Shown: positions 1 through 64,000 of the stretch, one piece after another | Numbering within the stretch: position 1 is the stretch's first letter | Layout of the letters: each line of letters begins with the position of its first letter | From: Nanobdellota archaeon | GTDB lineage: Archaea; Nanobdellota; Nanobdellia; Parvarchaeales; Parvarchaeaceae | Length of the DNA stretch: 64,000 nt | Assembly (NCBI GenBank): GCA_021810345.1 | Contig: JAJZIX010000002.1 | Location: 11,027 to 75,026, forward strand | Reading direction: 5' to 3' | Program-made: the position numbers and the translations under genes | The notes under the pieces: model-generated | Told to the model about the DNA's origin: nothing | The model's input: only the letters and a program-made list of their open reading frames with translations | Databases searched by the model: none

Positions 1-721
1 GAGGGGCGCAGACTTGACTGCAGAGCTAACTTTGACCGTAGAGGAACTGTTTACGCTCAAAAACAAAGAGATTAAGGTAATGAGGAGTGTTCAATGTGCG
101 AAATGCTCTGGCACGGGCGCATCCGAAAGAGAAGTATGCAAAGTATGCGGAGGAACTGGCCGTGTCAGACGCACTTCCAGGCATTTCAATTCGACGTTTG
201 TAAGCATGGAAGAGTGCAGTGCATGCCATGGGAAAGGTTACATAACAGTCAAAAAATGCGATGCTTGTAATGGAAGAGGCAGGATAAACGTTGAAGAGAT
301 AGTTAGAGTCCCGATAAACAGCAACCTTATCAGTGGTTCTTATATTGTTTTGGAAGGGAAAGGCGATGCAGGGCCATCCGGCTATGGCAATCTGAATGTG
401 TTTATAAAAGTAGTGGGTGATGACAAGTTTTCTGTCGAAGATGGGAATATCGTGACTAAGCTGCACCTTGATATCAGGGATATGGTCGCTGGCTGTTACT
501 TAGAAATAGAAGCCCCTTATGGATTGGAGAAAATAAACCTGAGAAAGGGCGAGACAGGACCGATAATACTTAATGGAAAGGGCTTGATGAAGAAAAATGG
601 AAGAAGAGGCAGCTTCATAATACACTTGATACCGGATTTCCCGGAAATAGGGAAGAAGGAACTCGCAGAGCTAGAAAAGATATTAGGGAACAGAAAAGAG
701 CCGTACTTGTCATCCAAATAA
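1..721 (+). CDS. dnaJ: Chaperone DnaJ, C-terminal part (5' end lies outside the window); four CxxCxGxG zinc-finger repeats plus the C-terminal substrate-binding domains
   Basis: Translation from position 2 reads RGADLTAELTLTVEEL, matching the DnaJ G/F-to-CR transition. Four repeats follow: CAKCSGTG, CKVCGGTG, CSACHGKG, CDACNGRG. The frame is open to the window start. Confidence 0.8.
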   Translation, partial: RGADLTAELTLTVEELFTLKNKEIKVMRSVQCAKCSGTGASEREVCKVCGGTGRVRRTSRHFNSTFVSMEECSACHGKGYITVKKCDACNGRGRINVEEIVRVPINSNLISGSYIVLEGKGDAGPSGYGNLNVFIKVVGDDKFSVEDGNIVTKLHLDIRDMVAGCYLEIEAPYGLEKINLRKGETGPIILNGKGLMKKNGRRGSFIIHLIPDFPEIGKKELAELEKILGNRKEPYLSSK

Positions 722-731
722 AGCAGAATTT

Positions 732-1883
732 ATGGTAGCACATAAAAAACTCAAGATTGCTATATTCACTGATTCATACCTTCCAGCAGTCGATGGTGTT
801 GTGACCTATATAACAAGAACCCGCAAGGAGCTGGAGAGGAGAGGCCACAGGGTGTACATTTTCGCAGCCGGCAACAGCAGAACAAAGGAGCTATGTAGAA
901 AGGACAAAAGGCTTTTTGTTTTTAAGGGCGTAAAGTTCGTTAAATACAACCAGTACACTATCTCTTTGAATCCATACATGACTAAGATGATAAAGAAGAT
1001 AAAGCCCGACTTGATACATTCGCAGACTCCCTTCTCGATGGGGCTTATGGCCCTGGTTTCGAAAAACCTGTATAGTATCAAGATGATAAACACTTTTCAC
1101 ACGCTGGTAAATTCCGATGATATGGTGAAGAGCTATTTCAACAGCAATAAGGCAATAAAAAGCATATCCAAAAAGCTAGTTGAGATGTACTTTAAATGGT
1201 TCTATTCAAAGAGTGACTTGGTGATTGCGCCTAGCGATTATTCAAGGAAAGTATTGGAGAAAATCGGCCTAAGCAATGTTATCGTGATACCAAATGGAAT
1301 TGACCCGCAGCCTAAAGTTAACAAGTCCAGGGCCAGAAAAATGCTTGGGATAAGCGATGATTATAAGGTGCTGCTTTATCTTGGCAGGCTTGGATATGAG
1401 AAGAACCTGCGCACGCTCATATTAGCTGCGGGCGGATTTGTGGACAAAAATATCCTTTTAATTATAGCGGGGATGGGGCCAGCCCTCAATGAACTTAGAG
1501 AATTAGCGGCTGCAAACAATCTATCAAATGTAAGATTTGTCGGATTTGTGCCTGAAAACATGAAAAAGTACTATTACGCCTCCGCAGATATCTTTGTCAA
1601 TCCATCTATGATTGAGGTTCTGAGCACCGTTGATATAGAGGCGCTGTATACTGGTATACCAATACTTGTGCCCAAAAATTCGTCCCAGGAAAACCTTATT
1701 CTTGGGGGAAAGCGTGGGGAAACGTTTGACGGCAGCAGGCCGGATGATCTATGCGCTAAAGCTGCGCTAATGCTAAAAAACATCAAAAAATACTCACCCA
1801 AAAAAGGCATTGAAGAATACTCCCTAAAAAATTCAGTCAATAGTCTACTCTCGGCTTATTATTCAGTTTTGGAAAAAGGCTGA
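732..1883 (+). CDS. Glycosyltransferase, GT4 family (group 1)
   Basis: 383 aa with a two-Rossmann GT-B layout. The C-terminal half carries a GT4-like E-x7-E region, including ...NPSMIEVLSTVDIEALYTGIPIL. Confidence 0.6.
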   Translation: MVAHKKLKIAIFTDSYLPAVDGVVTYITRTRKELERRGHRVYIFAAGNSRTKELCRKDKRLFVFKGVKFVKYNQYTISLNPYMTKMIKKIKPDLIHSQTPFSMGLMALVSKNLYSIKMINTFHTLVNSDDMVKSYFNSNKAIKSISKKLVEMYFKWFYSKSDLVIAPSDYSRKVLEKIGLSNVIVIPNGIDPQPKVNKSRARKMLGISDDYKVLLYLGRLGYEKNLRTLILAAGGFVDKNILLIIAGMGPALNELRELAAANNLSNVRFVGFVPENMKKYYYASADIFVNPSMIEVLSTVDIEALYTGIPILVPKNSSQENLILGGKRGETFDGSRPDDLCAKAALMLKNIKKYSPKKGIEEYSLKNSVNSLLSAYYSVLEKG

Positions 1884-1923
1884 CATTTTTAAGGTTTAAA
1901 TAATTGAAACTGTTAATTAAGGT

Positions 1924-3345
1924 ATGCGAATCATAAGTATAGCGCTGATAGTTTTAGTGGTTCTTGTTGCTATAGGCAGCGTTCACGCCCTTAATATAAC
2001 CCCAACCAGCTTTACTTTGATTGGTGGGAAGATTTCATACATAAACATAACTTTTTACAACAACCAGAATATATCGGCGAATATCACCATAAACACCCAA
2101 AGTGCAGAGGTATCCTACGGTTATTATTTCTCGGCGATAGGTGTAAAACCAAACTCATTTGTAATACAGCCCGGGGGATCCCAGGTAGTGCTTTTCTCCT
2201 TCTCCACCAATGATGTGTTCTTCTCTTCTCCTGTGCAGATACAGATACCATATAGCATCAACGGCCGTCCTGAGAGCTTCACGCTTAATGCGCCGATAAT
2301 CCCGCCAAACCAGAGTCTTATCTATATATCGTCTATGTCAGCCCCAAAAACCATTTACCCTTCATCAGTGTTTGGCTTCAATCTGAGCGTAATAAATGGC
2401 TTAGGAGAAGTTGGGATCAACATCCCCTTCAAGTATAGCTTAATGCTGAACTCCAAAGTACTGTATTCTGGCAGCGAGAATGTAGTGCTTACGGGGCTAG
2501 GCTTAAACAACCTGCATTTCTCCCTGCCGATTAATACCTCCACAGCACCTGGGAATTATACGCTTCAAGCATCACTTGTCTATGTAGGAAACATGTCGAG
2601 CCTTAGCGAAGGCGTGTCGGTTCTTCCTTATTACTCAGTTTCGCGCAGTCAGCATACTTCCTCAAACGCATTTGGGATGTCGCAGACTGTTACGATAACG
2701 AATGCTGGCAATGTGAACGTACCAAAAAGTAATCTGTCTGTTCCTGTCAGCAGCTTTAATTCGCTTTTCCTGGTCTCTGCAAAATCTTCATTGGGCAGCG
2801 CTAGCGTATCAAAAGGCTTTCTGTCATCATCTATACCATACCTTCTGCCTGGCCAGAGCATAACCTTAAGTTATTCAGTTTCATACGTGCCTATATATAT
2901 AATCATCGCGCTCGCAATCGTAGCAATCGTGCTTTTCTTCTACTTCAATAGGAAAGCTGTCCTCAAGAAGGAAGTGGTAGAACACAAATCAACCGAAGGG
3001 TTTATAGACGTGAAGATCGCCCTTAGACTAAAGAATATATCAAAGCATCCGCTGACAGACATAGAAATCATCGAACCCGTCCCTCTGAATGCGCTAAAGG
3101 TATCCAACGCAGGCCAGAAAGAAGGAAAAATATCAAGAGTCAACGGCGCTCTGCGGGTTTCCTGGAAAGAGCAGGAGTTAAACCCTAAGGATGAGGTTAT
3201 ACTAATGTATGAGATTAAGAGCAAGATCGGGATAATCGGCAGCATGACTCTCAAGCCGGCTACTGTCAAATTCAAGTCGAATGGCAGGGCTTACCAGAGG
3301 AAATCCAACAGCCTTATACTCAATGTGACGCCCCCACGCAGATAA
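1924..3345 (+). CDS. Hypothetical cell-surface protein with an N-terminal signal/TM, a large extracellular region with many N-x-S/T sequons, a C-terminal TM anchor and a ~130 aa cytoplasmic tail
   Basis: The N-terminus is hydrophobic (MRIISIALIVLVVLVAIGSVHA). The extracellular part has many NIT/NIS/NQS sequons. A TM segment PIYIIIALAIVAIVLFFYF lies near residue 330. Confidence 0.5.
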   Translation: MRIISIALIVLVVLVAIGSVHALNITPTSFTLIGGKISYINITFYNNQNISANITINTQSAEVSYGYYFSAIGVKPNSFVIQPGGSQVVLFSFSTNDVFFSSPVQIQIPYSINGRPESFTLNAPIIPPNQSLIYISSMSAPKTIYPSSVFGFNLSVINGLGEVGINIPFKYSLMLNSKVLYSGSENVVLTGLGLNNLHFSLPINTSTAPGNYTLQASLVYVGNMSSLSEGVSVLPYYSVSRSQHTSSNAFGMSQTVTITNAGNVNVPKSNLSVPVSSFNSLFLVSAKSSLGSASVSKGFLSSSIPYLLPGQSITLSYSVSYVPIYIIIALAIVAIVLFFYFNRKAVLKKEVVEHKSTEGFIDVKIALRLKNISKHPLTDIEIIEPVPLNALKVSNAGQKEGKISRVNGALRVSWKEQELNPKDEVILMYEIKSKIGIIGSMTLKPATVKFKSNGRAYQRKSNSLILNVTPPRR

Positions 3346-3419
3346 AAATATTGGATTCTGTTCATATAAAGCCGTTTCCCGAAAGTATTTATATTTGCTG
3401 GATGCAATTCTAAGTTAAT

Positions 3420-3492
3420 GCCCCAATAGTCTAGTGGTCTAGGATCTCGCCCTGTCACGGCAAGGACGCGGGTTCGAATCCCGCTTGGGGCG
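3420..3492 (+). tRNA. tRNA-Asp (anticodon GTC)
   Basis: Acceptor stem GCCCCAA/TTGGGGC with discriminator G. T-arm GCGGG-TTCGAAT-CCCGC. Anticodon loop CTGTCAC places GTC at positions 34-36, but the anticodon stem pairs only 4 of 5. No encoded CCA. Confidence 0.7.
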
Positions 3493-3621
3493 TCTTGATT
3501 CAGTTTAGTTATCTTATCATCTTTAAATAAAGTTAGATATGGGGTTTAAGATACAACTTAAAATTATCAAGTGTTTTTAGTAAATAGATACGGATTTAAG
3601 TGCAAAAAACATATAAAAACA

Positions 3622-4074
3622 ATGGACATAAAAGAAGGAGACGTTTTCCCAAATTTCTCACTGGAAAGCGACAGTGGGACAGAGGTTTCGTTGGATAACC
3701 TTAAAGGCAGCGTGTCGGTCGTGTATTTTTATCCAAAGGATGACACACCCGGATGCACAAAGGAAGCGTGCAGTTTCAGGGACAACATAGACAAGTTCAA
3801 TGAGCTTGATACCCCAATTTATGGGATCAGCGTGGACAGTCCAGATTCTCATAGGAAATTCAAGGCAAAATACAACCTCAACTTCCCATTGCTCAGCGAT
3901 TATGAAAAGATATTGGTAAAAAAACTCGGGATAAAATCGTTGTCTGGCGTGGCTGAGAGGGTCACATTTGTTCTTGACAAGGATTCGAAAATTCTCAAGG
4001 TATACCCGCACGTTTCCCCGGATAAGCATTCGGATGAGCTTCTTTCATTTTTGTACGGTCTAAAATCCAAATAA
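3622..4074 (+). CDS. bcp: Peroxiredoxin, Bcp/thiol peroxidase family
   Basis: Has the peroxidatic Cys motif YPKDDTPGCTKEAC and an AhpC/TSA fold. The ORF track starts at 3571, but the internal ATG at 3622 (MDIKEG) is the more likely start. Confidence 0.7.
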   Translation: MDIKEGDVFPNFSLESDSGTEVSLDNLKGSVSVVYFYPKDDTPGCTKEACSFRDNIDKFNELDTPIYGISVDSPDSHRKFKAKYNLNFPLLSDYEKILVKKLGIKSLSGVAERVTFVLDKDSKILKVYPHVSPDKHSDELLSFLYGLKSK

Positions 4075-4079
4075 GCTAT

Positions 4080-4739
4080 ATGGTCGGTTTTAAATCTCTA
4101 AACCAAGCCCAAATAAATCAAGTGATAGGCATCCTAAGAAAAGAATACCCAAATGTAAAGTACTATCTGAATTTTTCCACCCCGGTGGAGCTTCTTGTCG
4201 CCGCTATACTGTCTGCGCAGACCAAGGACTCAGTGGTGAATTCGCTGACGCCGGCCCTTTTCAGCAAATATAAGACTATTGAAAACTTTGCATCCGCCTC
4301 TAAGTCTGATCTGCTAAAGTATACATCAAAGGTGTCGTTTGCCGATAAGAAAGTCGAGAACATCATCAAGGCTTGCAAGATCATACAAGAGAAGTATAGT
4401 GGTAAGGTCCCAAATAAGATGGATGATTTGGTCAGCCTGCCAGGCGTCGGGAGAAAGACCGCAAACACTATCCTTATCAATGCTTACGGAATAATTGAGG
4501 GGATACCGGTTGACACATGGGTTATAAAGCTCGCGTATAGGATAGGCTTGAGTGAGAGCAAAAAGCCGGACGATATAGAAAAAGATTTGATGAAAGAGCT
4601 CCCCAGAGCATATTGGAGTAAGATTGCCTATATTCTGAAGGAACATGGCCACAAGGTATGCCAGTCAACAGTGCCGATATGCAGTAGCTGTCCAATAAGG
4701 AGCTTATGCCCGAGAAACGGTGTGGTAGAAAGTAAATAG
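4080..4739 (+). CDS. nth: Endonuclease III (DNA glycosylase/AP lyase)
   Basis: Has the HhH-GPD motif LVSLPGVGRKTANTIL and a C-terminal 4Fe-4S loop CQSTVPICSSCPIRSLC (C-x6-C-x2-C-x5-C). Confidence 0.85.
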   Translation: MVGFKSLNQAQINQVIGILRKEYPNVKYYLNFSTPVELLVAAILSAQTKDSVVNSLTPALFSKYKTIENFASASKSDLLKYTSKVSFADKKVENIIKACKIIQEKYSGKVPNKMDDLVSLPGVGRKTANTILINAYGIIEGIPVDTWVIKLAYRIGLSESKKPDDIEKDLMKELPRAYWSKIAYILKEHGHKVCQSTVPICSSCPIRSLCPRNGVVESK

Positions 4740-4942
4740 AAGGTGTTTAGAAAACTGAATAAGCAAACGTCGCCGCATCAAGGTTTGATTTCAGTGCTTT
4801 GCGGCAAGCACGTTGTTCCGCATCACCAACGCAAACATTATAATCAGGTACAATATCGCCAACCCGATTATAAGCGGATTTACCATCTTTTCCCCCCACT
4901 ATTATATTGTTATTAGAATGCAACTTGCTTAAATATTTTTCT

Positions 4943-5701
4943 CTACTTGAGCAGCTCGAGAAATACCGGTGCGTGGTCTGAACCTTTCGTATTTTCAAGG
5001 ATTCCGGCGGATTTTACCTTGTTTTTCAGTTTTTCAGATACAACGAAGTAGTCGACTCTCCAACCTATGTTCCTTTCCCTGGACTTGTACATGTTGGACC
5101 ACCAGGTATAATGCCCTCCTTCATCTGTAAAGAGTCTAAAAGTATCTACGTGGCCGGATTGCAGAAAGCTCGTCATCCATTGCCTCTCTTTTTCAGTGAA
5201 GCCGGCATTGTTCGCATTTTCCGCAGGCCTTGCTATATCGATTTCCTCATGGGCTATGTTGAAGTCCCCTCCGAGTATTATTGGTTTCTTCTCTTCTAGC
5301 TTCCTGATAAATATGTTTATATCATTGCAAAAGGACAGCTTGTAGTCTAATCTTGACAGGTCTCTCCTTGAGTTTGGAAAATACGCGTTGATGACGTAGA
5401 AATCAGTGAATTCCATCGTCAGAACCCTGCCTTCTATGTCAAACATCGGGTTTCCTATGCCCTTAATTACACTTATTGGAGCAGCCTTTGAGAGCACCAT
5501 TACGCCGCTGTAACCTGCCCTTTCGGCAGCAAATGAGTACGGAGTATACCCGTCAAGGTGAAACCCAAATGGGATTTCAGACGATCTGGTTTCCTGAAAC
5601 ATCAAAATATCATAGTCAGACGCCTTTACGAATTTTTCTAGTCCCTTCTTGACTGCACTTTGCAGGCCGTTTATGTTCCATGACAGCAGTTTCATACGCA
5701 A
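4943..5701 (-). CDS. xth: Exodeoxyribonuclease III (AP endonuclease)
   Basis: 252 aa EEP-fold nuclease. It has MKLLSWNINGL, LMFQETR and GDFNIAHEEID, and ends with the SDHAPV motif. Confidence 0.85.
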   Translation of the reverse strand: MRMKLLSWNINGLQSAVKKGLEKFVKASDYDILMFQETRSSEIPFGFHLDGYTPYSFAAERAGYSGVMVLSKAAPISVIKGIGNPMFDIEGRVLTMEFTDFYVINAYFPNSRRDLSRLDYKLSFCNDINIFIRKLEEKKPIILGGDFNIAHEEIDIARPAENANNAGFTEKERQWMTSFLQSGHVDTFRLFTDEGGHYTWWSNMYKSRERNIGWRVDYFVVSEKLKNKVKSAGILENTKGSDHAPVFLELLK

Positions 5702-5729
5702 AATAATCCTTTTGTCTTTAAATCTACGC

Positions 5730-6440
5730 TTAGAATACAGGCTGGTCCTGAAATATCTGTATCCCCTTGTTTGTTATCTCGAATGGATGCATGCCGGCGC
5801 TGTGTGATGAAAATCTCAACTTTAGTATTGACACGGTCTTCTGGTAGAAATTCTCATTGTAGACCATAGAAAGCAGTATCACACCGTCTGATAAATACAG
5901 CGGTATAGCAAGGTCCTCAGACAGCTCAAGCTTGCTTATGTCGCCGTATTTCTCTATCGCTATGAGCGCAGTCCCAAATGATCTCAGCATATTAAACGTG
6001 TCTCCGAGGATGTTTCTCTGCAAGACTTGGTCTTTTATCTCCCATAAGAAAGGGGTCAGCGGATCTATAGCTATCCTAGAATGCTTTCCCTTCCTGCTTT
6101 CGAGTACTTTCGGTAACTCAACCGACAGGAAATTCTTGAAGTCATGCCCTGTCATCTTTGTGAATATGAAGTTGTTGTTTAGATTCTGCCTGAACTCCTG
6201 GAATCCCAGCGATTCAGCCTCTTTAAGGAATGAGTCAACATCCTGCTCGAGGCTTATATAGAATACTTTCTCTCCGTTTTTTAGCCCTTCCAGGAGGAAT
6301 TCTGTGGAGAAAATGCTTTTACCCGAACCAGGGGATCCGTATAGGACTAGAACGCTATTTTTAACCAGGCCTCCCCCCGATAGTGCATCAAACCCGGCTA
6401 TGCCGCTGCTTATTTTTTCAACCATATGAAATTGAGTCAT
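5730..6440 (-). CDS. KaiC/RadA-like RecA-superfamily ATPase (single domain)
   Basis: Walker A GSPGSGKS sits within GIAGFDALSGGGL...VLVLYGSPGSGKSIFSTEFL, typical of archaeal KaiC homologs. It overlaps the polX stop by 4 nt. Confidence 0.6.
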   Translation of the reverse strand: MTQFHMVEKISSGIAGFDALSGGGLVKNSVLVLYGSPGSGKSIFSTEFLLEGLKNGEKVFYISLEQDVDSFLKEAESLGFQEFRQNLNNNFIFTKMTGHDFKNFLSVELPKVLESRKGKHSRIAIDPLTPFLWEIKDQVLQRNILGDTFNMLRSFGTALIAIEKYGDISKLELSEDLAIPLYLSDGVILLSMVYNENFYQKTVSILKLRFSSHSAGMHPFEITNKGIQIFQDQPVF

Positions 6441-8140
6441 CTCCTTAATTTAAGTATATCGCTATACTTAAGTGCGTTTACCACATTCTTCTTTTCAAGC
6501 CACCCCCTTCTTGCGATCGCCGTTGCCAGCCTCAAAAACTTGAAGTGATCGACCCTGTGGGAGTCACTGCCGAGGGAGAACCTTATACCCTGCTCCTTTG
6601 CTTCCTTAACCATATCGAATGGCAAGTCAGATCGATCGGGGAACCCGTCTATCTCGAGAAGAGTATCATTTTTCTCACATGCATCAAATACTTTGTCGAA
6701 ATTGAGCGGCAGCGGGCTTCTCTGGTTTATTAGCCTGTCTGTTGGGTGTGCTACCGATGTTATCAAGCCGGTGTTTATGGCCTTTATCAGTCTGTCTGTA
6801 AGCTCTTCCCCGCCCATGTTCAGATTTTGATGAAGCGCCCCAAGCACAAAGTCCATATTTTTGAGTAGCCCGCTTGGTAGATCCAGCGACCCGTCTTTCA
6901 GTATTTCCAACTCAACACCCTTGAGTATTTTTACATTCGATTTTTCGTTCAGCTTGTCTATCTTCTTGTTTAAGACCCGGAATCTGTCTTCATCCAGGCC
7001 GTTTGCCACTCTGAGATTTTGGCTGTGGTTTGTGACAGCTATATAAGATAGCCCCGCCTTTTCTGCGGCTGCGACCATGGCCTCCAGGCCGTCTGCTCCG
7101 TCGCTGTCGTTCGTGTGGACATGGAGGTCGCCTACAACCTCATTGTATTCAATTATCTTAGGCAGCGTATGCGACAGAGAAGCCTCTATCTCACCCATAT
7201 TCTCACGCATCTCCGGCGGCATTATCTCTAACCCCAGGATTTTGTAAACTTCAGCCTCAGATTTACCGGCAATTCTGGTTTTGCCCTTGAATACACCATA
7301 CTCATTCAGCTTTAGCCCCTTTGATATCGCAATTTTCCTAAGTTTTACGTTGTGCTCTTTGTTGCCGGTAAAGTACTGTAGAGCTGCCCCAAATTCCTCC
7401 TTTTCGACGATCCTTAGGTCGCAGCTCAACCCTGCATCAAGGTCGACCGATGTTTTTTTGTCGCCTTTAACTATTATGTCTTTGACCTGCTTCATCTTTG
7501 TAAAATAGTCCATACCTGCTTTAGGGTTGTCAGAAACGCAAAGAATATCAAGATCCCCCACAGTCTCCTTCATCCTGCGCGTGGACCCTGCTATCTCAAC
7601 CTTCTCGAACAAGCCGCTTTTCGCAAGGTCATCCCTTAGCTTTTCCGCGTATTCTATCACAAGTCCAAGCAGCTTGCGACTCACATCTGTCTGGAGAAAG
7701 AAGTCCAGGTTCTTTTTTATCTCTTCTTCGCTCTTTTTTCCGAACCCGCTGAGCTCGCGTATCTCCTGTTTTTCCAGCGCTTTTTTAAGGTCATTTACAT
7801 CCTTTATACCAAGCTTTTTATACAGAACGTACAGTCTTTTTGGCCCGAGCCCCCTCATTTTCCTGAAGGTTGAGAAATCTATATTATACTTTTTCTTAAG
7901 CTTATCCCATTTTTCTATGTGCCCCGTTTTTATGTATTCCTCTATAGATCCGCCTATCGACTTGCCTATACCCTCGAGCTCCATCAGCTTTCCCTGCTTA
8001 TAGACATCAGATATATCGGCTCCAAGCGATAGAACCGTCAAAGCAGCAGTTCTGTATGCCCGCGGCTCCCATTGAACTCCTTCTATCTCAAGCATGTCAG
8101 CGATATCATACAACTTGTCTGCAAGTTCTTCGTTTGTCAT
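6437..8140 (-). CDS. polX: DNA polymerase X family (Pol beta-like) with a C-terminal PHP phosphoesterase domain
   Basis: 567 aa. N-terminal HhH region (LADKLYDIADMLEIEG...PRAYRTAA). Nucleotidyltransferase motif GSTRRMKETVGDLDIL. PHP histidines HVHTNDSDG ... NHS. Confidence 0.8.
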   Translation of the reverse strand: MTNEELADKLYDIADMLEIEGVQWEPRAYRTAALTVLSLGADISDVYKQGKLMELEGIGKSIGGSIEEYIKTGHIEKWDKLKKKYNIDFSTFRKMRGLGPKRLYVLYKKLGIKDVNDLKKALEKQEIRELSGFGKKSEEEIKKNLDFFLQTDVSRKLLGLVIEYAEKLRDDLAKSGLFEKVEIAGSTRRMKETVGDLDILCVSDNPKAGMDYFTKMKQVKDIIVKGDKKTSVDLDAGLSCDLRIVEKEEFGAALQYFTGNKEHNVKLRKIAISKGLKLNEYGVFKGKTRIAGKSEAEVYKILGLEIMPPEMRENMGEIEASLSHTLPKIIEYNEVVGDLHVHTNDSDGADGLEAMVAAAEKAGLSYIAVTNHSQNLRVANGLDEDRFRVLNKKIDKLNEKSNVKILKGVELEILKDGSLDLPSGLLKNMDFVLGALHQNLNMGGEELTDRLIKAINTGLITSVAHPTDRLINQRSPLPLNFDKVFDACEKNDTLLEIDGFPDRSDLPFDMVKEAKEQGIRFSLGSDSHRVDHFKFLRLATAIARRGWLEKKNVVNALKYSDILKLRR

Positions 8141-8143
8141 GTC

Positions 8144-9418
8144 TCACAGTTTCATTGCAAACGGCATTATGTCCGTTGCTTTCTTTATTTGGTTTATGTG
8201 GTTTGATCTGCATGAAGATTCGCTGAATTCCTTTGATGCCTTGAACTTGTCATTTGATATCAAAACAGGTATGTTGGAGTTTATGTGCCTTCTAAGGATG
8301 GAGGACGTTGCATGGTCGCATGTGATGATCAAGGAGTCTCCATTCGACTGGTTCAAGGCCGAAGAAAGCCGCTTTATCACTATTTTGTCGATTTTCTCCA
8401 GTATCATATACTTCTCGGTGTACTTTCCAAGGTGGGAAACTGCATCTGTCTGTTTTATGTGCAGGTATACTGCGTCGAATTTCCTGAGTGCAGCCGTGGT
8501 TGCCTCAGCCTTATTACTGAAGTCTATATTCAGATCCTGCTCTTCATGTACACCCTGGATTACGCTCATTCCAGCTGCCTTCGCTATACCCCTCTCCAGG
8601 GGCATCCCGACTACTGCCGCCCATCTTCTGCCGTACTTGTCGTTTATATCCGGCAGTTCTGGATCCGCTGCTGCTCCATCCCTCAGAAAAAGGTAATTTG
8701 GGACTTCAAGCCCCTCTTTCTTTCGGTCTTTGTAAACGCTTGACCTTTTTATTACATCCGATGATTTTTCCACAAATTCATTCAGTATTCCGGCTGTGTA
8801 AGCCGCTTCTGCTCTTTCCGCTTTTATCTTTTTGACTCTTTTTGATTTTACGTCTGTTGCAAAGCTCAGTTTTTTGCCGTGAGGGTAGAATTTTGCGGTG
8901 TATCCAAGCTCATTATTAGATACAAAGGGAGAGAAAGGCTTGTTTTTGCTTCTAAGAATGAGCCCACCGCGGTACCCTTCGCCGGACTTGAATTCGAATG
9001 GCACTTCTAGCTTTACTTTCTCATTTATCTCTGCCTCAAGCTGGTGCAGCTCCGGCTTTGACATGTAAACTCGCACTTCTTTCAGAAGGCCATTGTCAAC
9101 CCTGCCAAAATTTACTCTCAGGCTCAGATCCCCAGATCTTGGTTCCATACCAAGGCCAAGGCATTCAAACCACCCTCTGCCGGTTGAATACTTTATCGGG
9201 TCATACCCAAGATCGGCCATTACTCCCGAATCGCTCTGAGGCGCAAGCTTTCCAAGAACCGAAGGATAAGCCAGCACGGAGTGCTTCAGGAACGATGAAA
9301 GATTCGGCTTGTATGCATATTCCAATGGAGTCTTATTGTTGAGGGTTTTTATCGGGAGATCCGCCATTCCATCAATTATTAAAAAGACAGTCTTATTCAT
9401 TAAAACCAACCACTGCAA
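8144..9418 (-). CDS. apgM: 2,3-bisphosphoglycerate-independent phosphoglycerate mutase, archaeal type
   Basis: 424 aa. The N-terminus MNKTVFLIIDGMADLP and the metalloenzyme-superfamily architecture match archaeal iPGM (ApgM). Confidence 0.8.
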   Translation of the reverse strand: MQWLVLMNKTVFLIIDGMADLPIKTLNNKTPLEYAYKPNLSSFLKHSVLAYPSVLGKLAPQSDSGVMADLGYDPIKYSTGRGWFECLGLGMEPRSGDLSLRVNFGRVDNGLLKEVRVYMSKPELHQLEAEINEKVKLEVPFEFKSGEGYRGGLILRSKNKPFSPFVSNNELGYTAKFYPHGKKLSFATDVKSKRVKKIKAERAEAAYTAGILNEFVEKSSDVIKRSSVYKDRKKEGLEVPNYLFLRDGAAADPELPDINDKYGRRWAAVVGMPLERGIAKAAGMSVIQGVHEEQDLNIDFSNKAEATTAALRKFDAVYLHIKQTDAVSHLGKYTEKYMILEKIDKIVIKRLSSALNQSNGDSLIITCDHATSSILRRHINSNIPVLISNDKFKASKEFSESSCRSNHINQIKKATDIMPFAMKL

Positions 9419-10070
9419 GTTTCCTTATAAGCTCTGAAAGTTTGCTAGAAGCCGAGGCTTCTGATGCCTGCTTCACTACCTCTCTCAAATCGTCAGAAAT
9501 TTGTCTGTTGGCTTTTACCAACTGGTCTATCTTTGAGACCAAGCTCTCAAGGGAAGGCAGATCCTGCTCACCATAATGGCTCTGTGGCTTAGCCTGCACC
9601 GTAGTAGTCTCCTTTACAGGTTCGCTTTTCTGCGGCGCTACAGTAGTTTTATCCGCTATGTTTGGTGAGCTCCTCAGCCTGGATAGAAGCGCGGTGATTT
9701 CGCTTATTTCAGACGATTGTTCCTCGACGCGTTTTATCTGATCCTGAAGCTTTGAGGCGCTAAGTTTTGTATCATTTGTTGTACTACCTATCAGCTTCAT
9801 ATTATCCTGTGAGGGCAGCAGTGTTTCCGTATTCACCTGTTTTTGTTGTGTTTCTACCTTTGGGACCGCCTGTGGAGTCCTTGCAGGAGGCTCAGATTTT
9901 ATCGTCTTTTCTTCGTTGCGCACGAAAGCCTCTTTTTTTGAAATAAATGACTCCAGCTCTGGAGAAGTTATGCCCAGTTCACTCTCATACTGTTTTATCT
10001 TGGCCTTTAGGTCCTCCACCTTGGAGAGCAGGTCATAAGTTTCCTCTTTAAGCTTGTCTTCTTCGGCCAT
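9393..10070 (-). CDS. Hypothetical coiled-coil protein with a low-complexity S/T/Q/P-rich centre
   Basis: 225 aa. Heptad-like charged N- and C-terminal segments. It lies directly downstream of fibrillarin and overlaps the apgM start by 26 nt. Confidence 0.4.
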   Translation of the reverse strand: MAEEDKLKEETYDLLSKVEDLKAKIKQYESELGITSPELESFISKKEAFVRNEEKTIKSEPPARTPQAVPKVETQQKQVNTETLLPSQDNMKLIGSTTNDTKLSASKLQDQIKRVEEQSSEISEITALLSRLRSSPNIADKTTVAPQKSEPVKETTTVQAKPQSHYGEQDLPSLESLVSKIDQLVKANRQISDDLREVVKQASEASASSKLSELIRKLAVVGFNE

Positions 10071-10101
10071 ATAGATAAGTTATTAGTCTCTTTATTGATA
10101 T

Positions 10102-10773
10102 TTATCCTTTTTTAATTATTATCAGAGAATGGCCTTTTTGGTAGGGGTATAGGTCTATGGATGCTAAAATCTTAAAATGCTCGGATATTTTCTTGACCTC
10201 CCTGTCGACTATCCGCCTCGTATCAGCGGATACATCTATGCTTTTTGTTTTTAGCGCAATGGCAGCTTGTCCCCCTCTTTTTAGGAATTTGCTTACATTC
10301 TTTATGAAGATATCGGTTTGATCGCGCTGCGCTATATCTTGGTAAAGAAAATCGCATGATGTCACGGCCATGCCAAGTTCCCCGACTTTTCTGGCATCCC
10401 CTATGATAGGAAATATGTTCTTCCTTATTTCTGATAGTAAGACCAAATTGACCCCCATTTCCTCTGATATCTCTACAGCGTATACTTTCCCCCCGTTTGA
10501 TATTATGTCAGACACGTGTGATACTGTTGTGCCAGATGATGCACCTAGATAAAGAACAGTGTCGCCTTCCTTCAGCTCTAATGGCCTTGCCCCTTTGTAT
10601 AGAGCTGCAGACATCTTGCTTCTGAATGGATTCCACTCTCTATATTCTTTTCCCTGGAACTCAAACAGCTCCTCTCCATAAACTTGCTTTGAAGGCGTCA
10701 GATTGAGCGAAACAAGTCTTTTTCTGCCGTCGAATGCCCAACAGACATTATCCATCACGCGCTTAAGTTCCAT
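10102..10773 (-). CDS. flpA: Fibrillarin-like rRNA/tRNA 2'-O-methyltransferase
   Basis: 223 aa with a SAM-binding region LYLGASSGTTVSHVSDI...GKVYAVE. Shows the typical archaeal adjacency to Nop5. Confidence 0.9.
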   Translation of the reverse strand: MELKRVMDNVCWAFDGRKRLVSLNLTPSKQVYGEELFEFQGKEYREWNPFRSKMSAALYKGARPLELKEGDTVLYLGASSGTTVSHVSDIISNGGKVYAVEISEEMGVNLVLLSEIRKNIFPIIGDARKVGELGMAVTSCDFLYQDIAQRDQTDIFIKNVSKFLKRGGQAAIALKTKSIDVSADTRRIVDREVKKISEHFKILASIDLYPYQKGHSLIIIKKG

Positions 10774-11518
10774 TTTTTATCTTGTCAACCTCCTTCCTCA
10801 TCTTTTTGAGGATCAGCCCACTTTTGTCCTCCTTTGAGAAGAAATCCACTTTTGCTGCTAGGCTTGTTTTTGATGCGACAACGCGCGCTATCCTCCCTTT
10901 TAGCTTGTCTGAAGCCGCTTGGATCTCAGGATGGAAGAATATGACTCCATACTTGGGAGTCCTAGCCTTTTTGCCACCGAATATCGATTTTTCCGCACCC
11001 AGCACCTGCAGCTTGCCGGAGGGCATTTCAGATAGGTTTTTTAAGCTCCCGGACAATGATATCAGCTTTGCAGCGATATCCGGACCCGCAACCTTGAACA
11101 AGTTTATGTAGTTTTCTTCAAGGATTGAGCCTATCTTCAGCTCTATCATTGTTCTTAGACCGGATAAGCCCACCAGCTGGTTGAAGCTGTCGGTTATGGC
11201 CGATAAATCAGAATCTGATAAATTATATCCCATGCTATCGGCAGAGATCCCCAAATAAGAGGATATCTCGTCTCTCTTTACTCCTTTGGACAGCGCCGAG
11301 ATGAATGCTTCTTTGTCCCTTATCAGGTCTGCGGCCTCTGGAAAGTATAAGAAGTATGTATCAAAAAGCGCCTTAAAAAGTGTGTTTTCGGCTTTCTTCG
11401 TCTCCGACTCCATCGAAACAAGCTTTCTTATGAAATCATCCAGAGACAGCTGCTCTTTTATCCGCTTCTTGGCTTCCTCAACGTATTTTGAATTGTCAGA
11501 GTCCGGTTTGTCGTTCAT
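10763..11518 (-). CDS. nop5: Nop5/Nop56-family C/D box snoRNP protein, short form (Nop domain present, N-terminal and coiled-coil region reduced)
   Basis: Has the C-terminal Nop domain (LKNLSEMPSGKLQVLGAEKSIFGG...GVIFFHPEIQ). It is only 251 aa, against ~400 aa for canonical archaeal Nop5. It overlaps the fibrillarin start. Confidence 0.75.
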   Translation of the reverse strand: MNDKPDSDNSKYVEEAKKRIKEQLSLDDFIRKLVSMESETKKAENTLFKALFDTYFLYFPEAADLIRDKEAFISALSKGVKRDEISSYLGISADSMGYNLSDSDLSAITDSFNQLVGLSGLRTMIELKIGSILEENYINLFKVAGPDIAAKLISLSGSLKNLSEMPSGKLQVLGAEKSIFGGKKARTPKYGVIFFHPEIQAASDKLKGRIARVVASKTSLAAKVDFFSKEDKSGLILKKMRKEVDKIKNGT

Positions 11519-11615
11519 TGCTATAATATGTAAGAGGGGATATTTATAATGAATTTTTGGAGTAAAAAGGATAAATAGATGAAATAAGTAGTCTAAAAAT
11601 AGTTATAATATTGTT

Positions 11616-12776
11616 ATGAGAACTTTGATTGCGGGAGTAGATGGTTATCTTGGTTGGGCGCTTGCGCTCAGGCTGCTCTCTAAGGGTCATGAAGTAATAG
11701 GTGTAGACAATTTCTATACAAGAAAAGCAGTGAAGGAAGTCGGCTCTGACTCGGCGCTCCCGATAGGGTCATTCCATCAAAGAGTAAGGGGCCTTCCGAA
11801 AGACAAATTCAGCAAAATAGCCTTTTACAACGTCGATGTAACCGATTACAAGCGGTTAAAGAAAGTGATCTCGAAATACAAGCCGGATTCGATAGTTGAC
11901 TTCGCCGAGCAAAGATCGGCGCCATATTCTATGAGGAGCCGCAGCACTGCTGCGTATACACTGTCGAACAACATCGTAGGCACGCTGAACTTCATATATG
12001 CAATAAAGGAAATCAACAAGAAGATACACTTTCTGAAGATGGGTACGATGGGAGAGTACGGTACCCCGAATTTTGATATTCCTGAATCGACGTTTGTAGA
12101 GGCTACGATAAACGGCAAGAGCGACAGGATCATAACACCAAAAAACGCCGGTTCCTGGTACCATTGGTCTAAAGTCTATGACACAGATAACCTGATATTC
12201 GCAAACAAAGTGTGGGGTCTTACGATGACCGACATAATGCAGGGCCCAGTGTACGGCACGCGCACCAACGATATAACCAGCGAAGCGCTGTTTACAAGGT
12301 TCGATTTTGATGAAACTTGGGGCACTGTGCTCAACAGGTACTGCGTCGAAGCTGTTTTGGGCGTACCTTTGACCCCTTACGGTAGCGGAGGGCAGACAAG
12401 AGCCTTTCTATCGCTCGAAGACAGCGTTACTGCGCTTTCATTGCTTCTTGAGAACCCCCCACCCGATGGCGGATACAGGACGGTAAACCAGTTTACTGAG
12501 ACTTATAGCGTTATGGAGCTGGCAAAGCTTGTGCGGGACAAGGCTTCGTCCCTCGGGCTTAATGTTGAAATAAAAAGCGTAGATAACCCGCGTGTTGAGG
12601 CTGAAAAGCATTATTATAACCCGGAAAGAAAGGTCTTGCCTGCATTGGGACTGAAGGGGCCCACAAAAAATCTTAAGGATGAGGTAGAAATAATGATAAA
12701 AGATCTCCTTCCATACAAAAGCAGGTTAGAAAAGCATAAGGACGTAATAGCTCCCAAAACCAATTGGAGAGCTTGA
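11616..12776 (+). CDS. agl3: UDP-sulfoquinovose synthase-like NAD-dependent sugar epimerase/dehydratase (SQD1/Agl3 family)
   Basis: 386 aa. Rossmann motif GVDGYLGWALALRL. Catalytic YHWSKV (Y-x3-K). Length and insertions fit SQD1/Agl3 rather than GalE. Confidence 0.65.
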   Translation: MRTLIAGVDGYLGWALALRLLSKGHEVIGVDNFYTRKAVKEVGSDSALPIGSFHQRVRGLPKDKFSKIAFYNVDVTDYKRLKKVISKYKPDSIVDFAEQRSAPYSMRSRSTAAYTLSNNIVGTLNFIYAIKEINKKIHFLKMGTMGEYGTPNFDIPESTFVEATINGKSDRIITPKNAGSWYHWSKVYDTDNLIFANKVWGLTMTDIMQGPVYGTRTNDITSEALFTRFDFDETWGTVLNRYCVEAVLGVPLTPYGSGGQTRAFLSLEDSVTALSLLLENPPPDGGYRTVNQFTETYSVMELAKLVRDKASSLGLNVEIKSVDNPRVEAEKHYYNPERKVLPALGLKGPTKNLKDEVEIMIKDLLPYKSRLEKHKDVIAPKTNWRA

Positions 12777-12780
12777 GCTC

Positions 12781-13554
12781 TTACTTGAATTTGTTCTCGA
12801 AAGTGTACTTCAATGCCTTAAAGTAGCTCTCAGGATCGCCTATGTTGAGCCAAGCTTCTTTTGGCAGGAGAAGCCCGTAGACCTCGCCGCCATTGGTTAT
12901 TATGTTGTTTATGGCAGGAGTGAGCTCTATCTCTCCCTTAGATTCAACTTTTCTCAGACTGTCGAATATCTTGTGGCTGAATATGTAAGTCGCTAGAAGC
13001 GCAAAATTACTCTTTGGGTTTGTCGGTTTTTCCTCCGCATTGGTTATCCTATAGAGCCGGTGTCCCTCAAATTTGCTTTCTTCTCCTAGAGTTACTACCC
13101 CATATCTGCTCGGATTAGGCACTTCCCTGAGGAAAACCACTGCGTCCGGGTTCTTTTCCTCGAATATGCGGGCTCCCGTCCTGTACCCATCTGCAAGGAT
13201 CCCATCATCGGCATGCACGAACACCGGCTCGTTTCCAGCGAATTTTTCGCCGAAAAGCACGGCATCTCCAAAGCCTTTCTTGTTCTCCTGGTACTCATAC
13301 CTAACGTTCACCTGCTTAAGGTGCGATATTATCGCTTTGTCAGTCTGATGATTCAGTATCACGCAGAATTCATCCACACCGGCATCAGATAGTTTTGAAA
13401 TTATATAATCTATCATCGGGAACATCACAGGTTTCTCGTCTTCCCACTTGAACAATGGCAGCACGGCTTTTGGCATGATACTGGTTATATATTTCATTCT
13501 GCTCCCGATTCCGGCTGCGGTTATTATTGCTTTTTTTACAATTACCATGTGCAT
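12781..13554 (-). CDS. Sugar-1-phosphate nucleotidyltransferase (glucose-1-P uridylyl/thymidylyltransferase, Agl4-like)
   Basis: 257 aa. N-terminal pyrophosphorylase signature AIITAAGIGSRM (G-x-G-x-R). Convergent with the agl3-like gene. Confidence 0.7.
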   Translation of the reverse strand: MHMVIVKKAIITAAGIGSRMKYITSIMPKAVLPLFKWEDEKPVMFPMIDYIISKLSDAGVDEFCVILNHQTDKAIISHLKQVNVRYEYQENKKGFGDAVLFGEKFAGNEPVFVHADDGILADGYRTGARIFEEKNPDAVVFLREVPNPSRYGVVTLGEESKFEGHRLYRITNAEEKPTNPKSNFALLATYIFSHKIFDSLRKVESKGEIELTPAINNIITNGGEVYGLLLPKEAWLNIGDPESYFKALKYTFENKFK

Positions 13555-13585
13555 TTACCAGCGGTCATATAACTATATTTATAGT

Positions 13586-14788
13586 TTATAACTGATCCTC
13601 TCTTACCTTCGAATCCTTCTTTTCCTTTAGGTCTCTTATCGTTATCTCGCCTTTCTCCAGGTCCTTGCTCCCGACTATGACCGCGTATCTTATTTTCTTT
13701 GAGTTGCAGTAGTCCAAGGCCTTTGACAGAGATACCCGGTCAAACAGGATATCCACTGCGAGGCCCTTTTCCCTCAACCTTCTGCCGATTTCCATTGCTT
13801 TGTCCATTTTATCTATGTTTACAATGCAGTACTTGTTTGTATAATCCTCAAATGGCCTCTCCTTGATTATCTCCATGACCCTATCAAAGCCTATTGATCC
13901 CCCGACGATCGGCATCTCTACGTCAAATTTTTGGCTGAGCATGTCGTATCTACCGCCGCCCGCGATCGTGCCCTTATACGGGTCATCCTCATGTATAAAT
14001 TCAAAGATATTTCCGTCATAGTAAGCTATCCCTCTTACAAGGGCATTGTCTATGACTACATTGCTTATACCATAGTCCTTGAGGTATTCCACAAGCTCGT
14101 TTACCTCCTGCTGGCCCTTGCTTTCCGGATTGAACTTGCCCTTTAAGTAATCAGACAGCTTTTCAAGCTTATCCTGGCCCATTAAAGAGCTTAGGTTCTT
14201 GAGGACTGAGTCCACTCCTATTTTGTCTATCTTATCCATTTCCCTCAGCACCGTCAGTCCATCAACTTGCTGCAGCTCAAGTTCATCTATAAGGGACTGT
14301 AGGATCTTGCGGTTGTTTATGTGTATCTTATACTTTGAAATCCCCAAATTTTTGAACGCAAAATCAATGCACCCTATGACATCCGCGTCATACCTTATGC
14401 TGTTTGAGCCGTAAACATCTATATCCGCCTGCACAAATTCTCTATATCTACCCTTTGCAGTGTCTTCATAACGCCAAACGTTGCCTATTATATAAGCCTT
14501 GAATGGCTTTACGAGTGATTTGTCGTTTGCGACCACCCTAAGCTTTGAAATTGTGTGTTCTGGCCTCAAAGCCAGTTTTTCTCCCTTTTTATCTGAGAAT
14601 GAGTACAGCTGGTTTTCTATCTCAGGACCGGATTTGTCCGTGAATAAGGAGAGATACTCTATTATAGGAGTCTCCATAGGCTCAAATCCGAACCTTTCAT
14701 AGGAGTCCCTTATCTTATTTATTACCTCCAGCCTTAGCGAGGCCTCTCGGCCTATAAAATCCCTCACGCCTTTTACCCTCTCAGCCAT
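13586..14788 (-). CDS. hisS: Histidyl-tRNA synthetase
   Basis: 400 aa class II aaRS. Motif 2/3 regions include RYREFVQADID, GGGRYD and GFDRVM. Confidence 0.9.
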   Translation of the reverse strand: MAERVKGVRDFIGREASLRLEVINKIRDSYERFGFEPMETPIIEYLSLFTDKSGPEIENQLYSFSDKKGEKLALRPEHTISKLRVVANDKSLVKPFKAYIIGNVWRYEDTAKGRYREFVQADIDVYGSNSIRYDADVIGCIDFAFKNLGISKYKIHINNRKILQSLIDELELQQVDGLTVLREMDKIDKIGVDSVLKNLSSLMGQDKLEKLSDYLKGKFNPESKGQQEVNELVEYLKDYGISNVVIDNALVRGIAYYDGNIFEFIHEDDPYKGTIAGGGRYDMLSQKFDVEMPIVGGSIGFDRVMEIIKERPFEDYTNKYCIVNIDKMDKAMEIGRRLREKGLAVDILFDRVSLSKALDYCNSKKIRYAVIVGSKDLEKGEITIRDLKEKKDSKVREDQL

Positions 14789-14900
14789 AATGAATAACGA
14801 TGTAATCCGCGTTTATATATTTTAGACATCCGTGGTCAGCAGTGTGTGCCAGCAGCATACTGTATAACTATTTATAGCCCTTCTCATCTTATTTAATTTT

Positions 14901-15842
14901 ATGTCTGGTAACAGTAGCGGATCGGTTAAGAAAGTGTGTGTAATAGGCGGAGCGGGCGTTAAAAATACCGCTTCTGCGCTTAAAAAAATAAAGGGGCTTG
15001 ACATAAAAGTGATAGTATCAACTTTTGATTCTGGGGGACATACAGGTTTCCTGCGAAAGCAGCTTGGAATATATGCTATTGGCGACATACGTGACAACCT
15101 TATCGCCGCAGCCGGGGACAAGGAGACCTCAAAGGCGTTTTCTACAAGATCGAGGATGTGCGGCTCAAACCAGAGCATCGGCAATCTCATACTGGTCGGG
15201 CTGATGAATGAGAGAAAATCACATTATCTAGAAGCAGCGCATGATCTCCTGAAGATCCCATCAAACATAAGGATTCTCCCGATTGTAGACGACATAAATT
15301 ACACGGGAGATCTGGTCATAAACACGAATAAAGGCAAATTAATAGGCGAGCATAACTTAGATGTTCAGTCAGGGATTAGGGTAAATGGAATAAGCTTGAG
15401 CGAGCCGGTGGGTATAAGTTCAGACGCTAAAAAAGCAATCGAGGGGGCCGATTTCATAATTTTTGGGCCCGGGGACATCTTCTCATCGATTCTGCCAAAT
15501 ACTCTTGTCAATGGGTTTAAGAGCGCATTGAGGGCCTCGAATGCCAAAAAGATACTGATCTTAAATACAATGAACAAAGTCAATGAGACATATGGTTATA
15601 AAGCGTCGGATTTCCTCAATGTATTCAAAGAAAATGGGATAACCATAGACACTGTCGTAGTAAACAAAGGTAGAGCTGGCAAGTCAGTTTCGAGGAGCAA
15701 CTACGGCAAGGAACATGGTTTTGTTGTTAACGATCTTTTTGGTGGCAATGTTTTTTCTTATGATCTGATAAACAAAAGGCATCCAGAGCAGCATGATCCG
15801 GATAAGCTGAGCCTGGCGCTGAATGATATCCTTAGGATGTGA
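14901..15842 (+). CDS. CofD/YvcK family protein (UPF0052; 2-phospho-L-lactate transferase-like)
   Basis: 313 aa. N-terminal VCVIGGAGVKN glycine-rich loop and a conserved STFDSGGHTG region. Confidence 0.6.
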   Translation: MSGNSSGSVKKVCVIGGAGVKNTASALKKIKGLDIKVIVSTFDSGGHTGFLRKQLGIYAIGDIRDNLIAAAGDKETSKAFSTRSRMCGSNQSIGNLILVGLMNERKSHYLEAAHDLLKIPSNIRILPIVDDINYTGDLVINTNKGKLIGEHNLDVQSGIRVNGISLSEPVGISSDAKKAIEGADFIIFGPGDIFSSILPNTLVNGFKSALRASNAKKILILNTMNKVNETYGYKASDFLNVFKENGITIDTVVVNKGRAGKSVSRSNYGKEHGFVVNDLFGGNVFSYDLINKRHPEQHDPDKLSLALNDILRM

Positions 15843-15882
15843 ATATGCAATGCTTTAATACTGGATCTATTCATACTTTAAT

Positions 15883-16197
15883 ATGAAAAATAATCAAGGA
15901 TTGGACCTGCTTGTCTCAGATAAAGTATCACAGTGGGAAGTCGGTGTGCTGTCCAAAAACAGCGGAAGGGGTGCGATGGCACTTAACATTGCGATAGAAC
16001 TTCTCGGGGGCAATGGATCTCTAAAGGGATTGGAATACTTACAGAGTCCTGACGGCGAATACAGCTCAATAAAGTTTTACAGCTCGCATCCTAAATACCA
16101 GATCAAAGATGTTGCTGACTCATTGCTCAAGCTTGATGTGGGAGTATATATCTCAAGGTCAAAAGTGGAAGAAAGTTCTGTCTACAGCAACGACTGA
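15883..16197 (+). CDS. Hypothetical protein (104 aa)
   Basis: ORF only, in an intergenic-sized gap; no recognisable motif. Confidence 0.35.
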   Translation: MKNNQGLDLLVSDKVSQWEVGVLSKNSGRGAMALNIAIELLGGNGSLKGLEYLQSPDGEYSSIKFYSSHPKYQIKDVADSLLKLDVGVYISRSKVEESSVYSND

Positions 16198-16204
16198 AAA
16201 TCAG

Positions 16205-16648
16205 CTAAAAGTTTGTAACAACCTTGTTTACCGGATCGTCAACATTGCTTCTGTCGATGTTGTAAACATTGTATACCTTCGGTTTTAGCACAGAAACTAT
16301 GTATTCGAATGCCAAAGTCGGGTCACTCTGCTCGCCGCAGGAATAGATATCAAGCGTCGCATACTTACTCTCTGGCCAAGTGTGCAGAGATATATGGCTT
16401 TCCTCTATTAGGGCTATAAGGGATACCCCTCCGATGTCCGGTGAGTTCATGGCTGTAAACTGCTTCTCCATCAATTCTATTATGTGGAGGTTTCCGATCT
16501 TTGCTGCCTCTATCATAGTTGTCTTCAGAAACTGGAGATCTTTGAGATATTTTTCGTCGATATCGTAAAGATTACCGAAAACGTGTTTTCCTATGATTTT
16601 TGTTAGATTTTTTTCGGTAGTTTTCCCGGAAAGTCTACTTTTCTTCAT
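16205..16648 (-). CDS. speH: Pyruvoyl-dependent S-adenosylmethionine (or arginine) decarboxylase proenzyme
   Basis: Carries the canonical self-cleavage/pyruvoyl motif EESHISLHTWPE and is the expected small size. Confidence 0.8.
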   Translation of the reverse strand: MKKSRLSGKTTEKNLTKIIGKHVFGNLYDIDEKYLKDLQFLKTTMIEAAKIGNLHIIELMEKQFTAMNSPDIGGVSLIALIEESHISLHTWPESKYATLDIYSCGEQSDPTLAFEYIVSVLKPKVYNVYNIDRSNVDDPVNKVVTNF

Positions 16649-16799
16649 TTGTTTTTATTAACTAACTGCATTTAAATAACTATCTATTTTGGTATCTTCT
16701 GGGTTTGCCGTCCTTTTTTCAATTAATCGAGTCATTTTCATCTAAAAAATATTTAAATATGATGACTTTGTATAATTAGCAGTCAGCCGGCGAAAAGGC

Positions 16800-17438
16800 A
16801 TGCTGGTTCAATTTCTGGAGGTTGGTATGAACTACGATGCGCAGTATGAAGTAAAAGCACTTAAATATAAGGAGCTCAAGGGTCTTTCAGCCAAGCAGCT
16901 AAGTTTTCATCATGATATCCATTACAAAGGATACGTAACTAGGCGTAATTTCGTCCATGAGAAGCTGAAAACGGCGGACAAAGCCGGCGTCAATGCGAAC
17001 TACAGTGAATTCAGAGAGCTCAAAAAGGAGGAGACATTCAATGCAGCTGGCCAATTGCTCCATGAACTTTACTTTGATATTCTCGGCGGCGACGGGAAGT
17101 TCTCCGAGGACATGGAGATAATCAAAAAAATAAAAGATGACTTTGGAAGCTTTGATGCGTTCAAAGAGGATCTTACGACAACCGCAAAGGCATCCAGAGG
17201 GTGGGCGGTTCTCTGCATAGACCCGACAGATAATAAGCTCCGCAATTTCCTGTTAGACGGACATGACAATGGCGGAGTGCTTGGCGCGATACCAATACTC
17301 GCTTTGGATGTATATGAGCATGCATATTACGTGGATTACGGTGCGGACAAAGCAAGCTATCTCACTCCTTTCCTGAACAATCTTGACTGGAACATAATAA
17401 ACCAGCGATTTTCTAAGTTCAAATCCGTATACGCTTAA
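16800..17438 (+). CDS. sod: Fe/Mn superoxide dismutase
   Basis: Has FHHDIHYKGYV and the C-terminal LDVYEHAYYVDYG motifs. The true start is probably the internal Met at 16827 (MNYDAQYEV). Confidence 0.85.
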   Translation: MLVQFLEVGMNYDAQYEVKALKYKELKGLSAKQLSFHHDIHYKGYVTRRNFVHEKLKTADKAGVNANYSEFRELKKEETFNAAGQLLHELYFDILGGDGKFSEDMEIIKKIKDDFGSFDAFKEDLTTTAKASRGWAVLCIDPTDNKLRNFLLDGHDNGGVLGAIPILALDVYEHAYYVDYGADKASYLTPFLNNLDWNIINQRFSKFKSVYA

Positions 17439-17486
17439 ATCGCAGTTATAATGCTTATATATTTGTTGTAATCATTACTTTTCTAT

Positions 17487-18887
17487 ATGCCGACGGAAGA
17501 CCTTAGAAGCAGTGGTAGAAAATGGGTTTCTTTGCAGTTCACCGATCTATCCGGCCAGCTAAGAGAAGTTATTATCTCTGAAGCGGAGCTGACCGATGAA
17601 AACAAGCGTGAAGGCTTCTCCAAGCTGGACGGAAGCAGCATACCTGGATTTGCAGGCATAGAAGAGAGCGATATGGTGCTGAAGCCGGATATGTCGACCG
17701 AAAGTACGTTACCGTGGGCAAAGCACACCAGGCGACTCATTAATGATATCTATTACAATAGAGACAGGCAGAGATTCGAGAAGGACCCAAGATATGTAGC
17801 GCAGGCTACGGAGATAAAGAGCGGAGGATTGGGTTACACCCTTTATTACGGTCCAGAGATGGAATTTTTCATATTGGATGGCTTTAAGTTTGATAATGCG
17901 ACCCCTTCTACTGGCTTGGGCTACAAGCTGTATTCGAGTGAAAACCCAGTGTCTGGAAATGCTCCATCAATACCTTACAAGGGAGGTTATTATGTCACAC
18001 AGCCTATGGACAAAACATATTCCGTGCGCTCTAAGATCATTGATACTCTTTCGAGCGATTTCGGCTTCAATATAGAAGCAGCCCACCACGAGGTTGCAAC
18101 AAATGGGCAGGTCGAGATAGACTTTAAGTTCGGAACGCTTGTCGAAACTGCGGATAGGGTCCAGACACTCAAATATGTTTCTAGAAATATCGCATCGCAG
18201 GAGGGCAAGATTGCCACTTTCATGCCGAAGCCATTCTTCGGGGACAATGGCAGTGGCATGCACGTAAACATGAGTTTTTGGGACAGCAAAAAGACGACCA
18301 ATCTGTTTTATGATAAGGATGATGAATACGCTCAGTTGAGTCAGATTGGGAGGTATGCAGTGGGGGGGATACTGTACCACTCACAGGCGCTCTCTGCTAT
18401 AGTCTCCCCGACTACTAACAGTTACAGGCGCCTTACACCAGGATTTGAAGCCCCGATCTACATAGCATGGGGCCGTGCCAACAGGAGTGCAATCGTCAGA
18501 GTCCCGGCTTATAAGATGGATATGCTAATAACAAAAAGATTGGAATACAGAGCGCCGGATCCTTCGGCTAACCCATATCTGGCATTTTCAGCGGTTGCTA
18601 TGGCTGCGATAGATGGAGTGACAAAGAAGATTGAGCCGGGTGATCCTGTAAACAGAAGCATTTACAAGATGAGCAGGCAAGAGGTAAAAGAACTGGGGAT
18701 AAAGGAGCTCCCAAGGAACCTGGAGGATGCTTTGGGTGCCCTTGAGTCTGACAATGACTTTTTACGACCAGTTTTTGCAAAGCCTTTGATCGATACTTAC
18801 ATTGATATAAGTCTGTCGGAAGCACGGGACTTAAACAGGTACCCAAGCCCGGTTGAAGTTGAGAGACTTCTAAGCAAGGGGATTTGA
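17487..18887 (+). CDS. glnA: Glutamine synthetase type I
   Basis: 466 aa. Has the GS beta-grasp and catalytic motifs (KPFFGDNGSGMHVNMS, NPYLAF). Confidence 0.9.
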   Translation: MPTEDLRSSGRKWVSLQFTDLSGQLREVIISEAELTDENKREGFSKLDGSSIPGFAGIEESDMVLKPDMSTESTLPWAKHTRRLINDIYYNRDRQRFEKDPRYVAQATEIKSGGLGYTLYYGPEMEFFILDGFKFDNATPSTGLGYKLYSSENPVSGNAPSIPYKGGYYVTQPMDKTYSVRSKIIDTLSSDFGFNIEAAHHEVATNGQVEIDFKFGTLVETADRVQTLKYVSRNIASQEGKIATFMPKPFFGDNGSGMHVNMSFWDSKKTTNLFYDKDDEYAQLSQIGRYAVGGILYHSQALSAIVSPTTNSYRRLTPGFEAPIYIAWGRANRSAIVRVPAYKMDMLITKRLEYRAPDPSANPYLAFSAVAMAAIDGVTKKIEPGDPVNRSIYKMSRQEVKELGIKELPRNLEDALGALESDNDFLRPVFAKPLIDTYIDISLSEARDLNRYPSPVEVERLLSKGI

Positions 18888-18920
18888 TAACTTTAAGAAT
18901 ATATAGTAATTCTTATAGTA

Positions 18921-19193
18921 ATGGAAGACGAAGAATTTGACAGGCTTCTAAGAGTCTGCAGGCTGAAAGTATCCGCCGAGCAAAGAAAAAAGCTCAAGTC
19001 CGATGCAGATGATATTCTTCATTATTTTGACAGGATAAGCGAGGTTCAGTGCGACGATATTCCTCCTGCATTTCATTCTGTGGATATTGATGGCAGGTAC
19101 AGAAAGGATGTGCCGTTAAAGTTCGATGACGTCGAGGGGATACTTAAAAACACAAAAACGCACAGGTTTTTTGTGGTAGGGCCGAGGATATGA
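18921..19193 (+). CDS. gatC: Asp/Glu-tRNA amidotransferase subunit C
   Basis: 90 aa. It immediately precedes gatA with ATGA overlap. GatC-like text: RLKVSAEQRKKLKSDADDILHYFDRISEV. Confidence 0.7.
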   Translation: MEDEEFDRLLRVCRLKVSAEQRKKLKSDADDILHYFDRISEVQCDDIPPAFHSVDIDGRYRKDVPLKFDDVEGILKNTKTHRFFVVGPRI

Positions 19194-20536
19194 CGTACGT
19201 CAATGAGTTCTTGAAGAAAGAGAAACCGGCCGATTATTACTCAAAGCTTCTGGAGGAGCTAGAGGAAAAAAACAACAAGTTTCATGCTTTCAATGTATTG
19301 AATAAGCGGATTTCGGATGGATTTCCAATCAGCGTAAAGGACAACATCTGCGTCAAAGGAATGGAAACGACCGCCTCATCGAAAATCTTAAAAGGATACA
19401 TCCCACCATTCAGCGCAACTGTGATAAAAAGGCTGGAGAAGGATGGTTTCAGCGTTCTCGGGAAAACAAATATGGATGAATTTGGGTTTGGTAGCTTTGG
19501 GATCAATTGCGAGGTGCCAGCAAGGAACCCGTTCGATGAGACGCGTGTGGCGGGAGGGTCAAGCAGCGGTGCTGCGGTGGCTACCTCTATAATGAAATAC
19601 CATGCTGCGGTTGCAGAGTCAACTGGCGGGTCGATAGCCGCCCCCGCTTCGTTCTGTGGGGTAGTCGGTTTCACTCCTACTTATGGGCTGATTTCAAGGT
19701 ATGGTCTGATAGATTACGCAAATTCGCTGGATAAGATAGGATTTATGGCACGGTCATCTGGGGATATACGTTTATTGATGAGTAAATCGGTGGGAGTGGA
19801 TCCAGCTGACACTACCTCCGTCGATGTTAAGCTGAGTGATGTAAAGAAAGAAAAAATTGTAGTAATAGACGAACTTTATGACAAGATAGACAAAAACATC
19901 AAGTTATCATTTGACAGCAGCCTCAGCAGGCTTTCAGCAGCGGGTTTTAAGGTGCAGCATGTCAGCATTCCGGAGATAGACTATTCGGTTCCGGTCTACT
20001 ATATAATCTCAATGGCTGAGGCATCGACCAATCTTGCTAAGTTTACTGGCTTCAAATATGGGCTGAAGGTTGATGATTTTTCGAAGGAATACAACGAATT
20101 CTTTACAGAGGCACGCGAAGCCTTCGGAGAGGAAGCCAAGCGTAAGATAATTCTTGGGACATTTATAAGGGGCGCAAGCGTTAGGAGCAAATATTATGAA
20201 AAGGCATTGAGGATAAGGCGGATCATAAGAGATAAGCTATCCAAAGTCTTGGATGACTCTTTCATTATCTCGCCTACGATGCCGGTATTGGCTCCGAAAG
20301 CAAAAGAAGCGGAAAGTTTTAGCCCTATCCAGAATTACTCGATGGACCTGCTCACAATACCGCCTAACTTGTGTGGGTTTCCGACGATTTCACTTCCATC
20401 AGATTACATCGATGGGCTTCCTGTTGGGCTGCAGCTCACCGGAGGGCAATTCGAGGATAATGGTCTAATCTCTTTTGGGGAACAGTGGGAGGACTCATTC
20501 AAGTACAAGTTTAAGTATAATATAGGTGAGCTATGA
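19190..20536 (+). CDS. gatA: Asp/Glu-tRNA amidotransferase subunit A (amidase signature family)
   Basis: 448 aa. Amidase signature GGSSSGAAVA...GGSIAAPASFCGVVGFTPTYG. Translationally coupled to gatC and gatB. Confidence 0.9.
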   Translation: MTYVNEFLKKEKPADYYSKLLEELEEKNNKFHAFNVLNKRISDGFPISVKDNICVKGMETTASSKILKGYIPPFSATVIKRLEKDGFSVLGKTNMDEFGFGSFGINCEVPARNPFDETRVAGGSSSGAAVATSIMKYHAAVAESTGGSIAAPASFCGVVGFTPTYGLISRYGLIDYANSLDKIGFMARSSGDIRLLMSKSVGVDPADTTSVDVKLSDVKKEKIVVIDELYDKIDKNIKLSFDSSLSRLSAAGFKVQHVSIPEIDYSVPVYYIISMAEASTNLAKFTGFKYGLKVDDFSKEYNEFFTEAREAFGEEAKRKIILGTFIRGASVRSKYYEKALRIRRIIRDKLSKVLDDSFIISPTMPVLAPKAKEAESFSPIQNYSMDLLTIPPNLCGFPTISLPSDYIDGLPVGLQLTGGQFEDNGLISFGEQWEDSFKYKFKYNIGEL

Positions 20537-21828
20537 AAATCGGTCTTGAGGTACATGTTGCTTTGCCCACACATTCGAAGCTGTTCTGCAGCTGTAGTAC
20601 AGCTGATGTAGATGAGCCGAACACGAATATCTGCCCGATATGCATGGGCTTTCCTGGTTCTAAGCCTTCGCTGAATGAAGAGGCCGTTAGGATAGCCAAG
20701 ACGATTGCGAATGCACTGAACTGCAAGATAAACCAGTCAATATCTTTTGTCAGGAAAGTCTACTTCTATCCAGACCTGCCAAAATCGTTTCAGATAACCC
20801 AACTTCAAGGCTCAATTGGATTAGAAGGAGAAGTAACGCTCTCCTCTTCCAAAGTACACATAAGGAGAATACAGATAGAGGAAGATCCGGCCAGGGTCAT
20901 AAGAGAAGCAAAGTACACACTGCTAGATTTCAATCGCTCGGGGATCCCTCTCGTTGAGATAGTCACCGATCCGGACATTGTCAGCGAGGATCAGCTGAGG
21001 GAGTTTCTGTTTGTTTTGAGGTCATTGCTTTACTATATTGGAGTTGACATAGATAAGGAGATAAAAGCCGATTTAAATATCTCCCTAGCAGAAAACAGGG
21101 TTGAGATAAAGAACGTTACCGGCATAAAAAATCTAGTGGATGCGGCAAGATACGAGATCAAAAGGCAGAGTGAAATAATAAAATCTGGTGGGGTGCCAGA
21201 GAAGGAGACAAGAAGCTATGATGAGAAGCCCCAGTCGACCATATCATCCAGAGAGAAGGAGAGCGATGAGGAGTATGGTTACATATACGAACCGGATCTG
21301 TCAGAATTTTCAGTTTCAGGGCTTACCGTGCCTGAACATATAGTCGATGCAAGGAAAGTCAGCAGGGAATTGGCCGAGAAGCACAATCTTGACTATAAAA
21401 CCCTTCTTGAGCTGATCGCATTCGACACAGAGGCAATGTCTTTGCTTAGGTATGGGCTTGAGAAAAGCGGTCTTCCAGCGGATGTTGTTGTAAACGCTTT
21501 GGAGGCGAAGAAAAGATTCGGGAAAGCCGTAAACGAAAAATCGCTTCCACTCCTAGCTGATTATATACAGAAGGGGATACAGATAGATCGTGATGTTATC
21601 ATGAGGATAGAGAAGGGGATGCCTCCTGCAGAAGTTGAAGTCTCAAATGAAGACACGGACAAGTATATAAAAGAAGAGCTGTCGGCAAATCCGGAGTTCA
21701 TAGAGAAATATAAGAAAAACCCAAAGGTTATTGATTTCATGGTGAACACTGTTTCCAGGAAGCATGGTATTCCACAGAAGAAAGTTGCGGACAGAATAAA
21801 GCATATATTGGCTGAATATCTTAAATAA
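20533..21828 (+). CDS. gatB: Asp/Glu-tRNA amidotransferase subunit B
   Basis: 431 aa. The N-terminus MKIGLEVHVAL...CPICMGFPGSKP is the GatB/GatE metal-binding signature. Confidence 0.9.
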   Translation: MKIGLEVHVALPTHSKLFCSCSTADVDEPNTNICPICMGFPGSKPSLNEEAVRIAKTIANALNCKINQSISFVRKVYFYPDLPKSFQITQLQGSIGLEGEVTLSSSKVHIRRIQIEEDPARVIREAKYTLLDFNRSGIPLVEIVTDPDIVSEDQLREFLFVLRSLLYYIGVDIDKEIKADLNISLAENRVEIKNVTGIKNLVDAARYEIKRQSEIIKSGGVPEKETRSYDEKPQSTISSREKESDEEYGYIYEPDLSEFSVSGLTVPEHIVDARKVSRELAEKHNLDYKTLLELIAFDTEAMSLLRYGLEKSGLPADVVVNALEAKKRFGKAVNEKSLPLLADYIQKGIQIDRDVIMRIEKGMPPAEVEVSNEDTDKYIKEELSANPEFIEKYKKNPKVIDFMVNTVSRKHGIPQKKVADRIKHILAEYLK

Positions 21829-21835
21829 CTCTAGC

Positions 21836-23626
21836 ATGGAAGTGGATTGTGGTAGGATAAGAGATCATGATATCGGCAAAGAAGTTGTTCTAAACGGCTG
21901 GTGTCGGTACATACGCGACCACGGTGGGCTACTTTTCGTAGATTTAACGGATAGATACGGCACCACGCAGCTTGTTTTCGAGGGTGCGCTGAAAAAAGAG
22001 GCGGAAGAACTGGGAAAAGAATATGTTATATCAGTGACCGGCGTAGTCGACAAGAGGGATAGTGACACAGTAGATGCGTCAAATCCGACTGGTACTGTCG
22101 AACTGCGCGTCAAATCCTTCAAAATAATCAACAAATCGAAAGTAATTCCGTTTGAGATAACAGAGGAGAAGGAAAAGTTCCTGCCATCCGATGATCTACG
22201 ACTTAAGTATAGGTATCTTGACCTGAGAAGGAAAAAGATGCTGAGAAATGTTGAATTCAGGGATAAGATCACAAAAACCATAAGGAAGTTCTTCTGGGAT
22301 GAGGGATTTCTAGAACTTGAGACTCCAATACTCGTAAAGGACACATACGATGCAAGCGGCTCAAGAACTTTCATAACTCCTTCAAGGATGCACAAAGGGA
22401 AGTTTTACGGCCTGCCGCAATCTCCTCAGGTGTACAAGCAGTTATCAATGATTGCCGGGCTTGATAAATATTTTCAGGTGGCAAAAGTCTTCAGGGATGA
22501 AGACCCAAGGGAAGACAGGCAGCCAGAATTCACGCAGATTGATCTTGAAGTGTCATTCAAAGACGAGAAGTACATACAAAACCTAATCGAATCAATGTTT
22601 AAGAGAGTATTTGACGAGGTAATGGGCGAGAAGCTTGAGGTCCCTTTCCCACACATAGATTACTTGGATGCGATGAGGATGTATGGATCAGATAAACCAG
22701 ACATGCGCTTTGACAATGTTTTATTCGACCTGACTGACGAGATGTCAAAAAGTGATTATAACATAATAAAGAAGGTAATATCCGCCGGTGGCAGAGTGAA
22801 AGCATTGAAGTTCCCTGCAGACATGGGCAAGAAATCACAGAAAATCGACAAGAAAAAGATACTTGAATTAGTGGAGATAGCTAAGAACCTTGGCCTTAAA
22901 GGCCTGACGTGGGTTTATGTCGTTGATGGAAAAATAGAGTCCGATCCGCCGTCGATTGCGGCTTCGCTTGCGGGGATAAGTGGGCAGATAATATCAAAGT
23001 TAGATGCACATGAAGGCGATTTGGTACTCATAGGGTCCGATCCATCGGAAAATGTCCTTCTGGCTGCCATGTCGAAGATAGGGAGGGTAGTGGGGCTGGT
23101 TTTGAGACAAACAAAGAAGAAGTATGCGTTTTTGTGGGTGGACAAGTTCCCTCTGTTTGAAAAGGATGAAGTCACGGGAGAGCTGCAGCCCATGCACAAC
23201 CCATTTGTTGCACCTACGGAAGAAACAGAGGGCCTCCTTGATTCAGCGCCAGAAAAAGTGCTCGGTAAGCGCTACGACCTTGTCTTGAACGGAATGGAAA
23301 TAGGAGGCGGCTCGCTCAGGATCCATAACCCTGATATGCAGAGGAAAGTACTGTCAAAAATGGGCCTGTCAGACGCCGAGATAGAGAGATCTCTCGGCTT
23401 TCTTATTGAGGCCTTGTCTTTTGGGGCACCGGTACACGGCGGGATAGCCCTCGGTTTCGACCGCGTTGTCGCTACATTGAGCGGTGAATATGATATAAGG
23501 GACTTTATACTGTTTCCAAAGAACAGGAAATTTGAGTCTCCGCTAGATGGTTCTCCTGATTATGTCAGCGACAAAAGGCTACAGGATGACTATGATCTTT
23601 CCGTCAAAAACGAGAAAAAAAGTTAG
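21836..23626 (+). CDS. aspS: Aspartyl-tRNA synthetase, bacterial type with a GAD insertion domain (probably non-discriminating)
   Basis: 596 aa. N-terminal OB anticodon-binding domain. Class II motifs FRDED...RQPEFTQIDLE and GGGSLRIHN...GFDRVV. A ~130 aa insertion (FDLTDEM...LVLRQ) corresponds to the bacterial GAD domain. Confidence 0.85.
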   Translation: MEVDCGRIRDHDIGKEVVLNGWCRYIRDHGGLLFVDLTDRYGTTQLVFEGALKKEAEELGKEYVISVTGVVDKRDSDTVDASNPTGTVELRVKSFKIINKSKVIPFEITEEKEKFLPSDDLRLKYRYLDLRRKKMLRNVEFRDKITKTIRKFFWDEGFLELETPILVKDTYDASGSRTFITPSRMHKGKFYGLPQSPQVYKQLSMIAGLDKYFQVAKVFRDEDPREDRQPEFTQIDLEVSFKDEKYIQNLIESMFKRVFDEVMGEKLEVPFPHIDYLDAMRMYGSDKPDMRFDNVLFDLTDEMSKSDYNIIKKVISAGGRVKALKFPADMGKKSQKIDKKKILELVEIAKNLGLKGLTWVYVVDGKIESDPPSIAASLAGISGQIISKLDAHEGDLVLIGSDPSENVLLAAMSKIGRVVGLVLRQTKKKYAFLWVDKFPLFEKDEVTGELQPMHNPFVAPTEETEGLLDSAPEKVLGKRYDLVLNGMEIGGGSLRIHNPDMQRKVLSKMGLSDAEIERSLGFLIEALSFGAPVHGGIALGFDRVVATLSGEYDIRDFILFPKNRKFESPLDGSPDYVSDKRLQDDYDLSVKNEKKS

Positions 23627-24723
23627 ATCCGCTCGCCGCACAGGCTTTCTGTCATCATTTTTATAATTTGATCGTATTTTTTGGTTATCCCGGTCACATA
23701 CATCAGCTTTACAATTGCATCCTCGTCATGGAGGCTTCCAAGGCCAACAGCGCCCGCTTCCTTCAGCTTATAGTTTACATCGTATGCGTTGCATCCCTCC
23801 AACTTTACTGCGCCATCATCGCATTGGGTACAGACAAAGACGGGTACTTTATTCTGAATTGAGTACTTTACACCATCGATCACCGAGTCTTTTTCTGTAT
23901 TGACTCCACCCGAGCCAAACGCAGAAAGGACAATCCCATCCACTTTGTCTTTTACTGCGCTGTACAACACATCTGAGCCCATGCCTGGAAATGCTTTAAT
24001 CAACCTCACATTTCTGTTGAAGCCGCTTGAGTACTGGTTTTTTGGCTTAGGTGATACGTTGCTGTCGATGTTTTTGTTTATGTATATCTCGCCGTCAAAT
24101 ATGAAACCTGCATATTCCTCGTTTATGCTTCTGAATGCATCAAGCTTGTCAGGAGATATTTTTGTCGCATTCATCCCGCTTATTACTTTTGATCCGAAGA
24201 CGATGTAAACGCCCTTCAGCTTGCTGTACCCTGCGACTGTAAACGCATTTGCCATGTTGCTTGGTGCGTCGCTGCCATCTTCCGATAAAGGCACCATCGA
24301 GCCGGTCATTATCACAGGTTTATTTATACCGCATAGAAGAAGAGAAAGTGCACTCGATGTATAGTGCATCGTGTCTGTGCCATGGGATATAACAAATCCA
24401 TCGTAAATATCGTCGTTCTCCAGAATATATTTGGAGATCTTCTCCCATTCCTCGGGGGTCATGTTTGAGCTGTCAATGGGCTTGATAAGATCATCAACTT
24501 TATTATAGTCTACAAGCTTGTCCAACGTAAGTGATCCGCAGTTTAATTCACCTTTGTTTGCTATTCTCAGCCTGCCGGTATTCTTATCTTTTATTTGGTC
24601 TATTGTTCCGCCGGTTCTTATCCAGCAAATCTTTGGCTTCTTTGGTCTTTTTTCTTTATCAAGAGGTGAGTAGTCGTGGAAGGAGATACCAAGAATTTTT
24701 GCAAATTCCTCCGCAGTCGACAT
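23623..24723 (-). CDS. L-asparaginase / GatD-like asparaginase-family protein
   Basis: 366 aa. Asparaginase motifs WIRTGGTIDQ and HGTDTM. A ~40 aa N-terminal extension makes it longer than plain type I asparaginase and shorter than canonical GatD. Confidence 0.7.
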   Translation of the reverse strand: MSTAEEFAKILGISFHDYSPLDKEKRPKKPKICWIRTGGTIDQIKDKNTGRLRIANKGELNCGSLTLDKLVDYNKVDDLIKPIDSSNMTPEEWEKISKYILENDDIYDGFVISHGTDTMHYTSSALSLLLCGINKPVIMTGSMVPLSEDGSDAPSNMANAFTVAGYSKLKGVYIVFGSKVISGMNATKISPDKLDAFRSINEEYAGFIFDGEIYINKNIDSNVSPKPKNQYSSGFNRNVRLIKAFPGMGSDVLYSAVKDKVDGIVLSAFGSGGVNTEKDSVIDGVKYSIQNKVPVFVCTQCDDGAVKLEGCNAYDVNYKLKEAGAVGLGSLHDEDAIVKLMYVTGITKKYDQIIKMMTESLCGERI

Positions 24724-24821
24724 ACACTATCAACAAAATTAGGGAGCAGCTTATATTTATGCCTTTTGTAGTAAAGTGATTATAGCGCAAGGTTTTTATA
24801 TGATAAAGCTTAGTTTAGCTT

Positions 24822-25385
24822 ATGAAAAAAGTAAAAATAGTGGGTATAGCAGGTAGCCTTAGAAAAGATTCATTCAACAGAGCTATTCTTAGAACCGTGA
24901 AACAAGTCACACCAGCCGATATCGATTTTGAGATACTGGATTTGGATGAGATTCCACTTTATAACCAAGACGTGGAAGCTGAGATGCCGGAAGCCGTAAA
25001 GGTACTCAAGCAAAAGATAAAGGGAGCTGATGCGGTCTTGATCGCTACGCCCGAGTATAACCGGTCCATTCCAGGCGTGCTTAAGAATGCCATAGACTGG
25101 GCATCAAGGCCGTACGAGGACAATTCTTTCGATGACAAGACAGTTGCGACAGTCGGTGCGAGTGGAGGGGCTATAATAGGTACTGCTGTGGCACAATATC
25201 ACTTAAGGCAGATATTCTCGTTTTTGAATGCGCATCCACTTGAGAGACCGCAGGTGTTTATAGCTGGCGCAGCCGACAAGATAAGCGAAGGCGCATTTGT
25301 AGATGAGGAGACAAGGGACCTGTTGAAGGACTTGATACAGAAGCTTGGCGAGTGGGCCATCAGACTGGAAAAAGGCAAGCAATAG
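24822..25385 (+). CDS. NADPH-dependent FMN reductase (flavodoxin-like fold)
   Basis: 187 aa. Has IVGIAGSLRKDSFNRA...LIATPEYNRSIPG. Confidence 0.8.
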   Translation: MKKVKIVGIAGSLRKDSFNRAILRTVKQVTPADIDFEILDLDEIPLYNQDVEAEMPEAVKVLKQKIKGADAVLIATPEYNRSIPGVLKNAIDWASRPYEDNSFDDKTVATVGASGGAIIGTAVAQYHLRQIFSFLNAHPLERPQVFIAGAADKISEGAFVDEETRDLLKDLIQKLGEWAIRLEKGKQ

Positions 25386-25387
25386 GA

Positions 25388-25777
25388 ATGGAAAAATCAC
25401 CATATCTACCCGGAAAATGCAATATCGATAAAAAAGAGGCCAACAAAAGGTACACTTTCGGTGCCATAAGCTTTTTGATAGCAGGGCTTTTCACAGCTTT
25501 GGTTGTCTTTCTAAAAGTATCAAGTTTGTGGGAAGCGATAGTATTTGTGCCAATACTTGCAGGTTTCATAGGGTTTTATCAGGGGAGATTGAGATTTTGC
25601 GTAAGAAACGCAAAGATTGGGCAGTATGAATTTCCATCGCTTGGTATCTCAGGTAAAGTCAGCAGCTTGAAGGACCATGTCATTGATTTGTCAAGAAGCA
25701 GGCAGATATTCCTCTACTCTTTCTTTTCATCGATTCTGGTCACTGTTATTTTGCTTCTTGCTGTAATGTATCTATAG
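25388..25777 (+). CDS. Hypothetical membrane protein (3 predicted TM segments)
   Basis: Has hydrophobic segments. The start was moved to the first ATG after the upstream stop; the ORF-track start at 25352 overlaps the FMN reductase. Confidence 0.45.
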   Translation: MEKSPYLPGKCNIDKKEANKRYTFGAISFLIAGLFTALVVFLKVSSLWEAIVFVPILAGFIGFYQGRLRFCVRNAKIGQYEFPSLGISGKVSSLKDHVIDLSRSRQIFLYSFFSSILVTVILLLAVMYL

Positions 25778-25948
25778 AGCTTCTGTAGTCGGGCGTGAGA
25801 CCTATTTAATCATACAGGATGAAGGTTTTCTGGGTCATCATTGGATAGTCAGTAATTCTGTGGCGCGATTCAAAAACATAGATGAATTTATGTGAAATGC
25901 TTTCTAAAATGAATTTAAATATGCAATGTTCTAAATATCTAGAGGCCA

Positions 25949-26107
25949 ATGGTAATAAGGGATAAGATAGGATACAAGTGCGAGATTTGCCTTCTGCACT
26001 ACAGGGATGAAGTTGATGCAAAGGCATGCGAAGACTGGGACAGGGCCCATGAAGCGTGCAATCTTGAGATAGCAAGACGCTCTTTAGAGGCATCAAAAGA
26101 AGCTTAA
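25949..26107 (+). CDS. Small putative zinc-ribbon protein (52 aa, below the ORF-track cutoff)
   Basis: Translation is MVIRDKIGYKCEICLLHYRDEVDAKACEDWDRAHEACNLEIARRSLEASKEA. It has a CxxC...C...C arrangement and sits in an otherwise empty ~380-nt gap. Confidence 0.35.
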   Translation: MVIRDKIGYKCEICLLHYRDEVDAKACEDWDRAHEACNLEIARRSLEASKEA

Positions 26108-26163
26108 AGAGCGCACACTCAACCCCCTTCAAACTTTATAAGTGATGCTGTGCTTATTTCTGG

Positions 26164-26382
26164 ATGATAACTGAAAAACTAACAAGAGGAAAGAAGGCGT
26201 TGCTGCTTTCCGTAACAGTGGTCTACTTCGTTGTCGGATTTTTCCTGATAGTGTTTCTTTTAGGTTACATAATTGGGGCAAACTATTCTGGTCTTTTGAG
26301 TCTGCTTTACTTGGGGGCCGGCTGGTACATATTAATAAAGAAGAATGGATTATTTAGAATAATGGGTGTAAAATATGAGTGA
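26164..26382 (+). CDS. Small membrane protein (72 aa, 2 TM)
   Basis: Has hydrophobic helices. Overlaps the start of the downstream FKBP gene by 8 nt. Confidence 0.4.
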   Translation: MITEKLTRGKKALLLSVTVVYFVVGFFLIVFLLGYIIGANYSGLLSLLYLGAGWYILIKKNGLFRIMGVKYE

Positions 26383-26926
26383 GCCGCAGGAGACGCAAAG
26401 AAGGTCTATAAGAATTAAGAAAAAGTATCTTGTTTATGCAGTTTTGGCTGCTGTAGTGATAGCCGTTGTGGCTTACTTTATCCCTAGTGGGATGGGCTTA
26501 GCGTTCGCAGACACTGTAGCTGCGGGAGATAACGTTAGCGTTTTCTATACCGGTTCTTTCACTAATGGCACGGTTTTCGGCTCTAATTTCAATACTACAC
26601 CTTTTAGCTTCATAGCTGGTTCCAATCAGACAATACCCGGCTTTAGTAATGCTGTAATCGGGATGAAAGTTGGGCAAACAAAGACAGTTACTCTTCCGCC
26701 GAGCGAAGCTTACGGCGAGGTCAATCCTAGTGAAATCATCACAGTCAATAAGTCTGTTTTTGTAAATTCATCCTCCATATCGGTAGGCGAGAAGGTCACC
26801 GGCCCAGGGGGCCAGTTGGGTATAGTAACAGCAATCAACAACACCCATGTAACTATAAATTTCAATCCGCCTCTTGCGGGCCAAACACTTGTATTCAAGA
26901 TCAAAGTGGCTAGGATAAATAAATGA
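26375..26926 (+). CDS. FKBP-type peptidyl-prolyl cis-trans isomerase with an N-terminal membrane anchor
   Basis: Has an FKBP domain (VSVFYTGSFTNGTVFGSNF...FIAGSNQTIPGFSNAVIGMKVGQ) and an N-terminal TM helix. Confidence 0.75.
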   Translation: MSEPQETQRRSIRIKKKYLVYAVLAAVVIAVVAYFIPSGMGLAFADTVAAGDNVSVFYTGSFTNGTVFGSNFNTTPFSFIAGSNQTIPGFSNAVIGMKVGQTKTVTLPPSEAYGEVNPSEIITVNKSVFVNSSSISVGEKVTGPGGQLGIVTAINNTHVTINFNPPLAGQTLVFKIKVARINK

Positions 26927-27161
26927 TCCGGTGCAGTCAACCTTTATCGATTCATTCCAAAGCGCATTTAAACTACATCAAGTCTGAAAACAGAGCTTTT
27001 GAACTCTAAAGAAGTTCTTCCAGATTTTCCATTTAGAGTCTTTATTATAACTATATTTAATCTGGTAAGCATTGCTGATATTTATACCAACGCTAATGTA
27101 CATATATATCGTACAATCCAAAGTAGCAAGGTTTATATATGAATAACTTATAGAAAATAAC

Positions 27162-28571
27162 ATGAAGAGTTCATTTATAGGTACAATAATAGCCGTTGTC
27201 GTTGTTATTATAGTGGTCGCTGCAGTCTTATCCTACATCTCAACTCATCCTTCTACTACTAAGCCGGTTACAACACCGCCGGTTACAACACCGCCGGTTA
27301 CAACGATAAGTTACTGGGAGGCTTACAGTCCATCTGAATTGAGCACCTTCAATAATAAGATCTTGCCATTATTTGAGGCGCAGTATCCAAATATAAAAGT
27401 AGTAGTAACCAACGTTGCTTTGAGTACTTCAAACTATGAAACGGATGCGGCTGCGCACAAAGCACCAAATGTATACTACGATTCAAGCAATGACGAGGGT
27501 CTTCTTTATGCGGGCGGATTTATACTAAACCTAAGAAATTATATATCAAATTCCTCTTACTTTAATCAGTTTACGAGTGGTACAATAGCTGCGGAGAGCT
27601 CAGGAACAGCGATGTTTGGCCTTCCGGTAAATGAGAACTCAATCCTCATGTTCTATGATAAAGCAGATTTTCCTAATGGGATAGCAAATAATACAAACGC
27701 TCTGATTACGCAGGTAGAAGCCATAAATAAGACAGGAGTGTGGGGCTTTGCATACGGTATGGGCGCAGACTATGGTTACAGATTCGCGGCATGGCTGCCT
27801 GGCTTTGGTACTTACATATTTGCAAATAAAACAACCGGACCAGTTACCCTAAACAACTCAGCGATGATAAATACACTGGAATTCTGGTATAATTTGACTT
27901 ACATAGATCATCTGAACGCCCCATTGGGATCTGGTAGCGGCGTAGCCGGAGCGAGTGGGCTCGAGGGATCACTATTCGAATCAGGTAAAGCTGCTATAAT
28001 ATTTGATGGGCCTTGGGACTTGGTTCCGCTTGTTAAAGCGCTGGGTTCAAACCTTGGTGCAGCTCCGTTACCGCAAGTTTCTTCAACAGGGAATTATTTC
28101 GCTCCATTAATTGGATCTGAAGGCATTGCAGTGTCTTCATCGCAGGCCAGTGGCGCATCAGCAGCACAAATTAATGCTTCAATACTATTCGCTAAGTTTT
28201 TAGCATCACCAGAGGCAGAACTTTTAATGTACAATGGGACCGGTGACCTGCCTTCCGACAGCGGCGCTTTGAACTCTTTGATAGCACAGGCAAATAAAGG
28301 CACTCTTCTGCCTGCTTTCGCCGCGGCTGAGAATTTGACGGCTTCAAGTTTTGATCCCGTAGAAGTGGGTATACTTGCCCAGGAGAGTGGTCACACATCT
28401 CCTACACCTAGTACGCCACAGATGAACTATTACTATAGCGGAGTTGCAGATATGCACACAGAGATGGGTCTTTATTATACTAATAAGACAATATCGGCAC
28501 CGGCAGTAGCAAGCTGTGTACAGGCTTTCATCGAGAGCAATTCCACGAATGTACTGGCTTCCTGCAGCTAA
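27162..28571 (+). CDS. ABC transporter substrate-binding protein, CUT1 (maltose/oligosaccharide) family, membrane anchored via an N-terminal TM plus a Thr/Pro-rich linker
   Basis: 469 aa. N-terminal TM, then a TTKPVTTPPVTTPPVTT linker, then a periplasmic binding-protein fold. First gene of the permease operon. Confidence 0.75.
   Translation: MKSSFIGTIIAVVVVIIVVAAVLSYISTHPSTTKPVTTPPVTTPPVTTISYWEAYSPSELSTFNNKILPLFEAQYPNIKVVVTNVALSTSNYETDAAAHKAPNVYYDSSNDEGLLYAGGFILNLRNYISNSSYFNQFTSGTIAAESSGTAMFGLPVNENSILMFYDKADFPNGIANNTNALITQVEAINKTGVWGFAYGMGADYGYRFAAWLPGFGTYIFANKTTGPVTLNNSAMINTLEFWYNLTYIDHLNAPLGSGSGVAGASGLEGSLFESGKAAIIFDGPWDLVPLVKALGSNLGAAPLPQVSSTGNYFAPLIGSEGIAVSSSQASGASAAQINASILFAKFLASPEAELLMYNGTGDLPSDSGALNSLIAQANKGTLLPAFAAAENLTASSFDPVEVGILAQESGHTSPTPSTPQMNYYYSGVADMHTEMGLYYTNKTISAPAVASCVQAFIESNSTNVLASCS
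27264..27305 (+). repeat. 15-nt tandem repeat (ccggttacaacaccg x 2.8) encoding the PVTTP linker
   Basis: Direct reading of 27264-27305. Confidence 0.9.
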
Positions 28572-28668
28572 AGCCCAAAATTTATTTGATTTGAATTTTA
28601 TTTTGTTGTTTTTGTAGTAAGGTAATACTAACCTAAAAGTATTAATGTGATTAAACGCTTTTATTAGG

Positions 28669-29574
28669 ATGGATTTCTCTTCGAAATTTTCATTTAAAAA
28701 TTTGAAAAGCGGTTCTATAAACTATATTTATCTTCTTCCTATAATAGCTCTGATTCTTTTTATCTTCCTCTACCCGATTACTTATGGAATTTATATCTCA
28801 TTTACGAACTTCAGCCTACAGCATTTTTATACCGCTACACTTGTCGGCTTTCATAATTATGTGCTGCTATTCAAAAATGGACTGATCTACCCAATCATCT
28901 TGCAGACGCTTATATGGACAGTTGGTAGTCTAGTACCTATGGTCCTGCTTGGATTGCTAGTTGCAAATATACTAAACCAAAAAGGTTTCAAGTTCCGCGG
29001 CCTGCTTTTTACGCTGATACTTTTGCCATGGGCATTCCCCGCATTTATATCCTTGTTGATATGGTCAGGGATGTGGAATACAAGCTTTGGGATAATAAAT
29101 CAGTTCTTATCAGTTTTTGGCCTACCGCGCATTGACTGGCTCTTCAAAACCGTTCCTGCTTGGACTGCTTTGATCATAACAAACCTCTGGCTTTCGTTTC
29201 CTTACTATACTGCTTTCTTTTTATCTTCTATGCAAAGTATACCGGATGAATTCCATGAAGCTGCAAAGGTGGACGGCGCCAACATATTTCAGCGTTTCAG
29301 TAAGGTTACATGGCCAGCAATAAAGGGAGCAATAGCCTTTGCAGGCATAAGCGGGTTTATATTTACGTGGAATAACTTTTACCCGATATACATATTGACT
29401 GGTGGCGGGCCCGGAACCAGTACGTATTCACTGACGGTTTTTGCTTATAATCAAGCCTTTGATTTCTATAATTACTCTTTGGGTGCCGCGTTTTCTGTGG
29501 TTTCGATAATAATACTGGCCGTCATGGCGATCTTCATGCTGAAATACACAAAAGTCTTGGAGATGTTAACATGA
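28669..29574 (+). CDS. ABC sugar transporter permease (MalF-like)
   Basis: 301 aa, 6 TM, with the EAA-like loop FHEAAKVDGANIFQRF. Confidence 0.8.
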   Translation: MDFSSKFSFKNLKSGSINYIYLLPIIALILFIFLYPITYGIYISFTNFSLQHFYTATLVGFHNYVLLFKNGLIYPIILQTLIWTVGSLVPMVLLGLLVANILNQKGFKFRGLLFTLILLPWAFPAFISLLIWSGMWNTSFGIINQFLSVFGLPRIDWLFKTVPAWTALIITNLWLSFPYYTAFFLSSMQSIPDEFHEAAKVDGANIFQRFSKVTWPAIKGAIAFAGISGFIFTWNNFYPIYILTGGGPGTSTYSLTVFAYNQAFDFYNYSLGAAFSVVSIIILAVMAIFMLKYTKVLEMLT

Positions 29575-29575
29575 G

Positions 29576-30448
29576 GTGTATAAAATGAACATAAATAAGT
29601 ATAAAGTTTTTGATGTTTTGAGGTGGACTATCTCCTATTTCCTAATAGCGATAGTAGTGCTTTTTGCAATATTCCCACTCTATTACATTGTATTGACTTC
29701 TTTCAGTAAACTCTCCTCTATCTCTGCTCTTACCTTAAGCAGTTTAATACCAAATCTTTCGAATATGACACTTTCTGCTTACCAGTATGTGCTGAGCAGC
29801 CAGTTTGCTTTATGGTTAGGTAATAGTCTGCTTCTTGCTGTAGGGACATTGGCTGTTGCCGTTACGGTCGCTTTTGTATCAGGGGTTGCTTTGGCTAGGC
29901 TAAATATCTCTGGAAAGAAAGCACTGATAGTATTCCTGTATATACTTACTTTCTTCCCTTTCACAGCGATAGTAATACCATTATATTTGAGTTTTTCGTC
30001 ATTGGGGCTGATAAACAACTATATCGGGCTGATAATGATATACGCAGCCGGCACAGCAATCTTCGGTGCTTACATGTCAAAGATCTTCATAGACAGCATA
30101 CCGAAGGAGTATGAAGAAGCGGCAATGGTAGACGGGCAAAGCAGATTCAAGTCATTTTTCACGATTCTTTTCAGGATCGCAAAGCCAGTCGTAATATTCG
30201 TCGCTCTTCTAGCTTTCATAGGCGCCTACACAGACTATGCAGTTATCAATGTATTTGTGACGCAGGGGTCCCTTTACACGCTGATGCTTGGGTTGTACCA
30301 TGTTTCATCAATCGGCGGCGGAGCGTCTGCGGTTAATTTGAATGTATTCTCCGCTTTCTCGATTCTGATGGGCCTGCCGATTATAGCGTTTTACGTGGTG
30401 TTTCAGAAATACCTTACGCAGATGTACACTATGAGCGGCACAAAATGA
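29576..30448 (+). CDS. ABC sugar transporter permease (MalG-like)
   Basis: 290 aa, 6 TM, with the EAA loop YEEAAMVDGQSRFKSF. Confidence 0.8.
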   Translation: MYKMNINKYKVFDVLRWTISYFLIAIVVLFAIFPLYYIVLTSFSKLSSISALTLSSLIPNLSNMTLSAYQYVLSSQFALWLGNSLLLAVGTLAVAVTVAFVSGVALARLNISGKKALIVFLYILTFFPFTAIVIPLYLSFSSLGLINNYIGLIMIYAAGTAIFGAYMSKIFIDSIPKEYEEAAMVDGQSRFKSFFTILFRIAKPVVIFVALLAFIGAYTDYAVINVFVTQGSLYTLMLGLYHVSSIGGGASAVNLNVFSAFSILMGLPIIAFYVVFQKYLTQMYTMSGTK

Positions 30449-32211
30449 AAAGTTATACAACACCGATAGTCATCGTGATAATAGTCCTTGTGGTAGCACT
30501 GGCGCTTTTTTACAGCTTGCCAGTACATAAGTCCGTCCTAAACTACAACCTGCAGTACTACAATAGCTCCGTGTCTTCCTTGCTCATGAGCAACTGGGTA
30601 AATAATTCTGCCTTTATCTATACAGGCGTTCCCGACAAAGAGATAGGGTTAGCTGGAAATGCATCGATATACCATATCCTGCTGCCAGCTTATGGCTTGC
30701 TGCATGATAAGATCACTTTTTCTGGTGGAAACACAACTTCAGCTGAACTAAATTTATACAATCAAGTACGCCTTAACAGGACTTACTCATCCGACATTAT
30801 AACGATGCCATTCAATTCGAGCGATATAATAATAGAACAGAACTCGACATCGGCGAATGATCTAACATTCACGTCTCCTCATGACTACAGTTACTCGGTA
30901 AAAAACAACACGGCTTATCTTTATGGGACACCGAATATAACAATATTTTCCAAAGGCTCTACGTTTACTGTTATTAACAAAAGCAACCAGACGGAGGTCT
31001 TAATAGAAAACCCAGGCAATATGGGGGTTGAACTTGCATTCTCCAGTCAGATCAAGCCGATTCAGCAGCTAATTGCCTATAATGATAAGTACATAAGCGG
31101 CTGGCTAGATTCTTCAAAAAACATAAGCTTGTCCAGTACTTTCAAGGATGAATACTACCTCTCTCTGCTTTTAGTAAAGGACGATCAAAACCCCATAACC
31201 GGCGAGTTTGCTGCTTCTCCTTCGCCTATATACCTTTACTCATGGGTCAGGGATTCATCCTTTGCAGCAATGGCTATGCAGGATTCCGGCCACCTGAACT
31301 CCGCCGAAAAATACTGGAATTGGATGTCAAGCATGGAAAACTCAAACGGAACCTGGTTTACTCGGTATAACTTCTGGACTTCGGCTCCAGACACTTCATA
31401 TGGGATACCAGAGTACGACAGTGTAGGGCTTTTCCAGATAGGGGTGTCAAATCTCCTTAATATCACAGGCAACAAGTCGCTTGTAAATACCTACCTGCCT
31501 TATATAAACCGGTCTATACTTTGGGAAGAAAAGAGCATAGAGAATGACAGTTTGATCCCCCAAGATCTTAGCATCTGGGAAGACGTCATGGCATACAATT
31601 TCTGGACTCAGGCGATTGATCTTGTCGGTATGGAGCAGACTAAAAGTTCGTTCGGCAGCGCTTATCCAGGTTCTTCCCTTGTAAATTCTATAAGCATTCT
31701 CAATAGCTCAATACAGAAAGATTTCTATAATGGCAGCCTTTATGCAGAGTATCTGTACCCCTCCGATGAGTATGTGAACGAAAAACTGACTACAATGCTT
31801 GTTCCTTACACAATTGCTGACTCATCGTCTATACTTCCGATAGCTTATGGGCTTGTGAATGTCGATAGCAACGAAGCAAAAAGCGATATTAATGCGATGG
31901 TGGGCGCTCTCACAGTAAACGGCGGGCTTGCAAGGTTCACTGGGGATGATTACCATTATTCCACGTCATTATATGATAGTTCTGGCCCAATGCCGCCATG
32001 GATAATAACAACGCTTTTCCTGGCCTATTACTATGAAAAGACGGGGAATTATCTTGGCGCTTACAATGAGATGAGCTGGGCATTGCAGCACGCACAGAAC
32101 GGCCTTTTGCCAGAAGCCGTAGACCCGAATTACGGGAACCCTTTAAGGACAACATCTCCTCTCACTTGGTCATCAGCAATGTATATTTTGACGGCCCTTA
32201 ATTACAAATAA
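30445..32211 (+). CDS. Glycoside hydrolase family 15 (glucoamylase/glucodextranase/trehalase-like), N-terminally membrane anchored and extracellular
   Basis: 588 aa. N-terminal TM. (alpha/alpha)6-barrel signatures include YLYSWVRDSSFAAMAM. Many N-x-S/T sequons. Translationally coupled to the permease. Confidence 0.65.
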   Translation: MKSYTTPIVIVIIVLVVALALFYSLPVHKSVLNYNLQYYNSSVSSLLMSNWVNNSAFIYTGVPDKEIGLAGNASIYHILLPAYGLLHDKITFSGGNTTSAELNLYNQVRLNRTYSSDIITMPFNSSDIIIEQNSTSANDLTFTSPHDYSYSVKNNTAYLYGTPNITIFSKGSTFTVINKSNQTEVLIENPGNMGVELAFSSQIKPIQQLIAYNDKYISGWLDSSKNISLSSTFKDEYYLSLLLVKDDQNPITGEFAASPSPIYLYSWVRDSSFAAMAMQDSGHLNSAEKYWNWMSSMENSNGTWFTRYNFWTSAPDTSYGIPEYDSVGLFQIGVSNLLNITGNKSLVNTYLPYINRSILWEEKSIENDSLIPQDLSIWEDVMAYNFWTQAIDLVGMEQTKSSFGSAYPGSSLVNSISILNSSIQKDFYNGSLYAEYLYPSDEYVNEKLTTMLVPYTIADSSSILPIAYGLVNVDSNEAKSDINAMVGALTVNGGLARFTGDDYHYSTSLYDSSGPMPPWIITTLFLAYYYEKTGNYLGAYNEMSWALQHAQNGLLPEAVDPNYGNPLRTTSPLTWSSAMYILTALNYK

Positions 32212-33294
32212 TCAGTTTTCCATCCTCATGCCGGTTTTAGAATCAAACATGACTATGCTTTCATCTGATAGGTCTATGTTAATCTCTTTATTCAGCTCCA
32301 CCGTGTGCATTTGGAATGCTATAGCATCCAGCTGAATCTTGCCTACGACAAGGTGGAGGATCGTCTCAGACCCCAGTGGCTCAACGAATTTTATGGTCGC
32401 CTTGACATTTCCCTCGTTTATTTTTATGTTCTCAGGTCTTATTCCAAGTATGGCCTTTCCCTTTTTGACTTTTAGGATTTTTGATATAGAAGGTGGTATC
32501 TTTATCTTGTTGTCTTCGAACTGGAAGGTTTTTTCATCAAGCAGCTCACCCTCTATAAGGTTCATTGGAGGGTTGCCTATGAACTTTGCGACCCAAGTGT
32601 CTTTTGGCTTCCTGTAAACTATCAGAGGGTCATCAACCTGCTCTATCTTGCCGGCGTGCAGGATTGCAACCTGATCTGCCAGAACCATCGCTTCGGTCTG
32701 GTCGTGCGTAACATAAACTATAGTGGTCTTTAGCCTTTTTTGCAGCTCCTTAAGTTCGGCTCTTGCAAGGGTCCTAAGCTGTGCGTCTAAATTGGATAAA
32801 GGCTCGTCCAAAAGCAATAGATCCGTGCCCTTTATAAGCGCTCTTGCTATCGCGACTCTTTGTCTCTGCCCCCCGGACAGCTGGGATGGTCTCCTGTCCA
32901 AAAGCTCCCCTATCTCAAGCATCTTTGAAACTTCTTTGACCTTTTTGTCTATCTCATCCTTTGGAGCATGGGCTATCTTAAGCGGAAAGGCTATGTTATC
33001 GTATACGTTCATAAACGGATAAATTGCATAGTTCTGGAATACCATCGCAAGTTTCCTGTCCTTTGGCGGGGTATCATTGACTATCTTATCCCCTATGTAA
33101 ACGTCGCCGCTGTCCTGCTTTTCTAAGCCGGCTATCACTCTTATAAGAGTTGTTTTACCCTCACCAGATGGGGCAAGAACGACTGTGAATTTGCTTTCTG
33201 GTATCTCCAGCGTAACACCTTGGAGCACGTTAACGACCTTACTCTTGTGTTTGAAAGATTTGTATATGTTTTTGAGTGCTACCTTAACCATCAA
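32212..33294 (-). CDS. ABC sugar transporter ATP-binding protein (MalK/UgpC-like, with C-terminal TOBE domain)
   Basis: 360 aa. Walker A (PSGEGKTT), Q-loop, signature LSGGQRQR, Walker B (LLLDEP) and a C-terminal regulatory domain. Confidence 0.85.
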   Translation of the reverse strand: MMVKVALKNIYKSFKHKSKVVNVLQGVTLEIPESKFTVVLAPSGEGKTTLIRVIAGLEKQDSGDVYIGDKIVNDTPPKDRKLAMVFQNYAIYPFMNVYDNIAFPLKIAHAPKDEIDKKVKEVSKMLEIGELLDRRPSQLSGGQRQRVAIARALIKGTDLLLLDEPLSNLDAQLRTLARAELKELQKRLKTTIVYVTHDQTEAMVLADQVAILHAGKIEQVDDPLIVYRKPKDTWVAKFIGNPPMNLIEGELLDEKTFQFEDNKIKIPPSISKILKVKKGKAILGIRPENIKINEGNVKATIKFVEPLGSETILHLVVGKIQLDAIAFQMHTVELNKEINIDLSDESIVMFDSKTGMRMEN

Positions 33295-33354
33295 TTTATT
33301 TAGTTGTTATAGTATTTATTTCTTTGCTAATATAGTAAGTATGTGGTGTAAGCT

Positions 33355-34494
33355 ATGAAAGTATATCAAATCTTTGTGGATAGGTTTTCTACGGGAAATC
33401 CAGCCGTGGACAAAAAACTGGCTTACAAAACCTCAAAAAACAGGCTGGGCGGAAACCTGCGCGGAATAATAAACAAACTCGATTACATCAAGAGCTTGGG
33501 CTTTGACGCAATATGGCTAACGCCGATTTTTTCTGCAATGGATTATCATGGATATTCCACGCTTGACTTCTACAGCGTAGACAAGCACTTTGGCTCGAAT
33601 GAAACATTGAAGGAACTGGTTAACAAGGCGCACGCTATCGGTTTAAAGGTGATACTGGATTTTGTGGCAAATCATGTCTCGAATAAGCATAAATTTTTCA
33701 TATCGGCGCTTAATGACAAAAGCAGTGTCTACAGGAACTGGTTTGTTTTTGGCAGGAACAACAGCTACATGTCATTCTTGGACGTGAAGGAGCTGCCTAA
33801 ACTAAACACAAAAAACCGCGATGTGGTGAATTACCTTATAGACGCTGCCCTGTATTGGATTAGAGACTTTGGGATTGATGGTTATAGGCTCGACCATGCT
33901 ATAGGCCCTACGCTGGAGTTCTGGAAAGAGTTCACAGCCGCCTGCCTGAAGCTCAATAAAAACTTCGTTTTTCTCCCAGAAATCTGGTTGTCTGGCATAG
34001 ATCCGGCCTATTCAGACACACTGTGGTTCATGCAGGATGAGGAAACACGGCTAAAGTTCATCCCTATATTCAAAAAGAACAAGGGCCTTAGTTGGGATAA
34101 GATACCCTCTGCTGACGGTGAGGAGCTGGCTGATCTGATGTTTAAAGGGATATTTGACACCCCTCTGGATTTTTCAGCAAACAAAGCCATAAGAAGCGGC
34201 AGATACACAAACAACAGGAACAACAACGGTTTTGTGTTCGCTGATAACCATGATATGCAGAGAATAAGCTGGATCCTTAATGGGGACAAATCTGCCATCG
34301 ATTCTGCGGTAAAATCAGTTTGGCAGGCCAATAATTCTATAGTTTACTATGGCACTGAGATTTACCTGTCCCAACTCAACGATTTTGCGAAGTTTAAATC
34401 ATTTTCGGACAAGGAATGCAGGCGGTTTATGGACTGGTCCAAAGCGACCCGGGAGAATGTAGACAGGTTCAGGAAACTGTTTTTGCAGGTTTGA
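33355..34494 (+). CDS. Alpha-amylase family (GH13) catalytic-domain protein
   Basis: 379 aa. Has the GH13 regions DAIWLTPIF, VILDFVANHVS and GIDGYRLDHA. Confidence 0.75.
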   Translation: MKVYQIFVDRFSTGNPAVDKKLAYKTSKNRLGGNLRGIINKLDYIKSLGFDAIWLTPIFSAMDYHGYSTLDFYSVDKHFGSNETLKELVNKAHAIGLKVILDFVANHVSNKHKFFISALNDKSSVYRNWFVFGRNNSYMSFLDVKELPKLNTKNRDVVNYLIDAALYWIRDFGIDGYRLDHAIGPTLEFWKEFTAACLKLNKNFVFLPEIWLSGIDPAYSDTLWFMQDEETRLKFIPIFKKNKGLSWDKIPSADGEELADLMFKGIFDTPLDFSANKAIRSGRYTNNRNNNGFVFADNHDMQRISWILNGDKSAIDSAVKSVWQANNSIVYYGTEIYLSQLNDFAKFKSFSDKECRRFMDWSKATRENVDRFRKLFLQV

Positions 34495-34497
34495 TTT

Positions 34498-35742
34498 TTA
34501 TCTCGTCATCCACTGGTTGTGTCTGCTAATGCTTAGAAGTCCATATATAGCAGAGAATAACATCACCAATAGCATTATAGAGCCGTACGACATGAATCTT
34601 ATTTTGTTCTCCTCTACGCTCCTCACAAGCAGCACTATCATTAGAATTCCCGCAAGTATGGAGATAACTCTTAGGCCTGTATAAGGCAGTGCAAAAGAGC
34701 TTAGCACTGCAGGCGTTTGGATAAGCGATCTAAAAAATACCAGCCAGCCAAAGTATACCCCTCTTCGGAATATTAAGTTTAGCAGCAAGCCGCCTCTCAA
34801 TACAATCAGAACCAGTGTTAGCAGCGGCAGCGTGTATATGTAAACCAAGGAAAATGCATAGAAGACCCCATTTTTGAAGAGGTTTCCGCTTTTTAGGTCG
34901 TTGAAGAAGTACATATACCCGGTCCTTGACCACCTCACCGTCTGTTTTATCAGCTTTTTGAATGAATCCTGGCTGTCAGTGTACACAAGAACATTCTGCA
35001 TCATCTTGGTTTTGTAGCCAGTACTGTTGATATGCCGGGTGAGCAGGGCGTCATCACCGTTGTTAACCTTTTTGCCCATAAACTTCGCATTCAGGAAAGA
35101 GTCTGATGATACAAAATCCTTTATGAGTTTTGTCCTGTATACGCTGCATTGGCCGTTCAAGACCATGACCTTTCCGAAATACGACATCGGTTTGAAAGAA
35201 AGCTGCCTTAACCTCTGCAGCATTTCGGAGGAGTAATATATGAATTTGTTTTTCTTTTTTATTATCTTTATTTCGGCGCCGACTCCGCCGACTCCATCAT
35301 CAAATCCAGCCAGCAGCCCCTTAACCGCATTTTTGGATAGGATAGTATCGCTGTCCAGAAGCATGACATAATCGGTCTTTATCCGCTTGATCCCTTCGGA
35401 AAGGGCGGCCTTTTTTCCACTGTTTTTAGGCAGATAGATGAACATGCCGCCGTTTTCTTTCGTTATTGATTTGTAAGGTTCACTGCAGCCGTCCCCTACG
35501 ACCACTAATCTTGCTTTTTGTGAGGCCACGCTTCTTATGCACTTCTTGAAGATTTCCGGCCTTTCTTTGTACACAGGTATCAGTACTGTAAGATTATCCG
35601 GACTGAGCGAGGACTGCTGCCTTTTCCCAGTTTTTCTTCCAAAGTAGAACAAAGAGAATATATATAGTACGGAATAAACCGATAAAAACACCGAAATAAA
35701 TATGTATATTAAATACAGCAGATGCCTGTCAAGTATGATCAT
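34498..35742 (-). CDS. Processive family-2 glycosyltransferase (cellulose/chitin synthase-like) with multiple TM helices
   Basis: 414 aa. GT-A motifs VVGDGCSEP and LLDSDT plus the processive QxxRW motif (QTVRWSRTG), and N- and C-terminal TM helices. Confidence 0.7.
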   Translation of the reverse strand: MIILDRHLLYLIYIFISVFLSVYSVLYIFSLFYFGRKTGKRQQSSLSPDNLTVLIPVYKERPEIFKKCIRSVASQKARLVVVGDGCSEPYKSITKENGGMFIYLPKNSGKKAALSEGIKRIKTDYVMLLDSDTILSKNAVKGLLAGFDDGVGGVGAEIKIIKKKNKFIYYSSEMLQRLRQLSFKPMSYFGKVMVLNGQCSVYRTKLIKDFVSSDSFLNAKFMGKKVNNGDDALLTRHINSTGYKTKMMQNVLVYTDSQDSFKKLIKQTVRWSRTGYMYFFNDLKSGNLFKNGVFYAFSLVYIYTLPLLTLVLIVLRGGLLLNLIFRRGVYFGWLVFFRSLIQTPAVLSSFALPYTGLRVISILAGILMIVLLVRSVEENKIRFMSYGSIMLLVMLFSAIYGLLSISRHNQWMTR

Positions 35743-35832
35743 GATACCTCCCCATTACTTCAAATTTGAAGATTGTCGCCATAATTCGCTTGTTTATCTC
35801 TATATAATTTTAATATCCCGCTCTTAATTTAT

Positions 35833-36768
35833 ATGTTTGTTCAGAAGCAAAGTGATAAGCTTAAATATGATGACAGCCCTAATATATTTTTGATGAAAAA
35901 GGATAGACTAGATGAAATTCTAAGCAATAATCCAACTCTTATTATCCTGGGAGAAGCACACACCGATTATGGCCACGCTCGTATAGAATCGGATGTGATT
36001 ATGAGGTTTAAACCAGATTATCTACTTCCAGAGGGATTTGACAGCAATGAAATAAAGGACTTCCCCTTGAGGTTTGATCCTGATCTTAGTATAACACCAA
36101 AAAATTTGTATTCAGACCAGAAAGCGGGGATGGATGAACAATTTATGCACCATCTTTACTCAACTTATGAATCACTTACAGGTGAGATGAGAAGCTTCAG
36201 GTATTTTTACGGAATAAATGAAGCGACTGGACATTCTTTGGACGGCTTTTTTATGAATGTGAAAAGCTTTGAAGAATTTTTAAACAAACCACTTATACTT
36301 CTTCCTTCGGTAATGTTAGAGGAAATCCGAAAAGCCGCTTATAAAGCCAATGAAACTTCAGTGGAAACCCGGCAGTTATTAAATCGACTGATTAAAAAAG
36401 AAGTGAAAATTGAGGAAAGTTTTTCAAGCAACTCTTTCCACTGGCTTTTTACTGCATCTCAGGTAGTCCCGGCGGCGAGAGTATACGGTATAGACTTGGA
36501 GAATAATTACGATTGGCTTGAGCGCGAGGACAACATGGGAAAAGTAATAGCGGAGATTTCTGCAAAGGCAGCATCAGAAGGCAAGAAAGCACTAGCGATA
36601 GTCGGGGCACACCACATCAGGGAGGACTCTAAAATATTTTCATATCTTGAAAGCACGGGGGTGAGGTACGAAAAACTGGCTCTCGACCATAAAGATTCCA
36701 TCACCGACTATTACTATGATGTCCATTACAGCGAGAAAATAAAGAATCAAGATAAAAATAAACAATAA
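35833..36768 (+). CDS. Hypothetical protein, possibly TIKI/TraB/ChaN-superfamily
   Basis: 311 aa. The GExH-like motif ILGEAHTDYGH and a later AIVGAHHI are reminiscent of the Tiki/ChaN fold. The assignment is weak. Confidence 0.35.
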   Translation: MFVQKQSDKLKYDDSPNIFLMKKDRLDEILSNNPTLIILGEAHTDYGHARIESDVIMRFKPDYLLPEGFDSNEIKDFPLRFDPDLSITPKNLYSDQKAGMDEQFMHHLYSTYESLTGEMRSFRYFYGINEATGHSLDGFFMNVKSFEEFLNKPLILLPSVMLEEIRKAAYKANETSVETRQLLNRLIKKEVKIEESFSSNSFHWLFTASQVVPAARVYGIDLENNYDWLEREDNMGKVIAEISAKAASEGKKALAIVGAHHIREDSKIFSYLESTGVRYEKLALDHKDSITDYYYDVHYSEKIKNQDKNKQ

Positions 36769-36773
36769 TACCT

Positions 36774-37415
36774 TTGCACATGTTGAACGAAACCATAAAA
36801 ACTTACGATAAAATAGCCGAAAAGTACGCCAAAAAGCACTGGCATACGGTTTTACTTTCAGATGAAAAGGACGAATTTGCTCAAAAATGCAAAGGAAAGA
36901 AGGTCCTTGATGCGGGTTGTGGACCGGGGATCTACACAAGTTTTTTGCTAAGCAAGGGTTTCAAAGTCATTAGTGTAGACCTGTCCAGCGGAATGCTTAA
37001 GGAGGCGAAGAAAAGAGTTCCAAAAGGCAGGTTTTACTTGATGAGCGTTACGAAATTAAAATTCCCGGCCAGGCGGTTTGATGGTGTTTTCTGCAGTGCA
37101 GTGTTGCTGCATTTAAATGACGATGAAGCCAATAGAACGATAAAAGAGTTTTACAGGGTTATTAAGCCGGGCGGCCTTCTTTTCATTAGCACGAAGATGG
37201 GTCGTAAACAGACGGTAAAAGTTTATCCTGATGGAACAAAAAGATTTATTCATTTCTATACGTTTAAATTTCTAAAAGAGTCGCTTGAAAAAAATGGCTT
37301 TGGGGTGGAGGAATCTCATAAAAACATGAAGGACGCTGATGGAGATGTCTGGCTGTGCATATTCGCAAGAAAACATGACACAAACCCTACAAACAATCAA
37401 AAACCGGCTGATTAG
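36774..37415 (+). CDS. Class I SAM-dependent methyltransferase
   Basis: Motif I VLDAGCGPGIYTSFL, an acidic motif II (VISVDLS) and motif III (VFCSAVLLHL). Confidence 0.8.
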   Translation: MHMLNETIKTYDKIAEKYAKKHWHTVLLSDEKDEFAQKCKGKKVLDAGCGPGIYTSFLLSKGFKVISVDLSSGMLKEAKKRVPKGRFYLMSVTKLKFPARRFDGVFCSAVLLHLNDDEANRTIKEFYRVIKPGGLLFISTKMGRKQTVKVYPDGTKRFIHFYTFKFLKESLEKNGFGVEESHKNMKDADGDVWLCIFARKHDTNPTNNQKPAD

Positions 37416-37768
37416 GCCGTACGCGGGATGTATTTATCATTCTCTTTCTTTATCAGATTTGCTCGCATAAATCCGTCAAGGTAAGAAAGCAGCATCTTTT
37501 TGTGCAACTTGAAAAGTAATATCTTTTTATAAGCGTTTTCTATCTCATCAACATTTACTTTATTTCCGCCAGTGATGTACGCTAAGATTAGGGCCGCCCC
37601 CTCATTTTTTATAACCTTCTCTATTTCCTGTTGGTTTTGATATTTTAGAAGTATATAACAACCACGCAATGTACTATCAATAGGCTCTGAATAACCTAGC
37701 GTCCCCCTCTTTGCATTCAAGGCAGACTCCAAAACAACTTCCAGGCTAGATTTTAGTGTTTTGACCAT
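37412..37768 (-). CDS. Hypothetical protein (118 aa)
   Basis: ORF with a 4-nt overlap to the convergent methyltransferase; no recognisable motif. Confidence 0.35.
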   Translation of the reverse strand: MVKTLKSSLEVVLESALNAKRGTLGYSEPIDSTLRGCYILLKYQNQQEIEKVIKNEGAALILAYITGGNKVNVDEIENAYKKILLFKLHKKMLLSYLDGFMRANLIKKENDKYIPRTA

Positions 37769-38009
37769 CTATATTTATGACGCTTCAACAATTTATATCT
37801 TACGAAGGAAAAATCCACGGTAATGTTAAAATAGACCTGCATGACATTAAAGGAACACAAGCACACCAATGATAAAAATGATCAGCAGGAACAGCCCGGA
37901 TACTTTCATAAGATTATTAGGAATCTGTTAATAAATAACATTATCATGTTCCCCTGTTTCTAGCTTTCAATAAAGCTTATAAGAAGTGGAGTTTTAATGT
38001 ATATAATAT

Positions 38010-39449
38010 ATGGCTAGAGATAAAAAGGACCCGAAATCATTTTTTAAGCCTTTAGCTGACTTAATGCATGATCAGTACATAAAATACGTCCCTTCCTATG
38101 GAAACAGCTTCTTCTTCACAATAGGAATATACCTGCTGGAACTGTTTGTCATACTTGCAATAACTGGCATGGTCATGCTGATTTTTGGGCCTTACTGGTG
38201 GGATACAAACCCAGTCGGGACGCTTTTCAGGAGCATCCACCTGTGGGCAGCCGAAGCATTCGTTACGCTGATGTTTGTTCATCTTTTTGTTAACTTCTCT
38301 ACTTCCGCTTTCAAAAAGAAGAAACTTGTATGGATGATTGGCAGCGTGCTGCTGATACTGGTTTTGCTGGAGTTTGCCTTTGGAGTCGGGGTACAGGGAG
38401 GCTTGCTGTCGCAGTGGAACGACAAGGCAGGCGCGGATCTATGGAATGGACTGGGGCTTGGATTTTGGGTGAACCCGCTCAATCAGGGTGCAGTTATAGG
38501 CTGGCATGTGGCTATAATCCCGATTTTATTGGGCCTTTTGATATTTTTGCATTATTCCCTTGTCAGAAAGGCCGGTCTAAGCAAGCCCTACCGCAAGGAC
38601 ATACCGTACAAGATGGTCAAAGCAGATCATGGAAAGATGTACCGGAGAATGATATATATCCTTATAGTAGTCCTTGCTTTCTCCTTCATATTCAGCTCTC
38701 CTTACCTGGCGCCGCTCACTATAGCCCAGGCAGCCAATTCCAACCCTTCAAACATAGGAGCGACGCTTCTTCAGGAATTTAACTATTCCTCGGGCACTGC
38801 TACTTATCTTGACACTATAAATCCGTATACCTTCAGCACCAGAACGGTTTACTTTACGGTCCCGTACTCGGATTATATAGCATTCTCCAACAAGACTAAC
38901 CAACTTTCCGCATTTTACTCCGAAAACAGCTCCCAGCAGAAGCAGGACTTTATTTCGGCTTATTCCTACTTCAGTAGCAACGGGTCTATCTCCGGGGCAG
39001 TATCATCGAATAACCCGCTTTTGTCTGCAACTGGTGAGCTTGTACAGATGGCCCAGTCTGGAGAGTACCAGTTCGTCATTCAAAATGAAAGTGCTAGCGG
39101 GCTCGATGAGACCTATGTCTTGAGGTTTTTGTATGATAGCGGGGAGCTGAGCAAAGAGGCTTCTGAATATGGTCTGAGAACATCACAGTTCGGTATGCTA
39201 AAGGTCGGTGCGCCGCCATGGTCTATAGAATATTGGCTTATACCTTACAATATACTTGAAATAGAAACTGCGAACATATCTTGGTGGTCTGACCTTGAAA
39301 ATGGATTAATAGGAATGGCGGCGTTTTTGGTTCTGATATTCTTTCCATTCATCCCCGGTTTGAACAAGCTACCAGACAAGCTGAAGATGTATAAGCTTTT
39401 CTGGAATAAGTATACAAATCCGGAAATGCGCAAAAAGGGCAAGCGCTAG
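38010..39449 (+). CDS. Cytochrome b/b6-like di-heme membrane protein fused to a ~200 aa Ser/Asn-rich extracytoplasmic domain with a C-terminal TM
   Basis: Helix B has HLW...VHLF with 13 residues between the two His. Helix D has WHVAII...FLHY with 14 between (b6-like). The C-terminal half has no cyt b similarity and carries many N-x-S/T sequons. No Rieske partner is in the window. Confidence 0.6.
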   Translation: MARDKKDPKSFFKPLADLMHDQYIKYVPSYGNSFFFTIGIYLLELFVILAITGMVMLIFGPYWWDTNPVGTLFRSIHLWAAEAFVTLMFVHLFVNFSTSAFKKKKLVWMIGSVLLILVLLEFAFGVGVQGGLLSQWNDKAGADLWNGLGLGFWVNPLNQGAVIGWHVAIIPILLGLLIFLHYSLVRKAGLSKPYRKDIPYKMVKADHGKMYRRMIYILIVVLAFSFIFSSPYLAPLTIAQAANSNPSNIGATLLQEFNYSSGTATYLDTINPYTFSTRTVYFTVPYSDYIAFSNKTNQLSAFYSENSSQQKQDFISAYSYFSSNGSISGAVSSNNPLLSATGELVQMAQSGEYQFVIQNESASGLDETYVLRFLYDSGELSKEASEYGLRTSQFGMLKVGAPPWSIEYWLIPYNILEIETANISWWSDLENGLIGMAAFLVLIFFPFIPGLNKLPDKLKMYKLFWNKYTNPEMRKKGKR

Positions 39450-39713
39450 TTTAAGGTTATAAATAAGCTGCAGGTTTACAGTCAACTTCTGCTGCAGCCG
39501 CTTATGAATTTATAATTATTATATAATATGCTGGTGGGAGCGCTTTTCGCGGGGGAAGGCTCAAACTACATACTTAAATCCAATAAACCCCAAAATACAA
39601 CCTACAAGTAAAATCTTAGATTGATATAGTGGGCAAAATACAGGAAAAGAGGTAGCTGTTATAGTATTGTATCAGATAGTATTTAGGTTGTAAATAGTTA
39701 TGGTTCGTTAAAT

Positions 39714-40301
39714 CTATTTCAACAGCCTATTAACCCCATCTCTTGTGTATTTATTTGTTTTTTTAAGGTATCTCTCTAATTTATTTCTGTCTAATCTCTT
39801 TATTATCTCCCTTAAAACATCATCTGGCAGTGCTGATTTAAAGTATACAAAATCTATCAACGTTTTCTCTATGTCAGAAACCGGCATAAATCTATCTTTT
39901 ACTCTTTTTGGTTCATAACCAAAGAACATCTTCTTTTGAATATGCCTTATAATTATATTCCTACCAAGTATACTTCTCATACCTGTCCTGACCTTTCTTG
40001 TCGTTATTATAACTGGATTTGTTCCCTGCCCCCACAAGCCCTGCAAAGATAAAGCTTCTTGCAGACCATAATAAAATGGCTCGAATATGAAGCCTACAAT
40101 ATCCAAATCCTCATCAAATGAGTAGTACCCTCTCTTTAATCTTTTTATTTCACCTTTCTTTCTCAGATTATAAAGCATAAGCCTTGCATAATCCTTGCTT
40201 GCTCCCCCCTGCATTAAAAACAGTTCTGCATCCTTGATAGAGAAGTACTTCCTGCCACTAAAATGATCCATAAACTCTTTCTTATATTTTATTCTGCCCA
40301 T
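39714..40301 (-). CDS. AbiEi-like antitoxin/transcriptional regulator (type IV TA system)
   Basis: The N-terminal region LMLYNLRKKGEIKRLKRGYYSF matches the AbiEi wHTH RGxY signature. It overlaps the end of the upstream AbiEii-like gene by 13 nt. Confidence 0.5.
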   Translation of the reverse strand: MGRIKYKKEFMDHFSGRKYFSIKDAELFLMQGGASKDYARLMLYNLRKKGEIKRLKRGYYSFDEDLDIVGFIFEPFYYGLQEALSLQGLWGQGTNPVIITTRKVRTGMRSILGRNIIIRHIQKKMFFGYEPKRVKDRFMPVSDIEKTLIDFVYFKSALPDDVLREIIKRLDRNKLERYLKKTNKYTRDGVNRLLK

Positions 40302-40927
40302 ATCTTCAATGCTTCCAACATCTCCTGAAAAGTAGGTACCTTCCCCTCATAAATTATCGCTTTAAGATCACCTTCATCAACCGGTTCATCTATTTTTAAT
40401 AAAGATTTTTTAACAGACTCCTTTGTTCTTTTGTTATCTACGAATCTAGAAAGGAAATAAACATCATAGATATCCCTTATTTTACGCCTATTGTTGTAGG
40501 CTGACATCTTTTCCAGAATTAATTCCTCTGGCTTCAATGTCAATACTTCTATAGAACTACCATTTGCTTTTTGATAAGTCTTTAGAGTCCCGTGTATATT
40601 TTTTCTAGTTATCTCCAGGCTCATATGAGTAACATCATTCGATATTCGAGAGAAAAGAGTATTTGCAGTCTGTCTAAATTTTAATAGCTTTAAACCTCTT
40701 TTTTTCAATTCATTTTCTAACTTCGCCTTAAGATCCGCAGGATAATTGGTGTATAAATCTATGTCCTCCGAGAACCTTTTGCCACCATAACACCTCCATA
40801 TGGCTGTCCCTTCATGGATTACTGCATTGTCCCATAACGTATATACAACTTCTATCATTTCATCCTGCAATTCGGCTAACTCTTTTTGCGATTCCCTTTT
40901 GAGCTTGTAAATTATCGGAAATTCCAT
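40289..40927 (-). CDS. AbiEii-like nucleotidyltransferase toxin (DUF1814 family)
   Basis: Has the motif HEGTAIWRCYGGKRFSEDIDLY (GGTAL...R(F/L)SEDID(F/L)), diagnostic of AbiEii nucleotidyltransferases. It is 212 aa, shorter than the typical length. Confidence 0.6.
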   Translation of the reverse strand: MEFPIIYKLKRESQKELAELQDEMIEVVYTLWDNAVIHEGTAIWRCYGGKRFSEDIDLYTNYPADLKAKLENELKKRGLKLLKFRQTANTLFSRISNDVTHMSLEITRKNIHGTLKTYQKANGSSIEVLTLKPEELILEKMSAYNNRRKIRDIYDVYFLSRFVDNKRTKESVKKSLLKIDEPVDEGDLKAIIYEGKVPTFQEMLEALKIWAE

Positions 40928-41133
40928 AACTAACCTTAATTATACATATATATTATTATGGTTTATCCTATTTAAGTGTTTTCTTTAAGTGTCACGGCCT
41001 TCTTTATTTTTAGCTTATACATATTTAAAGAATGGCTGGCACTTAATTTTATAAAGTGTGAGCGGGAAAACTCACGATCTGAATCGTGGGATGAAAGCGA
41101 ACGTAAAAAATGGCATACGTAGGTAGGCTCTGA

Positions 41134-41182
41134 GGAAGCTTAAGCTTCCGATAGGAGCTGGAAGTCCATGAATTCATTCATG
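41134..41182 (+). promoter_or_regulatory. Two palindromes upstream of or overlapping the DUF218 start: GGAAGCTTAAGCTTCC (perfect 16-mer) and CATGAAT-TC-ATTCATG
   Basis: Read directly at 41134-41149 and 41167-41182. They lie in a 240-nt gap that also has the hairpins GTGAG-N8-CTCAC and CACGAT-N4-ATCGTG at 41058-41088. Confidence 0.3.
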
Positions 41183-41782
41183 GGAGGAAGTCACATGGTA
41201 TCTAAAGCGGTTTTGCTGTGCGTGCATGGCTACACGAAATTCCCCAGAGAGAAAGAGAAAAACTGGCAGGAAGTAGTGAAAGATCGGCTTTCTACCGCAT
41301 ATGAGCTTGCCAGGTTCTTTAGCTCAACAGGCATGACTATATATCTAGTAATCTCAGGAGGCACACTTAATAAAAATCAGGTTGAGGCAGACACAATCCA
41401 TGCTTATGCAAGAAAGAACTTTCCAGAGCTATTTACACTAGTTGCGGATGTTATACTAGAGAGAGAATCCAAGAATACACAGGAGAATGTGGATGAAATA
41501 CTTAAGTGGGCAGTAAAGAAGAATGCTATAATAGTGTCAATAAGCAGCAAGGATCATGCACCTAGAGTTGTAAAAGACTGGGCCTATGATAAACTTAGAG
41601 GCGGCCACATAATAATGGTTGCACCTTCCCACGAGACTTATGGCGAAGATTCAGATGCAGAGCCTATAATAATAGAATCTTCTTTTTGGGCTTATGACGC
41701 ACTAAAGAGCATATTTGAAATACCAGAAGAAAAGAGGAAACTTGTAAAGGAGAAACTCTTAAAAGGTTTAGAAGAAATGTAA
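41168..41782 (+). CDS. DUF218 (YdcF/ElyC-like) domain protein, paralog 1
   Basis: Has the ISGG...E(S/T)KNTQEN signature. The probable true start is ATG 41195 (MVSKAVLL), preceded by GGGAGGAAG. Confidence 0.65.
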   Translation: MNSFMGGSHMVSKAVLLCVHGYTKFPREKEKNWQEVVKDRLSTAYELARFFSSTGMTIYLVISGGTLNKNQVEADTIHAYARKNFPELFTLVADVILERESKNTQENVDEILKWAVKKNAIIVSISSKDHAPRVVKDWAYDKLRGGHIIMVAPSHETYGEDSDAEPIIIESSFWAYDALKSIFEIPEEKRKLVKEKLLKGLEEM

Positions 41783-41999
41783 CCCGACCACAAGCAATTT
41801 TGGAATCTAAGCAGCTTCTAACTGTATAAATCTTACCGTCCAAACAGAGATCGGTTGATATAGAAGCAAGCAGGCTAGTCGTTCACACTACTTTCAATAA
41901 TGAGATTAGGCTATCTAGTTATCCGATCTACGCTGGAAACGCCCCATATAACAAAAACTTATATACTCGGATTTACTCATTTTTATTGAGGCGGTTGTC

Positions 42000-42368
42000 A
42001 TGTCACTTCTCGGTGGGAATAAAAGCATGAATCAGGATAGTTCCCAAGGTGGAACTCCCAAATGGTTAAAAAATGGGGAAAAAATACTCGGTGAGTTCGG
42101 TGAATGCTCCGCCAGTATTTTACTAGACCTAAAAGAGAAACTCAGCAATAAAAAAGGCCTTTTCGCAAGTATGCAAAGAGGTTTAATAAATGCTCGGGAA
42201 TCCTTAGTTAAGTCCAGTCCATTCGGCAATTTTATGCTTTTTGTGAAGTTCAAGGATCAGGAACTGTCAAATCTAAACAAGTTTGTACAGTTACTTTTCG
42301 GCGAAACTGGCGCTGCAGCAGATTACAAAGCAAATGAGGCTCTAATAAGAAAAGATTACTTTCATTAG
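42000..42368 (+). CDS. Hypothetical protein (122 aa)
   Basis: ORF separated by 1 nt from the downstream membrane protein; no recognisable motif. Confidence 0.4.
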   Translation: MSLLGGNKSMNQDSSQGGTPKWLKNGEKILGEFGECSASILLDLKEKLSNKKGLFASMQRGLINARESLVKSSPFGNFMLFVKFKDQELSNLNKFVQLLFGETGAAADYKANEALIRKDYFH

Positions 42369-42369
42369 C

Positions 42370-43632
42370 ATGGTATCTAAAGCCTCTGATATAAAAGCAA
42401 AGAGAATGAACCCATTGATGGATATCTTTGTTTCTTTTACGTACCAATTTAAATCATTTTTTGGAACTCTTATAGCTCTTTCGATCCTGGTTAGTGTTAT
42501 ATTTTTACTTACAATGGGGGTAAATTCAATCATATTTGGACATGCGAGTCTCAATGTCCAGTCTATAGTTTCATCCGCAAAATCTTTGTTTGGAAATGCC
42601 GATACGCTTTTTAGTAGTAGTTTCAAAATAATTTGGTATATAGCTGTATTAGTCTCTGCGTTAGTTGGCGGGGCGATCCTGCCCGAGATCGGGTCTAGAT
42701 ATAGCTATTTCCTATTTGTGCAGCCAAGTAGCAGGCATTCAATAGTAATGGGGAGGTATCTGGCTGCGTTTGTTGGTTCTGCTATAATTATGGCTGTTTA
42801 TTATGTAACGGCGATATTAGTTTCACTTTATTTATTTTATTCAATACCATCGATTATCCCGCTTTTCATATCGTTTGCGGAGACTCTATTAATTATCCTA
42901 GCTGTTCTGGCTCTTGTGATCTTCATTGGGTCACCTTCGGATAACCCCCAAGCCGCATCTATGGCTACACTGTTTTTGCTTCTTTTTGGATTCTATCTTC
43001 TGCTGGGGTTCTTGCCAATTTTTTACCCTACCACGGAACCCTGGTTCATGCTGAATTACGCAGCCGAATCTACTTACAGTGTTTTTTCCAGCACATTCCA
43101 ACACATTAATGTTTCGAATCAATCAATCCAGCATCAGCCGATTCCCCCAATTGTTTCAGGATTAAATGGGTTCTATGTATCCACTGTTACAAGGAGTAAA
43201 CCACCCATCAATGGCCCCGCCGCTGGTGGAAACGATACTTTAATGATGTTTTTTAGTGAAAATTTCCCAGGCAGCATAATATTAGAATGGGTGAATTTCA
43301 CGTTTCCTAACCATACTAACTATTCTTATTTCGGTAATATGGTCATGACTCCGTCGGCCTCAATCGGGATCCCATTCAAATACAACATTTCCCCTGGAAC
43401 CACCTACCCCATAGGGGTCAATATCTCTTACCATCAATCGAGTACAAGTCAGTTGTTCAGCTCGTATGGGGTTGTATATGTAAACGCTTCTGATGTCTCA
43501 CCAGCATATAAATACATTGTTAGGGACACTTTCGAGCCTTATCCATTAGAATCTGCCGAGATTTCTACGGGTTATATAATATTCTTCCTATCTTTAGGTC
43601 TTCTAATATATGGCAGAAGAGAGGTTAAATGA
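42370..43632 (+). CDS. ABC-2-type permease-like membrane protein with a large C-terminal extracytoplasmic N-glycosylation-sequon-rich domain and a terminal TM
   Basis: 420 aa. Multiple TM helices in the first ~230 aa. The C-terminal 180 aa is S/T/N/Y rich with at least 9 N-x-S/T sequons. It overlaps the downstream ABC ATPase by 23 nt. Confidence 0.5.
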   Translation: MVSKASDIKAKRMNPLMDIFVSFTYQFKSFFGTLIALSILVSVIFLLTMGVNSIIFGHASLNVQSIVSSAKSLFGNADTLFSSSFKIIWYIAVLVSALVGGAILPEIGSRYSYFLFVQPSSRHSIVMGRYLAAFVGSAIIMAVYYVTAILVSLYLFYSIPSIIPLFISFAETLLIILAVLALVIFIGSPSDNPQAASMATLFLLLFGFYLLLGFLPIFYPTTEPWFMLNYAAESTYSVFSSTFQHINVSNQSIQHQPIPPIVSGLNGFYVSTVTRSKPPINGPAAGGNDTLMMFFSENFPGSIILEWVNFTFPNHTNYSYFGNMVMTPSASIGIPFKYNISPGTTYPIGVNISYHQSSTSQLFSSYGVVYVNASDVSPAYKYIVRDTFEPYPLESAEISTGYIIFFLSLGLLIYGRREVK

Positions 43633-44347
43633 GAGTGTTATGGCATCAATAAAATTAGTTAATGTGTATAAGCGCTTTGGTAAAAAATTAGTTCTTGACA
43701 ATATATCTTTCGAGCCCTCACGGAATGGGGCGATAGGCTATCTTGGCCCGAATGGTGCTGGTAAGACTACGACATTCAAGGTACTTCTTGGACTGTTAAA
43801 GCCGACTTCTGGGGCAGCGTACATAAATGGAATTGATGTAAGAAAGGATCGGAAAAATGCCCTCCTAAACGTTGGTTCGATAGTCGAATCTCCCGAAGGA
43901 CAGCCAGGCCAAACCGTGCGGGAAGCGATAGAGATGGCAGGCGCTTACAAAGGCCTAAATAAGCAGCAAGTTGCAGCTCAGATAGAAAACTATGAATCAT
44001 CGTTAAAGTTGCCCGACTTATCTTTTAAAATAAATGAACTGTCAAAGGGACTAAAACAGCGCGTCTCCCTGATGATGGCACTTATTGCAGAGCCGAATGT
44101 ACTCATACTTGATGAACCAACAGAGGGGCTTGACCCCGCCGAGAGGATAAGATTCATGCAGCTGATCAACAGCATAAAGAAGGACAGACTAATTCTTATA
44201 AGTTCGCATATTATCCCAGAAATCAGAGAGGTTTGTGATTCAATCATACTGATAAACAATGGAAAGATAATCGACAGTGGGACCATAACTGAACTTCAAA
44301 GAAAATACGGTTCATTGGAAAAGATGTACATGAAGATGGTGGGTTAA
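43610..44347 (+). CDS. ABC transporter ATP-binding protein
   Basis: Walker A GPNGAGKTT, signature LSKGLKQR, Walker B ILILDEP. Confidence 0.85.
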   Translation: MAEERLNESVMASIKLVNVYKRFGKKLVLDNISFEPSRNGAIGYLGPNGAGKTTTFKVLLGLLKPTSGAAYINGIDVRKDRKNALLNVGSIVESPEGQPGQTVREAIEMAGAYKGLNKQQVAAQIENYESSLKLPDLSFKINELSKGLKQRVSLMMALIAEPNVLILDEPTEGLDPAERIRFMQLINSIKKDRLILISSHIIPEIREVCDSIILINNGKIIDSGTITELQRKYGSLEKMYMKMVG

Positions 44348-44349
44348 GT

Positions 44350-44402
44350 CCAGTTTTTAATATAATTTTCAATTTTTATTTTCAGTTCTTGAAAACTGAA
44401 AA
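44350..44402 (+). terminator. T-tract-rich region plus a 9-bp hairpin (TTTTCAGTT-N6-AACTGAAAA) downstream of the ABC ATPase
   Basis: Several T5 tracts follow the stop codon directly, consistent with archaeal oligo-T termination. The hairpin was read directly. Confidence 0.3.
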
Positions 44403-44483
44403 CAGCCTTTGAATTAAGGATTGAAAGGTATTTATAGGGGTTAGTTTCATAATATAACTATTAATAAGTAGTGGAGGTAAATT

Positions 44484-45104
44484 ATGGGAAAAACTATTGT
44501 TAGCGTGTTTGGTTACAGCGAAAATATAGTTCCGGGAAACAATCCGTGGGAGCAGGTGGTTTCTGATAGATTTGAGGGCGCGATGGATGTTGCCAAATTC
44601 CTAAAGAGACATGATATAGACGTAGACATGTACATTTCGGGAGGAACAGTCTCTAATGAGACTGGTAGAGTAGAAGCCGATGCGATGCATGATTTTCTGA
44701 AGAAAAAATACCCTAACTTAGAAAGCATAGTGGATGAGGTAGTCTTGGACAAAGAATCCAAAAATACACAGGATAACGTCAATAAGATAAGCTCATATGC
44801 CAAGGAGGTTGGAGCCGATTCAGTCTTTGGAGTAAGCAGCAGAGACCATGTTGGCAGGATAATCACCCAGCAGGCATACTTGCAGAATAAGCCGGATCTG
44901 ACGATGGGGGTATTCCCATCTAATGGATCTTATAGCATTAACGGTTCTGAGGGTATACTACCAATAATACTAGAACCACCATTTTTTGGCCGGGATAACC
45001 CCAAGGGATTGTATAGTATGTACTCCAAATTGTTCAAACTGAATCCCTATCAAAAGGTGGAAATAGGTGAGGAGATCGTGAGAAAAGTAGACGGGAAGCA
45101 GTGA
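44484..45104 (+). CDS. DUF218 (YdcF/ElyC-like) domain protein, paralog 2
   Basis: Has YISGG...E(S/T)KNTQDN, about 35 percent identical by eye to the 41168 protein. A GGAGG ribosome-binding site lies 8 nt upstream. Confidence 0.65.
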   Translation: MGKTIVSVFGYSENIVPGNNPWEQVVSDRFEGAMDVAKFLKRHDIDVDMYISGGTVSNETGRVEADAMHDFLKKKYPNLESIVDEVVLDKESKNTQDNVNKISSYAKEVGADSVFGVSSRDHVGRIITQQAYLQNKPDLTMGVFPSNGSYSINGSEGILPIILEPPFFGRDNPKGLYSMYSKLFKLNPYQKVEIGEEIVRKVDGKQ

Positions 45105-45328
45105 ATCGGCTTTTAAAGCATTTTTATCGATTTGCATTAGTCAAGTCTTCTAAATGAACACTACTCAGATAATTGCAAGAGGAGTGTGGATGAAGAGAGA
45201 TACGATGTAGGTTATCACCGATCGACTCCAAGTTTTACATCGATGAGTTATACGGGGAAGCACATAATTTTTTGTCATTCGATTTAAAACTAATTAAGGA
45301 TTAATACTAGGAAAAATTTTAATCAACC

Positions 45329-46282
45329 ATGGAGAATGTCGCTGTAAGAATAAGGAATTTAAGCAAGAGATATGAAAATGGCGGAAAAGTGACGAAAGCA
45401 CTAAAAAACATAAATCTGGACATAAGGGAAGGGGAAATATTGGGGGTGCTTGGCCCAAATGGCGCGGGTAAGACAACTTTAATAAACATTTTGGCGACGT
45501 TGCTTATACCGGATAAAGGTACTATCAATGCATTCGGGATAGATGTGCTGAAAGAACCAAACAAGTTTAGAGAGATTATAGGCTATGCTGGACAGGACAG
45601 TGAAAAATCAGCATATTATAGGCTTACTGCTTTTGAAACTTTGGTGTACTTCTCATATACATTTAGAGACGTCAAAAAAGAGGACATAGAAAAGGAAATA
45701 AAATATATAAGTAAAAGGATAGGTTTCTCGCGAAAATTAAACAGCCAGTTCTCCACACTGTCTGGGGGAGAAAAACAAGCGACTGTGATAATGCGGGCGT
45801 TGGTCCACAAACCAAGATTGTGCTTCCTCGATGAACCATCAAAGTCACTAGACCCCATAACAGCTAAAAAATTTAGAGCTTTTTTAAAAGATTTTGTAAG
45901 GAAAGATAAGATTACAACGATAATCACAACCCACAATATGTCTGAAGCAGAGGAAATATGTGATAGAATAGTGCTGATAAATAAGGGCAGAATAAAATTT
46001 ATTGGTACACCTTTAGAATTCAAAAATATAATGGATTATACCGACAAAATAATACTTGATATACATCTAAATAAATTACTGATCTCAAAATTTAAGAAAA
46101 TACCTTCAGTAGTAAGAATAAAACAGACGATTGGATCCACAGTGATATACACAAATAAAGCAAATCTATCGCTCTTGGCCTTGACTTCTATACTGAAGAA
46201 TGAAAACTTAGAACCAAAAATAACAGTAAAAAGTGCTACGGTAGAGGATGCATTCATAAAGGTGATGGAAAATGGCAAATAA
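45329..46282 (+). CDS. ABC transporter ATP-binding protein (ABC-2 exporter type, with C-terminal accessory domain)
   Basis: Walker A GPNGAGKTT, signature LSGGEKQ, Walker B CFLDEP. Confidence 0.85.
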   Translation: MENVAVRIRNLSKRYENGGKVTKALKNINLDIREGEILGVLGPNGAGKTTLINILATLLIPDKGTINAFGIDVLKEPNKFREIIGYAGQDSEKSAYYRLTAFETLVYFSYTFRDVKKEDIEKEIKYISKRIGFSRKLNSQFSTLSGGEKQATVIMRALVHKPRLCFLDEPSKSLDPITAKKFRAFLKDFVRKDKITTIITTHNMSEAEEICDRIVLINKGRIKFIGTPLEFKNIMDYTDKIILDIHLNKLLISKFKKIPSVVRIKQTIGSTVIYTNKANLSLLALTSILKNENLEPKITVKSATVEDAFIKVMENGK

Positions 46283-47087
46283 GATTAAGGAGATGTTTAA
46301 GGTATTTCGTATGTCATTATGGATGAACATCACTTTGCTTAGAAGATACAATTTAAATTTCATATTCTGGGTGATTTACGCGGCAATAAACGCCACTTTA
46401 ATGCTTCTTTTCATACCGCTTTATTCTGCCTCTATCTCTGCGATAGGGACTAAAAGCATGATTTCTTTTATTCTGATAGGTGCAGCAATGCTGCCACTCC
46501 TTGAAGAAACAGTTTCTAGCGTTGCCGGGGATGCCAACTTTCAACTGTGGTCTGGAGTTATAAACTACTCCTTTACTACTCCTATTTCCAGATACATATA
46601 CTTCAGTTTGAACAATATCTCTGAAGTAGTGATCTCTCTGGTCGTTTATTCCCCAATTTATCTGGCTGCAATACTTTTTGCTTTTAGTTATTTAACACCT
46701 CTGGGTCTCCTGCTTTCGTTGGTATGCTTCGCTATAGGATTTCTCAGTATGCTCCAGTTAGGGCTTATGCTTGGTGCTGGAATACTTCTTTTTAGAAAAG
46801 TACACGCATTGGAAGGCATAATTATTCTATTTGTTACATTCTTAAGCGGGGCCTTTATACCCTTGCAGGTGCTGCCAAGCTCAATAAATTACGCCGCTTT
46901 ATTTGTACCTTTGACCTCAAGTCTCTACCTTGTAAGGTACTATCTTATCGGGTCGTCATTGATAGCCCCAGTGTATTTAATGTGGATAATTACACTAAGC
47001 GAATTGATAGTATTCGCCGTAATAGCCAAGTTTATATTCGCAGCTGCTGAGAAGAAAGCAGAAAAAATCGGCTTTAACTACATATAA
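46272..47087 (+). CDS. ABC-2 family transporter permease
   Basis: 271 aa, 6 TM. Overlaps the ATPase stop by 11 nt. Confidence 0.7.
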   Translation: MANKIKEMFKVFRMSLWMNITLLRRYNLNFIFWVIYAAINATLMLLFIPLYSASISAIGTKSMISFILIGAAMLPLLEETVSSVAGDANFQLWSGVINYSFTTPISRYIYFSLNNISEVVISLVVYSPIYLAAILFAFSYLTPLGLLLSLVCFAIGFLSMLQLGLMLGAGILLFRKVHALEGIIILFVTFLSGAFIPLQVLPSSINYAALFVPLTSSLYLVRYYLIGSSLIAPVYLMWIITLSELIVFAVIAKFIFAAAEKKAEKIGFNYI

Positions 47088-47242
47088 GCCGAAGAAATTA
47101 ATAAGGATATTTAAATTTTGCTGATGATGCCTAGAGTAGTGGAAAAGGATGAGCTTTTAGCAATTCTTAGGTATTTGAACAGAAACTAGTATACCATTTA
47201 AATATATTATTAAGCTTTGTATGATAATTAATCTTATCATAT

Positions 47243-48250
47243 ATGGCTGAAAGCATTTTTCGTATAAAAAAAGCAGTTAATGGAATAAAAGGTAGACGGC
47301 TAGGCTTAAGTGGGCCGATTAAGATACAAAGTGTGAAACAAATAAAGTCAGGAGAAACGCATTACAATTATCTTCTTATAATAAATAGCAGGAACTTTCT
47401 GTTGAGACTGACCTCGGTAAGAAAAGACAATAAAGGCAAAAACAGTTGGGGAGCAGCCCGTATAAACATGGAATTTGACGGGATAAAAAGCATAGAAAAA
47501 CTTGGGATAGCTCCAAAGGTCCATTATAAGGATACTTCCTGCAGGGTTCTAAGCAAACCATTTGTCATATCCGATTATGTTCCGGGCGAACCAGTCATAA
47601 GAACGACTAAGAAAGACTTAAAATCGCTTGCCTTCCTTCTTGCAGAGCTGCATAGGATACACGATGTAAATGGATTAAGAAGTGAGCCGGTTAAAGATTA
47701 CAATAAGGGATACATTAAAAAAAGAGTTGACATGATAACTGATACTGGTTTTAGATATGTAAACAGGCATTTCAAAACAGATTTAATGGAAGCGCACAGG
47801 AAGATAGAACATATAAGGCTGAAAAAGCAAAAACTATCTTTAATACACGGCGATATAAGCAAAGACAACCTACTGCGCACGGAAAACGGCCTGAAACTTA
47901 TAGACTGGGAAAGCGTTAGGCTTTCGGAACCGCAGTTCGAGATCGCTACAGCATTGGAGAGATTGAATCTCAACGGCCAGAAGAGAAAGCTTTTCCTCTC
48001 AGAGTACTTAAAACACTCAGAAAAAGCAAGTTTAGACGAACTTGAAGACTACGAAAAAATAAGGTGTTTTGATAGATTGCTGTGGGCTATTTCTGAATTT
48101 GTAAAACTGAAAGAAGAGATAACGGAAAAGGAGAAGGCAAGACAGAAATCCCCATCAAAATACGTAGATAATGCTCATCTGGAATTCTTGAGGTGCAAAT
48201 CTTTGGGGTTGTTTCCCAAAGAATCTGTCTTGATAATACACCAAAAGTAG
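47243..48250 (+). CDS. Aminoglycoside phosphotransferase / choline-ethanolamine kinase-like (APH fold) protein
   Basis: Catalytic loop LIHGDISKDNLL (HGDxxxxN) and metal-binding IDWES. Confidence 0.65.
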   Translation: MAESIFRIKKAVNGIKGRRLGLSGPIKIQSVKQIKSGETHYNYLLIINSRNFLLRLTSVRKDNKGKNSWGAARINMEFDGIKSIEKLGIAPKVHYKDTSCRVLSKPFVISDYVPGEPVIRTTKKDLKSLAFLLAELHRIHDVNGLRSEPVKDYNKGYIKKRVDMITDTGFRYVNRHFKTDLMEAHRKIEHIRLKKQKLSLIHGDISKDNLLRTENGLKLIDWESVRLSEPQFEIATALERLNLNGQKRKLFLSEYLKHSEKASLDELEDYEKIRCFDRLLWAISEFVKLKEEITEKEKARQKSPSKYVDNAHLEFLRCKSLGLFPKESVLIIHQK

Positions 48251-48388
48251 ATCTTTAATCTACTTTTATCTAAAGGAGTATTACACATCCCATTAAGTCG
48301 TAGACTTTAGACTTATCTGCAAGAGATCCGTTTGTCGCATCAGAATATTTGTTGCTGATGCTTATAAGTAGAAAAGATATAAATATGT

Positions 48389-49168
48389 ATGGTGTTTACA
48401 CTGTCGTCTGGATTTAATTCCTTAATAGCTTTAAAATATACATTCCCGATTTTAGTAGCTATTCTAATTCTTCTCTTTTTTGGATTCTCATATAATTTAT
48501 ATAAATTATATAGATCTAAAAAGATTGGGAAAAACTTAGTAAAAAACAAAATAGAATATAAAGAAAATGTTAAAACAGAGATTAAAGATAAAAACTTAAT
48601 AAAAAATGAAGGAGGGATAAATAAAGATTCTGATATGAAATATAAATATGGATATACCGCAAATGTGCCGGTAACAAAACCAACGTCCAAGCTTTTGGTA
48701 TTAGTTTCATTAACGATAATACTGGTTAGTTTACTAATGCCAGCAATATCAATACTTGGATTCCAAATAGACTTATACCAGATATACCAAATTATCTTTG
48801 AAGGAATAATAAATAACTCGTTGTCTTTACAAAGCCTAATTGGGTCTCAATCTAGTGGAGCGACCTCAGTTCCAATCTTTCCTTTGATGCTTCTAGGAAG
48901 CAGCTTGATCTTATATATAACATCTATAATAGTTATCTCACTTGGTATAAAATTCAGAAAGTTAACACTGCTGGCAGGGATAATAAGCATATTTTATAGT
49001 ATATTTTTCATTGTAGGTTTAAACCTTATATCAACAATATCTAATATTCCGTTCTCTGTTGTTGGATTTGGGATATACCTTGGTATTGTATCGGGTGTAC
49101 TTATAATAATAAGTTATTACATCGAAAAAGGGAATATAACTAATTTTTATAAAAGTAGTCAAGTGTAA
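48389..49168 (+). CDS. Hypothetical polytopic membrane protein with a Lys-rich loop
   Basis: 259 aa with 5-6 hydrophobic helices, in an AT-rich region. Confidence 0.45.
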   Translation: MVFTLSSGFNSLIALKYTFPILVAILILLFFGFSYNLYKLYRSKKIGKNLVKNKIEYKENVKTEIKDKNLIKNEGGINKDSDMKYKYGYTANVPVTKPTSKLLVLVSLTIILVSLLMPAISILGFQIDLYQIYQIIFEGIINNSLSLQSLIGSQSSGATSVPIFPLMLLGSSLILYITSIIVISLGIKFRKLTLLAGIISIFYSIFFIVGLNLISTISNIPFSVVGFGIYLGIVSGVLIIISYYIEKGNITNFYKSSQV

Positions 49169-49172
49169 TGAA

Positions 49173-49394
49173 ATGAAAGATAAAAGAAAACCCTTTGATT
49201 ATTGCAGAGGTATTGCAAATTTTTTGTATGCCAATTTTCTAGAAAAAATTAAAAAATGCGGCCTAGTTTCATTAGATTTATGGTATATTCAAAAATGTCT
49301 TCGATGTCTTATTCTAGAATTTATTAAAAACTTAAAAGATCTTGAAAATGAATTTTTGGCGGAACATGTAAGTGATAATCAGATCGCAGAGTAA
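49173..49394 (+). CDS. Hypothetical small protein (73 aa)
   Basis: ORF only. Confidence 0.25.
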   Translation: MKDKRKPFDYCRGIANFLYANFLEKIKKCGLVSLDLWYIQKCLRCLILEFIKNLKDLENEFLAEHVSDNQIAE

Positions 49395-49586
49395 ATATCT
49401 AATAAATTTATTGAGGTTTATTTATATGATATTATAATATAAAATATAGTATTAATATATATATTTTTATATATTTATTACAAATATCTAATTCTTTATT
49501 AGCATATTAATTTTATTATATATAAAATTCTATAATAATCGTATATTTAAATCAAGATAGCATCTTAAGTATAATAGCTTAATTTT

Positions 49587-50087
49587 ATGGTCACTAAAGC
49601 TCTCAAAAGGTACGAATTGGAGAAAGGCGCAAAGATACTTATTGCCATCGGATTGCTGCTTATCCTAATCTCCTGGATACTTGCAATCGATTATATTTCT
49701 GTAAACCAGATAGCAAAGGACCGGCTTGCACTGCTTCCGATACCTTTGATATTCACTGCCGTAGCGGCCATTCTTCTTCTAGTCATAAAATATAGGTATA
49801 CGCTGTTTGAGAAATACCCTTACTTAATGAATCTGCCATCTATATTTTACCGTATTGGCAGAGGAAAAGACACAAAGAAACAAAGCATGGCATTCAATAT
49901 GATCTTTACAGTCCATTCGTTGGTATTGACATTTTTGGGCCTGTTAAGTATCCTTTTAACCCTGTCAATAGGCTCCAATGCTAAGACAAGCTCCCCCTTT
50001 TTCTATTCATATTTTGTAGTTATTGCTGTCCTTATAATTTCGGTTTTCCTTATATATCGTAGAATTTACATCAAGCTTAGAAGCTAA
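49587..50087 (+). CDS. Hypothetical membrane protein (4 TM)
   Basis: Hydrophobic helices. Preceded by a ~190-nt extremely AT-rich gap. Confidence 0.45.
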   Translation: MVTKALKRYELEKGAKILIAIGLLLILISWILAIDYISVNQIAKDRLALLPIPLIFTAVAAILLLVIKYRYTLFEKYPYLMNLPSIFYRIGRGKDTKKQSMAFNMIFTVHSLVLTFLGLLSILLTLSIGSNAKTSSPFFYSYFVVIAVLIISVFLIYRRIYIKLRS

Positions 50088-50183
50088 TACAGTTAGAGGA
50101 TCAATCTAAAAGAAAGGTATTTATACCCAACCATATCATTACTTTAATATAATAAATTTGGAGGATAAATTACGGCAAAACGA

Positions 50184-50290
50184 TCGACCTTGGAGGAGTT
50201 TTTAACGTATGAAGTCAAAAAATTTGAATGATTGCCTGGAAGCTGAGCCAAAGAAGTCGCGTTTCGTAAAGACTAAGCACCTCTTAGGCA
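50184..50290 (+). repeat. Copy A of a ~90-100-nt direct repeat (RBS plus first 26 codons); copy B lies at 50840-50936
   Basis: 69 consecutive identical nt (aaaaatttgaatgattgcc...cacctctta). The flanking codons differ only synonymously, and both copies have ttggag(g/a)ag upstream. Confidence 0.9.
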
Positions 50291-50829
50291 TATTGGGCCT
50301 GGGTTCAGGAACTGGGTTAGTAGAGATTGACACTCTGGACAGATTAAATGATGTCGGAGCTGTAACAACCCCTACCTCTGTATCCTATACTCCTGGAGGG
50401 CATTACCTCTTAAGAGATCTCGCAGATAATCCAATATATCACGATTTATCGCATTTTTTCGTTAATATAGGTATTTCCGGCGGTCCGAACAATACTCTGG
50501 GCATACTTGCAGCTGCAGCGGCGCTTACTATTGGAGGTTTATCAGCAAGATCATACATAAAAGATACTAAAAACTCTTCTAATACTAAACCAAGTCTCAA
50601 AAAGGCAGCGATATCATCGGCATTTCTAGCAGGCGGCATTTACATAGGATCACAGTCATTTCTTCCGGTGGTTAATGATGTGTTATACAAAGCCCCTATA
50701 TCAACATTGGGGTATGCAGCTGCGGGGGCTGTAGGGGTATTGAGTAGCATATATCTTGGAATCGACTACCTAAAGGCCAGGCACGCGTATAAAAAGCAGG
50801 ATGGAAATGCGTACCTAAAAGATACTTGA
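50209..50829 (+). CDS. Hypothetical protein with three Gly/Ala-rich (glycine-zipper-like) hydrophobic segments; its N-terminal 30 aa are shared with the next gene
   Basis: N-terminus MKSKNLNDCLEAEPKKSRFVKTKHLL(G)ILG. Segments such as TLGILAAAAALTIGGL, LAGGIYIGSQSFL and LGYAAAGAVGVLSSIYLG. GGAGGAG upstream. Confidence 0.5.
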   Translation: MKSKNLNDCLEAEPKKSRFVKTKHLLGILGLGSGTGLVEIDTLDRLNDVGAVTTPTSVSYTPGGHYLLRDLADNPIYHDLSHFFVNIGISGGPNNTLGILAAAAALTIGGLSARSYIKDTKNSSNTKPSLKKAAISSAFLAGGIYIGSQSFLPVVNDVLYKAPISTLGYAAAGAVGVLSSIYLGIDYLKARHAYKKQDGNAYLKDT

Positions 50830-50856
50830 TAGGGGGCCACAAAAATTGGAGAAGTA

Positions 50857-51461
50857 TGAAATCGAAAAATTTGAATGATTGCCTGGAAGCTGAGCCAAAG
50901 AAGTCGCGTTTCGTAAAGACTAAGCACCTCTTAAGTATATTAGGCGGGGATAAAATTATAACACCCTTTAAAAATAGGGTGGATAGCCGCAAGCTTAGAC
51001 ATAAAAAGGGCCAGCCAGTCGGATATAAAGATGTAAAAGATTACCTAGATGGGTTTTTGCAATATTTCGATAAGATTTATTCGGGTGTTACAGGGATAGT
51101 ACTATATGGTTCAATGGCTAGGGGTACGGGCAGGATAGACAGTGATATAGATTTATTGTTTTTCACCGATGATGAGGACAAAACCTATCAGAAAATCGAG
51201 CAGTGTAAAGGCGATTTCTCGTCTGGAGAATACGCAGATTTACTCATTTGTAGAGGCCTGCCTCGAGTTCGGCTGTCTACAGCCATGATGCTAAACAGTG
51301 AATTTGAGCGGATCGTAGAGATATGTCGTAGGAGTGGAGGCGGACTTGCGTACAACTATGCAGATGACGGCATTGTACTCTATGATGCGGGTGGCCGGAC
51401 AAAGAGATACTTAGAAGAACTGCGGACTGAACCTCATATAAAAGACATGATTATACCTTAA
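50857..51461 (+). CDS. Minimal nucleotidyltransferase (Pol beta superfamily, MNT-like) carrying the same N-terminal 30-aa leader as the preceding gene
   Basis: Nucleotidyltransferase motif GIVLYGSMARGTGRIDSDIDLLFF. The start is set at the ATG (MKSKNL) preceded by GGAG rather than the TTG at 50826 used by the ORF track. Confidence 0.6.
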
Positions 51462-51610
51462 GCAGACAAATTCTCCTCCCAGGAGAAAGTAAACCTTTCA
51501 AAGTTCCTAATGGACACACGACAGAAGAATAAATCAGATGTATAATTCTATAAGTAACATGTATAAAAAGTAATACACAAAGCACAATAAAACCCTTAAA
51601 CATATAACTA

Positions 51611-51626
51611 AAATTATATATACTTA
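51611..51626 (+). promoter_or_regulatory. Putative archaeal TATA box (aaattatatatactt) ~28 nt upstream of the mntA-like ATG, implying a leaderless transcript
   Basis: An AT-rich TATA-like octamer at the canonical distance from the start codon. Inferred, not verified. Confidence 0.3.
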
Positions 51627-51645
51627 TAGTTACCTATAATTAACT

Positions 51646-52059
51646 ATGAGTACGACGATACAAATAGATGATGATTTAAGAAAAAGGCTGGAAGAGCTTA
51701 AGAAGCATAAAAGAGAATCTTTAAATGAAGTTATCCATAAAATAATCGCTAAATTACCAAAGAAAATAGCTCCTAACGATGTCGAAAACCTGAAGAAGAT
51801 AGCTGTGCCTGTGCTCAAAGGTTATGGAGTAGAGAAAGCGGCAGTTTTCGGGTCATTCGCAAGAGGCGATGCGACAGAAAATAGCGATATAGACCTATTA
51901 GTGAAATACAAAGAAGGCACTTCCCTGTTTGATGTAGTAAGACTCCAAAATCGTTTAGAAGCGGAACTAGGAAGAAAAGTAGATCTGGTTTCGTATGACT
52001 TTATAGACAAATATATAAGAGAACGTATACTTAAGGAGAGCATTTCCTTATATGAATGA
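51646..52059 (+). CDS. mntA: MntA-like minimal nucleotidyltransferase antitoxin with an N-terminal ribbon-helix-helix extension
   Basis: N-terminus TIQIDDDLRKRLEELKK is RHH-like. Nucleotidyltransferase motif AAVFGSFARGDATENSDIDLLV. Overlaps the downstream HEPN gene by 8 nt. Confidence 0.75.
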   Translation: MSTTIQIDDDLRKRLEELKKHKRESLNEVIHKIIAKLPKKIAPNDVENLKKIAVPVLKGYGVEKAAVFGSFARGDATENSDIDLLVKYKEGTSLFDVVRLQNRLEAELGRKVDLVSYDFIDKYIRERILKESISLYE

Positions 52060-52396
52060 AAAAGATGATTTAGTCTATTTAGGCCATATAATAGATGCGA
52101 TAAATGGGATAAAAGAATACACAAATGGAATGAAAAAGGAGGGCTTCTTGAAGGATAGAAAGACACAGGATGCAGTTATCAGAGAGATAACGATAATAGG
52201 GGAAGCAACAGCGTTTATAAGCGATCTATTCAAAGAAAAACATAGCAGCATACCTTGGACGGAAATGAAGGGAACAAGAAATAGAATTGTACATGGCTAC
52301 TTTTCAATAGATCTTAACATAGTATGGCAGCTAATAATCAGGGATCTACCAGAGCTTGAAATTAAGCTCAAAGAATTAGCAAATGAAGGCAATTAA
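52052..52396 (+). CDS. hepT: HepT-like HEPN (DUF86) RNase toxin
   Basis: Has the Rx4HxY motif RNRIVHGY and the conserved SIPW region. Size and position after an MNT fit a type VII MntA/HepT module. Confidence 0.75.
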   Translation: MNEKDDLVYLGHIIDAINGIKEYTNGMKKEGFLKDRKTQDAVIREITIIGEATAFISDLFKEKHSSIPWTEMKGTRNRIVHGYFSIDLNIVWQLIIRDLPELEIKLKELANEGN

Positions 52397-52492
52397 TCTT
52401 TAGCCTTTTGTAGAGATTTACTTGATTTAGAAGAGAAAACTATAAATAGTATATAAGTTTATATAATAATATTAATAAGTATTACAACAATT

Positions 52493-52765
52493 ATGACAAA
52501 GAATGTAAATGAGGTATTGCATTATCCTAGACTTGATACAGTATTGATGATTGAGGAGGCGATAAAAAACGCTAAAGAGTACCCCTCAAAAAGACAACTT
52601 TGGCTTTCATTGAAGAAAAAGGTCATGTATCAAACTTTTAACATAGTTATAGATTATTTGGTAGAGTCAAACAAAGTGGTCATCGATAAGGAAGGCAAGG
52701 TTATTTGGATATGGGATCCGGAAGGCGTAAAAAAGTATATGAAAGAGGGGGTAATAATACGATGA
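52493..52765 (+). CDS. Hypothetical protein (90 aa)
   Basis: ORF with a TATA-like tttatataat ~28 nt upstream; no recognisable motif. Confidence 0.4.
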   Translation: MTKNVNEVLHYPRLDTVLMIEEAIKNAKEYPSKRQLWLSLKKKVMYQTFNIVIDYLVESNKVVIDKEGKVIWIWDPEGVKKYMKEGVIIR

Positions 52766-52852
52766 AGCAAATAAATGTGGTTCTAGTTGATAAAAAACTT
52801 GAAAATCAAAACTTTACAGATAGGAGTAGCATAATAAAGTTAGAAGTTTAAT

Positions 52853-53254
52853 ATGACAAAATACAAGACACTAAAAAGCGCTGTTTTAGGCAAAAATGGG
52901 GGTGTTTGCTGGGTTTTGCTCACGATAGGTATTGTTCTATCACTTGTGGGGTTCACCGTAATGCCGTGGATAAATATAGTATATGGGGGATTAGTAAATC
53001 ATCTTGCCGGGGTTATAATAGGTTTTTTGCTAATGGCAGTAGGTATATCTATTCTCCTTTTGCTATATCCAAAACTTAATAGTATAAAGCTTAAGCAATC
53101 AAAAGAAAGAAAAAGATTCGTTTATGGACTGGCTATATTTTTGATAATAGCTATCTTTAGTCAGATACCACTGCTTATTTTAGTTTCCAGTACTTTACAA
53201 CTGTTCTCCGCAGAACTGATATTAGGAATATTACTAGGGATGTTTTTGCTATAG
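52853..53254 (+). CDS. Hypothetical membrane protein (4 TM, 133 aa)
   Basis: Hydrophobic helices. Confidence 0.45.
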   Translation: MTKYKTLKSAVLGKNGGVCWVLLTIGIVLSLVGFTVMPWINIVYGGLVNHLAGVIIGFLLMAVGISILLLLYPKLNSIKLKQSKERKRFVYGLAIFLIIAIFSQIPLLILVSSTLQLFSAELILGILLGMFLL

Positions 53255-53430
53255 TGTTTAGGGAGCGAAGTAAACACATTTATCCTTTTGGGAGAAAAGG
53301 GAAGCACTTGATTCTGTTATTTTACGATTTACCCATTAAAGGTATCCTGCGACGAAACATCCCCATCAAACGCCACTTAAGTATAATTCTATGGCTTTTC
53401 GTATGTTTTTTATGTGTTTTTTAGTGGTTT

Positions 53431-53466
53431 TGAGGTCTTGATTTCTACCTTTACAGGGTATCCAGC
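53431..53466. repeat. Conserved ~25-35-nt element (tatgttttt..gag..cttgatttctacctttacagg) downstream of paralog A; a second copy at 54111-54140 abuts the stop of paralog B
   Basis: Direct comparison of the two loci. 21 of 21 nt are identical in the core ttgatttctacctttacagg. Confidence 0.8.
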
Positions 53467-53529
53467 TTACACTTAAAGACTAATTGAAACCTGCAAAAAT
53501 TGGTAAATTCAGCTACTTTCCTACAGAGC

Positions 53530-54042
53530 TCACTGTCTGGAAGCTTCTTCGTCGTCAACTATTTTTTGCACAGTAGGTTTCTGGCGCGCTACTTGTTTCC
53601 GAGCTTCGGGGGATACGGGGCTTTTTATGTATCCATCTGCCTCGTTTTCCAGTAGTTTCTCCCAATTACCTGGCTTATAATTGTAAATATGAATGCCACC
53701 AGATTCATAAACATGCAAGCTCAATACATTGTGCCGCTTAGTCCCAAAAAAGCCATTTGGGATTATATCTACACTTAAAAATGAGAGGTAATCACTCGGT
53801 TTTTTGTATTCGATTCCAAATAAGGCCCCTCCCACATTAATATCTGCTTTATAACTACCCTGCTCATCAATGCATCCCTTATTTCTTTCACTTTGATAAG
53901 TTAGCAGCATTTTCGAAATAGAATACAACTTATTGACTCTTTTTAGTCGTTTTTCCCCTTCGGCCCTCAATAACTCATCTAAAGAAGTATCCCCCCCATC
54001 ATTTTTCTGTATATAGCCATCAGTCTCCATTATCCCCACCAT
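53530..54042 (-). CDS. Hypothetical protein, paralog A of an unrecognised family (170 aa)
   Basis: Shares ERNKGCIDEQGSYKADIN and NYKPGNWEKLLEN with the 54138-54983 protein. Conserved 5' flank ggtataaatt-ATG and 3' motif. Confidence 0.5.
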   Translation of the reverse strand: MVGIMETDGYIQKNDGGDTSLDELLRAEGEKRLKRVNKLYSISKMLLTYQSERNKGCIDEQGSYKADINVGGALFGIEYKKPSDYLSFLSVDIIPNGFFGTKRHNVLSLHVYESGGIHIYNYKPGNWEKLLENEADGYIKSPVSPEARKQVARQKPTVQKIVDDEEASRQ

Positions 54043-54137
54043 AATTTATACCTTATACTTGCTACTATTTAATATCTTAGAAAACAACTGATATAAATAT
54101 CTTATGTTTTTGAGCTTTGATTTCTACCTTTACAGGA

Positions 54138-54983
54138 TCATATGAGAACACTCTGGTTCTCCAGTAGTTTCTCCCAATTACCGGGCTCATAAACATCTAA
54201 CTTTATACGTTTACTCCTCTCATCTTTACTTGCGCTTAACACCATATCTGGGTTAAAATATCCACGGACACCCCCTCGGCTCAAATCTACGGTTAAATGT
54301 GAATAAGTAATATGATCATGGTACATGACTATGAATAACCCTTCTTTAGTTCTAACACCCAGTAGGTAATCTGTGTAATGCTGATCTGGCCCTTCTTTTT
54401 TCAGGCCCTTACTGATTACTAGGGGCACCAAGTTGTCGTATAAATTTCTAGCTTTTTTTAGCCTATTGTACATCTCATTCTTTAATACTTCATCGAGATA
54501 TTTTATCGATGTCTTTATTGTATTACCTTTCGGTGTTAGCTTTCTATACTCCTTTTCTAAAGCATCCTCACATTTGTCTGGCGTGTAAGAATAGAGATAG
54601 AAATCCTCGTTTTTAAAGTACGACAAAGCCGCTACTCCTTTCAGTACATGCCTAAAGATACTCTTTTGATACACATACGTTCCTATAAAAGATTTATTGG
54701 GCTTTTGAGGATCATTAGAATACGTTATAACAAGAGGTTTCTTTTCCGAAGAGATATCTGCCATGTAAGAACCCTCCTTATTAATGTATCCCTTATTTTT
54801 CTCCGCCCGATCAATTAGTAATTCTAATGAAGCTCCAATTAATTTTTCAGCTCGTTGTATTCTTAGTTTCTCTTCTTCGGTTTGTACTGCGGGAACTGTG
54901 AAAACTTCTATTCCCAACAGTTCTGCTAAACTTTTTCCATTTATCTTACCTAAAAGGTTAACTTCATTTCTGCGTTGCGCCAT
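54138..54983 (-). CDS. Hypothetical protein, paralog B of the same unrecognised family (281 aa, with a ~110 aa central insertion)
   Basis: Shares EKNKGYINKEGSYMADIS and VYEPGNWEKLLENQ with paralog A. Same conserved flanks. Confidence 0.5.
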   Translation of the reverse strand: MAQRRNEVNLLGKINGKSLAELLGIEVFTVPAVQTEEEKLRIQRAEKLIGASLELLIDRAEKNKGYINKEGSYMADISSEKKPLVITYSNDPQKPNKSFIGTYVYQKSIFRHVLKGVAALSYFKNEDFYLYSYTPDKCEDALEKEYRKLTPKGNTIKTSIKYLDEVLKNEMYNRLKKARNLYDNLVPLVISKGLKKEGPDQHYTDYLLGVRTKEGLFIVMYHDHITYSHLTVDLSRGGVRGYFNPDMVLSASKDERSKRIKLDVYEPGNWEKLLENQSVLI

Positions 54984-55309
54984 AATTTATACCTACATTT
55001 ATGAATTACTACAGAATGCAACCAATATAAATACTTTACTATTATGTAAGTAGTTAATAAATTATATTATCAGATTTTCCACATTTTGGCTAGATTTTCC
55101 GCATAAAATGCTTTACTCGTCTGTATCTTCAAGTGAGGAAAATCGAAATTATTGTAAATAAACAATCTATGTTCCTCTGTGTCTAATCTTGGTACGGTGC
55201 TCCTCCCAGAAGCCATTTATTCCGTACTTTATGGCGATCGCCCCTAGAACAGCGGTAGCTAAAGAAACACCTTGTATAACTCTTGTCCATGCGTGGCAAA
55301 TCACCATTC

Positions 55310-55570
55310 TTATATCTTTCGAGATCCATTCGATAGATGTAACCTTTCCCCCCTTCTTTTTGATATATTGATAGTATAAGCCAAATCATACTTTGGGGTG
55401 AAGGTACAAGCCAAATCATCCTTTTGGGTGAAGGATTTTCTATATACTAAGGTGGACATTTCTAAACAGTATAACGCCCCATCGTAGTCCTTTTGCCTTA
55501 TACCAGCACTAGCCAGATCAAACCATCTGGTAGCGCTATCCATTGCTTTTTTAGACACTATTCTTTCCAT
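55310..55570 (-). CDS. Hypothetical small protein downstream of an MNT gene, possibly a divergent mini-HEPN partner; contains an in-frame 30-nt tandem duplication
   Basis: 86 aa, overlapping the end of the 55558-56145 nucleotidyltransferase by 13 nt. The N-terminal helix (ATRWFDLASAGIRQKDYDGALYCLEMS) and the C-terminal RRGERLH (Rx4-6H-like) are HEPN-like but weak. Confidence 0.3.
   Translation of the reverse strand: MERIVSKKAMDSATRWFDLASAGIRQKDYDGALYCLEMSTLVYRKSFTQKDDLACTFTPKYDLAYTINISKRRGERLHLSNGSRKI
55381..55440. repeat. Tandem duplication of a 30-nt unit (ccaaatcatactttggggtgaaggtacaag / ccaaatcatccttttgggtgaaggattttc)
   Basis: Read directly. In frame within the 55310-55570 ORF (DLACTFTPKYDLAYT). 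Confidence 0.85.
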
Positions 55571-56145
55571 TCCAGTACCAAATTATTACCCATTTTTACC
55601 CAGGCATATCTTATTTTCTTAAGATTGCTAATAAATTCACTTAATATTCCATCTTTTTCATATAATATTGTCCCCTCCTCTAATAATGATATATAAAATG
55701 GTCTAAACTCTGCTAGATCCTCTTTCTTTAAAATAACCTCACTTATGTACAGATGTAATCCTTTTGCAACTAATTTCTGTCTCATGGGATCAATTTCCTT
55801 AATTATTTGCTCTAACTTATCGAAATAGGTTAATACGTTTCCATCAACAACGACTAATATGTCTATGTCACTATAACTATTAAAAGTTCCCCGAGCAATT
55901 GATCCAAAAAGCATAATTCCAAGAACATTTTTATCCTGTTTAACCTGGTCTACAAATGTTAAGATATAATTTTGTATATCCATGTCTAATTTCAAAAAAT
56001 TTACTTTTTTCTTTATAAATTCATTAATAACATCAGAAAATGTAACTTTTTTATTCGACTTTGTCTGTATCATGGCCTTTGCATCAACAAGTGCATTATA
56101 CGCATTTTTATCAAGTAAAGTCTGCTTATATTTTTTGTTTCTCAT
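55558..56145 (-). CDS. Minimal nucleotidyltransferase (MNT family) with N-terminal RHH-like and C-terminal extensions
   Basis: Nucleotidyltransferase motif IMLFGSIARGTFNSYSDIDILVVVD. The N-terminus KKVTFSDVINEFIKKK is RHH-like. Confidence 0.7.
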   Translation of the reverse strand: MRNKKYKQTLLDKNAYNALVDAKAMIQTKSNKKVTFSDVINEFIKKKVNFLKLDMDIQNYILTFVDQVKQDKNVLGIMLFGSIARGTFNSYSDIDILVVVDGNVLTYFDKLEQIIKEIDPMRQKLVAKGLHLYISEVILKKEDLAEFRPFYISLLEEGTILYEKDGILSEFISNLKKIRYAWVKMGNNLVLEWKE

Positions 56146-56316
56146 ATGTGTTATGTATACATCATATATATAAAAGTTAATTCAAAAATAAGATATTATT
56201 GCTTTTCAGATGAAATATTATTAGATACTTTAATCAAATACCACTTAATTATAAGATTATTACGAAATTTTGATTATCAAAATAAACTAAAAGCCCAACG
56301 ACTAGAGAGATAAAGC

Positions 56317-56880
56317 TTATATTGTCTTTACTTCTTTCTTCCTTTTATCTCTTAATTCAAATATAACCGCTTGTATCTTCTTAGCTTCATCAACATTTAA
56401 TGCTCTAAGATAATTTACACTTGATATACGCGCATTATTTAACACTATCATCCCACCAATAGGAGATATATATAGAGAGGTTAATCCTAATATCCTATCT
56501 GCAATAGATCTGTTCATCACAACATCTTGGACCATCTCAAGAGGTAATGAATCTACCGAGTAACCTATTATACCTCTTCCGCTTATTAGCCTATTATTTG
56601 TTATCCAGTATCTATATTTATTGTAAGATACTATAGAAACGAAAATCCCAATTAGTATAACGGCAAACATAATACCAAAGAAGGATATAAGAATATATGG
56701 AGTTGGAAGAGGTGGAGTACCGGTTGCTAAGAGTAAGGAGCTAAAAACCGCAATAATAATACCAGCTATAACCACTCCAATGAATCTCTGCAGTATGAAA
56801 CCCCTTTTGTTTGGTCTAACCTCGTATTCTATAGTTTCCCCTTGCTGCAAAGAAAAAGGTAATTCTGCTTCTGTCGCCAT
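56317..56880 (-). CDS. Bacterial-PH (bPH_2/DUF304, YdbS/YdbT-like) domain membrane protein
   Basis: Two TM helices follow an N-terminal cytoplasmic stretch, then a PH-like C-terminal domain; the layout is typical of DUF304. Confidence 0.5.
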   Translation of the reverse strand: MATEAELPFSLQQGETIEYEVRPNKRGFILQRFIGVVIAGIIIAVFSSLLLATGTPPLPTPYILISFFGIMFAVILIGIFVSIVSYNKYRYWITNNRLISGRGIIGYSVDSLPLEMVQDVVMNRSIADRILGLTSLYISPIGGMIVLNNARISSVNYLRALNVDEAKKIQAVIFELRDKRKKEVKTI

Positions 56881-57283
56881 TATAATAAGCTGTTTATAAG
56901 ATATTTAAGCTTTTCTGCATAGTATAAATATGCTAAATAATGGGTTAATCGTTATAATAAATAAATTAATATTAAGATAATATTATTGTTATCTATATAT
57001 TGAATATTATATCACTTTATTTATAATAAGCCTGACGCTTTTGCTGCTTTTTATAAGGCAGATGATGATAATTATAGTATTGATTATAATATTATAAATA
57101 ATAAAATAGTACTATCGAATTTAATATTATTTTATCATACTATATATTTGAATAATCCTTGTGCGTATGCAGTTATCCCAACCAATATAGTGTATGTGTA
57201 ATTCGTAGAAAAATAAATTATTACAATAATGGGATTTATTTTTATTGCCCCGCCAGCAGCAAATGTATACCGCGTCCTTTGTT

Positions 57284-57892
57284 TTAGCTCTTTTTATTTG
57301 ACTTGCCGTTGTCATTAGACTTTTTATCTCTAAGCTCTTCTCTCAAAAAATTGTATATTACTGGTGCAGCGCTGAGCAATGATAGTGGTATTACTAAAGA
57401 GGCATATGTAAGCTGACTGAAATAATTGTACATCCCGCTGTCTAACATATAATTATGTGCGGTGACGACTGTTTCAGCTAATCCTACCCCAAGATAAAGA
57501 CTACTTGTTACTTTCTTTTGGCTTAAACGTGAATACTTATGAGCGAGTGCTCCGAGTAAGTAGCCTCCATACAGGAAAAGGAACATGCTTGAGACCGCTT
57601 CTGGTATAAGTCCCAGTTTCTGTATAAAAATTGATGGGGCGTAGTTACCCTCATGCAATCCCTTATACTCTATGCCGAAGTATGTTGAAATCCTATCGGC
57701 GAGCATCGTAATAGCAGAAAATGAAAAGGCGTACTTTGATTGTTTTATTGCATTTTTTATTGATATTAGGTGCTTGTACAAAGAATTCTTAACCCTGTGC
57801 CCAAAATTATATCTCTTGTTTACAGGATTAGATGCATTGTATTCATACCCGTTTTGGCTGCTCTCATCGAGCAGGTTGTCGAGAGAATGCAT
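57284..57892 (-). CDS. Hypothetical membrane protein (202 aa)
   Basis: Hydrophobic helices and a Lys/Asn-rich C-terminus. Adjacent to the 57896 gene. Confidence 0.4.
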   Translation of the reverse strand: MHSLDNLLDESSQNGYEYNASNPVNKRYNFGHRVKNSLYKHLISIKNAIKQSKYAFSFSAITMLADRISTYFGIEYKGLHEGNYAPSIFIQKLGLIPEAVSSMFLFLYGGYLLGALAHKYSRLSQKKVTSSLYLGVGLAETVVTAHNYMLDSGMYNYFSQLTYASLVIPLSLLSAAPVIYNFLREELRDKKSNDNGKSNKKS

Positions 57893-57895
57893 TGC

Positions 57896-58333
57896 TCAAG
57901 GCGAATATCCAGAGCCAGACAGTCCATTTATGTATTGATCTAATACTCTGTCTATAACTCCCTTATTTATAAGATATTTTGCGGACTTAACCAATGCGTT
58001 GGAAGATCTGTTAATGCGGCTGTTATATATGAAACCGACCATCCCGGCCACCATAATTCCTGTGGTTAACGCCGATCCGTCTACTAATGTCATCAGTGCC
58101 CCGCCAGCAGCCATTGTAGCGGTTAGTGCCGTAATACTGTTGTATAATGCATTTGGGTTGTAGCCGGCCTTTACTGCAGTATCTCTCACATAAGAATCGA
58201 ATGCATATTTCGTCATTACATTAGGGAATCCCAAATTGGACAGGTAGTTTCTTTCCTTTAATATTACTTTATTTATCTTCTCTGCGGGTACACCGTTCGC
58301 TTTTAGAAGATCTGCAAGTTTTTTTGATACCAT
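57896..58333 (-). CDS. Hypothetical protein (145 aa) with a Gly/Ala-rich hydrophobic segment
   Basis: ORF carrying the segment TATMAAGGALMTLVDGSALTTGIMVAGMVGFI. Confidence 0.4.
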   Translation of the reverse strand: MVSKKLADLLKANGVPAEKINKVILKERNYLSNLGFPNVMTKYAFDSYVRDTAVKAGYNPNALYNSITALTATMAAGGALMTLVDGSALTTGIMVAGMVGFIYNSRINRSSNALVKSAKYLINKGVIDRVLDQYINGLSGSGYSP

Positions 58334-58610
58334 AGTTCAACCTCCTATTATCTAACTTTTCATTACTATTAAAGGATTATACTGGTATATAAAGTTTTAG
58401 GCATGGGAAAGTATTTAAAGATGCTAAAATAATATCTAAATAATGGAGAAGAAAGAAAAGGTCGATAAGAATTCAAAGGACGAAGCTGGTTGCCCTTGCG
58501 GTGGGAGCTGTGGCTGCTCAGATTTCTATTGACGGCAGTTAGACATTTACAGATTTGTTATATTCAATAGTAGAAAGTTTTATATATAACCAGCCGTCAA
58601 TGATAATCAA

Positions 58611-59246
58611 ATGAAAAATGGGCTTGATCGTATTGTCTCATTAGGCAGACTTAAATATTCTGATCTGACTTCAGGGGATACAGACGAATTGGAAAACAAA
58701 ATTACAGCTTTGCTGGGCGCCATAGATTACAAAACAGCTATGCAGGACCACAGAAAACACAAAGTCTACTATAAACAGCTCGACCCAAAACCGGATCCAG
58801 GTATCAGGAGCCTTGGGCTTGAGATACTTCTAAATAAGGCGGAGCCAGATAAATTTGTAAGTCCGCTTTCATGTGTAATGACCAGAGAGGGTAAATTAAC
58901 AGGTTATACAATGGAGTACATACCTGGGAGAACTTACACCGAAGCAATAAAAGCCTTAAAGGAAGAAGGAACCGCTTACATCGATACAGCAGTGGGTTAC
59001 TTGAGGCTTGTGAAGAACGGTCTATCCTCTCTGCATAGAAAGGGTCTCTATCATGGCGATGTTTGGGGAAAAAACATTGTAATAACTCCATCGAATGACA
59101 TAAAATTGATAGACCCATGGTATAAAGATGATAGATCTCGAGGATGCCAGTACGATATGATTTTAGTGCGTGAAATGTACCGCGAGCTGCTTAAAGAACA
59201 GAAAAAGGAGCACAATGAGAAGTTAGGCGACGACTTAAATTTTTAA
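58611..59246 (+). CDS. Small atypical protein kinase-like protein (RIO/Kdo-kinase-like catalytic core)
   Basis: Catalytic-loop-like LYHGDVWGKNIVI and metal-binding-like IKLIDPW. At 211 aa it is only a minimal kinase fold. Confidence 0.45.
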   Translation: MKNGLDRIVSLGRLKYSDLTSGDTDELENKITALLGAIDYKTAMQDHRKHKVYYKQLDPKPDPGIRSLGLEILLNKAEPDKFVSPLSCVMTREGKLTGYTMEYIPGRTYTEAIKALKEEGTAYIDTAVGYLRLVKNGLSSLHRKGLYHGDVWGKNIVITPSNDIKLIDPWYKDDRSRGCQYDMILVREMYRELLKEQKKEHNEKLGDDLNF

Positions 59247-59281
59247 ATACACCATTCGTGTTATAGTATCTAGGAGGTATT

Positions 59282-59485
59282 ATGGGAGAAATAGGAAAAA
59301 TAACAGAGATAATGAGCAGTTCTAACAAGAGCTTTGAGGACGCTATTTCCAAGGCCGTTGCTAGGCTACAGGAAAAGGGGGAGAAGGATATTCGCGGACT
59401 AAAAGTAAAAAACGTATCCGTTTCGGTAAAGGACGGGAAAATAGCAGAATGGCGCGTTAATCTTAAGGTTTCATCAGAATTTTAG
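59282..59485 (+). CDS. Dodecin-family small flavin-binding protein
   Basis: 67 aa. Pattern IGKITEI..SS.KSFEDAISKAV....DIRGLKV.NVSV.V.DGKI..WRV.LKVS matches the dodecin beta-alpha-beta-beta fold family. Confidence 0.55.
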   Translation: MGEIGKITEIMSSSNKSFEDAISKAVARLQEKGEKDIRGLKVKNVSVSVKDGKIAEWRVNLKVSSEF

Positions 59486-60264
59486 TCCTTTTCGCGCCAC
59501 TGTGACTTCTTGATGGCTATGACAAGTGCAACCGAAGCTATAGCCAGCGTTATAACCCAATCGAGCGAGATGTTTAAGCTTGATAGATGAATTAAGCCAA
59601 GTGCATTTTGGGCAATTTCTGCTGCGTATGTAGTCGGAGAGAGATAGGCAAGATACCTAAAAGGCAGTGGGATGTAGGTTATTGGGTAGTAAATAGGGGA
59701 TATTGTAGATAAGATGACAGATAGTACGCCCCCAAATGCAAAATTCTGTATTATGTCGCTTGACACTGTCGATAAGAGGAAGCCTATAGACAGGGCCATT
59801 ACAAACATCACAATTATCGCCGCCGATATCGTCAGGATCACCATTAGGGTTATATGCACAAAAATGGCTATAAGCGCCCCTAAAAGTATAAAAGTTGGTA
59901 TAGAGTAGGCAAGCTCTGATATCGCCATCCCGATAACATACATAACGGCGCTTGTAGGAGAACTCACGACCATATCCTGCCATTTTAGGTCTATTTTAAG
60001 ATGGGCTAGGTCCTGCTGTATCCCAACCCCAGAGAATATTATCGACATCATAAACGCCCCTACAAGCGCGACATCTAGGAGCGCACCATGGCTTATGAAT
60101 ATGACAACAGCCATAACTCCAATCGTCCCAAGTATCGTATTAAGGAGTATTATTGGGTGGTTTTTCATTGGGTATATCGAATTCACGAGCACTGACGAAT
60201 ACAGTTGGCTAAGCCTACTCCTCATTTTCATATTCCTTCCCCACAAGCGTGTAAAATATATCAT
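59482..60264 (-). CDS. ABC-2 family transporter permease
   Basis: 260 aa, 6 TM. Overlaps the upstream ATPase gene end. Confidence 0.7.
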   Translation of the reverse strand: MIYFTRLWGRNMKMRSRLSQLYSSVLVNSIYPMKNHPIILLNTILGTIGVMAVVIFISHGALLDVALVGAFMMSIIFSGVGIQQDLAHLKIDLKWQDMVVSSPTSAVMYVIGMAISELAYSIPTFILLGALIAIFVHITLMVILTISAAIIVMFVMALSIGFLLSTVSSDIIQNFAFGGVLSVILSTISPIYYPITYIPLPFRYLAYLSPTTYAAEIAQNALGLIHLSSLNISLDWVITLAIASVALVIAIKKSQWREKD

Positions 60265-61141
60265 CCAGCGAAACCTTACCGAAGCTGAATTCTACACGCT
60301 TTTTTATGAGCTTTTCGATGATTGTTTTAGCAGATTTTTCTGTCGTAAGAATCTGCATCCCCTTCTCGCTCTTTATCACGACTCCGTTCCTTACTCTTAT
60401 GCCCACCCGTTTTGCGCTGGCCCTTATGCTGTAGGGGTATTTTAACGAGTTAATGAGATCAGCTAATGTTCCTGCCGAGATAACCTTCCCCTTGTTTATC
60501 AGGATTATATAGTCGGACAGACTCTCCGCTTCCTCAAGATAGTGCGTTGTGAGGATTATCAGCCTGTCTTTCTTTAACTTATTAAGAACTCTCCACACTT
60601 CCTTCCTAGAGATCGGGTCAAGCCCTGTAGTCGGCTCGTCCAAAAAGATTATTTTTGCGTCCGAAGCTATAACAGTAGCTAGCATCAGCTCCCTCTTCAT
60701 TCCACCAGATAGTTTGTGGGACAGCTTATTAAAGAATTTCTCGTCCAAGCCGACTGTCTTAAGCGCATCAACCGCCTTCATCTTTGCCTCCTTAAGGCCG
60801 ACCCCTCTGAGCATAAGGTAAGATGAAACTATCTGAATCGGCGTCATCCAGGGTATGGGCCTCGATTCCTGGGGTACTATGGCGATCTTGTTTCTGAGCT
60901 CGGAAGGATTATTTATAACATCTATCCCATCCAGCTCGACTCTGCCCTTAGTTGGCATCAATTCGGTTGCTAGGATTCTTATGAATGTAGTCTTTCCGGC
61001 CCCATTTCGGCCTATTATGGACGTTATCCCGCTTAGTTTTAGGTCTAAGTTGAGTGGCCCGAGCGCCCTCTTCCCTTCATACTTTTTAAGCAGTCCGCTA
61101 CATTTTAGTTCAACCATAGCTATTATAATATAGTGCTCCAA
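60215..61141 (-). CDS. ABC transporter ATP-binding protein (ABC-2 exporter)
   Basis: Walker A GRNGAGKTT, signature LSGGMKRE, Walker B IFLDEP. Confidence 0.85.
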   Translation of the reverse strand: MEHYIIIAMVELKCSGLLKKYEGKRALGPLNLDLKLSGITSIIGRNGAGKTTFIRILATELMPTKGRVELDGIDVINNPSELRNKIAIVPQESRPIPWMTPIQIVSSYLMLRGVGLKEAKMKAVDALKTVGLDEKFFNKLSHKLSGGMKRELMLATVIASDAKIIFLDEPTTGLDPISRKEVWRVLNKLKKDRLIILTTHYLEEAESLSDYIILINKGKVISAGTLADLINSLKYPYSIRASAKRVGIRVRNGVVIKSEKGMQILTTEKSAKTIIEKLIKKRVEFSFGKVSLDDIFYTLVGKEYENEE

Positions 61142-61215
61142 GTATTTATTTTACACAGTGAACTCTACAAATTTATATAACGATTTCAATTAAAATGGGT
61201 ATAACTTAGAATTTT

Positions 61216-61689
61216 TTAAGCTGATTTCTCTATTTTATTCTGCAAGCATGAGATTATCTGTTTCACCGTTGTGCTTATAGCATCGTTTATGACCGATTCG
61301 CCGAATATTTTTGCAAGCATTCCTATCTCTATAGTCGCTGCCCAATTGACGGCAATTTTACTGTTTTTTTCTTCAAGGTCTATCTTTATTAAAACCGAGA
61401 ACTTTAAACCTGCTGCCGAGCCCTTTCCATTTATCTCCACATGCTTCTGGTCTTCCTTGTTTGACAGCCCACCCTGAAACTTTATGTTTATATTGGACAG
61501 GTAAGACGCCCCAAGGAATTTGTTTGTGTACTTTGATACATCTGGATTGAATCTAAGGTCAAAATTGTCTCCATCCACCGATATTGAAGTGACATCTGGC
61601 AGGCACTTTGAGAACTCATTGACATCAGAGACGACCGACCAAACTCTGCTCTTATCCGCTGAAACTTCAAACGAATCTTTAAGGTCCAT
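61216..61689 (-). CDS. SRPBCC-superfamily protein, CoxG-like (carbon monoxide dehydrogenase subunit G family)
   Basis: The N-terminus MDLKDSFEVSADKSRVWSVVSDVNEFSKCLPDV matches the CoxG/SRPBCC start pattern. Confidence 0.55.
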   Translation of the reverse strand: MDLKDSFEVSADKSRVWSVVSDVNEFSKCLPDVTSISVDGDNFDLRFNPDVSKYTNKFLGASYLSNINIKFQGGLSNKEDQKHVEINGKGSAAGLKFSVLIKIDLEEKNSKIAVNWAATIEIGMLAKIFGESVINDAISTTVKQIISCLQNKIEKSA

Positions 61690-61787
61690 AATATTACGCA
61701 GTCTGAAACATGCTGATTTTAGTGCGATTCACTTGCATAATAGCACTCATAAGCTTAAATATCTTTGGCCAAGAGCTACCGATTTGT

Positions 61788-62303
61788 TCAGTTCAGTACC
61801 TTATAATGCAGCCTAACTTCGTTCTTTGAGAATCTTTTAGCATCAACAAGCTTCAGTTTTTTGTAAAACTCCTCATCTGAAAATAGCCTTATCCCCCTGC
61901 CGAAGACAACCGGTTCCACATTCAGGTAGATATCATTCACAAGGCCCATCTTTATAAAACTTGTGGCCAACTTGCCACCTGCGACCATCGCTTCGCTGTA
62001 TCCATTCTGCTCGACAATCTTCAGTATTTTTCTTGGGGACGCGCTAGTGACTATCACATTCGGCCACTTATTTTTTACCTTGTGCTTGGTCACTAAGATA
62101 TTGAGCCCTTTGAGGGGAAAATTGCCTTTCTTTACTGCCACATCGAAGGTCCTCCTACCTACGATGTTAACCTGTATTTTATTTATCATTTTGATGAAGT
62201 CTGCTTTTGCCCTTTTGGAGGAGAAACCATGGTCACTGGCTGTTGCTATCATCCCGTTTGGGGTTATATGCATGTAAACTATCACTTTTACTGACATGAT
62301 CAA
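61788..62303 (-). CDS. Dihydrofolate reductase-like protein (RibD C-terminal domain family)
   Basis: 171 aa. DHFR-like fold signatures include ITPNGMIA and IVGRRTFD. Overlaps the folE stop by 4 nt. Confidence 0.6.
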   Translation of the reverse strand: MIMSVKVIVYMHITPNGMIATASDHGFSSKRAKADFIKMINKIQVNIVGRRTFDVAVKKGNFPLKGLNILVTKHKVKNKWPNVIVTSASPRKILKIVEQNGYSEAMVAGGKLATSFIKMGLVNDIYLNVEPVVFGRGIRLFSDEEFYKKLKLVDAKRFSKNEVRLHYKVLN

Positions 62304-62728
62304 CTCTTAAGCAACAGCTCCAAGGCTTCTGCTCTGGCGTCTGCATCATTTTTAAAGATTCCTCTGATGGCGCTAGACCTTGTCTCTGCCTTTACGGATT
62401 TCACACCTCTCATTTCCATACACAGATGCCTTGCCTTTATCACTACCATAACCCCCCTTGCTTGCGCGTTTTCGTAGAGAAAATCAGCTATCTCCTTTGT
62501 TAGTCTCTCTTGTACTTGCATCCTTGCCGAAAAGAACCTTATTATTCTAGGGATCTTTGATAAGCCAATGATTTTCTTGCCTGGGATATAAGCTATTGAA
62601 ACTGTACCGAAAAACGGCAGAAGATGGTGTTCACACATTGAGTAAAAGGCTACATCCTTAACCGCCAGTATATCATCATATCCGGAGTTGTCAAAAAGAG
62701 TTATTTTGGGCAGCTTACCTTCATCCAT
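62300..62728 (-). CDS. folE: GTP cyclohydrolase I (FolE), C-terminal 142 aa in frame; the N-terminal ~40 aa are encoded upstream (to 62856) in another frame (apparent 1-nt frameshift)
   Basis: Has VAFYSMCEHHLLPFFG and IGLSKIPRIIRFFSARMQVQERLT. The upstream out-of-frame text MDKKKVEMLVAELLKELGVDKKSE / GVSEYPKRVASAYEEIFAG matches the FolE N-terminal helix region (compare E. coli TPHRIAKMYVDEIFSG). Confidence 0.75.
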   Translation of the reverse strand: MDEGKLPKITLFDNSGYDDILAVKDVAFYSMCEHHLLPFFGTVSIAYIPGKKIIGLSKIPRIIRFFSARMQVQERLTKEIADFLYENAQARGVMVVIKARHLCMEMRGVKSVKAETRSSAIRGIFKNDADARAEALELLLKS

Positions 62729-62955
62729 GCCTGCAAATATCTCCTCATAGGCGCTCGCTACTCTTTTTGGGTATTCAGAAACGCCTCAGACTTTTTGTCT
62801 ACACCTAGCTCTTTTAAAAGCTCCGCGACAAGCATTTCTACTTTCTTTTTGTCCATACCACCATATCTAAGCGTTTCTTTAGGATTTAAGTATTTTTTAC
62901 AGTTCGATGTACTGGCTGCGAATTAGTATCTAAGAATACTCAAGATTGGCTTGCA

Positions 62956-64000
62956 TCAAGACAATAGAAGCGCAGCATTTACCAAATCCTTAGCCGGCGA
63001 ATAGATATCACTGTAGGTTTTTTCAATGGATTCTGATACAATTGCCTTTAGCAGGTTTATCGGTATTGAAGTCTGCTTTGATACCTCGGATAGATCTACT
63101 TTGTCAAGTTCCGGCCAGAGCAGCTTGATCCGGTCTGTCTTTGATGGTGTGCTAACACCGAATTTTTTGGCCACAACATCGCTTACTTCTTTGCCTATCT
63201 GCCTACACGTGCTTAGCTTGCCGCCGCCTATTGTTGCTATCCCATGTAATCCATCAATCTTCTCATGATCAAATATCTTGAAATCTCTAGTTACTTCCCT
63301 GCTGTCCGCTTCGCCCCCAGTTGCTATCAATGGCCTTACACCCGCATAATATCTCTCAATCGGCTGGTTTTTCACGGCAGGGATGAGTTTACTCCCTTCC
63401 GAGACCAAAAACTTTGGATCATCTTCGTCTATCTCGACTTTATCCGGATCCTCCGCTATAAATGAAGTAGTACCGATTATTGATTTGCCAAAAAATGGTA
63501 CTATTATGTCACCATCCGATGGCGGCCTGAGCCTATTGACAACGAGATTTGAGAATTTTCTGTCGAGCACTACCATCGTGCCAGCTGAAGATATGGTTTT
63601 TACGCTGTTTATCCCCAGCATGTCCAATATCCTGCTTATCCATGGCCCGCTCGCATTTATCACAAAATCCGTGTCGACAACTCCTGTTTTTCCAGTCAAA
63701 GTATCCTTTACTTTTATGTCCTTGATAGTTTTATCCTGTACATCAAAACCGACAACTTCGGTGTTAAGCTTGATCTTAGCGCCCTCGCTTTTTGCTGTCA
63801 ACATCAGGCTAGTTATAAGCTTGAAAGAGTTTATGACCTTATCTGGCACCTTAAACGCTGTTATTATGGATTTGGACAGAAATGGTTCGGCCTCAAGCAA
63901 TGCTTTTACGTCGACCTGCTCAGCTGGTATACCGGCTGCTTTGCATCCCTTCTCAAAATCGCCAGCGTAGCTTTTATCATCGCCCTCCAGCTCTACAAAG
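62956..64000 (-). CDS. glpA: FAD-dependent glycerol-3-phosphate dehydrogenase-like oxidoreductase (GlpA/GlpD family), C-terminal part; the gene continues past the window end
   Basis: The reading frame stays open from 63900 to the window edge (…FVELEGDDKSYAGDFEKGCKAAGIPAEQVDVKALLEAEPF…). The C-terminal region has the DAO/GlpA-like substrate domain. Confidence 0.55.
   Translation of the reverse strand, partial: FVELEGDDKSYAGDFEKGCKAAGIPAEQVDVKALLEAEPFLSKSIITAFKVPDKVINSFKLITSLMLTAKSEGAKIKLNTEVVGFDVQDKTIKDIKVKDTLTGKTGVVDTDFVINASGPWISRILDMLGINSVKTISSAGTMVVLDRKFSNLVVNRLRPPSDGDIIVPFFGKSIIGTTSFIAEDPDKVEIDEDDPKFLVSEGSKLIPAVKNQPIERYYAGVRPLIATGGEADSREVTRDFKIFDHEKIDGLHGIATIGGGKLSTCRQIGKEVSDVVAKKFGVSTPSKTDRIKLLWPELDKVDLSEVSKQTSIPINLLKAIVSESIEKTYSDIYSPAKDLVNAALLLS

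Follow-up and report, generated by a model that had tools for sequence, protein, structure and literature searches.

An archaeal-type GatCAB and a bacterial-type AspRS encoded together in an ARMAN-type DPANN archaeon: a probable indirect route to Asn-tRNA(Asn)

Bacteria have aspS-gatCAB operons, and in Thermus a bacterial GatCAB is paired with an acquired archaeal-type non-discriminating AspRS (ND-AspRS2). The GatB subunits of bacteria carry a 3_10 turn that reads U1-A72 and is lacking from archaeal GatB; bacterial GatCAB is dual-specific in vitro, and archaeal GatCAB strongly prefers Asp-tRNA(Asn) (PMC2811023). Methanomassiliicoccales are reported to make Asn-tRNA via the amidotransferase (PMC4153887).

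The locus described here lies in a window of 64 kb (the whole stretch of DNA that was analysed), the archaeal origin of which is borne out by the encoded fibrillarin, aNOP56 and archaeal KaiC-like protein. Its close homologues are without exception from DPANN MAGs and the nearest relatives are labelled Parvarchaeota, the host being a small, acid-mine DPANN archaeon of the ARMAN type; gene content and NCBI labels suggest that the window belongs to ‘Parvarchaeota group 1’. The six open reading frames claimed in the initial annotation are all present and in the claimed order, with glnA and then gatC-gatA-gatB-aspS on the plus strand and a convergent asparaginase gene:

3419-3494: tRNA-Asp(GTC), the sole tRNA in the window
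17487..18887, plus strand: glnA, type I glutamine synthetase, 466 aa (TIGR00653 523 bits, cut-off 429; Pfam Gln-synt_N and Gln-synt_C)
18892..18905, plus strand: TATA-like AT-rich element tttaagaatatata, ~16-29 nt 5' of the gatC ATG, read from the sequence
18921..19193, plus strand: gatC, 90 aa (TIGR00135 52.7, cut-off 47.1; Pfam GatC E 2e-10)
19190..20536, plus strand: gatA, amidase-signature glutaminase subunit, 448 aa (Pfam Amidase E 1e-97)
20533..21828, plus strand: gatB, archaeal-type, 431 aa (Pfam GatB_N E 2e-83)
21836..23626, plus strand: aspS, 596 aa (OB, class II core and GAD domains; NF001750 647 bits, cut-off 443)
23623..24723, minus strand: type I L-asparaginase, 366 aa (both Pfam asparaginase domains)

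The ATGA start/stop overlaps reported for every junction of the operon are found at two of the three, gatC/gatA (19190-19193) and gatA/gatB (20533-20536), but the gatB stop codon TAA (21826-21828) is separated from the aspS start at 21836 by a 7-nt spacer. Likewise, the tRNA-Asp noted in the same window is present but lies 14 kb away, with no evidence of linkage. Although glnA does flank gatC on its upstream side, the 33-nt gap between them holds the AT-rich TATA-like element, and glnA is probably a transcription unit of its own. We predict that tttaagaatatata is the archaeal promoter of a near-leaderless gatCAB-aspS transcript; a similar element, gcttatatat, precedes glnA. Among 25 related loci, eight have glnA near aspS/gatCAB, with differing position and strand, and the gene is also found within 4-7 kb of the cluster in both Methanomassiliicoccales loci (L037 and L038).

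The asparaginase gene converges on aspS, the two stop codons overlapping by 4 nt, and had been described as asparaginase- or GatD-like. The first half of that description stands, with motifs TGGTI and HGTDT present and a TIGR00519 score of 220.6 (under 260.5), but the protein is not GatD: GatD models give 181-186, under their cut-offs of 310-324, and in the PDB it matches entries deposited as L-asparaginase best (150-162 bits, versus 103-119 bits for GatD chains). That it could nevertheless act as a GatD-like, ammonia-generating subunit partnering GatB, as the residual GatD matches and the occurrence of asparaginase-family genes beside the cluster in six loci might be taken to suggest, deserves next to no credence, given that the N-terminal domain of GatD (~65 residues) is missing, the catalytic triad of GatA is intact in the alignment and the gene lies on the opposite strand and is missing from most related loci. 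The gene is only loosely tied to the cluster: L001 and L025 keep it downstream, whereas L006, L012 and L015 have a distant paralogue upstream of gatC.

By its sequence, the 596-aa AspRS is clearly a bacterial-type, GAD-containing enzyme, as the initial annotation held, and atypical when set against textbook archaea. Domain composition (GAD insertion at residues 311-408), model scores (594 bits for TIGR00459 versus 195-207 bits for archaeal-type models) and PDB matches (433-436 bits for Thermus AspRS1 and E. coli chains versus 123-127 bits for archaeal-type chains) all agree. His29, invariant in 120/120 clade members, aligns with the His of 4rmf, a PDB chain named Asp/Asn ligase (RRDHGG), whereas the discriminating E. 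coli enzyme and Thermus AspRS1 have Leu in its place (RRDLG). His29 corresponds to the position-31 His, a signature of non-discriminating AspRS, which reportedly obeys a His31/Gly83 rule; the P. aeruginosa enzyme has His at the equivalent position. At P. aeruginosa position 83, where Gly is the second marker of non-discriminating enzymes, members of the window's AspRS clade have Asp or Glu. We infer that the operon AspRS is non-discriminating.

GatA retains the VKDN Lys, GGSS and TGGSI motifs in an alignment with Aquifex GatA (337 bits), and its N-terminus is ~25 residues shorter than in bacterial GatA. It scores 447.7 against TIGR00132, under the cut-off of 481.1, and GatA and GatB both fall just under the NCBIfam equivalog cut-offs. 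GatB comprises cradle and helical domains and a short YqeY-like tail; Pfam GatB_Yqey finds no match in the window GatB and is found in 44/73 clade members. The GatB fold is full according to the AF2 model (pLDDT 89.4), which has a TMq of 0.67-0.80 to full-length GatB structures. Sequence identity places both subunits nearer to archaea: GatA is 53% identical to Thermoplasmata homologues versus 42-44% to those of Aquifex/Thermotoga, and the GatB N-domain ~50% identical to those of Thermoplasmata/Methanomassiliicoccales versus 42-44%. In addition, GatB lacks both the bacterial 3_10 turn and the bacterial 7-residue insertion, which makes its indel signature archaeal by a published criterion (PMC2811023). 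On these sequence characters GatA and GatB are archaeal-type and, being closest to Thermoplasmata homologues, they make the system a hybrid of archaeal-type GatCAB and bacterial-type AspRS rather than an imported bacterial module. The Lys-rich motif of the GatB tail is also shortened and, since GatB has both of the elements implicated in tRNA recognition in reduced form, its substrate specificity is uncertain.

The P. aeruginosa transamidosome (PDB 4WJ3) shares with this locus a GAD-containing AspRS (4wj3_M match, 420 bits), a GatCAB that includes cradle, helical and tail domains (GatB TMq 0.70 to 4wj3_B) and the same two-step chemistry, complex formation being a prediction here; unlike it, the window has GatA and GatB of archaeal affinity, a GatB with the indels and shortened tail motif noted above, and all four genes in one archaeal operon. 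Thermus thermophilus and Deinococcus (PDB 3KFU; window GatB TMq 0.80 to 3kfu_F) likewise have two AspRS genes, apparently of different domain type, one of them dedicated to GatCAB, but the present system would be the mirror image: there an archaeal-type AspRS2 serves a bacterial GatCAB, here a bacterial-type AspRS is paired with an archaeal-type GatCAB, and the second AspRS of ARMAN genomes is presumably the archaeal-type one. Archaeal GatCAB systems with an archaeal-type ND-AspRS, for example that of Methanothermobacter thermautotrophicus, resemble the window in a GatB without the 3_10 turn (PMC2811023) and in a host archaeon where GatDE serves for Gln (here according to a KO table, see below). 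Their AspRS is of the ~430-aa archaeal type rather than the ~600-aa GAD type; the window genes form one translationally coupled operon, and the loop and tail motif of its GatB are even shorter. A further counterpart, gatCAB-aspS(GAD)-alaX-glnA of Thermoplasmata/Methanomassiliicoccales (e.g. CP058896.1, L037), combines archaeal GatCAB (GatA 46-53% and GatB N-domain ~50% identical to the window), a GAD-type AspRS of 606-611 aa with RDHGG, and a nearby glnA. It differs in having aspS convergent with gatCAB (e.g. L037) instead of in the same direction, a GatB of 444-457 aa with a detectable GatB_Yqey and a fuller Lys-rich motif, and an AspRS just 42-45% identical, NJ trees giving no firm common origin. 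Finally, bacterial AspRS-GatC fusions (NF009460) show a similar functional link between aspS and gatC, but the window genes are unfused, with gatC at the opposite end of the operon from aspS, and the window AspRS matches the AspRS part of the model alone (482 bits, cut-off 1379).

The initial annotation took the arrangement to suggest horizontal acquisition of a bacterial-style module by an archaeon, which is not supported. Nor is the cluster peculiar to this genome: of 25 loci from related GTDB species, about 20 retain gatCAB-aspS order, with aspS-gatCAB in L002, L034 and L036, and a GAD-type aspS adjoins gatCAB in Thermoplasmata (L033, L035) and Methanomassiliicoccales (L037, L038), a set that includes a complete Methanomassiliicoccales genome. 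The AspRS falls inside archaeal clades in which GAD-type enzymes are the norm. The window clade, monophyletic in 200/200 NJ bootstraps, forms a single 50%-identity cluster set apart by a large score gap (855 versus 541 bits), which indicates long residence in the lineage. It is true that the AspRS is unambiguously bacterial-type, that beyond a few archaeal sequences its next-best representatives (42-44% identity) include Planctomycetota, Bacillota and Aquificota, that AspRS-GatC fusions merit an NCBIfam model of their own and that aspS-gatCAB operons occur in bacteria; nevertheless, transfer of the whole gatCAB-aspS cluster as a bacterial transamidosome module, possibly recently, is very unlikely in view of the archaeal affinity and indels of GatA and GatB, the coherence of the window clade, the synteny kept in many species and the native composition of the cluster, the GC and GC3 of which match neighbouring genes. 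The pairing of archaeal-type GatCAB with bacterial-type AspRS is old, common in several archaeal groups and shared with Thermoplasmata, not a recent import.

The KO table of Chen et al. 2018, which covers 43 ARMAN genomes (draft MAGs annotated with KAAS), places the hybrid in its cellular context. At least two aspS copies were recorded in 16 of the 21 gatB-positive genomes versus none of the 22 gatB-negative ones (Fisher p = 8e-8). The second copy is presumably an archaeal-type housekeeping enzyme, in which case the operon AspRS would be the dedicated partner of GatCAB. GatD and GatE are present in 13/14 Parvarchaeota and 24-25/29 Micrarchaeota genomes, so that in most ARMAN genomes Gln-tRNA(Gln) is already covered. 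This speaks against GatCAB serving as a Glu-tRNA(Gln) or dual Asp/Glu amidotransferase next to a co-regulated, discriminating housekeeping AspRS. The in vitro dual specificity of bacterial GatCAB and the strong preference of the archaeal complex for Asp-tRNA(Asn) (PMC2811023) pull in opposite directions here and the reduced recognition elements of GatB could relax specificity, but the tight, conserved linkage is with aspS, not gltX, the AspRS His signature is present and the second aspS copy tracks gatAB; we regard such a role as highly improbable.

A stronger competitor, though still an unlikely one, is that the genome also holds AsnRS and uses the cluster mainly for asparagine biosynthesis, as in Thermus/Deinococcus, rather than as the sole means of charging tRNA(Asn). 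In its favour, asnS is matched in 7/8 gatAB-positive Micrarchaeota and 9/13 gatAB-positive Parvarchaeota, the majority of the other GatCAB-bearing ARMAN genomes, in which the pathway would not be essential for charging; asnB is missing from all eight gatAB-positive Micrarchaeota, asnA is absent from the KO table and an asparaginase gene adjoins the cluster. However, the three Parvarchaeota genomes that resemble the window in having glnA and L-asparaginase, along with gatAB, two aspS and gatDE, have no KO match to asnS, and two of the three do have asnB. The 64-kb window also lacks asnS, which is weak evidence. We infer that AsnRS is absent from the genome of the window.

Taken together, gene identities, domains, catalytic motifs and conserved linkage support reading the cluster as the indirect Asn-tRNA(Asn) pathway, as proposed, and it is quite likely that this ARMAN-type DPANN archaeon makes Asn-tRNA(Asn) via a dedicated non-discriminating AspRS and GatCAB. 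The operon AspRS would load Asp onto tRNA(Asn), GatA would hydrolyse Gln, supplied as amide donor by the neighbouring GlnA, to release ammonia, and GatB would phosphorylate and then amidate the tRNA-bound Asp. With two overlaps and a gatB-aspS spacer of 7 nt, the genes would tend to be co-translated in constant ratios, which would suit the assembly of a transamidosome, a complex that the gene products may well form here. The pathway itself is ordinary; its hybrid form is under-described.

Judging by its sequence, the gatC-gatA-gatB-aspS cluster most likely makes Asn-tRNA(Asn): a bacterial-type AspRS, non-discriminating and dedicated to this task, would work with an archaeal-type GatCAB, and GlnA, encoded just upstream, would provide the glutamine. 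The genes concerned are arranged as follows:

17487-18887, + strand, glnA, 466 aa
18921-19193, + strand, gatC, 90 aa
19190-20536, + strand, gatA, 448 aa
20533-21828, + strand, gatB, 431 aa
21836-23626, + strand, aspS, 596 aa
23623-24723, minus strand, asparaginase-family gene, 366 aa

The account of these six genes in the initial annotation was essentially correct, except that the ATGA overlaps which it placed at every junction are confined to gatC/gatA and gatA/gatB, with gatB and aspS separated by a 7-nt spacer. The convergent aspS and asparaginase genes overlap by 4 nt, and gatC lies 33 nt downstream of glnA, with an AT-rich, TATA-like stretch between the two that may be used as a promoter. 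The products of glnA, gatC and aspS pass curated cut-offs and are assigned to their families with confidence; glnA encodes a type I glutamine synthetase (TIGR00653, 523.1; cut-off 429.15) and GatC scores 52.7 with TIGR00135 (cut-off 47.1). GatA and GatB give strong family matches, yet fall slightly under the NCBIfam equivalog cut-offs (447.7 against 481.1 for the whole GatA protein with TIGR00132; 337.7 against 338 for GatB with NF004012, the cradle domain matching GatB_N at E 2e-83). The Ser-cisSer-Lys triad motifs of GatA, VKDN, GGSS and TGGSI, align with those of Aquifex and Thermotoga GatA. The window is archaeal, encoding fibrillarin, aNOP56 and an archaeal KaiC-like protein. Its sole tRNA gene, tRNA-Asp(GTC) at 3419-3494, had been mentioned as part of the same setting; it is indeed in the window, but 14 kb from the cluster, and is an ordinary tRNA-Asp with a G1-C72 pair and G73. 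No tRNA(Asn) or tRNA(Gln) gene was found in the window or in 31 loci compared with it.

By all tests run, the window AspRS is of the bacterial type, as first proposed. In addition to the class IIb catalytic core (PF00152, E 1e-104) and the N-terminal OB anticodon-binding domain (PF01336, E 3e-14), it carries at residues 311-408 the GAD insertion domain (PF02938, E 9e-12), which separates bacterial-type from archaeal-type AspRS (PMC4206432). The bacterial AspRS models score well over their cut-offs (NF001750, 647, cut-off 443; TIGR00459, 594, cut-off 374), the archaeal-type models stay under theirs (NF003483, 207; TIGR00458, 195), and bacterial chains in the PDB match at 433-436 bits versus 123-127 bits for archaeal-type chains. 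His29, within the motif RDHGG, is invariant in 120/120 members of the window clade, the close DPANN homologues of the window protein; it aligns to the His of 4rmf, a chain deposited as Asp/Asn ligase, and to the Leu of E. coli AspRS and Thermus AspRS1, which are both discriminating. Non-discriminating bacterial AspRS are reportedly marked by a His at P. aeruginosa position 31, which we take to be the equivalent of His29, and by a companion Gly at position 83 that is said to be 'usually' present. The counterpart of the latter, residue 77, aligns to the Gly of PEG in 4rmf, and of the 120 clade members 85 have Asp there and 30 have Glu; because the His is present and the Gly position is occupied by Asp or Glu, only half of this signature is found here. 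The GatA triad motifs, His29 and the conserved linkage of aspS, which adjoins gatCAB in the window, support the earlier assignment of the cluster to the indirect Asn-tRNA(Asn) pathway, and we infer both complex formation and tRNA specificity for its products.

The window AspRS is of bacterial ancestry, and its acquisition was ancient. The best 120 AspRS homologues are each at least 54% identical to it, the named ones being Parvarchaeota, Micrarchaeota or evident mislabels, and clustering at 50% leaves a single representative of the entire window clade (855 bits). The next matches (541, 514 and 512 bits, 45-47% identity) are all three archaeal: in a Thermoplasmata contig gatCAB and aspS lie 1.3 kb apart, in another archaeal contig gatCAB is convergent, and a Woesearchaeota-labelled MAG has the order aspS-gatCAB; bacterial AspRS, from Planctomycetota, Bacillota and Aquificota, come next at 42-44% identity. 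The nearest GTDB species, labelled Candidatus Parvarchaeota, has an AspRS 88% identical to that of the window and the same gene order (sod-glnA-gatCAB-aspS-asparaginase-FMN reductase), and a GatB identical to that of the window is found on DAICJL010000032.1 (assembly GCA_027370835.1) and several metagenome contigs. The gatC-gatA-gatB-aspS order recurs in about 20 of 25 loci from related GTDB species, whereas three loci (L002, L034 and L036) show aspS-gatCAB instead. In two Methanomassiliicoccales genomes (CP058896.1, which is complete, being one), gatCAB is convergent with a GAD-type aspS of 606-608 aa that contains RDHGG, and an AsnC-family regulator gene, alaX and glnA are located just past gatCAB/aspS. 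The four Thermoplasmata-type loci (L033, L035, L037 and L038) each have an alaX-like gene (392-402 aa; tRNA-synt_2c, mostly plus tRNA_SAD and/or DHHA1) adjoining their GAD-type aspS; there is none near aspS in the window.

In neighbour-joining (NJ) analysis of AspRS, the window clade was recovered in 200/200 bootstrap replicates, its grouping with two other DPANN-like sequences in 167/200, and Thermoplasmata plus Methanomassiliicoccales in 197/200; no bacterial donor was found in this tree, where support fell to 36/200 and below beyond the immediate sister pair. Taken together, the archaeal next-best matches, the wide synteny, the NJ groupings, and GC and GC3 values of the cluster genes within the range of neighbouring genes indicate that AspRS is bacterial by descent but anciently acquired, and nothing points to a transfer particular to the window genome. 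The horizontal acquisition of a bacterial-style module, as proposed in the initial annotation, thus holds for the ancestry of AspRS only; this AspRS falls within archaeal clades that normally carry GAD-type enzymes, an outcome that the initial annotation had itself named as a refutation.

GatA and GatB, by contrast, look archaeal rather than bacterial in the comparisons made, which are indicative. GatA is 53% and 46% identical to archaeal homologues versus 42-44% to bacterial ones, and the GatB cradle shares about 50% identity with its Thermoplasmata and Methanomassiliicoccales counterparts versus 42-44% with the two best-matching bacterial structures. Bacterial GatB has a conserved 3_10 turn (K-M-E), between helix alpha2 and strand beta11, that reads U1-A72, whereas in archaeal GatB the loop at this site is shorter by 1-3 residues and the protein leaves the first base pair unread (Nakamura et al., PMC2811023). 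In an indel comparison with two bacterial reference fragments only, which is indicative and not a phylogeny, window GatB (GV---DIDK-EIKAD against GVSKADMEKGQLRCD in Aquifex) lacks 4 residues relative to Aquifex and Thermotoga GatB at the 3_10-turn site, and hence is not bacterial-type in this respect; Thermoplasmata and Methanomassiliicoccales GatB lack 1 residue relative to the bacterial proteins. Likewise, a 7-residue bacterial insertion before RVEIKN is absent from all archaeal sequences compared, the window included, and members of the window clade have a Lys-rich tail motif shortened by 2 residues.

Pfam did not find the GatB_Yqey domain in window GatB, even at E = 10, as would be expected of a protein without the tRNA-binding tail. 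We reject such a loss and attribute the missing match to sequence divergence, because 44 of 73 clade members do match GatB_Yqey (PF02637) and the AF2 model (pLDDT 89) superposes on solved GatB chains over their full length (TMq 0.67-0.80). In two other archaeal lineages with a GAD-type aspS adjoining gatCAB (L035:11881-12990, minus strand; L036:3955-5079, + strand), GatB measures 369-374 aa and retains little of the helical and tail region in the alignment; tail-mediated tRNA binding may have been lost or replaced there. At another locus (L005:3732-4195), an additional gatC precedes a small piece of gatA (residues 4-66), some 2.2 kb ahead of the intact gatCAB, which suggests that the start of the operon was partly duplicated.

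The asparaginase-family gene had been described as asparaginase/GatD-like. The first half of this description stands, the sequence being that of a genuine type I L-asparaginase: both N- and C-terminal domains are present (PF00710, E 3e-50; PF17763, E 6e-23), the catalytic Thr motifs TGGTI and HGTDT are aligned, and L-asparaginase chains in the PDB outscore GatD chains. The TIGR00519 score is 220.6, under the cut-off of 260.5. Identity as GatD is rejected, given that the protein scores far under the GatD cut-offs (NF003217, 185.9, cut-off 310; TIGR02153, 181.4, cut-off 324) and that the match begins only at model position 54-68, which leaves out the GatD-specific N-terminal domain. Its association with the cluster is loose, since an asparaginase gene adjoins the cluster in six loci at two different positions: downstream and convergent, as a type I enzyme, in the window, L001 and L025; or immediately before gatC and in its orientation, as a divergent family member, in L006:5296-5913, L012:5814-6998 and L015:5821-6693. 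The L012 ORF (394 aa) scores 136 bits with the type I asparaginase model, under its cut-off. The role of the enzyme may be no more than the interconversion of free Asn and Asp.

The gene inventory of the lineage can be read from a published table for 43 ARMAN genomes, 29 Micrarchaeota and 14 Parvarchaeota.

Genomes with each gene, from Table S6 of Chen et al. 2018 (PMC5864196); the genomes are draft MAGs with KAAS annotation
gatA / gatB: Micrarchaeota 8/29; Parvarchaeota 13/14
gatE: Micrarchaeota 24/29; Parvarchaeota 13/14
gatD: Micrarchaeota 25/29; Parvarchaeota 13/14
asnS: Micrarchaeota 26/29; Parvarchaeota 9/14
asnB: Micrarchaeota 1/29; Parvarchaeota 12/14

asnA (K01914) is not listed for these 43 genomes. 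At least two copies of aspS are present in 16/21 gatB-positive genomes versus 0/22 gatB-negative ones (Fisher p = 8e-8; PMC5864196), which makes a second AspRS likely in the lineage of the window, one of the checks suggested at the outset. glnA and L-asparaginase are exclusive to Parvarchaeota 'group 1' (PMC5864196, main text), and the gene content of the window agrees with this group, to which we infer it belongs. The three Parvarchaeota genomes with both genes have gatAB, two aspS copies and gatDE and no asnS match, whereas most other gatAB-positive ARMAN genomes do have an asnS match (PMC5864196). AsnRS, another of these checks, is thus probably absent from the subgroup of the window, though many other genomes with the cluster have it. 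That GatCAB has replaced GatDE for Gln is rejected for the lineage, since gatD and gatE occur in nearly all ARMAN genomes; the Gln-tRNA route is covered by GatDE. A tblastn search of about 580 kb, comprising the window and homologous loci, all of which cover one genomic region, found no AsnRS, GatE or second AspRS.

Elsewhere in the window, several further features deserve mention. A DNA-repair cluster occupies 4080-8140:

4080-4739, endonuclease III
4943-5701, exodeoxyribonuclease III
5730-6440, KaiC/RadA-like ATPase
6437-8140, PolX with PHP domain

A sugar-uptake and starch-use cluster (27162-34494), comprising a solute-binding protein, two permeases, a GH15 glucoamylase-like protein, a MalK-type ATPase and an alpha-amylase, represents a notable metabolic capacity for a DPANN genome. 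The cytochrome b-like membrane protein at 38010-39449 (+ strand, 479 aa) is consistent with PetB reported in ARMAN-type genomes (PMC8407392). The stretch 44000-58000, with a GC content of 0.30-0.39 versus about 0.43 elsewhere, many short ORFs without Pfam matches and a nucleotidyltransferase gene (50826-51461), may be a variable or mobile region; just upstream, at 39714-40927 (minus strand), lies an AbiEi-like antitoxin and AbiEii nucleotidyltransferase toxin pair (type IV toxin-antitoxin). The long + strand ORFs 1924-3345 (473 aa), 35833-36768 (311 aa) and 42370-43632 (420 aa) gave no Pfam match at the thresholds used.

A more far-reaching reading, which we regard as rather unlikely, is that ARMAN-type DPANN, and perhaps Thermoplasmata, possess a fourth, hitherto undescribed kind of asparagine transamidosome, in which archaeal-type GatCAB and the acquired GAD-type AspRS would be obligately paired, beside an archaeal-type housekeeping AspRS. 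GatB would here have been trimmed both in the region of the 3_10 turn and in the Lys-rich tail motif, the two elements implicated in tRNA discrimination, with some relatives (GatB of 369-374 aa) perhaps dispensing with most of the tail, and the choice between tRNA(Asn) and tRNA(Asp) would consequently be delegated to the dedicated AspRS in the complex.

In Thermus and Deinococcus, a bacterial GatCAB is served by an acquired archaeal-type AspRS2. The system described here is the mirror image, with a bacterial-type AspRS that would serve an archaeal-type GatCAB. The archaeal asparagine transamidosome has been described in a 2022 review as lacking the AspRS GAD domain (PMC9499178), and this domain has been treated as specific to bacterial AspRS (PMC4206432). 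The locus and its relatives contradict both reviews: GAD-type AspRS is coupled to archaeal-type GatCAB across whole archaeal groups, including ARMAN-type DPANN, Thermoplasmata and Methanomassiliicoccales, often as a second aspS copy. In the literature searched, we found no prior description of a GAD-type AspRS in archaea or DPANN, nor of its coupling to GatCAB in archaea. The known chemistry is unchanged, and there is no sign of recent transfer into the window genome; the study of aminoacyl-tRNA synthetase evolution gains a counterpart to the Thermus and Deinococcus case and, with it, a natural test of co-adaptation between AspRS type and the recognition elements of GatB.

Follow-up and report, generated by a model that had tools for sequence, protein, structure and literature searches.

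An AT-rich, strain-variable gene region beside cytochrome b in a Parvarchaeota archaeon

Between ~39.45 and 59.28 kb, the 64,000-nucleotide window (the whole stretch of DNA analyzed) probably holds a long-lived flexible, or hypervariable, region that is a piecemeal mosaic and not a single recently inserted island. Such a region would change by several routes: transposition would add cargo, repeats and paralogues would recombine, blocks would translocate, and whole alleles would be swapped in from divergent lineages by homologous replacement, with no part for a site-specific integrase event. Conserved genes anchor it, cytochrome b on the left and a dodecin/ABC-2 cluster on the right, and in close relatives different genes occupy this one locus between conserved flanks. 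The relatives of the cytochrome b are Candidatus Parvarchaeota/ARMAN-4/-5 MAGs, and on this sequence evidence the genome is that of a Candidatus Parvarchaeota (ARMAN-related, DPANN) archaeon. It is a tiny archaeon of acid-mine habitat.

Composition, borders, and gene content

The cargo comprises AbiEi/AbiEii, MNT/HepT, two further nucleotidyltransferases, two DUF218 genes, two ABC-2-type exporters, an APH-family kinase, a bPH_2 protein, and many orphan membrane proteins. These families match the original prediction, which described defence and toxin-antitoxin (TA) modules, transporters, and unknowns rather than housekeeping genes. Both exporters are predicted to be DrrAB-like, and a DUF218 gene lies ahead of each. 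The features are as follows, with strand in brackets.

39450..39713 (no strand): left junction; similarity to L001 ends at the cytochrome b stop, change point at 39500
39714..40301 (-): AbiEi-like antitoxin/regulator; PADLOC AbiEi E=1.8e-21, Pfam AbiEi_4 slightly under cut-off
40289..40927 (-): AbiEii-like nucleotidyltransferase toxin; Pfam AbiEii E=4.7e-16, PADLOC E=2.5e-21
41020..44382 (+): module A, with DUF218a, a 122-aa ORF, a 420-aa multi-pass membrane protein, and an ABC ATPase
41168-41782 (+): DUF218a, part of module A
43610-44347 (+): ABC ATPase, part of module A
44484..45104 (+): DUF218b, next to AbiE in the sister species also
45329..48250 (+): backbone block of DrrA-like ABC ATPase, ABC-2 permease, and APH-family kinase
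48363..48371 (no strand): empty target site TATAAGTAG, occupied by a 5,429-bp transposon in conspecific strains
48389..49394 (+): 259-aa multi-pass membrane protein (GC 28.6%) and 73-aa ORF
49395..49586 (no strand): AT spacer, 88.5% AT
49587..51461 (+): 166-aa membrane protein, 206-aa protein, and 201-aa nucleotidyltransferase (50856-51461)
51646..52396 (+): MNT (51646-52059; Polbeta/NTP_transf_2) and HepT (52052-52396; HepT-like E=1.8e-30) toxin-antitoxin pair
52493..53254 (+): 90-aa ORF and 133-aa membrane protein
53530..54983 (-): two orphan-family paralogues, 170 and 281 aa, mutually recombining and replaced in some strains
55310..56145 (-): MNT-like nucleotidyltransferase (55558-56145) and 86-aa partner remnant
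56317..56880 (-): bPH_2 (YdbT-like) membrane protein, within the 53633-56922 segment replaced in L045/L046
57284..57892 (-): 202-aa membrane protein
57896..59246 (no single strand): divergent pair of 57896-58333 (-) and kinase-like 58611-59246 (+), right edge of the variable region

The claim that 39500-58400 forms an AT-rich, compositionally distinct block was borne out alike by GC, unbiased change points, GC3, and tetranucleotides. GC was 0.359 (35.9%) across 39501-58400, against 0.431 on the left (1-39500) and 0.420 on the right (58401-64000). A maximum-likelihood search with no coordinates preset placed two change points at 39500 and 58700 (log-likelihood gain 141), and a weaker one inside the region at ~48000 separates 37.8% GC from 34.4%. 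Mean GC3 was 0.359 for the 26 genes inside and 0.479 for the 49 outside (Mann-Whitney p=9.6e-11); GC1 also differed (p=0.003), but GC2 did not differ significantly. A synonymous-codon likelihood score gave no clear separation of the groups, and GC3 was used instead. Tetranucleotide usage deviation in the region correlated with that of its own core at r=0.76, compared with 0.86-0.93 for equal-sized core chunks against the remaining core. The correlation with low-GC relatives was r=0.80-0.82, a match that may point to a donor but is only suggestive. Thus, on the windowed GC, tetranucleotide, and codon-usage check proposed with the prediction, composition was not uniform (GC3 0.36 vs 0.48). Coding density was 95% in the left flank and 82% inside the region.

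One compositional detail failed. Spacers had been described as often exceeding 80% AT, but 49395-49586 is the sole intergenic stretch to do so; the other example cited, 56881-57283, is 76.4% AT, and region spacers otherwise range from 60 to 78%, with flank spacers alike at 60-70%. The 88.5% AT spacer and a GC-skew sign change near 53 kb were considered as signs of a replication origin and rejected: the skew follows the plus/minus switch in gene strand, and the replication-origin check found neither an Orc1/Cdc6 gene nor a repeated origin-box-like motif. We likewise ruled out the window as an assembly chimera, because many independent assemblies span both junctions.

As predicted, the borders carry no integrase, transposase, or tRNA target. 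Pfam, run on all 30 proteins encoded between 39.7 and 61.1 kb, gave no integrase/recombinase at the borders, that scan together with tblastn using the conspecific transposase found no transposase within the window, and the single tRNA of the window, tRNA-Asp, lies at 3419-3494, with none at the region. The proposed search for direct repeats at the edges came back empty, with no border-spanning repeat above chance. A degraded integrated virus or plasmid would fit the AT-rich DNA, the small orphan ORFs, and the TA modules, all common on such elements. This origin is nonetheless extremely unlikely: none of 10 orphan proteins matches PHROGs, blastn of 48301-56300 against 50,697 phage and 72,556 plasmid records was negative, three region proteins have no relatives on IMG/VR contigs, and Pfam shows no capsid, terminase, replication initiator, integrase, or partition genes.

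The left half and the sister species

In the sister species (cytochrome b 93.5% aa identity), the order cytochrome b-AbiEi-AbiEii-DUF218b is identical. This stretch is 83.9-87.4% identical at the nucleotide level, against 85.8-87.3% for the core; after DUF218b, everything differs from the window. Amino acid identities are 85.6% for AbiEi, 82.5% for AbiEii, and 87.9% for DUF218b (87.4% nt), with dS of 0.74, 0.61, and 0.40, respectively, compared with 0.90 for cytochrome b. The GC3 of the three genes is low in both species (0.35-0.39, against 0.53-0.60 for cytochrome b). As they are in place in the sister species, with core-like dS and equally low GC, AbiEi/AbiEii and DUF218b are older than the species split, and equating low GC with recent import is therefore unsafe here. 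L002 has a gene downstream of its cytochrome b that shares 64% aa identity with DUF218b. In the second sister lineage, L001, nucleotide similarity ends at the cytochrome b stop codon (39449). The adjacent AbiEi (wHTH) and AbiEii (nucleotidyltransferase) are as expected of an AbiE (type IV TA, abortive-infection) system. The canonical AbiE order is abiEi-abiEii; here, the order is reversed, with AbiEi downstream of AbiEii and a 13-nt overlap.

Other parts of the left half have other histories. The sister species lacks module A (41020-44382) and has 244 bp in its place; a 141-bp indel (41054-41194) is polymorphic among strains. The ABC/ABC-2/APH block is 85-88% identical at the nucleotide level to L060/L063, where GNAT and M20 peptidase genes flank it. 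Together with the 49587 and 50209 genes, it is 84-88% identical to L056/L060/L063 in different contexts, and at those loci different cargo of defence type, namely PemK, MazG-like, and Schlafen-like helicase genes, lies between the shared genes. Against metagenome contigs, the APH and the kinase-like 58611 gave no match.

A single horizontally acquired ~19-kb segment between cytochrome b and kinase/dodecin, its integration machinery later lost, would be a classical genomic island, and the sharp composition step at both ends, the deviant tetranucleotide signature, the non-housekeeping cargo, and the absence of the block from this locus in genus-level relatives are all in its favor. We consider it very unlikely. 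Integrase, tRNA target, and flanking direct repeats were not found, gene GC within the block is uneven (0.28 to 0.43), and the sub-blocks differ in history and context; moreover, the presence of AbiE and DUF218b in the sister species at core-like divergence largely refutes it. The phrase "accessory island between core genes" in the original prediction therefore holds in that the block is distinct, non-housekeeping, and non-syntenic, but not in that it is one unit, since AbiE/DUF218b are in place in the sister species. Nor does "accessory" suit the left half, as every sampled conspecific contig carries 39.5-48.3 kb, which is thus not strain-accessory.

Region genes have dN/dS of 0.09-0.16, 2-4 times that of cytochrome b, values from which they appear to be functional.

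Strain variation in the right half

Conspecific assemblies that are 99.3-99.9% identical share 39.5-48.3 kb and differ across 48.3-59.3 kb. Comparison with relatives had been proposed as a check, and the block proved non-syntenic in other species and variable among near-identical strains; being compositionally distinct as well, it shows neither uniform composition nor full synteny. Its sub-blocks are distributed differently among close relatives instead of being present or absent as a single unit. Variants include a 5.4-kb insertion at 48363-48371; loss, in strain L051, of a 647-bp unit enclosed by 92-nt direct repeats (50207-50298 and 50854-50945); fusion of the 53530 and 54138 paralogues at a 40-nt repeat they share; and ~490 nt in place of 53633-56922 in L045/L046. 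About 15 conspecific contig ends fall within 41.1-57.6 kb, a proxy for population heterogeneity, and nine conspecific contigs end in 52.57-53.46 kb. L035 is an apparent recombinant that could be an assembly chimera.

The insertion is a transposon of 5,429 bp and 34% GC, found in some conspecific strains. Its terminal inverted repeats are perfect and 16 bp long, and its target duplication spans 9 bp; the window copy lacks the element and has the empty site only. The transposon encodes a DDE_Tnp_1 transposase, two N6_N4 methyltransferases, and an MvaI/BcnI endonuclease (type II restriction-modification [R-M]). DDE_Tnp_1 is the Pfam family covering IS4/IS5-type elements. Like unit transposons with passenger genes, the element combines such a transposase with inverted ends and the 9-bp duplication; its particular cargo is a complete type II R-M system. 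It looks active. The exact end pattern was found on 8 IMG/VR contigs. Seven of these look like chance single-end matches, resembling neither the transposon nor the proteins it encodes, and were rejected as relatives. The eighth, L077, is a genuine if distant relative: an unrelated contig of 64% GC, it carries matching ends, a 9-bp duplication, and a transposase with 39% identity. The acquisition mechanism, previously called unclear, is now partly known, in that one transposition event, with inverted ends and a target duplication, is documented at this locus in conspecifics, as are repeat-mediated deletions and allelic replacements.

The genes between 48.3 and 57.9 kb include several with few relatives. 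The region's most AT-rich coding DNA is 48389..49394, whose membrane protein has only 47% aa identity to L056/L060. The orphan paralogue family 53530/54138 has just 5 representatives (E<=1e-3) among 1.84 billion, and a single-sequence AlphaFold model of 53530-54042 was unusable (pLDDT 43). MNT and HepT overlap by 8 nt; the adjacent genes carry the GSx10DxD-type and Rx4-6H motifs of MNT/HepT (type VII TA), read from the translations as GSxxRG...DIDLLV (FGSFARGDATENSDIDLLV) in MNT and RNRIVH (Rx4H) in HepT. The second MNT pair appears to be decaying, and the 86-aa remnant of its partner contains a 30-nt tandem duplication. ARMAN-4-like genomes encode homologues of the 57284 protein ~1.6 kb downstream of their cytochrome b.

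At the right edge, the 57896/58611 alleles are 63-80% identical to those of L069 at the nucleotide level, with sharp edges near 57900 and 59280, while L069 is 97-100% identical across 59.3-64 kb. Their dS is 1.0-1.3 and dN/dS 0.15-0.26, compared with dS of 0.04-0.15 in the flanks. The kinase-like gene had been taken as a right-hand core gene; it is instead among the most variable: between lineages that match at 97-100% in their flanks, its aa identity is 68%. Its homologue search returned two clusters only. In the equivalent neighborhood, L013, L002, and L064-L068 hold variable, lower-GC DNA bearing TA or R-M genes.

These comparisons bear on whether the region could be native and vertically inherited, its dispensable, weakly expressed genes and longer spacers drifting AT-ward under relaxed selection with no horizontal transfer. 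Orthologues do keep low GC across species, dN/dS is raised over cytochrome b, coding density is lower, the GC2 difference is not significant, and for several genes other Parvarchaeota have homologues close to cytochrome b. This explanation is still unlikely, given that lineages with 97-100% identical flanks differ in gene content, a transposon insertion with target duplication is documented, flanks of dS 0.04-0.15 enclose alleles whose dS exceeds 1, and relatives hold different TA and R-M cargo in equivalent slots. We favor the flexible region, whose high AT content most likely stems from the makeup of a mobile, flexible gene pool, aided by weaker selection, rather than from a single recent import. 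GC is 34% in the incoming DNA that is directly observable and 33-37% in co-occurring relatives. For the genes that predate speciation, weaker selection or a local mutational regime fits the low GC as well as an AT-rich mobile pool does. The data show the composition shift, the gene families, the presence of AbiE and DUF218b in a sister species as well, the structural variants among strains with their breakpoints, and the ends and target duplication of the transposon. From them we infer which way each event ran, whether insertion or deletion and translocation or independent gain, why selection would keep the region variable, and what lowered its GC.

The likely role of the region, judged from its gene content, is strain-level variation in defence and cell-envelope properties. 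It is doubtful that the right half (~48.3-59.3 kb) is a balanced-polymorphism cassette locus of an obligate episymbiont, its diversity kept by selection on host attachment or virus recognition. There, the ancient 57896/58611 membrane-protein/small-kinase alleles (dS above 1) and the lineage-restricted orphan families 53530/54138 and 48389 would be kept diverse, and the locus would be a DPANN counterpart of surface-antigen or self-recognition loci.

Relation to known islands

If the region is indeed flexible, this Parvarchaeota population would reserve a ~20-kb slot for variable genes, with TA, R-M, exporter, and orphan membrane genes exchanged by transposition, recombination between paralogues, and interspecies allele replacement. 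As DPANN archaea rely on hosts and have tiny genomes, it is useful to know where these genomes still vary. The locus yields concrete breakpoints, a cargo transposon, and orphan genes as candidates for a role in defence or host interaction, and it warns that low GC is no safe sign of recent import. We regard the region as an ordinary type of feature, though one resolved in unusual detail, and not as a new kind of element.

Flexible, or "metagenomic," islands were defined as hypervariable regions in Salinibacter, Haloquadratum, and marine bacteria (PMC2800850). The present region resembles them in its fixed place between conserved flanks, strain-variable genes, envelope/defence bias, GC below the core, and turnover by recombination without an integrase. 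It differs in that the host is a genome-reduced DPANN archaeon and 39.5-48.3 kb is fixed in the sampled population; the likeness rests on assembled contigs, whereas those islands were defined partly by metagenomic read under-recruitment.

At least two clustered systems, as in defence islands, are present (AbiEi/AbiEii by PADLOC, MNT/HepT by Pfam, and R-M in variants). AbiE, MNT/HepT, and the second MNT pair lie within 17 kb, and at the locus, type II and type IIG R-M, PemK, and Schlafen-like helicase genes occur in variants and relatives. Unlike in defence islands, about half of the DNA encodes exporters, a small-molecule kinase, and orphan membrane proteins without a known defence role.

Low-GC islands have also been predicted in acidophilic archaea, including Parvarchaeota, by an IslandViewer survey that stressed tRNA-flanked islands (PMC12302457). 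Habitat and phylum are shared with that survey, as are GC below the host and TA genes in the cargo, but the present region is without tRNA or integrase and is resolved to strain-level breakpoints.

Composition and gene content of the AT-rich stretch

We examined base composition around the region following cytochrome b. GC content falls from 43.1% (1–39500) to 35.9% (39501–58400) and returns to 42.0% (58401–64000). A likelihood search of the entire window, given no coordinates beforehand, placed two change points, at 39500 and 58700 (log-likelihood gain 141), and a weaker step lies inside the island at ~48000 (37.8% vs 34.4% GC). GC3 was 0.359 for the 26 island genes and 0.479 for the 49 genes outside (Mann-Whitney p=1e-10), with a smaller difference at GC1 (p=0.003) and no significant difference at GC2; the shift is mainly one of third codon positions. 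Coding density was 82%, compared with 95% in the left flank, and tetranucleotide usage deviation correlated with that of the core at 0.76, against 0.86–0.93 for core chunks of equal size. GC, change points, GC3, and tetranucleotides thus bear out the original prediction of an AT-richer block after cytochrome b. Its statement that spacers often exceed 80% AT held for 49395–49586 (88.5%), the sole case, but not for 56881–57283 (76.4%).

The nearest relatives of cytochrome b (38010–39449) are Candidatus Parvarchaeota/ARMAN-4/-5 metagenome-assembled genomes from acid mine drainage, and genus-level relatives have 33–37% GC, with a few at 42–44%. The low GC of the island is consistent with a flexible pool of AT-rich genes as its source, on the side of which stand a transposon of 34% GC, co-resident relatives of 33–37% GC, and a tetranucleotide correlation of 0.80–0.82 between the island and these low-GC relatives. 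Relaxed selection could equally well contribute, and the data do not separate the two.

Features of the variable region and of compared contigs
40927–39714, minus: AbiEii/AbiEi (PADLOC E-values 1e-21)
DUF218a, 122-aa ORF, 420-aa membrane protein, ABC ATPase
DUF218b, DrrA-like ATPase, ABC-2 permease, APH-family kinase
48389, 49587, 50209: orphan membrane proteins
50856–51461: nucleotidyltransferase
51646–52396: MNT/HepT, GS...DxD and Rx4H motifs intact
Small ORFs
53530, 54138, minus: two orphan paralogues
55558: MNT-like gene, with truncated partner 55310 carrying a 30-nt tandem duplication
bPH_2 membrane protein
57284, 57896: two membrane proteins
58611: small kinase-like gene
57896–59246: divergent allele of contig L069 7821–9163
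Conspecific L051 11130–16558: transposon copy

In the AbiE pair (39714–40927, minus), AbiEii precedes AbiEi, which it overlaps by 13 nt; this reverses the canonical abiEi-abiEii order, and the toxin-first order also occurs in the sister species. The partner of the MNT-like gene (55558–56145) is an 86-aa N-terminal remnant (55183–55570, minus; duplication at 55374–55434), and contig L013 has intact partners of 134–144 aa; the two genes are a decaying toxin-antitoxin pair. Only five representatives of the 53530/54138 family were detectable (E<=1e-3, among 1.84 billion), and structure modelling of this family yielded no usable model. The kinase-like protein fell into only two 90%-identity clusters in a search of 5.8 billion non-redundant proteins. 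Island genes had dN/dS values of 0.09–0.16 vs 0.04 for cytochrome b; they evolve under purifying selection and are hence in use.

Database comparisons contradict an origin as provirus or plasmid: 10 orphan proteins had no PHROGs match, three island proteins had no IMG/VR relatives, and 48301–56300 had no blastn match in 50,697 phage or 72,556 plasmid records. Readings as a replication origin or an assembly artefact were also considered and rejected.

Components with separate histories

In the sister species (contigs L064–L068; cytochrome b 93.5% identical at the amino acid level), cytochrome b is followed by AbiEi, AbiEii, and DUF218b at 83.9–87.4% nucleotide identity, compared with 85.8–87.3% for the core. 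Their dS values were 0.74, 0.61, and 0.40, respectively, vs 0.90 for cytochrome b, and AbiE GC3 was 0.35–0.39 in both species (cytochrome b, 0.53–0.60). These genes and their low GC are therefore older than the species split. The sister species lacks window positions 41020–44382, and past DUF218b it carries unrelated genes, another MNT/HepT pair, and ends differing between strains (an MmeI-like restriction-modification gene in one, a thermopsin gene in another). In a second sister lineage (L001), an unrelated gene lies immediately 3ʹ of cytochrome b.

The block at 45259–48250, together with genes 49587 and 50209, showed 84–88% nucleotide identity to three other contigs (L056, L060, and L063). 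There, the ABC/ABC-2/APH block is preceded by GNAT and M20-peptidase genes, and APH is separated from the 49587 homologue by other cargo (CYTH, GNAT, PemK, MazG-like, and Schlafen-like helicase). In a lineage further removed (L057–L059), APH sits amid housekeeping genes, with a small Pkinase gene and a 66-aa gene ~0.8 kb away, and in ARMAN-4-like genomes the 57284 homologue lies ~1.6 kb past cytochrome b. By these placements, several island genes are part of an old cytochrome b/APH/kinase neighbourhood, probably invaded and rearranged many times.

A reading of the originally predicted accessory island as a single acquisition is contradicted by the AbiE and DUF218b genes, shared in place with the sister species since before the split, and by the other contexts of the ABC/APH block, 49587, and 50209. 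Border repeats are also absent, and so, as the prediction had correctly noted, are an integrase, transposase, or tRNA target; the single tRNA of the window is at 3419.

Structural variants and divergent alleles

Exact-protein look-ups yielded dozens of conspecific contigs, 99.3–99.9% identical to the window. The 39.5–48.3 kb segment adjoins cytochrome b in every one of sufficient reach, and structure to the right of 48.3 kb is variable. Transposition at the locus is documented by a 5,429-bp insertion at 48363–48371 in five of them (L051, L053, L032, L034, and L036), for which the window retains the empty site. Perfect 16-bp terminal inverted repeats (GGCTTTGCACATAAAT) bound the element, a 9-bp target duplication (TATAAGTAG) accompanies it, and its genes encode a DDE_Tnp_1 transposase, an MvaI/BcnI endonuclease, and two N6_N4 methyltransferases. 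The endonuclease and methyltransferases form a complete predicted type II restriction-modification system. In an unrelated IMG/VR contig of 64% GC (L077, 4081–9505), an element of equal size has exactly these 16-bp ends, shows a 9-bp duplication (CCTCCTCGA), and encodes a transposase with 39% identity; the transposon family with these conserved ends is therefore widespread.

Deletion and fusion at direct repeats or paralogues are likewise documented. The 647-bp unit between 92-nt direct repeats (50207–50298 and 50854–50945; 95% identical) is missing in L051, 53530 and 54138 are fused at their 40-nt repeat in L042, and L045 and L046 have, in place of 53633–56922, ~490 nt coding for a third member of that family. 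Positions 41054–41194 are missing in three contigs, and ~15 contigs end within 41.1–57.6 kb, nine of these at 52.57–53.46 kb. Through the 92-nt repeat, the otherwise unrelated 206-aa 50209 protein and 201-aa nucleotidyltransferase share their first 30 residues and upstream bases.

Contig L069, from a lineage somewhat further removed than the conspecific contigs, is 97–100% identical to the window across 59.3–64 kb. Its preceding gene order is 49587 homologue, new 138-aa gene, 50209 homologue, nucleotidyltransferase (40% identical), 127-aa gene, 53530 homologue, 170-aa gene, and 57284 homologue. Identity changes abruptly at ~57900 and ~59280, positions that enclose the divergently transcribed 57896 (145-aa membrane protein, 62% identical) and 58611 (211-aa kinase-like protein, 68%). 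Their dS was 1.0–1.3, with dN/dS of 0.15–0.26, whereas neighbours had dS of 0.04–0.15; we infer old alleles exchanged by recombination rather than rapid adaptive change. The kinase-like gene, initially assigned to the core flank, is therefore part of the variable region, which in fact extends rightwards to the start of dodecin. The conspecific variants, including the transposon insertion, contradict the reading of a purely native, drifting region, as do the gene order and high-dS alleles of L069 between near-identical flanks.

Collectively, these findings are consistent with a flexible (hypervariable) region whose scaffold is conserved and whose modules are exchanged rapidly; allele replacement via flanking homology and translocation of blocks may also operate in it. 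The concept of hypervariable "metagenomic islands" is established (e.g., PMC2800850), and a computational survey has covered low-GC, toxin-antitoxin-bearing islands of acidophilic archaea, Parvarchaeota among them (PMC12302457). The locus is a new, well-resolved DPANN example and not a new kind of system.

Variation outside the island

A second variable region of normal GC (26927–35840) comprises a sugar-uptake/glucoamylase/alpha-amylase/GT2 cluster, at the position of which the sister species has Hexapep...UvrD/PDDEXK genes. Conspecific L033 carries 2.1 kb between 35742 and 35833 (Hexapep, a 272-aa gene, and a truncated UvrD) missing from the window. L035 resembles the sister species left of 35842 and the window right of it, and is thus a recombinant or a chimeric assembly. 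Core-flank dS (window 35833–37415 vs L064 8191–9767) was 0.14 for 35833 and 2.1 for methyltransferase 36774, with cytochrome b at 0.90; this unevenness would indicate inter-species recombination tracts beyond the island as well. Finally, to the left of window position 38067, conspecific L054 (1–633) carries an HxlR-like gene, and its cytochrome b, 501 aa long, differs at the N-terminus; this DNA resembles, at 70–73% nucleotide identity, the stretch that precedes cytochrome b in ARMAN-4-like genomes.

Follow-up and report, generated by a model that had tools for sequence, protein, structure and literature searches.

Duplication of a gene segment and its fusion to another reading frame is a known route by which new genes originate, with jingwei-type examples in eukaryotes and, in bacteria, cases in which a promoter or a start is captured after tandem duplication. 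Polymorphic toxin orphans (CDI cdiA-CT/cdiI, Rhs) carry a constant-region fragment that represents the 3' end preceding the C-terminal toxin, with an immunity gene for each toxin, and the variable lipoproteins of Mycoplasma (vsp, vlp, vsa) are large families with a near-identical 5' region, a lipoprotein signal peptide and phase-variation machinery. The anti-phage system Hailong, according to a summary of the original work, consists of the nucleotidyltransferase (NTase) HalB and the membrane ion channel HalA, with synthesis of an oligodeoxyadenylate by which the channel is gated (Tan et al. 2025, summarised in PMC13276650).

Here we analyse two adjacent genes on the forward strand of a 64,000-nt stretch of DNA (hereafter the window) that resemble each of these systems in part. 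As in duplication-fusion, a parent keeps the segment while its 5' copy, together with a functionless flank, joins a neighbour in frame and gives it a new N-terminus and expression signals. As in CDI/Rhs orphans, a constant fragment precedes an alternative payload downstream of the main gene and might act as a homology arm for payload swaps; as in the vsp/vlp/vsa genes, adjacent genes have a conserved 5' end for ~30 N-terminal residues and divergent bodies, with recombination keeping the likeness. The combination, in a defence island, of a gene for a small NTase with one for a membrane protein recalls Hailong as far as the summary describes it, and the minimal Pol-beta fold and GS..DxD motif of the second gene recall HEPN/MNT type VII toxin-antitoxin (TA) systems. 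We consider it likely that a segmental duplication at this locus left behind the module shared by the two genes and thereby gave rise to a chimeric gene; this chimera represents ordinary new-gene formation within a hypervariable defence/TA island rather than a novel cassette system.

Results

The shared repeat and its flank

A repeat search returned one direct-repeat family (n=1), with copies on the forward strand at 50207-50298 and 50854-50945 that share 87/92 nt (95%) at a spacing of 647 nt and contain an exact 69-nt core (50218-50286 and 50865-50933); a 69-mer match occurred in 0/100 dinucleotide shuffles. The near-identical 5' module that the original prediction had placed on two adjacent genes is therefore real, and both reading frames open with MKSKNLNDCLEAEPKKSRFVKTKHLL(G/S)ILG. 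Five bases differ between the copies, at the codon pairs aag/aaa, tca/tcg and ttg/tta, as had been listed before, and additionally at ggc/agt (two bases, G27S). Copy 1 holds the start and codons 1-30 of gene 1, and its codons 2-3 (aag tca) are derived, all other alleles reading aaa tcg. Copy 2 begins further upstream when it is compared with the ancestral arrangement: homology reaches at least to 50835, so that the full copy (50835-50945) comprises about 111 nt, with a left boundary somewhere within 50821-50835, and aligns at 92.9% over 112 nt with positions 1070-1181 of locus L001, which span the native junction between a 138-aa ORF and gene 1. The ATG of the second gene lies at 50856 and not, as previously given, at 50857.

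The 138-aa ORF is intact in L001, L011 and L002, where it natively overlaps the gene-1 start by 23 nt. In the window it survives as a 5' remnant on the forward strand (50172-50205) whose ATG has become ACG, followed by codons for AKRSTLEEFL, and whose interior is deleted; L001 1-731 matches window positions 49474-50205 at 95% and the alignment then jumps to L001 1090. Loss of this ORF occurred on two separate occasions that left different junctions, and on one occasion the ORF became joined in frame to gene 1. Copy 2 nevertheless retains, before its ATG and 30 leader codons, ~21 nt of the 3' end of this ORF (GGCCACAAAAATTGGAGAAGT), a donor-site flank without a role at the new site; copy 2 is thus a segmental duplication of DNA rather than a protein module. 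The upstream junction of copy 2, TGATAGGGGGCCACAAAAA, is identical in the window and in loci L017, L001 and L021.

This history also bears on the ribosome-binding site that the two genes were thought to share. Although both strings, ttGGAGgAG (50190-50198) and ttGGAGaAG (50846-50854), are present, they stand out of register (19 versus 10 nt before the ATG) and are non-homologous: the former represents left-over codons T-L-E-E in the 5' end of the internally deleted 138-aa ORF, the latter comes from the 3' end of the same ORF (K-L-K/E-K-Y). Read from the alignments, their likeness is a coincidence of two non-homologous remnants.

Gene 1 and the ownership of the leader

Gene 1 (50209-50829, forward strand) encodes a Gly/Ala-rich, weakly hydrophobic protein of 206 aa from an uncharacterised family, with four hydrophobic segments (Kyte-Doolittle maximum 1.6) and a native end AYLK-TAG. 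It had no match in Pfam, NCBIfam (E<=0.01) or PADLOC searches, and its AF2 model is all-helical, of low confidence (pLDDT 48) and too poor for a fold search. Its 18 homologues (48-94% identity) conserve the N-terminal L6 and the K23-G34 motif, and the leader motif TKHLLGxLGLGSG is kept across the family even at 48% identity; the 30-residue leader is, on this comparative evidence, native to the gene-1 family.

Gene 2, a chimeric nucleotidyltransferase

Gene 2 (50856-51461, forward strand) starts 26 nt past the gene-1 stop and is a chimeric ORF of 201 aa, in which the 30-aa leader precedes a minimal nucleotidyltransferase, here called NTase B', from its residue 2 onward. The Pol-beta-type identity proposed for this protein was borne out by Pfam, where NTP_transf_2/Polbeta (PF01909 and PF18765, both above cut-off) covers aa 66-135, and the catalytic GS...DxD motif is intact, with GSMARGTGRIDSDID present. 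NTase orthologues at 47-66% identity have 165-175 aa and lack the leader; the leaderless orthologues P0020-P0023 start M..TLDKI, and a tblastn search with the leaderless NTase B of L011 aligns to the window from 50949. The AF2 model of gene 2 is confident throughout except for residues 1-46 (pLDDT <50), and the leader on the NTase is predicted to be disordered.

The fusion junction (50940-50951, forward strand) reads TTA GGC (leader Leu29-Gly30) in place of the ATG GGN (Met1-Gly2) of the NTase, followed by GGG GAT AAA ATT, which is the native ..DKI. The corresponding NTase starts are ATGGGCGCACTTGATAAAATC in L011 and ATGGGAAACACACTTGATAAAATC in L003; because gene 1 has ATATTGGGCCTGGG, TGGGC may represent microhomology at the junction. 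The chimeric NTase has neither its own start codon nor its own upstream region. It can be translated only from the borrowed ATG, so that its product carries the 30-aa N-terminus of gene 1. A hairpin just past the gene-2 stop, TTCTCCTCCCAGGAGAA, was the only find of a sigma-70 promoter/terminator scan, which is uninformative for a host that is a probable archaeon. A TATA-like region is located at about 50110-50160.

Island context and relation to known nucleotidyltransferases

The left flank is conserved and contains a gene for a 166-aa protein with four transmembrane segments (49587-50087, forward strand) that is near-identical in L001, L021 and L011. On the right, 51517-51573 (forward strand) holds the 3' remnant of a 127-aa small membrane-protein gene (..INQMYNSISNMYKK*): L001 2773-2860 matches window 51517-51604 at 100%, tblastn places residues 110-127 of the protein at 51517-51570, and in L001 the 127-aa gene lies downstream of a leader-NTase A gene. 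A classical TA pair, RHH-MNT (51646-52059) and HepT (52052-52396), follows on the same strand (51646-52396); it is recognised by Pfam (Polbeta, NTP_transf_2, DUF7557, HepT-like), its NCBIfam MntA and HepT matches fall below cut-off, and it stands apart from the chimera. Small membrane proteins, MNT/HepT and RM or AIPR genes are the neighbours at this locus. Many otherwise unrelated small proteins of the island share an N-terminal LDKIL-like motif; the native NTases carry it as TLDKIL, and it is also seen in the 138-aa protein, in gene 1 and in proteins of 170, 182 and 202 aa.

Foldseek gave as the best matches of gene 2 the MNT antitoxins 7ae9, 6m6w and 8xeo, at TM-scores of only 0.3-0.5, with HalB (9dbh, 9dbj) among the top. 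Assignment of gene 2 to MntA was rejected, as it scores 30.4 bits against an NCBIfam cut-off of 60 and has no paired HepT, the nearest one (52052-52396) overlapping its own MNT and not gene 2. The weak HalB matches led us to consider a Hailong- or CBASS-like pairing of gene 1 with the NTase; gene 2 was not accepted as HalB (26.3 bits against a cut-off of 190, over only 29 residues of the catalytic core in NCBIfam), nor was the pair accepted as a system of either kind, given the low scores and an adjacency that is not conserved outside the clade.

Haplotypes at the locus

In the natural population the leader heads three bodies at this one locus, namely gene 1, NTase A and NTase B', the latter two being paralogues. 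Downstream of gene 1, L011 carries NTases B and A in tandem, both leaderless, whereas in L001 and L021 a leader of similar length joins NTase A near its residue 17. The hybrid gene persists in wild populations: the exact gene-2 protein is found on 15 public contigs from NCBI, JGI and ENA that are up to 120 kb long, the independent assembly L017 matches the window at 100% across the 201 nt that surround the junction, and 20 variants, all in frame, were collected (5 leader-NTase B' and 15 leader-NTase A). A T22M change in the NTase A leaders creates an internal ATG, which could be the real start of these genes. The NTase A and NTase B' chimeras do not have the same 3' junction, and to produce both would require two or more joinings, or else a swap at a later time.

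Copy-to-copy identity is 97% in the window versus 78% in L001 and in L021. The ACT and CTCTTA states are common to both window copies and absent from gene 1 of L001 and L011, and the sole difference between the gene-1 allele P0036 and the window allele is S27, the state of copy 2. Within copy 2 the window ceases to be highly identical to L001. At the DNA level, NTase B' of the window is 78% identical to NTase B of L011 and L003, against 94-95% for the flanks; hence a one-step deletion from an L011-like or L001-like haplotype was rejected as the origin of the window arrangement, and import by recombination is needed. L003 in addition holds an NTase A fragment. Between the NTases of the window and L017 there are 7 non-synonymous and 0 synonymous changes, among them R132C and D179G in the window and L164P in L017, which fall on conserved positions; the pattern is more in keeping with relaxed or diversifying selection than with tight constraint on the enzyme.

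Selection on the leader

The earlier proposal that the leader peptide is under selection is supported for gene 1, where codons 1-30 show synonymous to non-synonymous ratios of 6:1, 4:1 and 10:6 (pN/pS 0.04-0.14, i.e. purifying). Among NTase-borne leaders, 1/21 positions vary over residues 1-21 versus 29/176 in the NTase A body, while 5/11 vary at the chimera junction, with in-frame indels; leader pN/pS is 0.18 (L001 versus L021) and body pN/pS 0.3. The low values on the NTase copies are not independent proof of selection, since the substitutions could be imported from gene-1 alleles.

The perfect core had been ascribed alternatively to recent gene conversion or to a constraint at the RNA level. 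When gene-1 alleles are compared, no part of the gene shows more synonymous divergence than the leader (pS 0.21-0.72 versus 0.06-0.53 elsewhere), the leader folds less well than shuffled sequences on both strands (MFE z +0.8 to +1.65), and an Rfam search of the leader gave no match. Free synonymous variation among alleles and unstructured RNA therefore lead us to reject the RNA constraint and to regard recent recombination or gene conversion as the best reading of the 69-nt identity, in line with the lower identity of the copies in L001 and L021. The constraint is, to judge by these substitutions, on the peptide and not on the RNA.

Search for further carriers

Searches of 90% clusters with gene 1 and gene 2 found no other C-terminal domain with the leader. 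An exhaustive phmmer search with the 40-aa leader over 1.84 billion representatives gave one match, judged spurious, to a repetitive 1056-aa protein (8 stretches, 38% identity); this set consists of 50%-cluster representatives, behind which, when leaderless, chimeras may hide. In JGI metagenomes a DNA pattern scan had 0 matches and a profile scan yielded one truncated gene-1 locus without an NTase, while a scan of genome contigs revealed no chimera and, for gene 1, only three distant relatives, in MAGs that bear the label Nanoarchaeota. In the loci examined, no NTase adjoined distant gene-1 homologues. In these searches, leader carriers are limited to gene 1 and two paralogous NTases, all at one locus of one clade. 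There was no consistent partner after the NTases that could be a cognate immunity gene, and the scanned window ORFs contained no secretion genes.

What stands of the constant N-terminal module originally envisaged is that three bodies at the locus carry it; it is not free-standing, however, being native to the gene-1 family and copied in one DNA duplication together with a fragment of the upstream ORF. The expectation that it would head further, different C-terminal domains found no support in the cluster, phmmer or JGI searches, and the leaderless orthologues of both NTases, like the distant gene-1 homologues without an adjacent NTase, speak against the cassette or polymorphic-effector organisation.

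Discussion

The segmental duplication that we favour would have started from an L011-like state, with the 138-aa ORF overlapping the gene-1 start by 23 nt and leaderless NTases A and B downstream. A segment made of ~21 nt of the ORF end, the ATG and about 30 codons would have been copied just past the gene-1 stop and joined in frame to an NTase, Leu29-Gly30 replacing Met1-Gly2 of NTase B' in the window, and gene 1 and the NTase would now be co-transcribed and co-translated. The change from TTGAAGAAG to TTGGAGAAG, by which the copy gained a G, may give a Shine-Dalgarno-like GGAG, and the added peptide may be tolerated, perhaps even useful, because its N-terminal helix x-L-N/D-D/K-C/I-L resembles the native TLDKIL of the NTase. 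Recent recombination or gene conversion with gene-1 alleles would subsequently have produced the perfect 69-nt identity. We found no intermediate, for instance a complete tandem duplicate of gene 1; the precise route, whether duplication followed by deletion, template switching or recombination between haplotypes, is therefore one that we infer.

Other explanations have to be weighed against this scenario. The window is probably metagenome-derived and short repeats can mis-join contigs, which would allow for a collapsed or chimeric repeat; nevertheless, the fusion junction recurs in the independent assembly L017, the upstream junction is present in L001 and L021 as well, and the exact protein stands on 15 contigs from three sources, therefore speaking against the assembly duplication that had been feared and leaving an artefact with next to no credence. 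If the copies were a common target of antisense or riboregulatory RNA, or formed a structured 5' element, this would account for a perfect core with only synonymous changes at its edges, but the synonymous divergence of the leader among alleles, the 78% identity of the copies in L001 and L021, the positive folding scores and the lack of an Rfam match make a function at the RNA level highly improbable. It is also conceivable that rearrangement in a hypervariable island produced the fusion as a by-product devoid of function and that the chimeric NTase is decaying, as independent deletions occur throughout the locus (losses of the 138-aa ORF, remnants of the 127-aa gene, the NTase A fragment of L003) and the window and L017 differ by non-synonymous changes alone, some of them at conserved positions. 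We regard such decay as improbable in view of the 20 distinct full-length variants, found in frame and without frameshifts across many samples, the intact GS...DxD motif, the pN/pS of the body and the conservation of the N-terminal part of the leader.

A different kind of explanation would take the leader as a constant targeting or interaction module, one tag that docks a membrane protein, NTase A or NTase B', with the repeat as a homology arm for swaps. The three bodies at one locus are in agreement with it, as are the near-invariance of residues 1-21 in the 20 chimera variants while junction and body vary, the window/L001 breakpoint inside the leader, with NTase A swapped for NTase B' between leader and 127-aa-gene remnant, and the enrichment of the LDKIL-like motif in island proteins. 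Conversely, besides the native owner there are only two payload types, and these are paralogues; the copy holds an unrelated ORF fragment, as expected of a DNA accident; cluster, phmmer and JGI searches gave no further carriers; leaderless NTases occur in sister haplotypes and in all distant relatives; and no immunity-like partner or secretion genes were seen for a leader that is predicted to be disordered. On balance, we deem a dedicated module unlikely. Equally doubtful is the more specific proposal that leader residues 1-~21 (M-K-S-K-N-L-N-D-C-L-E...) are one case of a shared signal x-L-[DEN]-[DEKN]-[IFLC]-[LV] that serves as a targeting, docking or turnover tag, the graft having been selected for redirecting the NTase or co-localising it with the membrane protein. 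Were it true, the destination might be, e.g., a membrane complex or delivery to the host cell in an episymbiotic DPANN archaeon, and the LDKIL-like motif, if a real signal, would offer a new handle on the sorting or regulation of island-encoded proteins in these cells.

If the shared module is indeed the scar of a segmental duplication, these findings describe a cleanly resolved natural case in which micro-duplication gave birth to a gene in an archaeal lineage that is uncultivated and probably belongs to the DPANN, with parent, recipient, hitch-hiking flank, junction and co-existing haplotypes all legible in public assemblies. In particular, they illustrate that near-identical 5' modules on adjacent unrelated genes need not imply a cassette or a riboregulator, local DNA accidents and homogenisation being sufficient, and that caution should accompany genome scans that reason from such modules. 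The locus likewise exemplifies fast small-gene turnover at the edge of a TA/defence island.

With respect to the described systems, gene 2 departs from the HEPN/MNT type VII pairs in having no HEPN partner of its own, the MNT/HepT pair lying 200 nt downstream, and in carrying ~50 extra N-terminal and ~60 extra C-terminal residues relative to MNT antitoxins. The proteins of Hailong, as summarised, share no N-terminus, whereas gene 1 and gene 2 do. In CDI/Rhs orphans the constant fragment and its payload are of another nature, since here the fragment is a 5' gene start, a complete enzyme that has leaderless orthologues forms the payload, and no immunity gene or secretion apparatus was seen in the loci and window ORFs scanned; unlike the vsp/vlp/vsa families, the present case has two copies per genome, no signal-peptide features and unrelated body folds. 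Compared with known duplication-fusions, finally, the event is tiny (about 110-125 nt) and belongs to an uncultivated lineage, probably of DPANN archaea, and it involves two paralogous NTases, co-existing haplotypes and signs of later homogenisation with the parent.

The duplicated module and its two genes

The only strong direct repeat returned by the repeat search links 50207-50298 to 50854-50945 (92 nt, 95% identity, 647-nt spacing) and encloses an exact 69-mer (50218-50286 and 50865-50933) matched in 0 of 100 shuffles; the near-identical 5' module that had been proposed for two neighbouring genes is therefore real. ORF listing, combined for gene 1 with a reading of 49800-51600, places gene 1 (206 aa) at 50209-50829 and gene 2 (201 aa) at 50856-51461, with its first ATG at 50856, so that the second gene stands while its earlier start, 50857, was one base off. 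The five bases that differ between the copies amount, as had been described, to three synonymous changes together with a ggc/agt replacement (G27S).

Gene 1 encodes a Gly/Ala-rich protein with four weakly hydrophobic segments, a poor AF2 model (pLDDT 48) and no family match in Pfam, NCBIfam or PADLOC. Since conservation reaches at least 90% at L6 and in the block K23...L25...L29-G30-L31...G34 (TKHLLGVLGLGSG) across an alignment of its homologues (n=18, 48-94% identity), the 30-residue leader common to both proteins is native to the gene-1 family. Gene 2 carries a Pol-beta/NTP_transf_2 domain at residues 66-135, scores below threshold against NCBIfam MntA (30 bits, cut-off 60) and Hailong HalB (26 bits, cut-off 190), and has an AF2 model that is confident from residue 55 on, with pLDDT below 50 for residues 1-46; among solved structures its fold comes nearest to MNT antitoxins and HalB, at TM-scores of 0.3-0.5. 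Five orthologues of this nucleotidyltransferase (NTase), 165-175 aa long and 47-66% identical, start M..TLDKI.. without the leader, and alignment with them resolves the window protein into leader plus NTase from 'DKII'. The most distant of them, P0021 (L004 5342-6498; also in loci L005 and L006), has a 205-aa DUF981 membrane protein immediately upstream and an RHH/ParE pair downstream, a second instance of this NTase family adjoining a membrane protein of about 205 aa.

Origin of the chimeric gene

Neighbouring haplotypes for comparison were taken from public assemblies. L011 has the order 166-aa gene, 139-aa ORF, gene 1, leaderless NTase B, leaderless NTase A and MNT/HepT, and in L001, L011 and L002 the gene-1 start is overlapped by a 136-139-aa ORF ending ...GHKKLKKYEIEKFE*. 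Directly upstream of the second ATG in the window lies GGCCACAAAAATTGGAGAAGT (from 50835), a copy of the 3' end of this ORF, and copy 2 with its upstream sequence is 92.9% identical to L001 1070-1181 over 112 nt. Because the 3' end was copied along with the gene-1 start, the module is a segmental DNA duplication of the junction between this ORF and gene 1, not the protein-level cassette originally suggested. Native gene 1 terminates AYLK-TAG, which confines the left edge of the duplication to 50821-50835; on the right, TTA GGC (Leu29-Gly30) stands in for the NTase ATG GGN. The interior of the small ORF is missing from the window, where 50172-50205 keeps the opening codons, the ATG now reading ACG. 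The ribosome-binding site claimed for copy 1 is this remnant; the look-alike string ahead of copy 2 is not its homologue and stands in a different register. An identical upstream junction (gene-1 stop, then TAGGGG, then GCCACAAAAA...) in L017, L001, L021 and the window points to one founding event, and on these sequence comparisons we conclude with high confidence that gene 2 arose by duplication and fusion.

The 136-139-aa ORF was lost on at least three separate occasions, with a different junction each time: by an internal deletion in the window (50172-50208), by a near-complete deletion in L021 (600-645), and in the P0005 haplotype (L013 6001-6675) by an in-frame fusion of its N-terminus (MAKQLELEETLNEE) to gene 1. 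Within gene 1, a 15-nt repeat, TAC(A/C)TAAAAGATACT, at 50554-50568 and 50812-50826 relates an internal segment (SYIKDT) to the C-terminal end (AYLKDT*). Alleles of gene 1 that lack the downstream duplication terminate in AYLK*; the additional 'DT' codons may have arisen by a small conversion or belong to the left edge of the duplication.

The exact gene 2 protein occurs on 15 contigs from NCBI, JGI and ENA, so that the chimera is neither an artefact nor unique to the window genome and an assembly duplication is excluded. Cluster look-ups yielded 5 variants of the leader joined to the window-type body (NTase B') and 15 of the leader joined to its paralogue NTase A, which bears the leader in L001 and L021, shares 45% identity with the window NTase and has its junction near NTase residue 17. 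The leader is confined to gene 1 in haplotypes L002, L011, L013-16, L022 and L023 and in all distant relatives, but not in L001, L021 and L017, which carry both copies; no NTase adjoins gene 1 in the distant relatives L007-L010, L018-L020 and L024 (MAGs labelled Nanoarchaeota).

Near-identity of the two copies

For the perfect 69-nt core, an RNA-level constraint or recent gene conversion had been raised as alternatives. Leader codons of gene-1 alleles differ by synonymous and non-synonymous changes in proportions of 6:1, 4:1 and 10:6, synonymous divergence among these alleles is higher in the leader than in the rest of the gene, the leader RNA folds more poorly than shuffled controls, and an Rfam search with it gave no match; together these rule out the RNA-level constraint. 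Conversion fares better: the copies are 97% identical in the window and only 78% in L001 and L021, and the gene-1 allele P0036 differs from that of the window solely by the copy-2 state S27. Moreover, both window copies carry states not found in other alleles, similarity between the window and L001 collapses within copy 2, and NTase B' DNA is only 78% identical to other NTase B genes, the flanks being 94-95% identical. The simplest reading of these patterns is a mosaic history in which one duplication would have been followed by recombination or gene conversion with gene-1 alleles, and by replacement of the NTase body.

Downstream, 51517-51573 is a remnant of a 127-aa gene that lies after NTase A in L001. 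The 88 nt at 51517-51604, 100% identical to L001 2773-2860, comprise the last 18 codons, stop and downstream sequence of this small membrane-protein gene, otherwise missing from the window, and mark the right-hand boundary of the swapped segment.

Possible use of the leader on the nucleotidyltransferase

In favour of use of the peptide, loss of the native NTase start leaves the leader ATG as the one plausible start codon for gene 2 in the window. Residues 1-21 of the chimeras are nearly invariant (1/21 and 0/21 positions variable), the junction is hypervariable (5/11 positions, in-frame indels), the body varies at 29/176 positions, and leader pN/pS between the two NTase A haplotypes is 0.18. 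Against use of the peptide count its predicted disorder, the internal ATG gained by NTase A leaders, the purely non-synonymous differences between the window and L017 NTases, and leader changes on NTases that may have been imported from gene 1. Most likely, as far as the sequences indicate, the NTase would have borrowed a start codon and operon coupling, tolerating an N-terminal tag; a true targeting or docking role has low probability.

In every NTase A leader (L001 1740-1830, L021 1291-1380, protein variants P0044-P0059), Met replaces gene-1 Thr22 (ACG to ATG), which creates an internal start codon in frame, roughly where the native NTase begins; a stretch of 8-10 residues at the junction of these fusions is hypervariable and includes in-frame indels (KMKQLLGV / MKQQLLGA / MKQLLNA). 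Two haplotypes seem to have recombined to give the variants P0040, P0041 and P0043. Between the window and L017, the NTase shows 7 non-synonymous transitions and no synonymous change (51204-51407, gene 2 codons 117-184), with 0 differences in 285 nt of gene 1 upstream, which could reflect diversifying or relaxed selection, the sample being small at 7 substitutions.

Genomic setting

Among the first 25 residues, the motif L-[DEN]-[DEKQN]-[IFLVC]-[LVIA] is present in 13 of 120 ORF families from the window and fetched loci, against 1 of 120 when internal offsets are examined and 1.15 +/- 1.04 for shuffled N-termini; the pattern was set post hoc with some families already seen, and about 6 families are unseen confirmations. 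Examples are NLNDCL (leader), TLDKIL (native NTase N-termini), TLEEFL, GLDKIL, SLDELL and SLDNLL. Sites lie in the window at 50209-50238, 50856-50885, 53530-54042(-) and 57284-57892(-), and elsewhere at L001 698-1114 and 3780-4292(-), L002 6017-6565, L007 9815-10279(-), L011 3695-4216 and 4308-4910, and L013 4697-5194, most carriers being small uncharacterised proteins of a low-GC variable island.

This hypervariable island spans window positions of about 48000-58000 (GC 0.30-0.39 vs 0.42-0.45). Two segments of the window have no counterpart in L001: one at about 51605-53280 (an RHH-MNT/HepT pair plus ORFs of 90 and 133 aa), the other at about 54143-56929, which includes another minimal NTase at 55615-55983(-); related haplotypes hold RM, AIPR, acetyltransferase or other MNT/HepT genes at the same position. 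Genes of the host genome include those for an AspRS of bacterial type, GAD domain included (21836-23626; above the aspS_bact cut-off), GatA/GatB (19190-21828), a PolX-PHP polymerase (6437-8140) and a UDP-sulfoquinovose synthase (11616-12776). Despite these genes, genome-resolved gene-1 relatives are found only in MAGs labelled 'Nanoarchaeota archaeon', and the archaeal assignment of the window is plausible.

Comparison with known systems

The original suggestion of a constant module heading variable effectors is not borne out, since neither additional payloads nor immunity genes came to light. Gene 2 differs from MntA and Hailong in scoring below their cut-offs, in having no HEPN or HalA partner, respectively, and in its non-conserved adjacency, and likenesses to the orphan modules of polymorphic toxin loci and to the common 5' ends of Mycoplasma variable lipoprotein genes are superficial only. 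Gene 2 is a genuine chimera, well explained, within a hypervariable TA/defence island, and it matches the general duplication-fusion route of gene birth.
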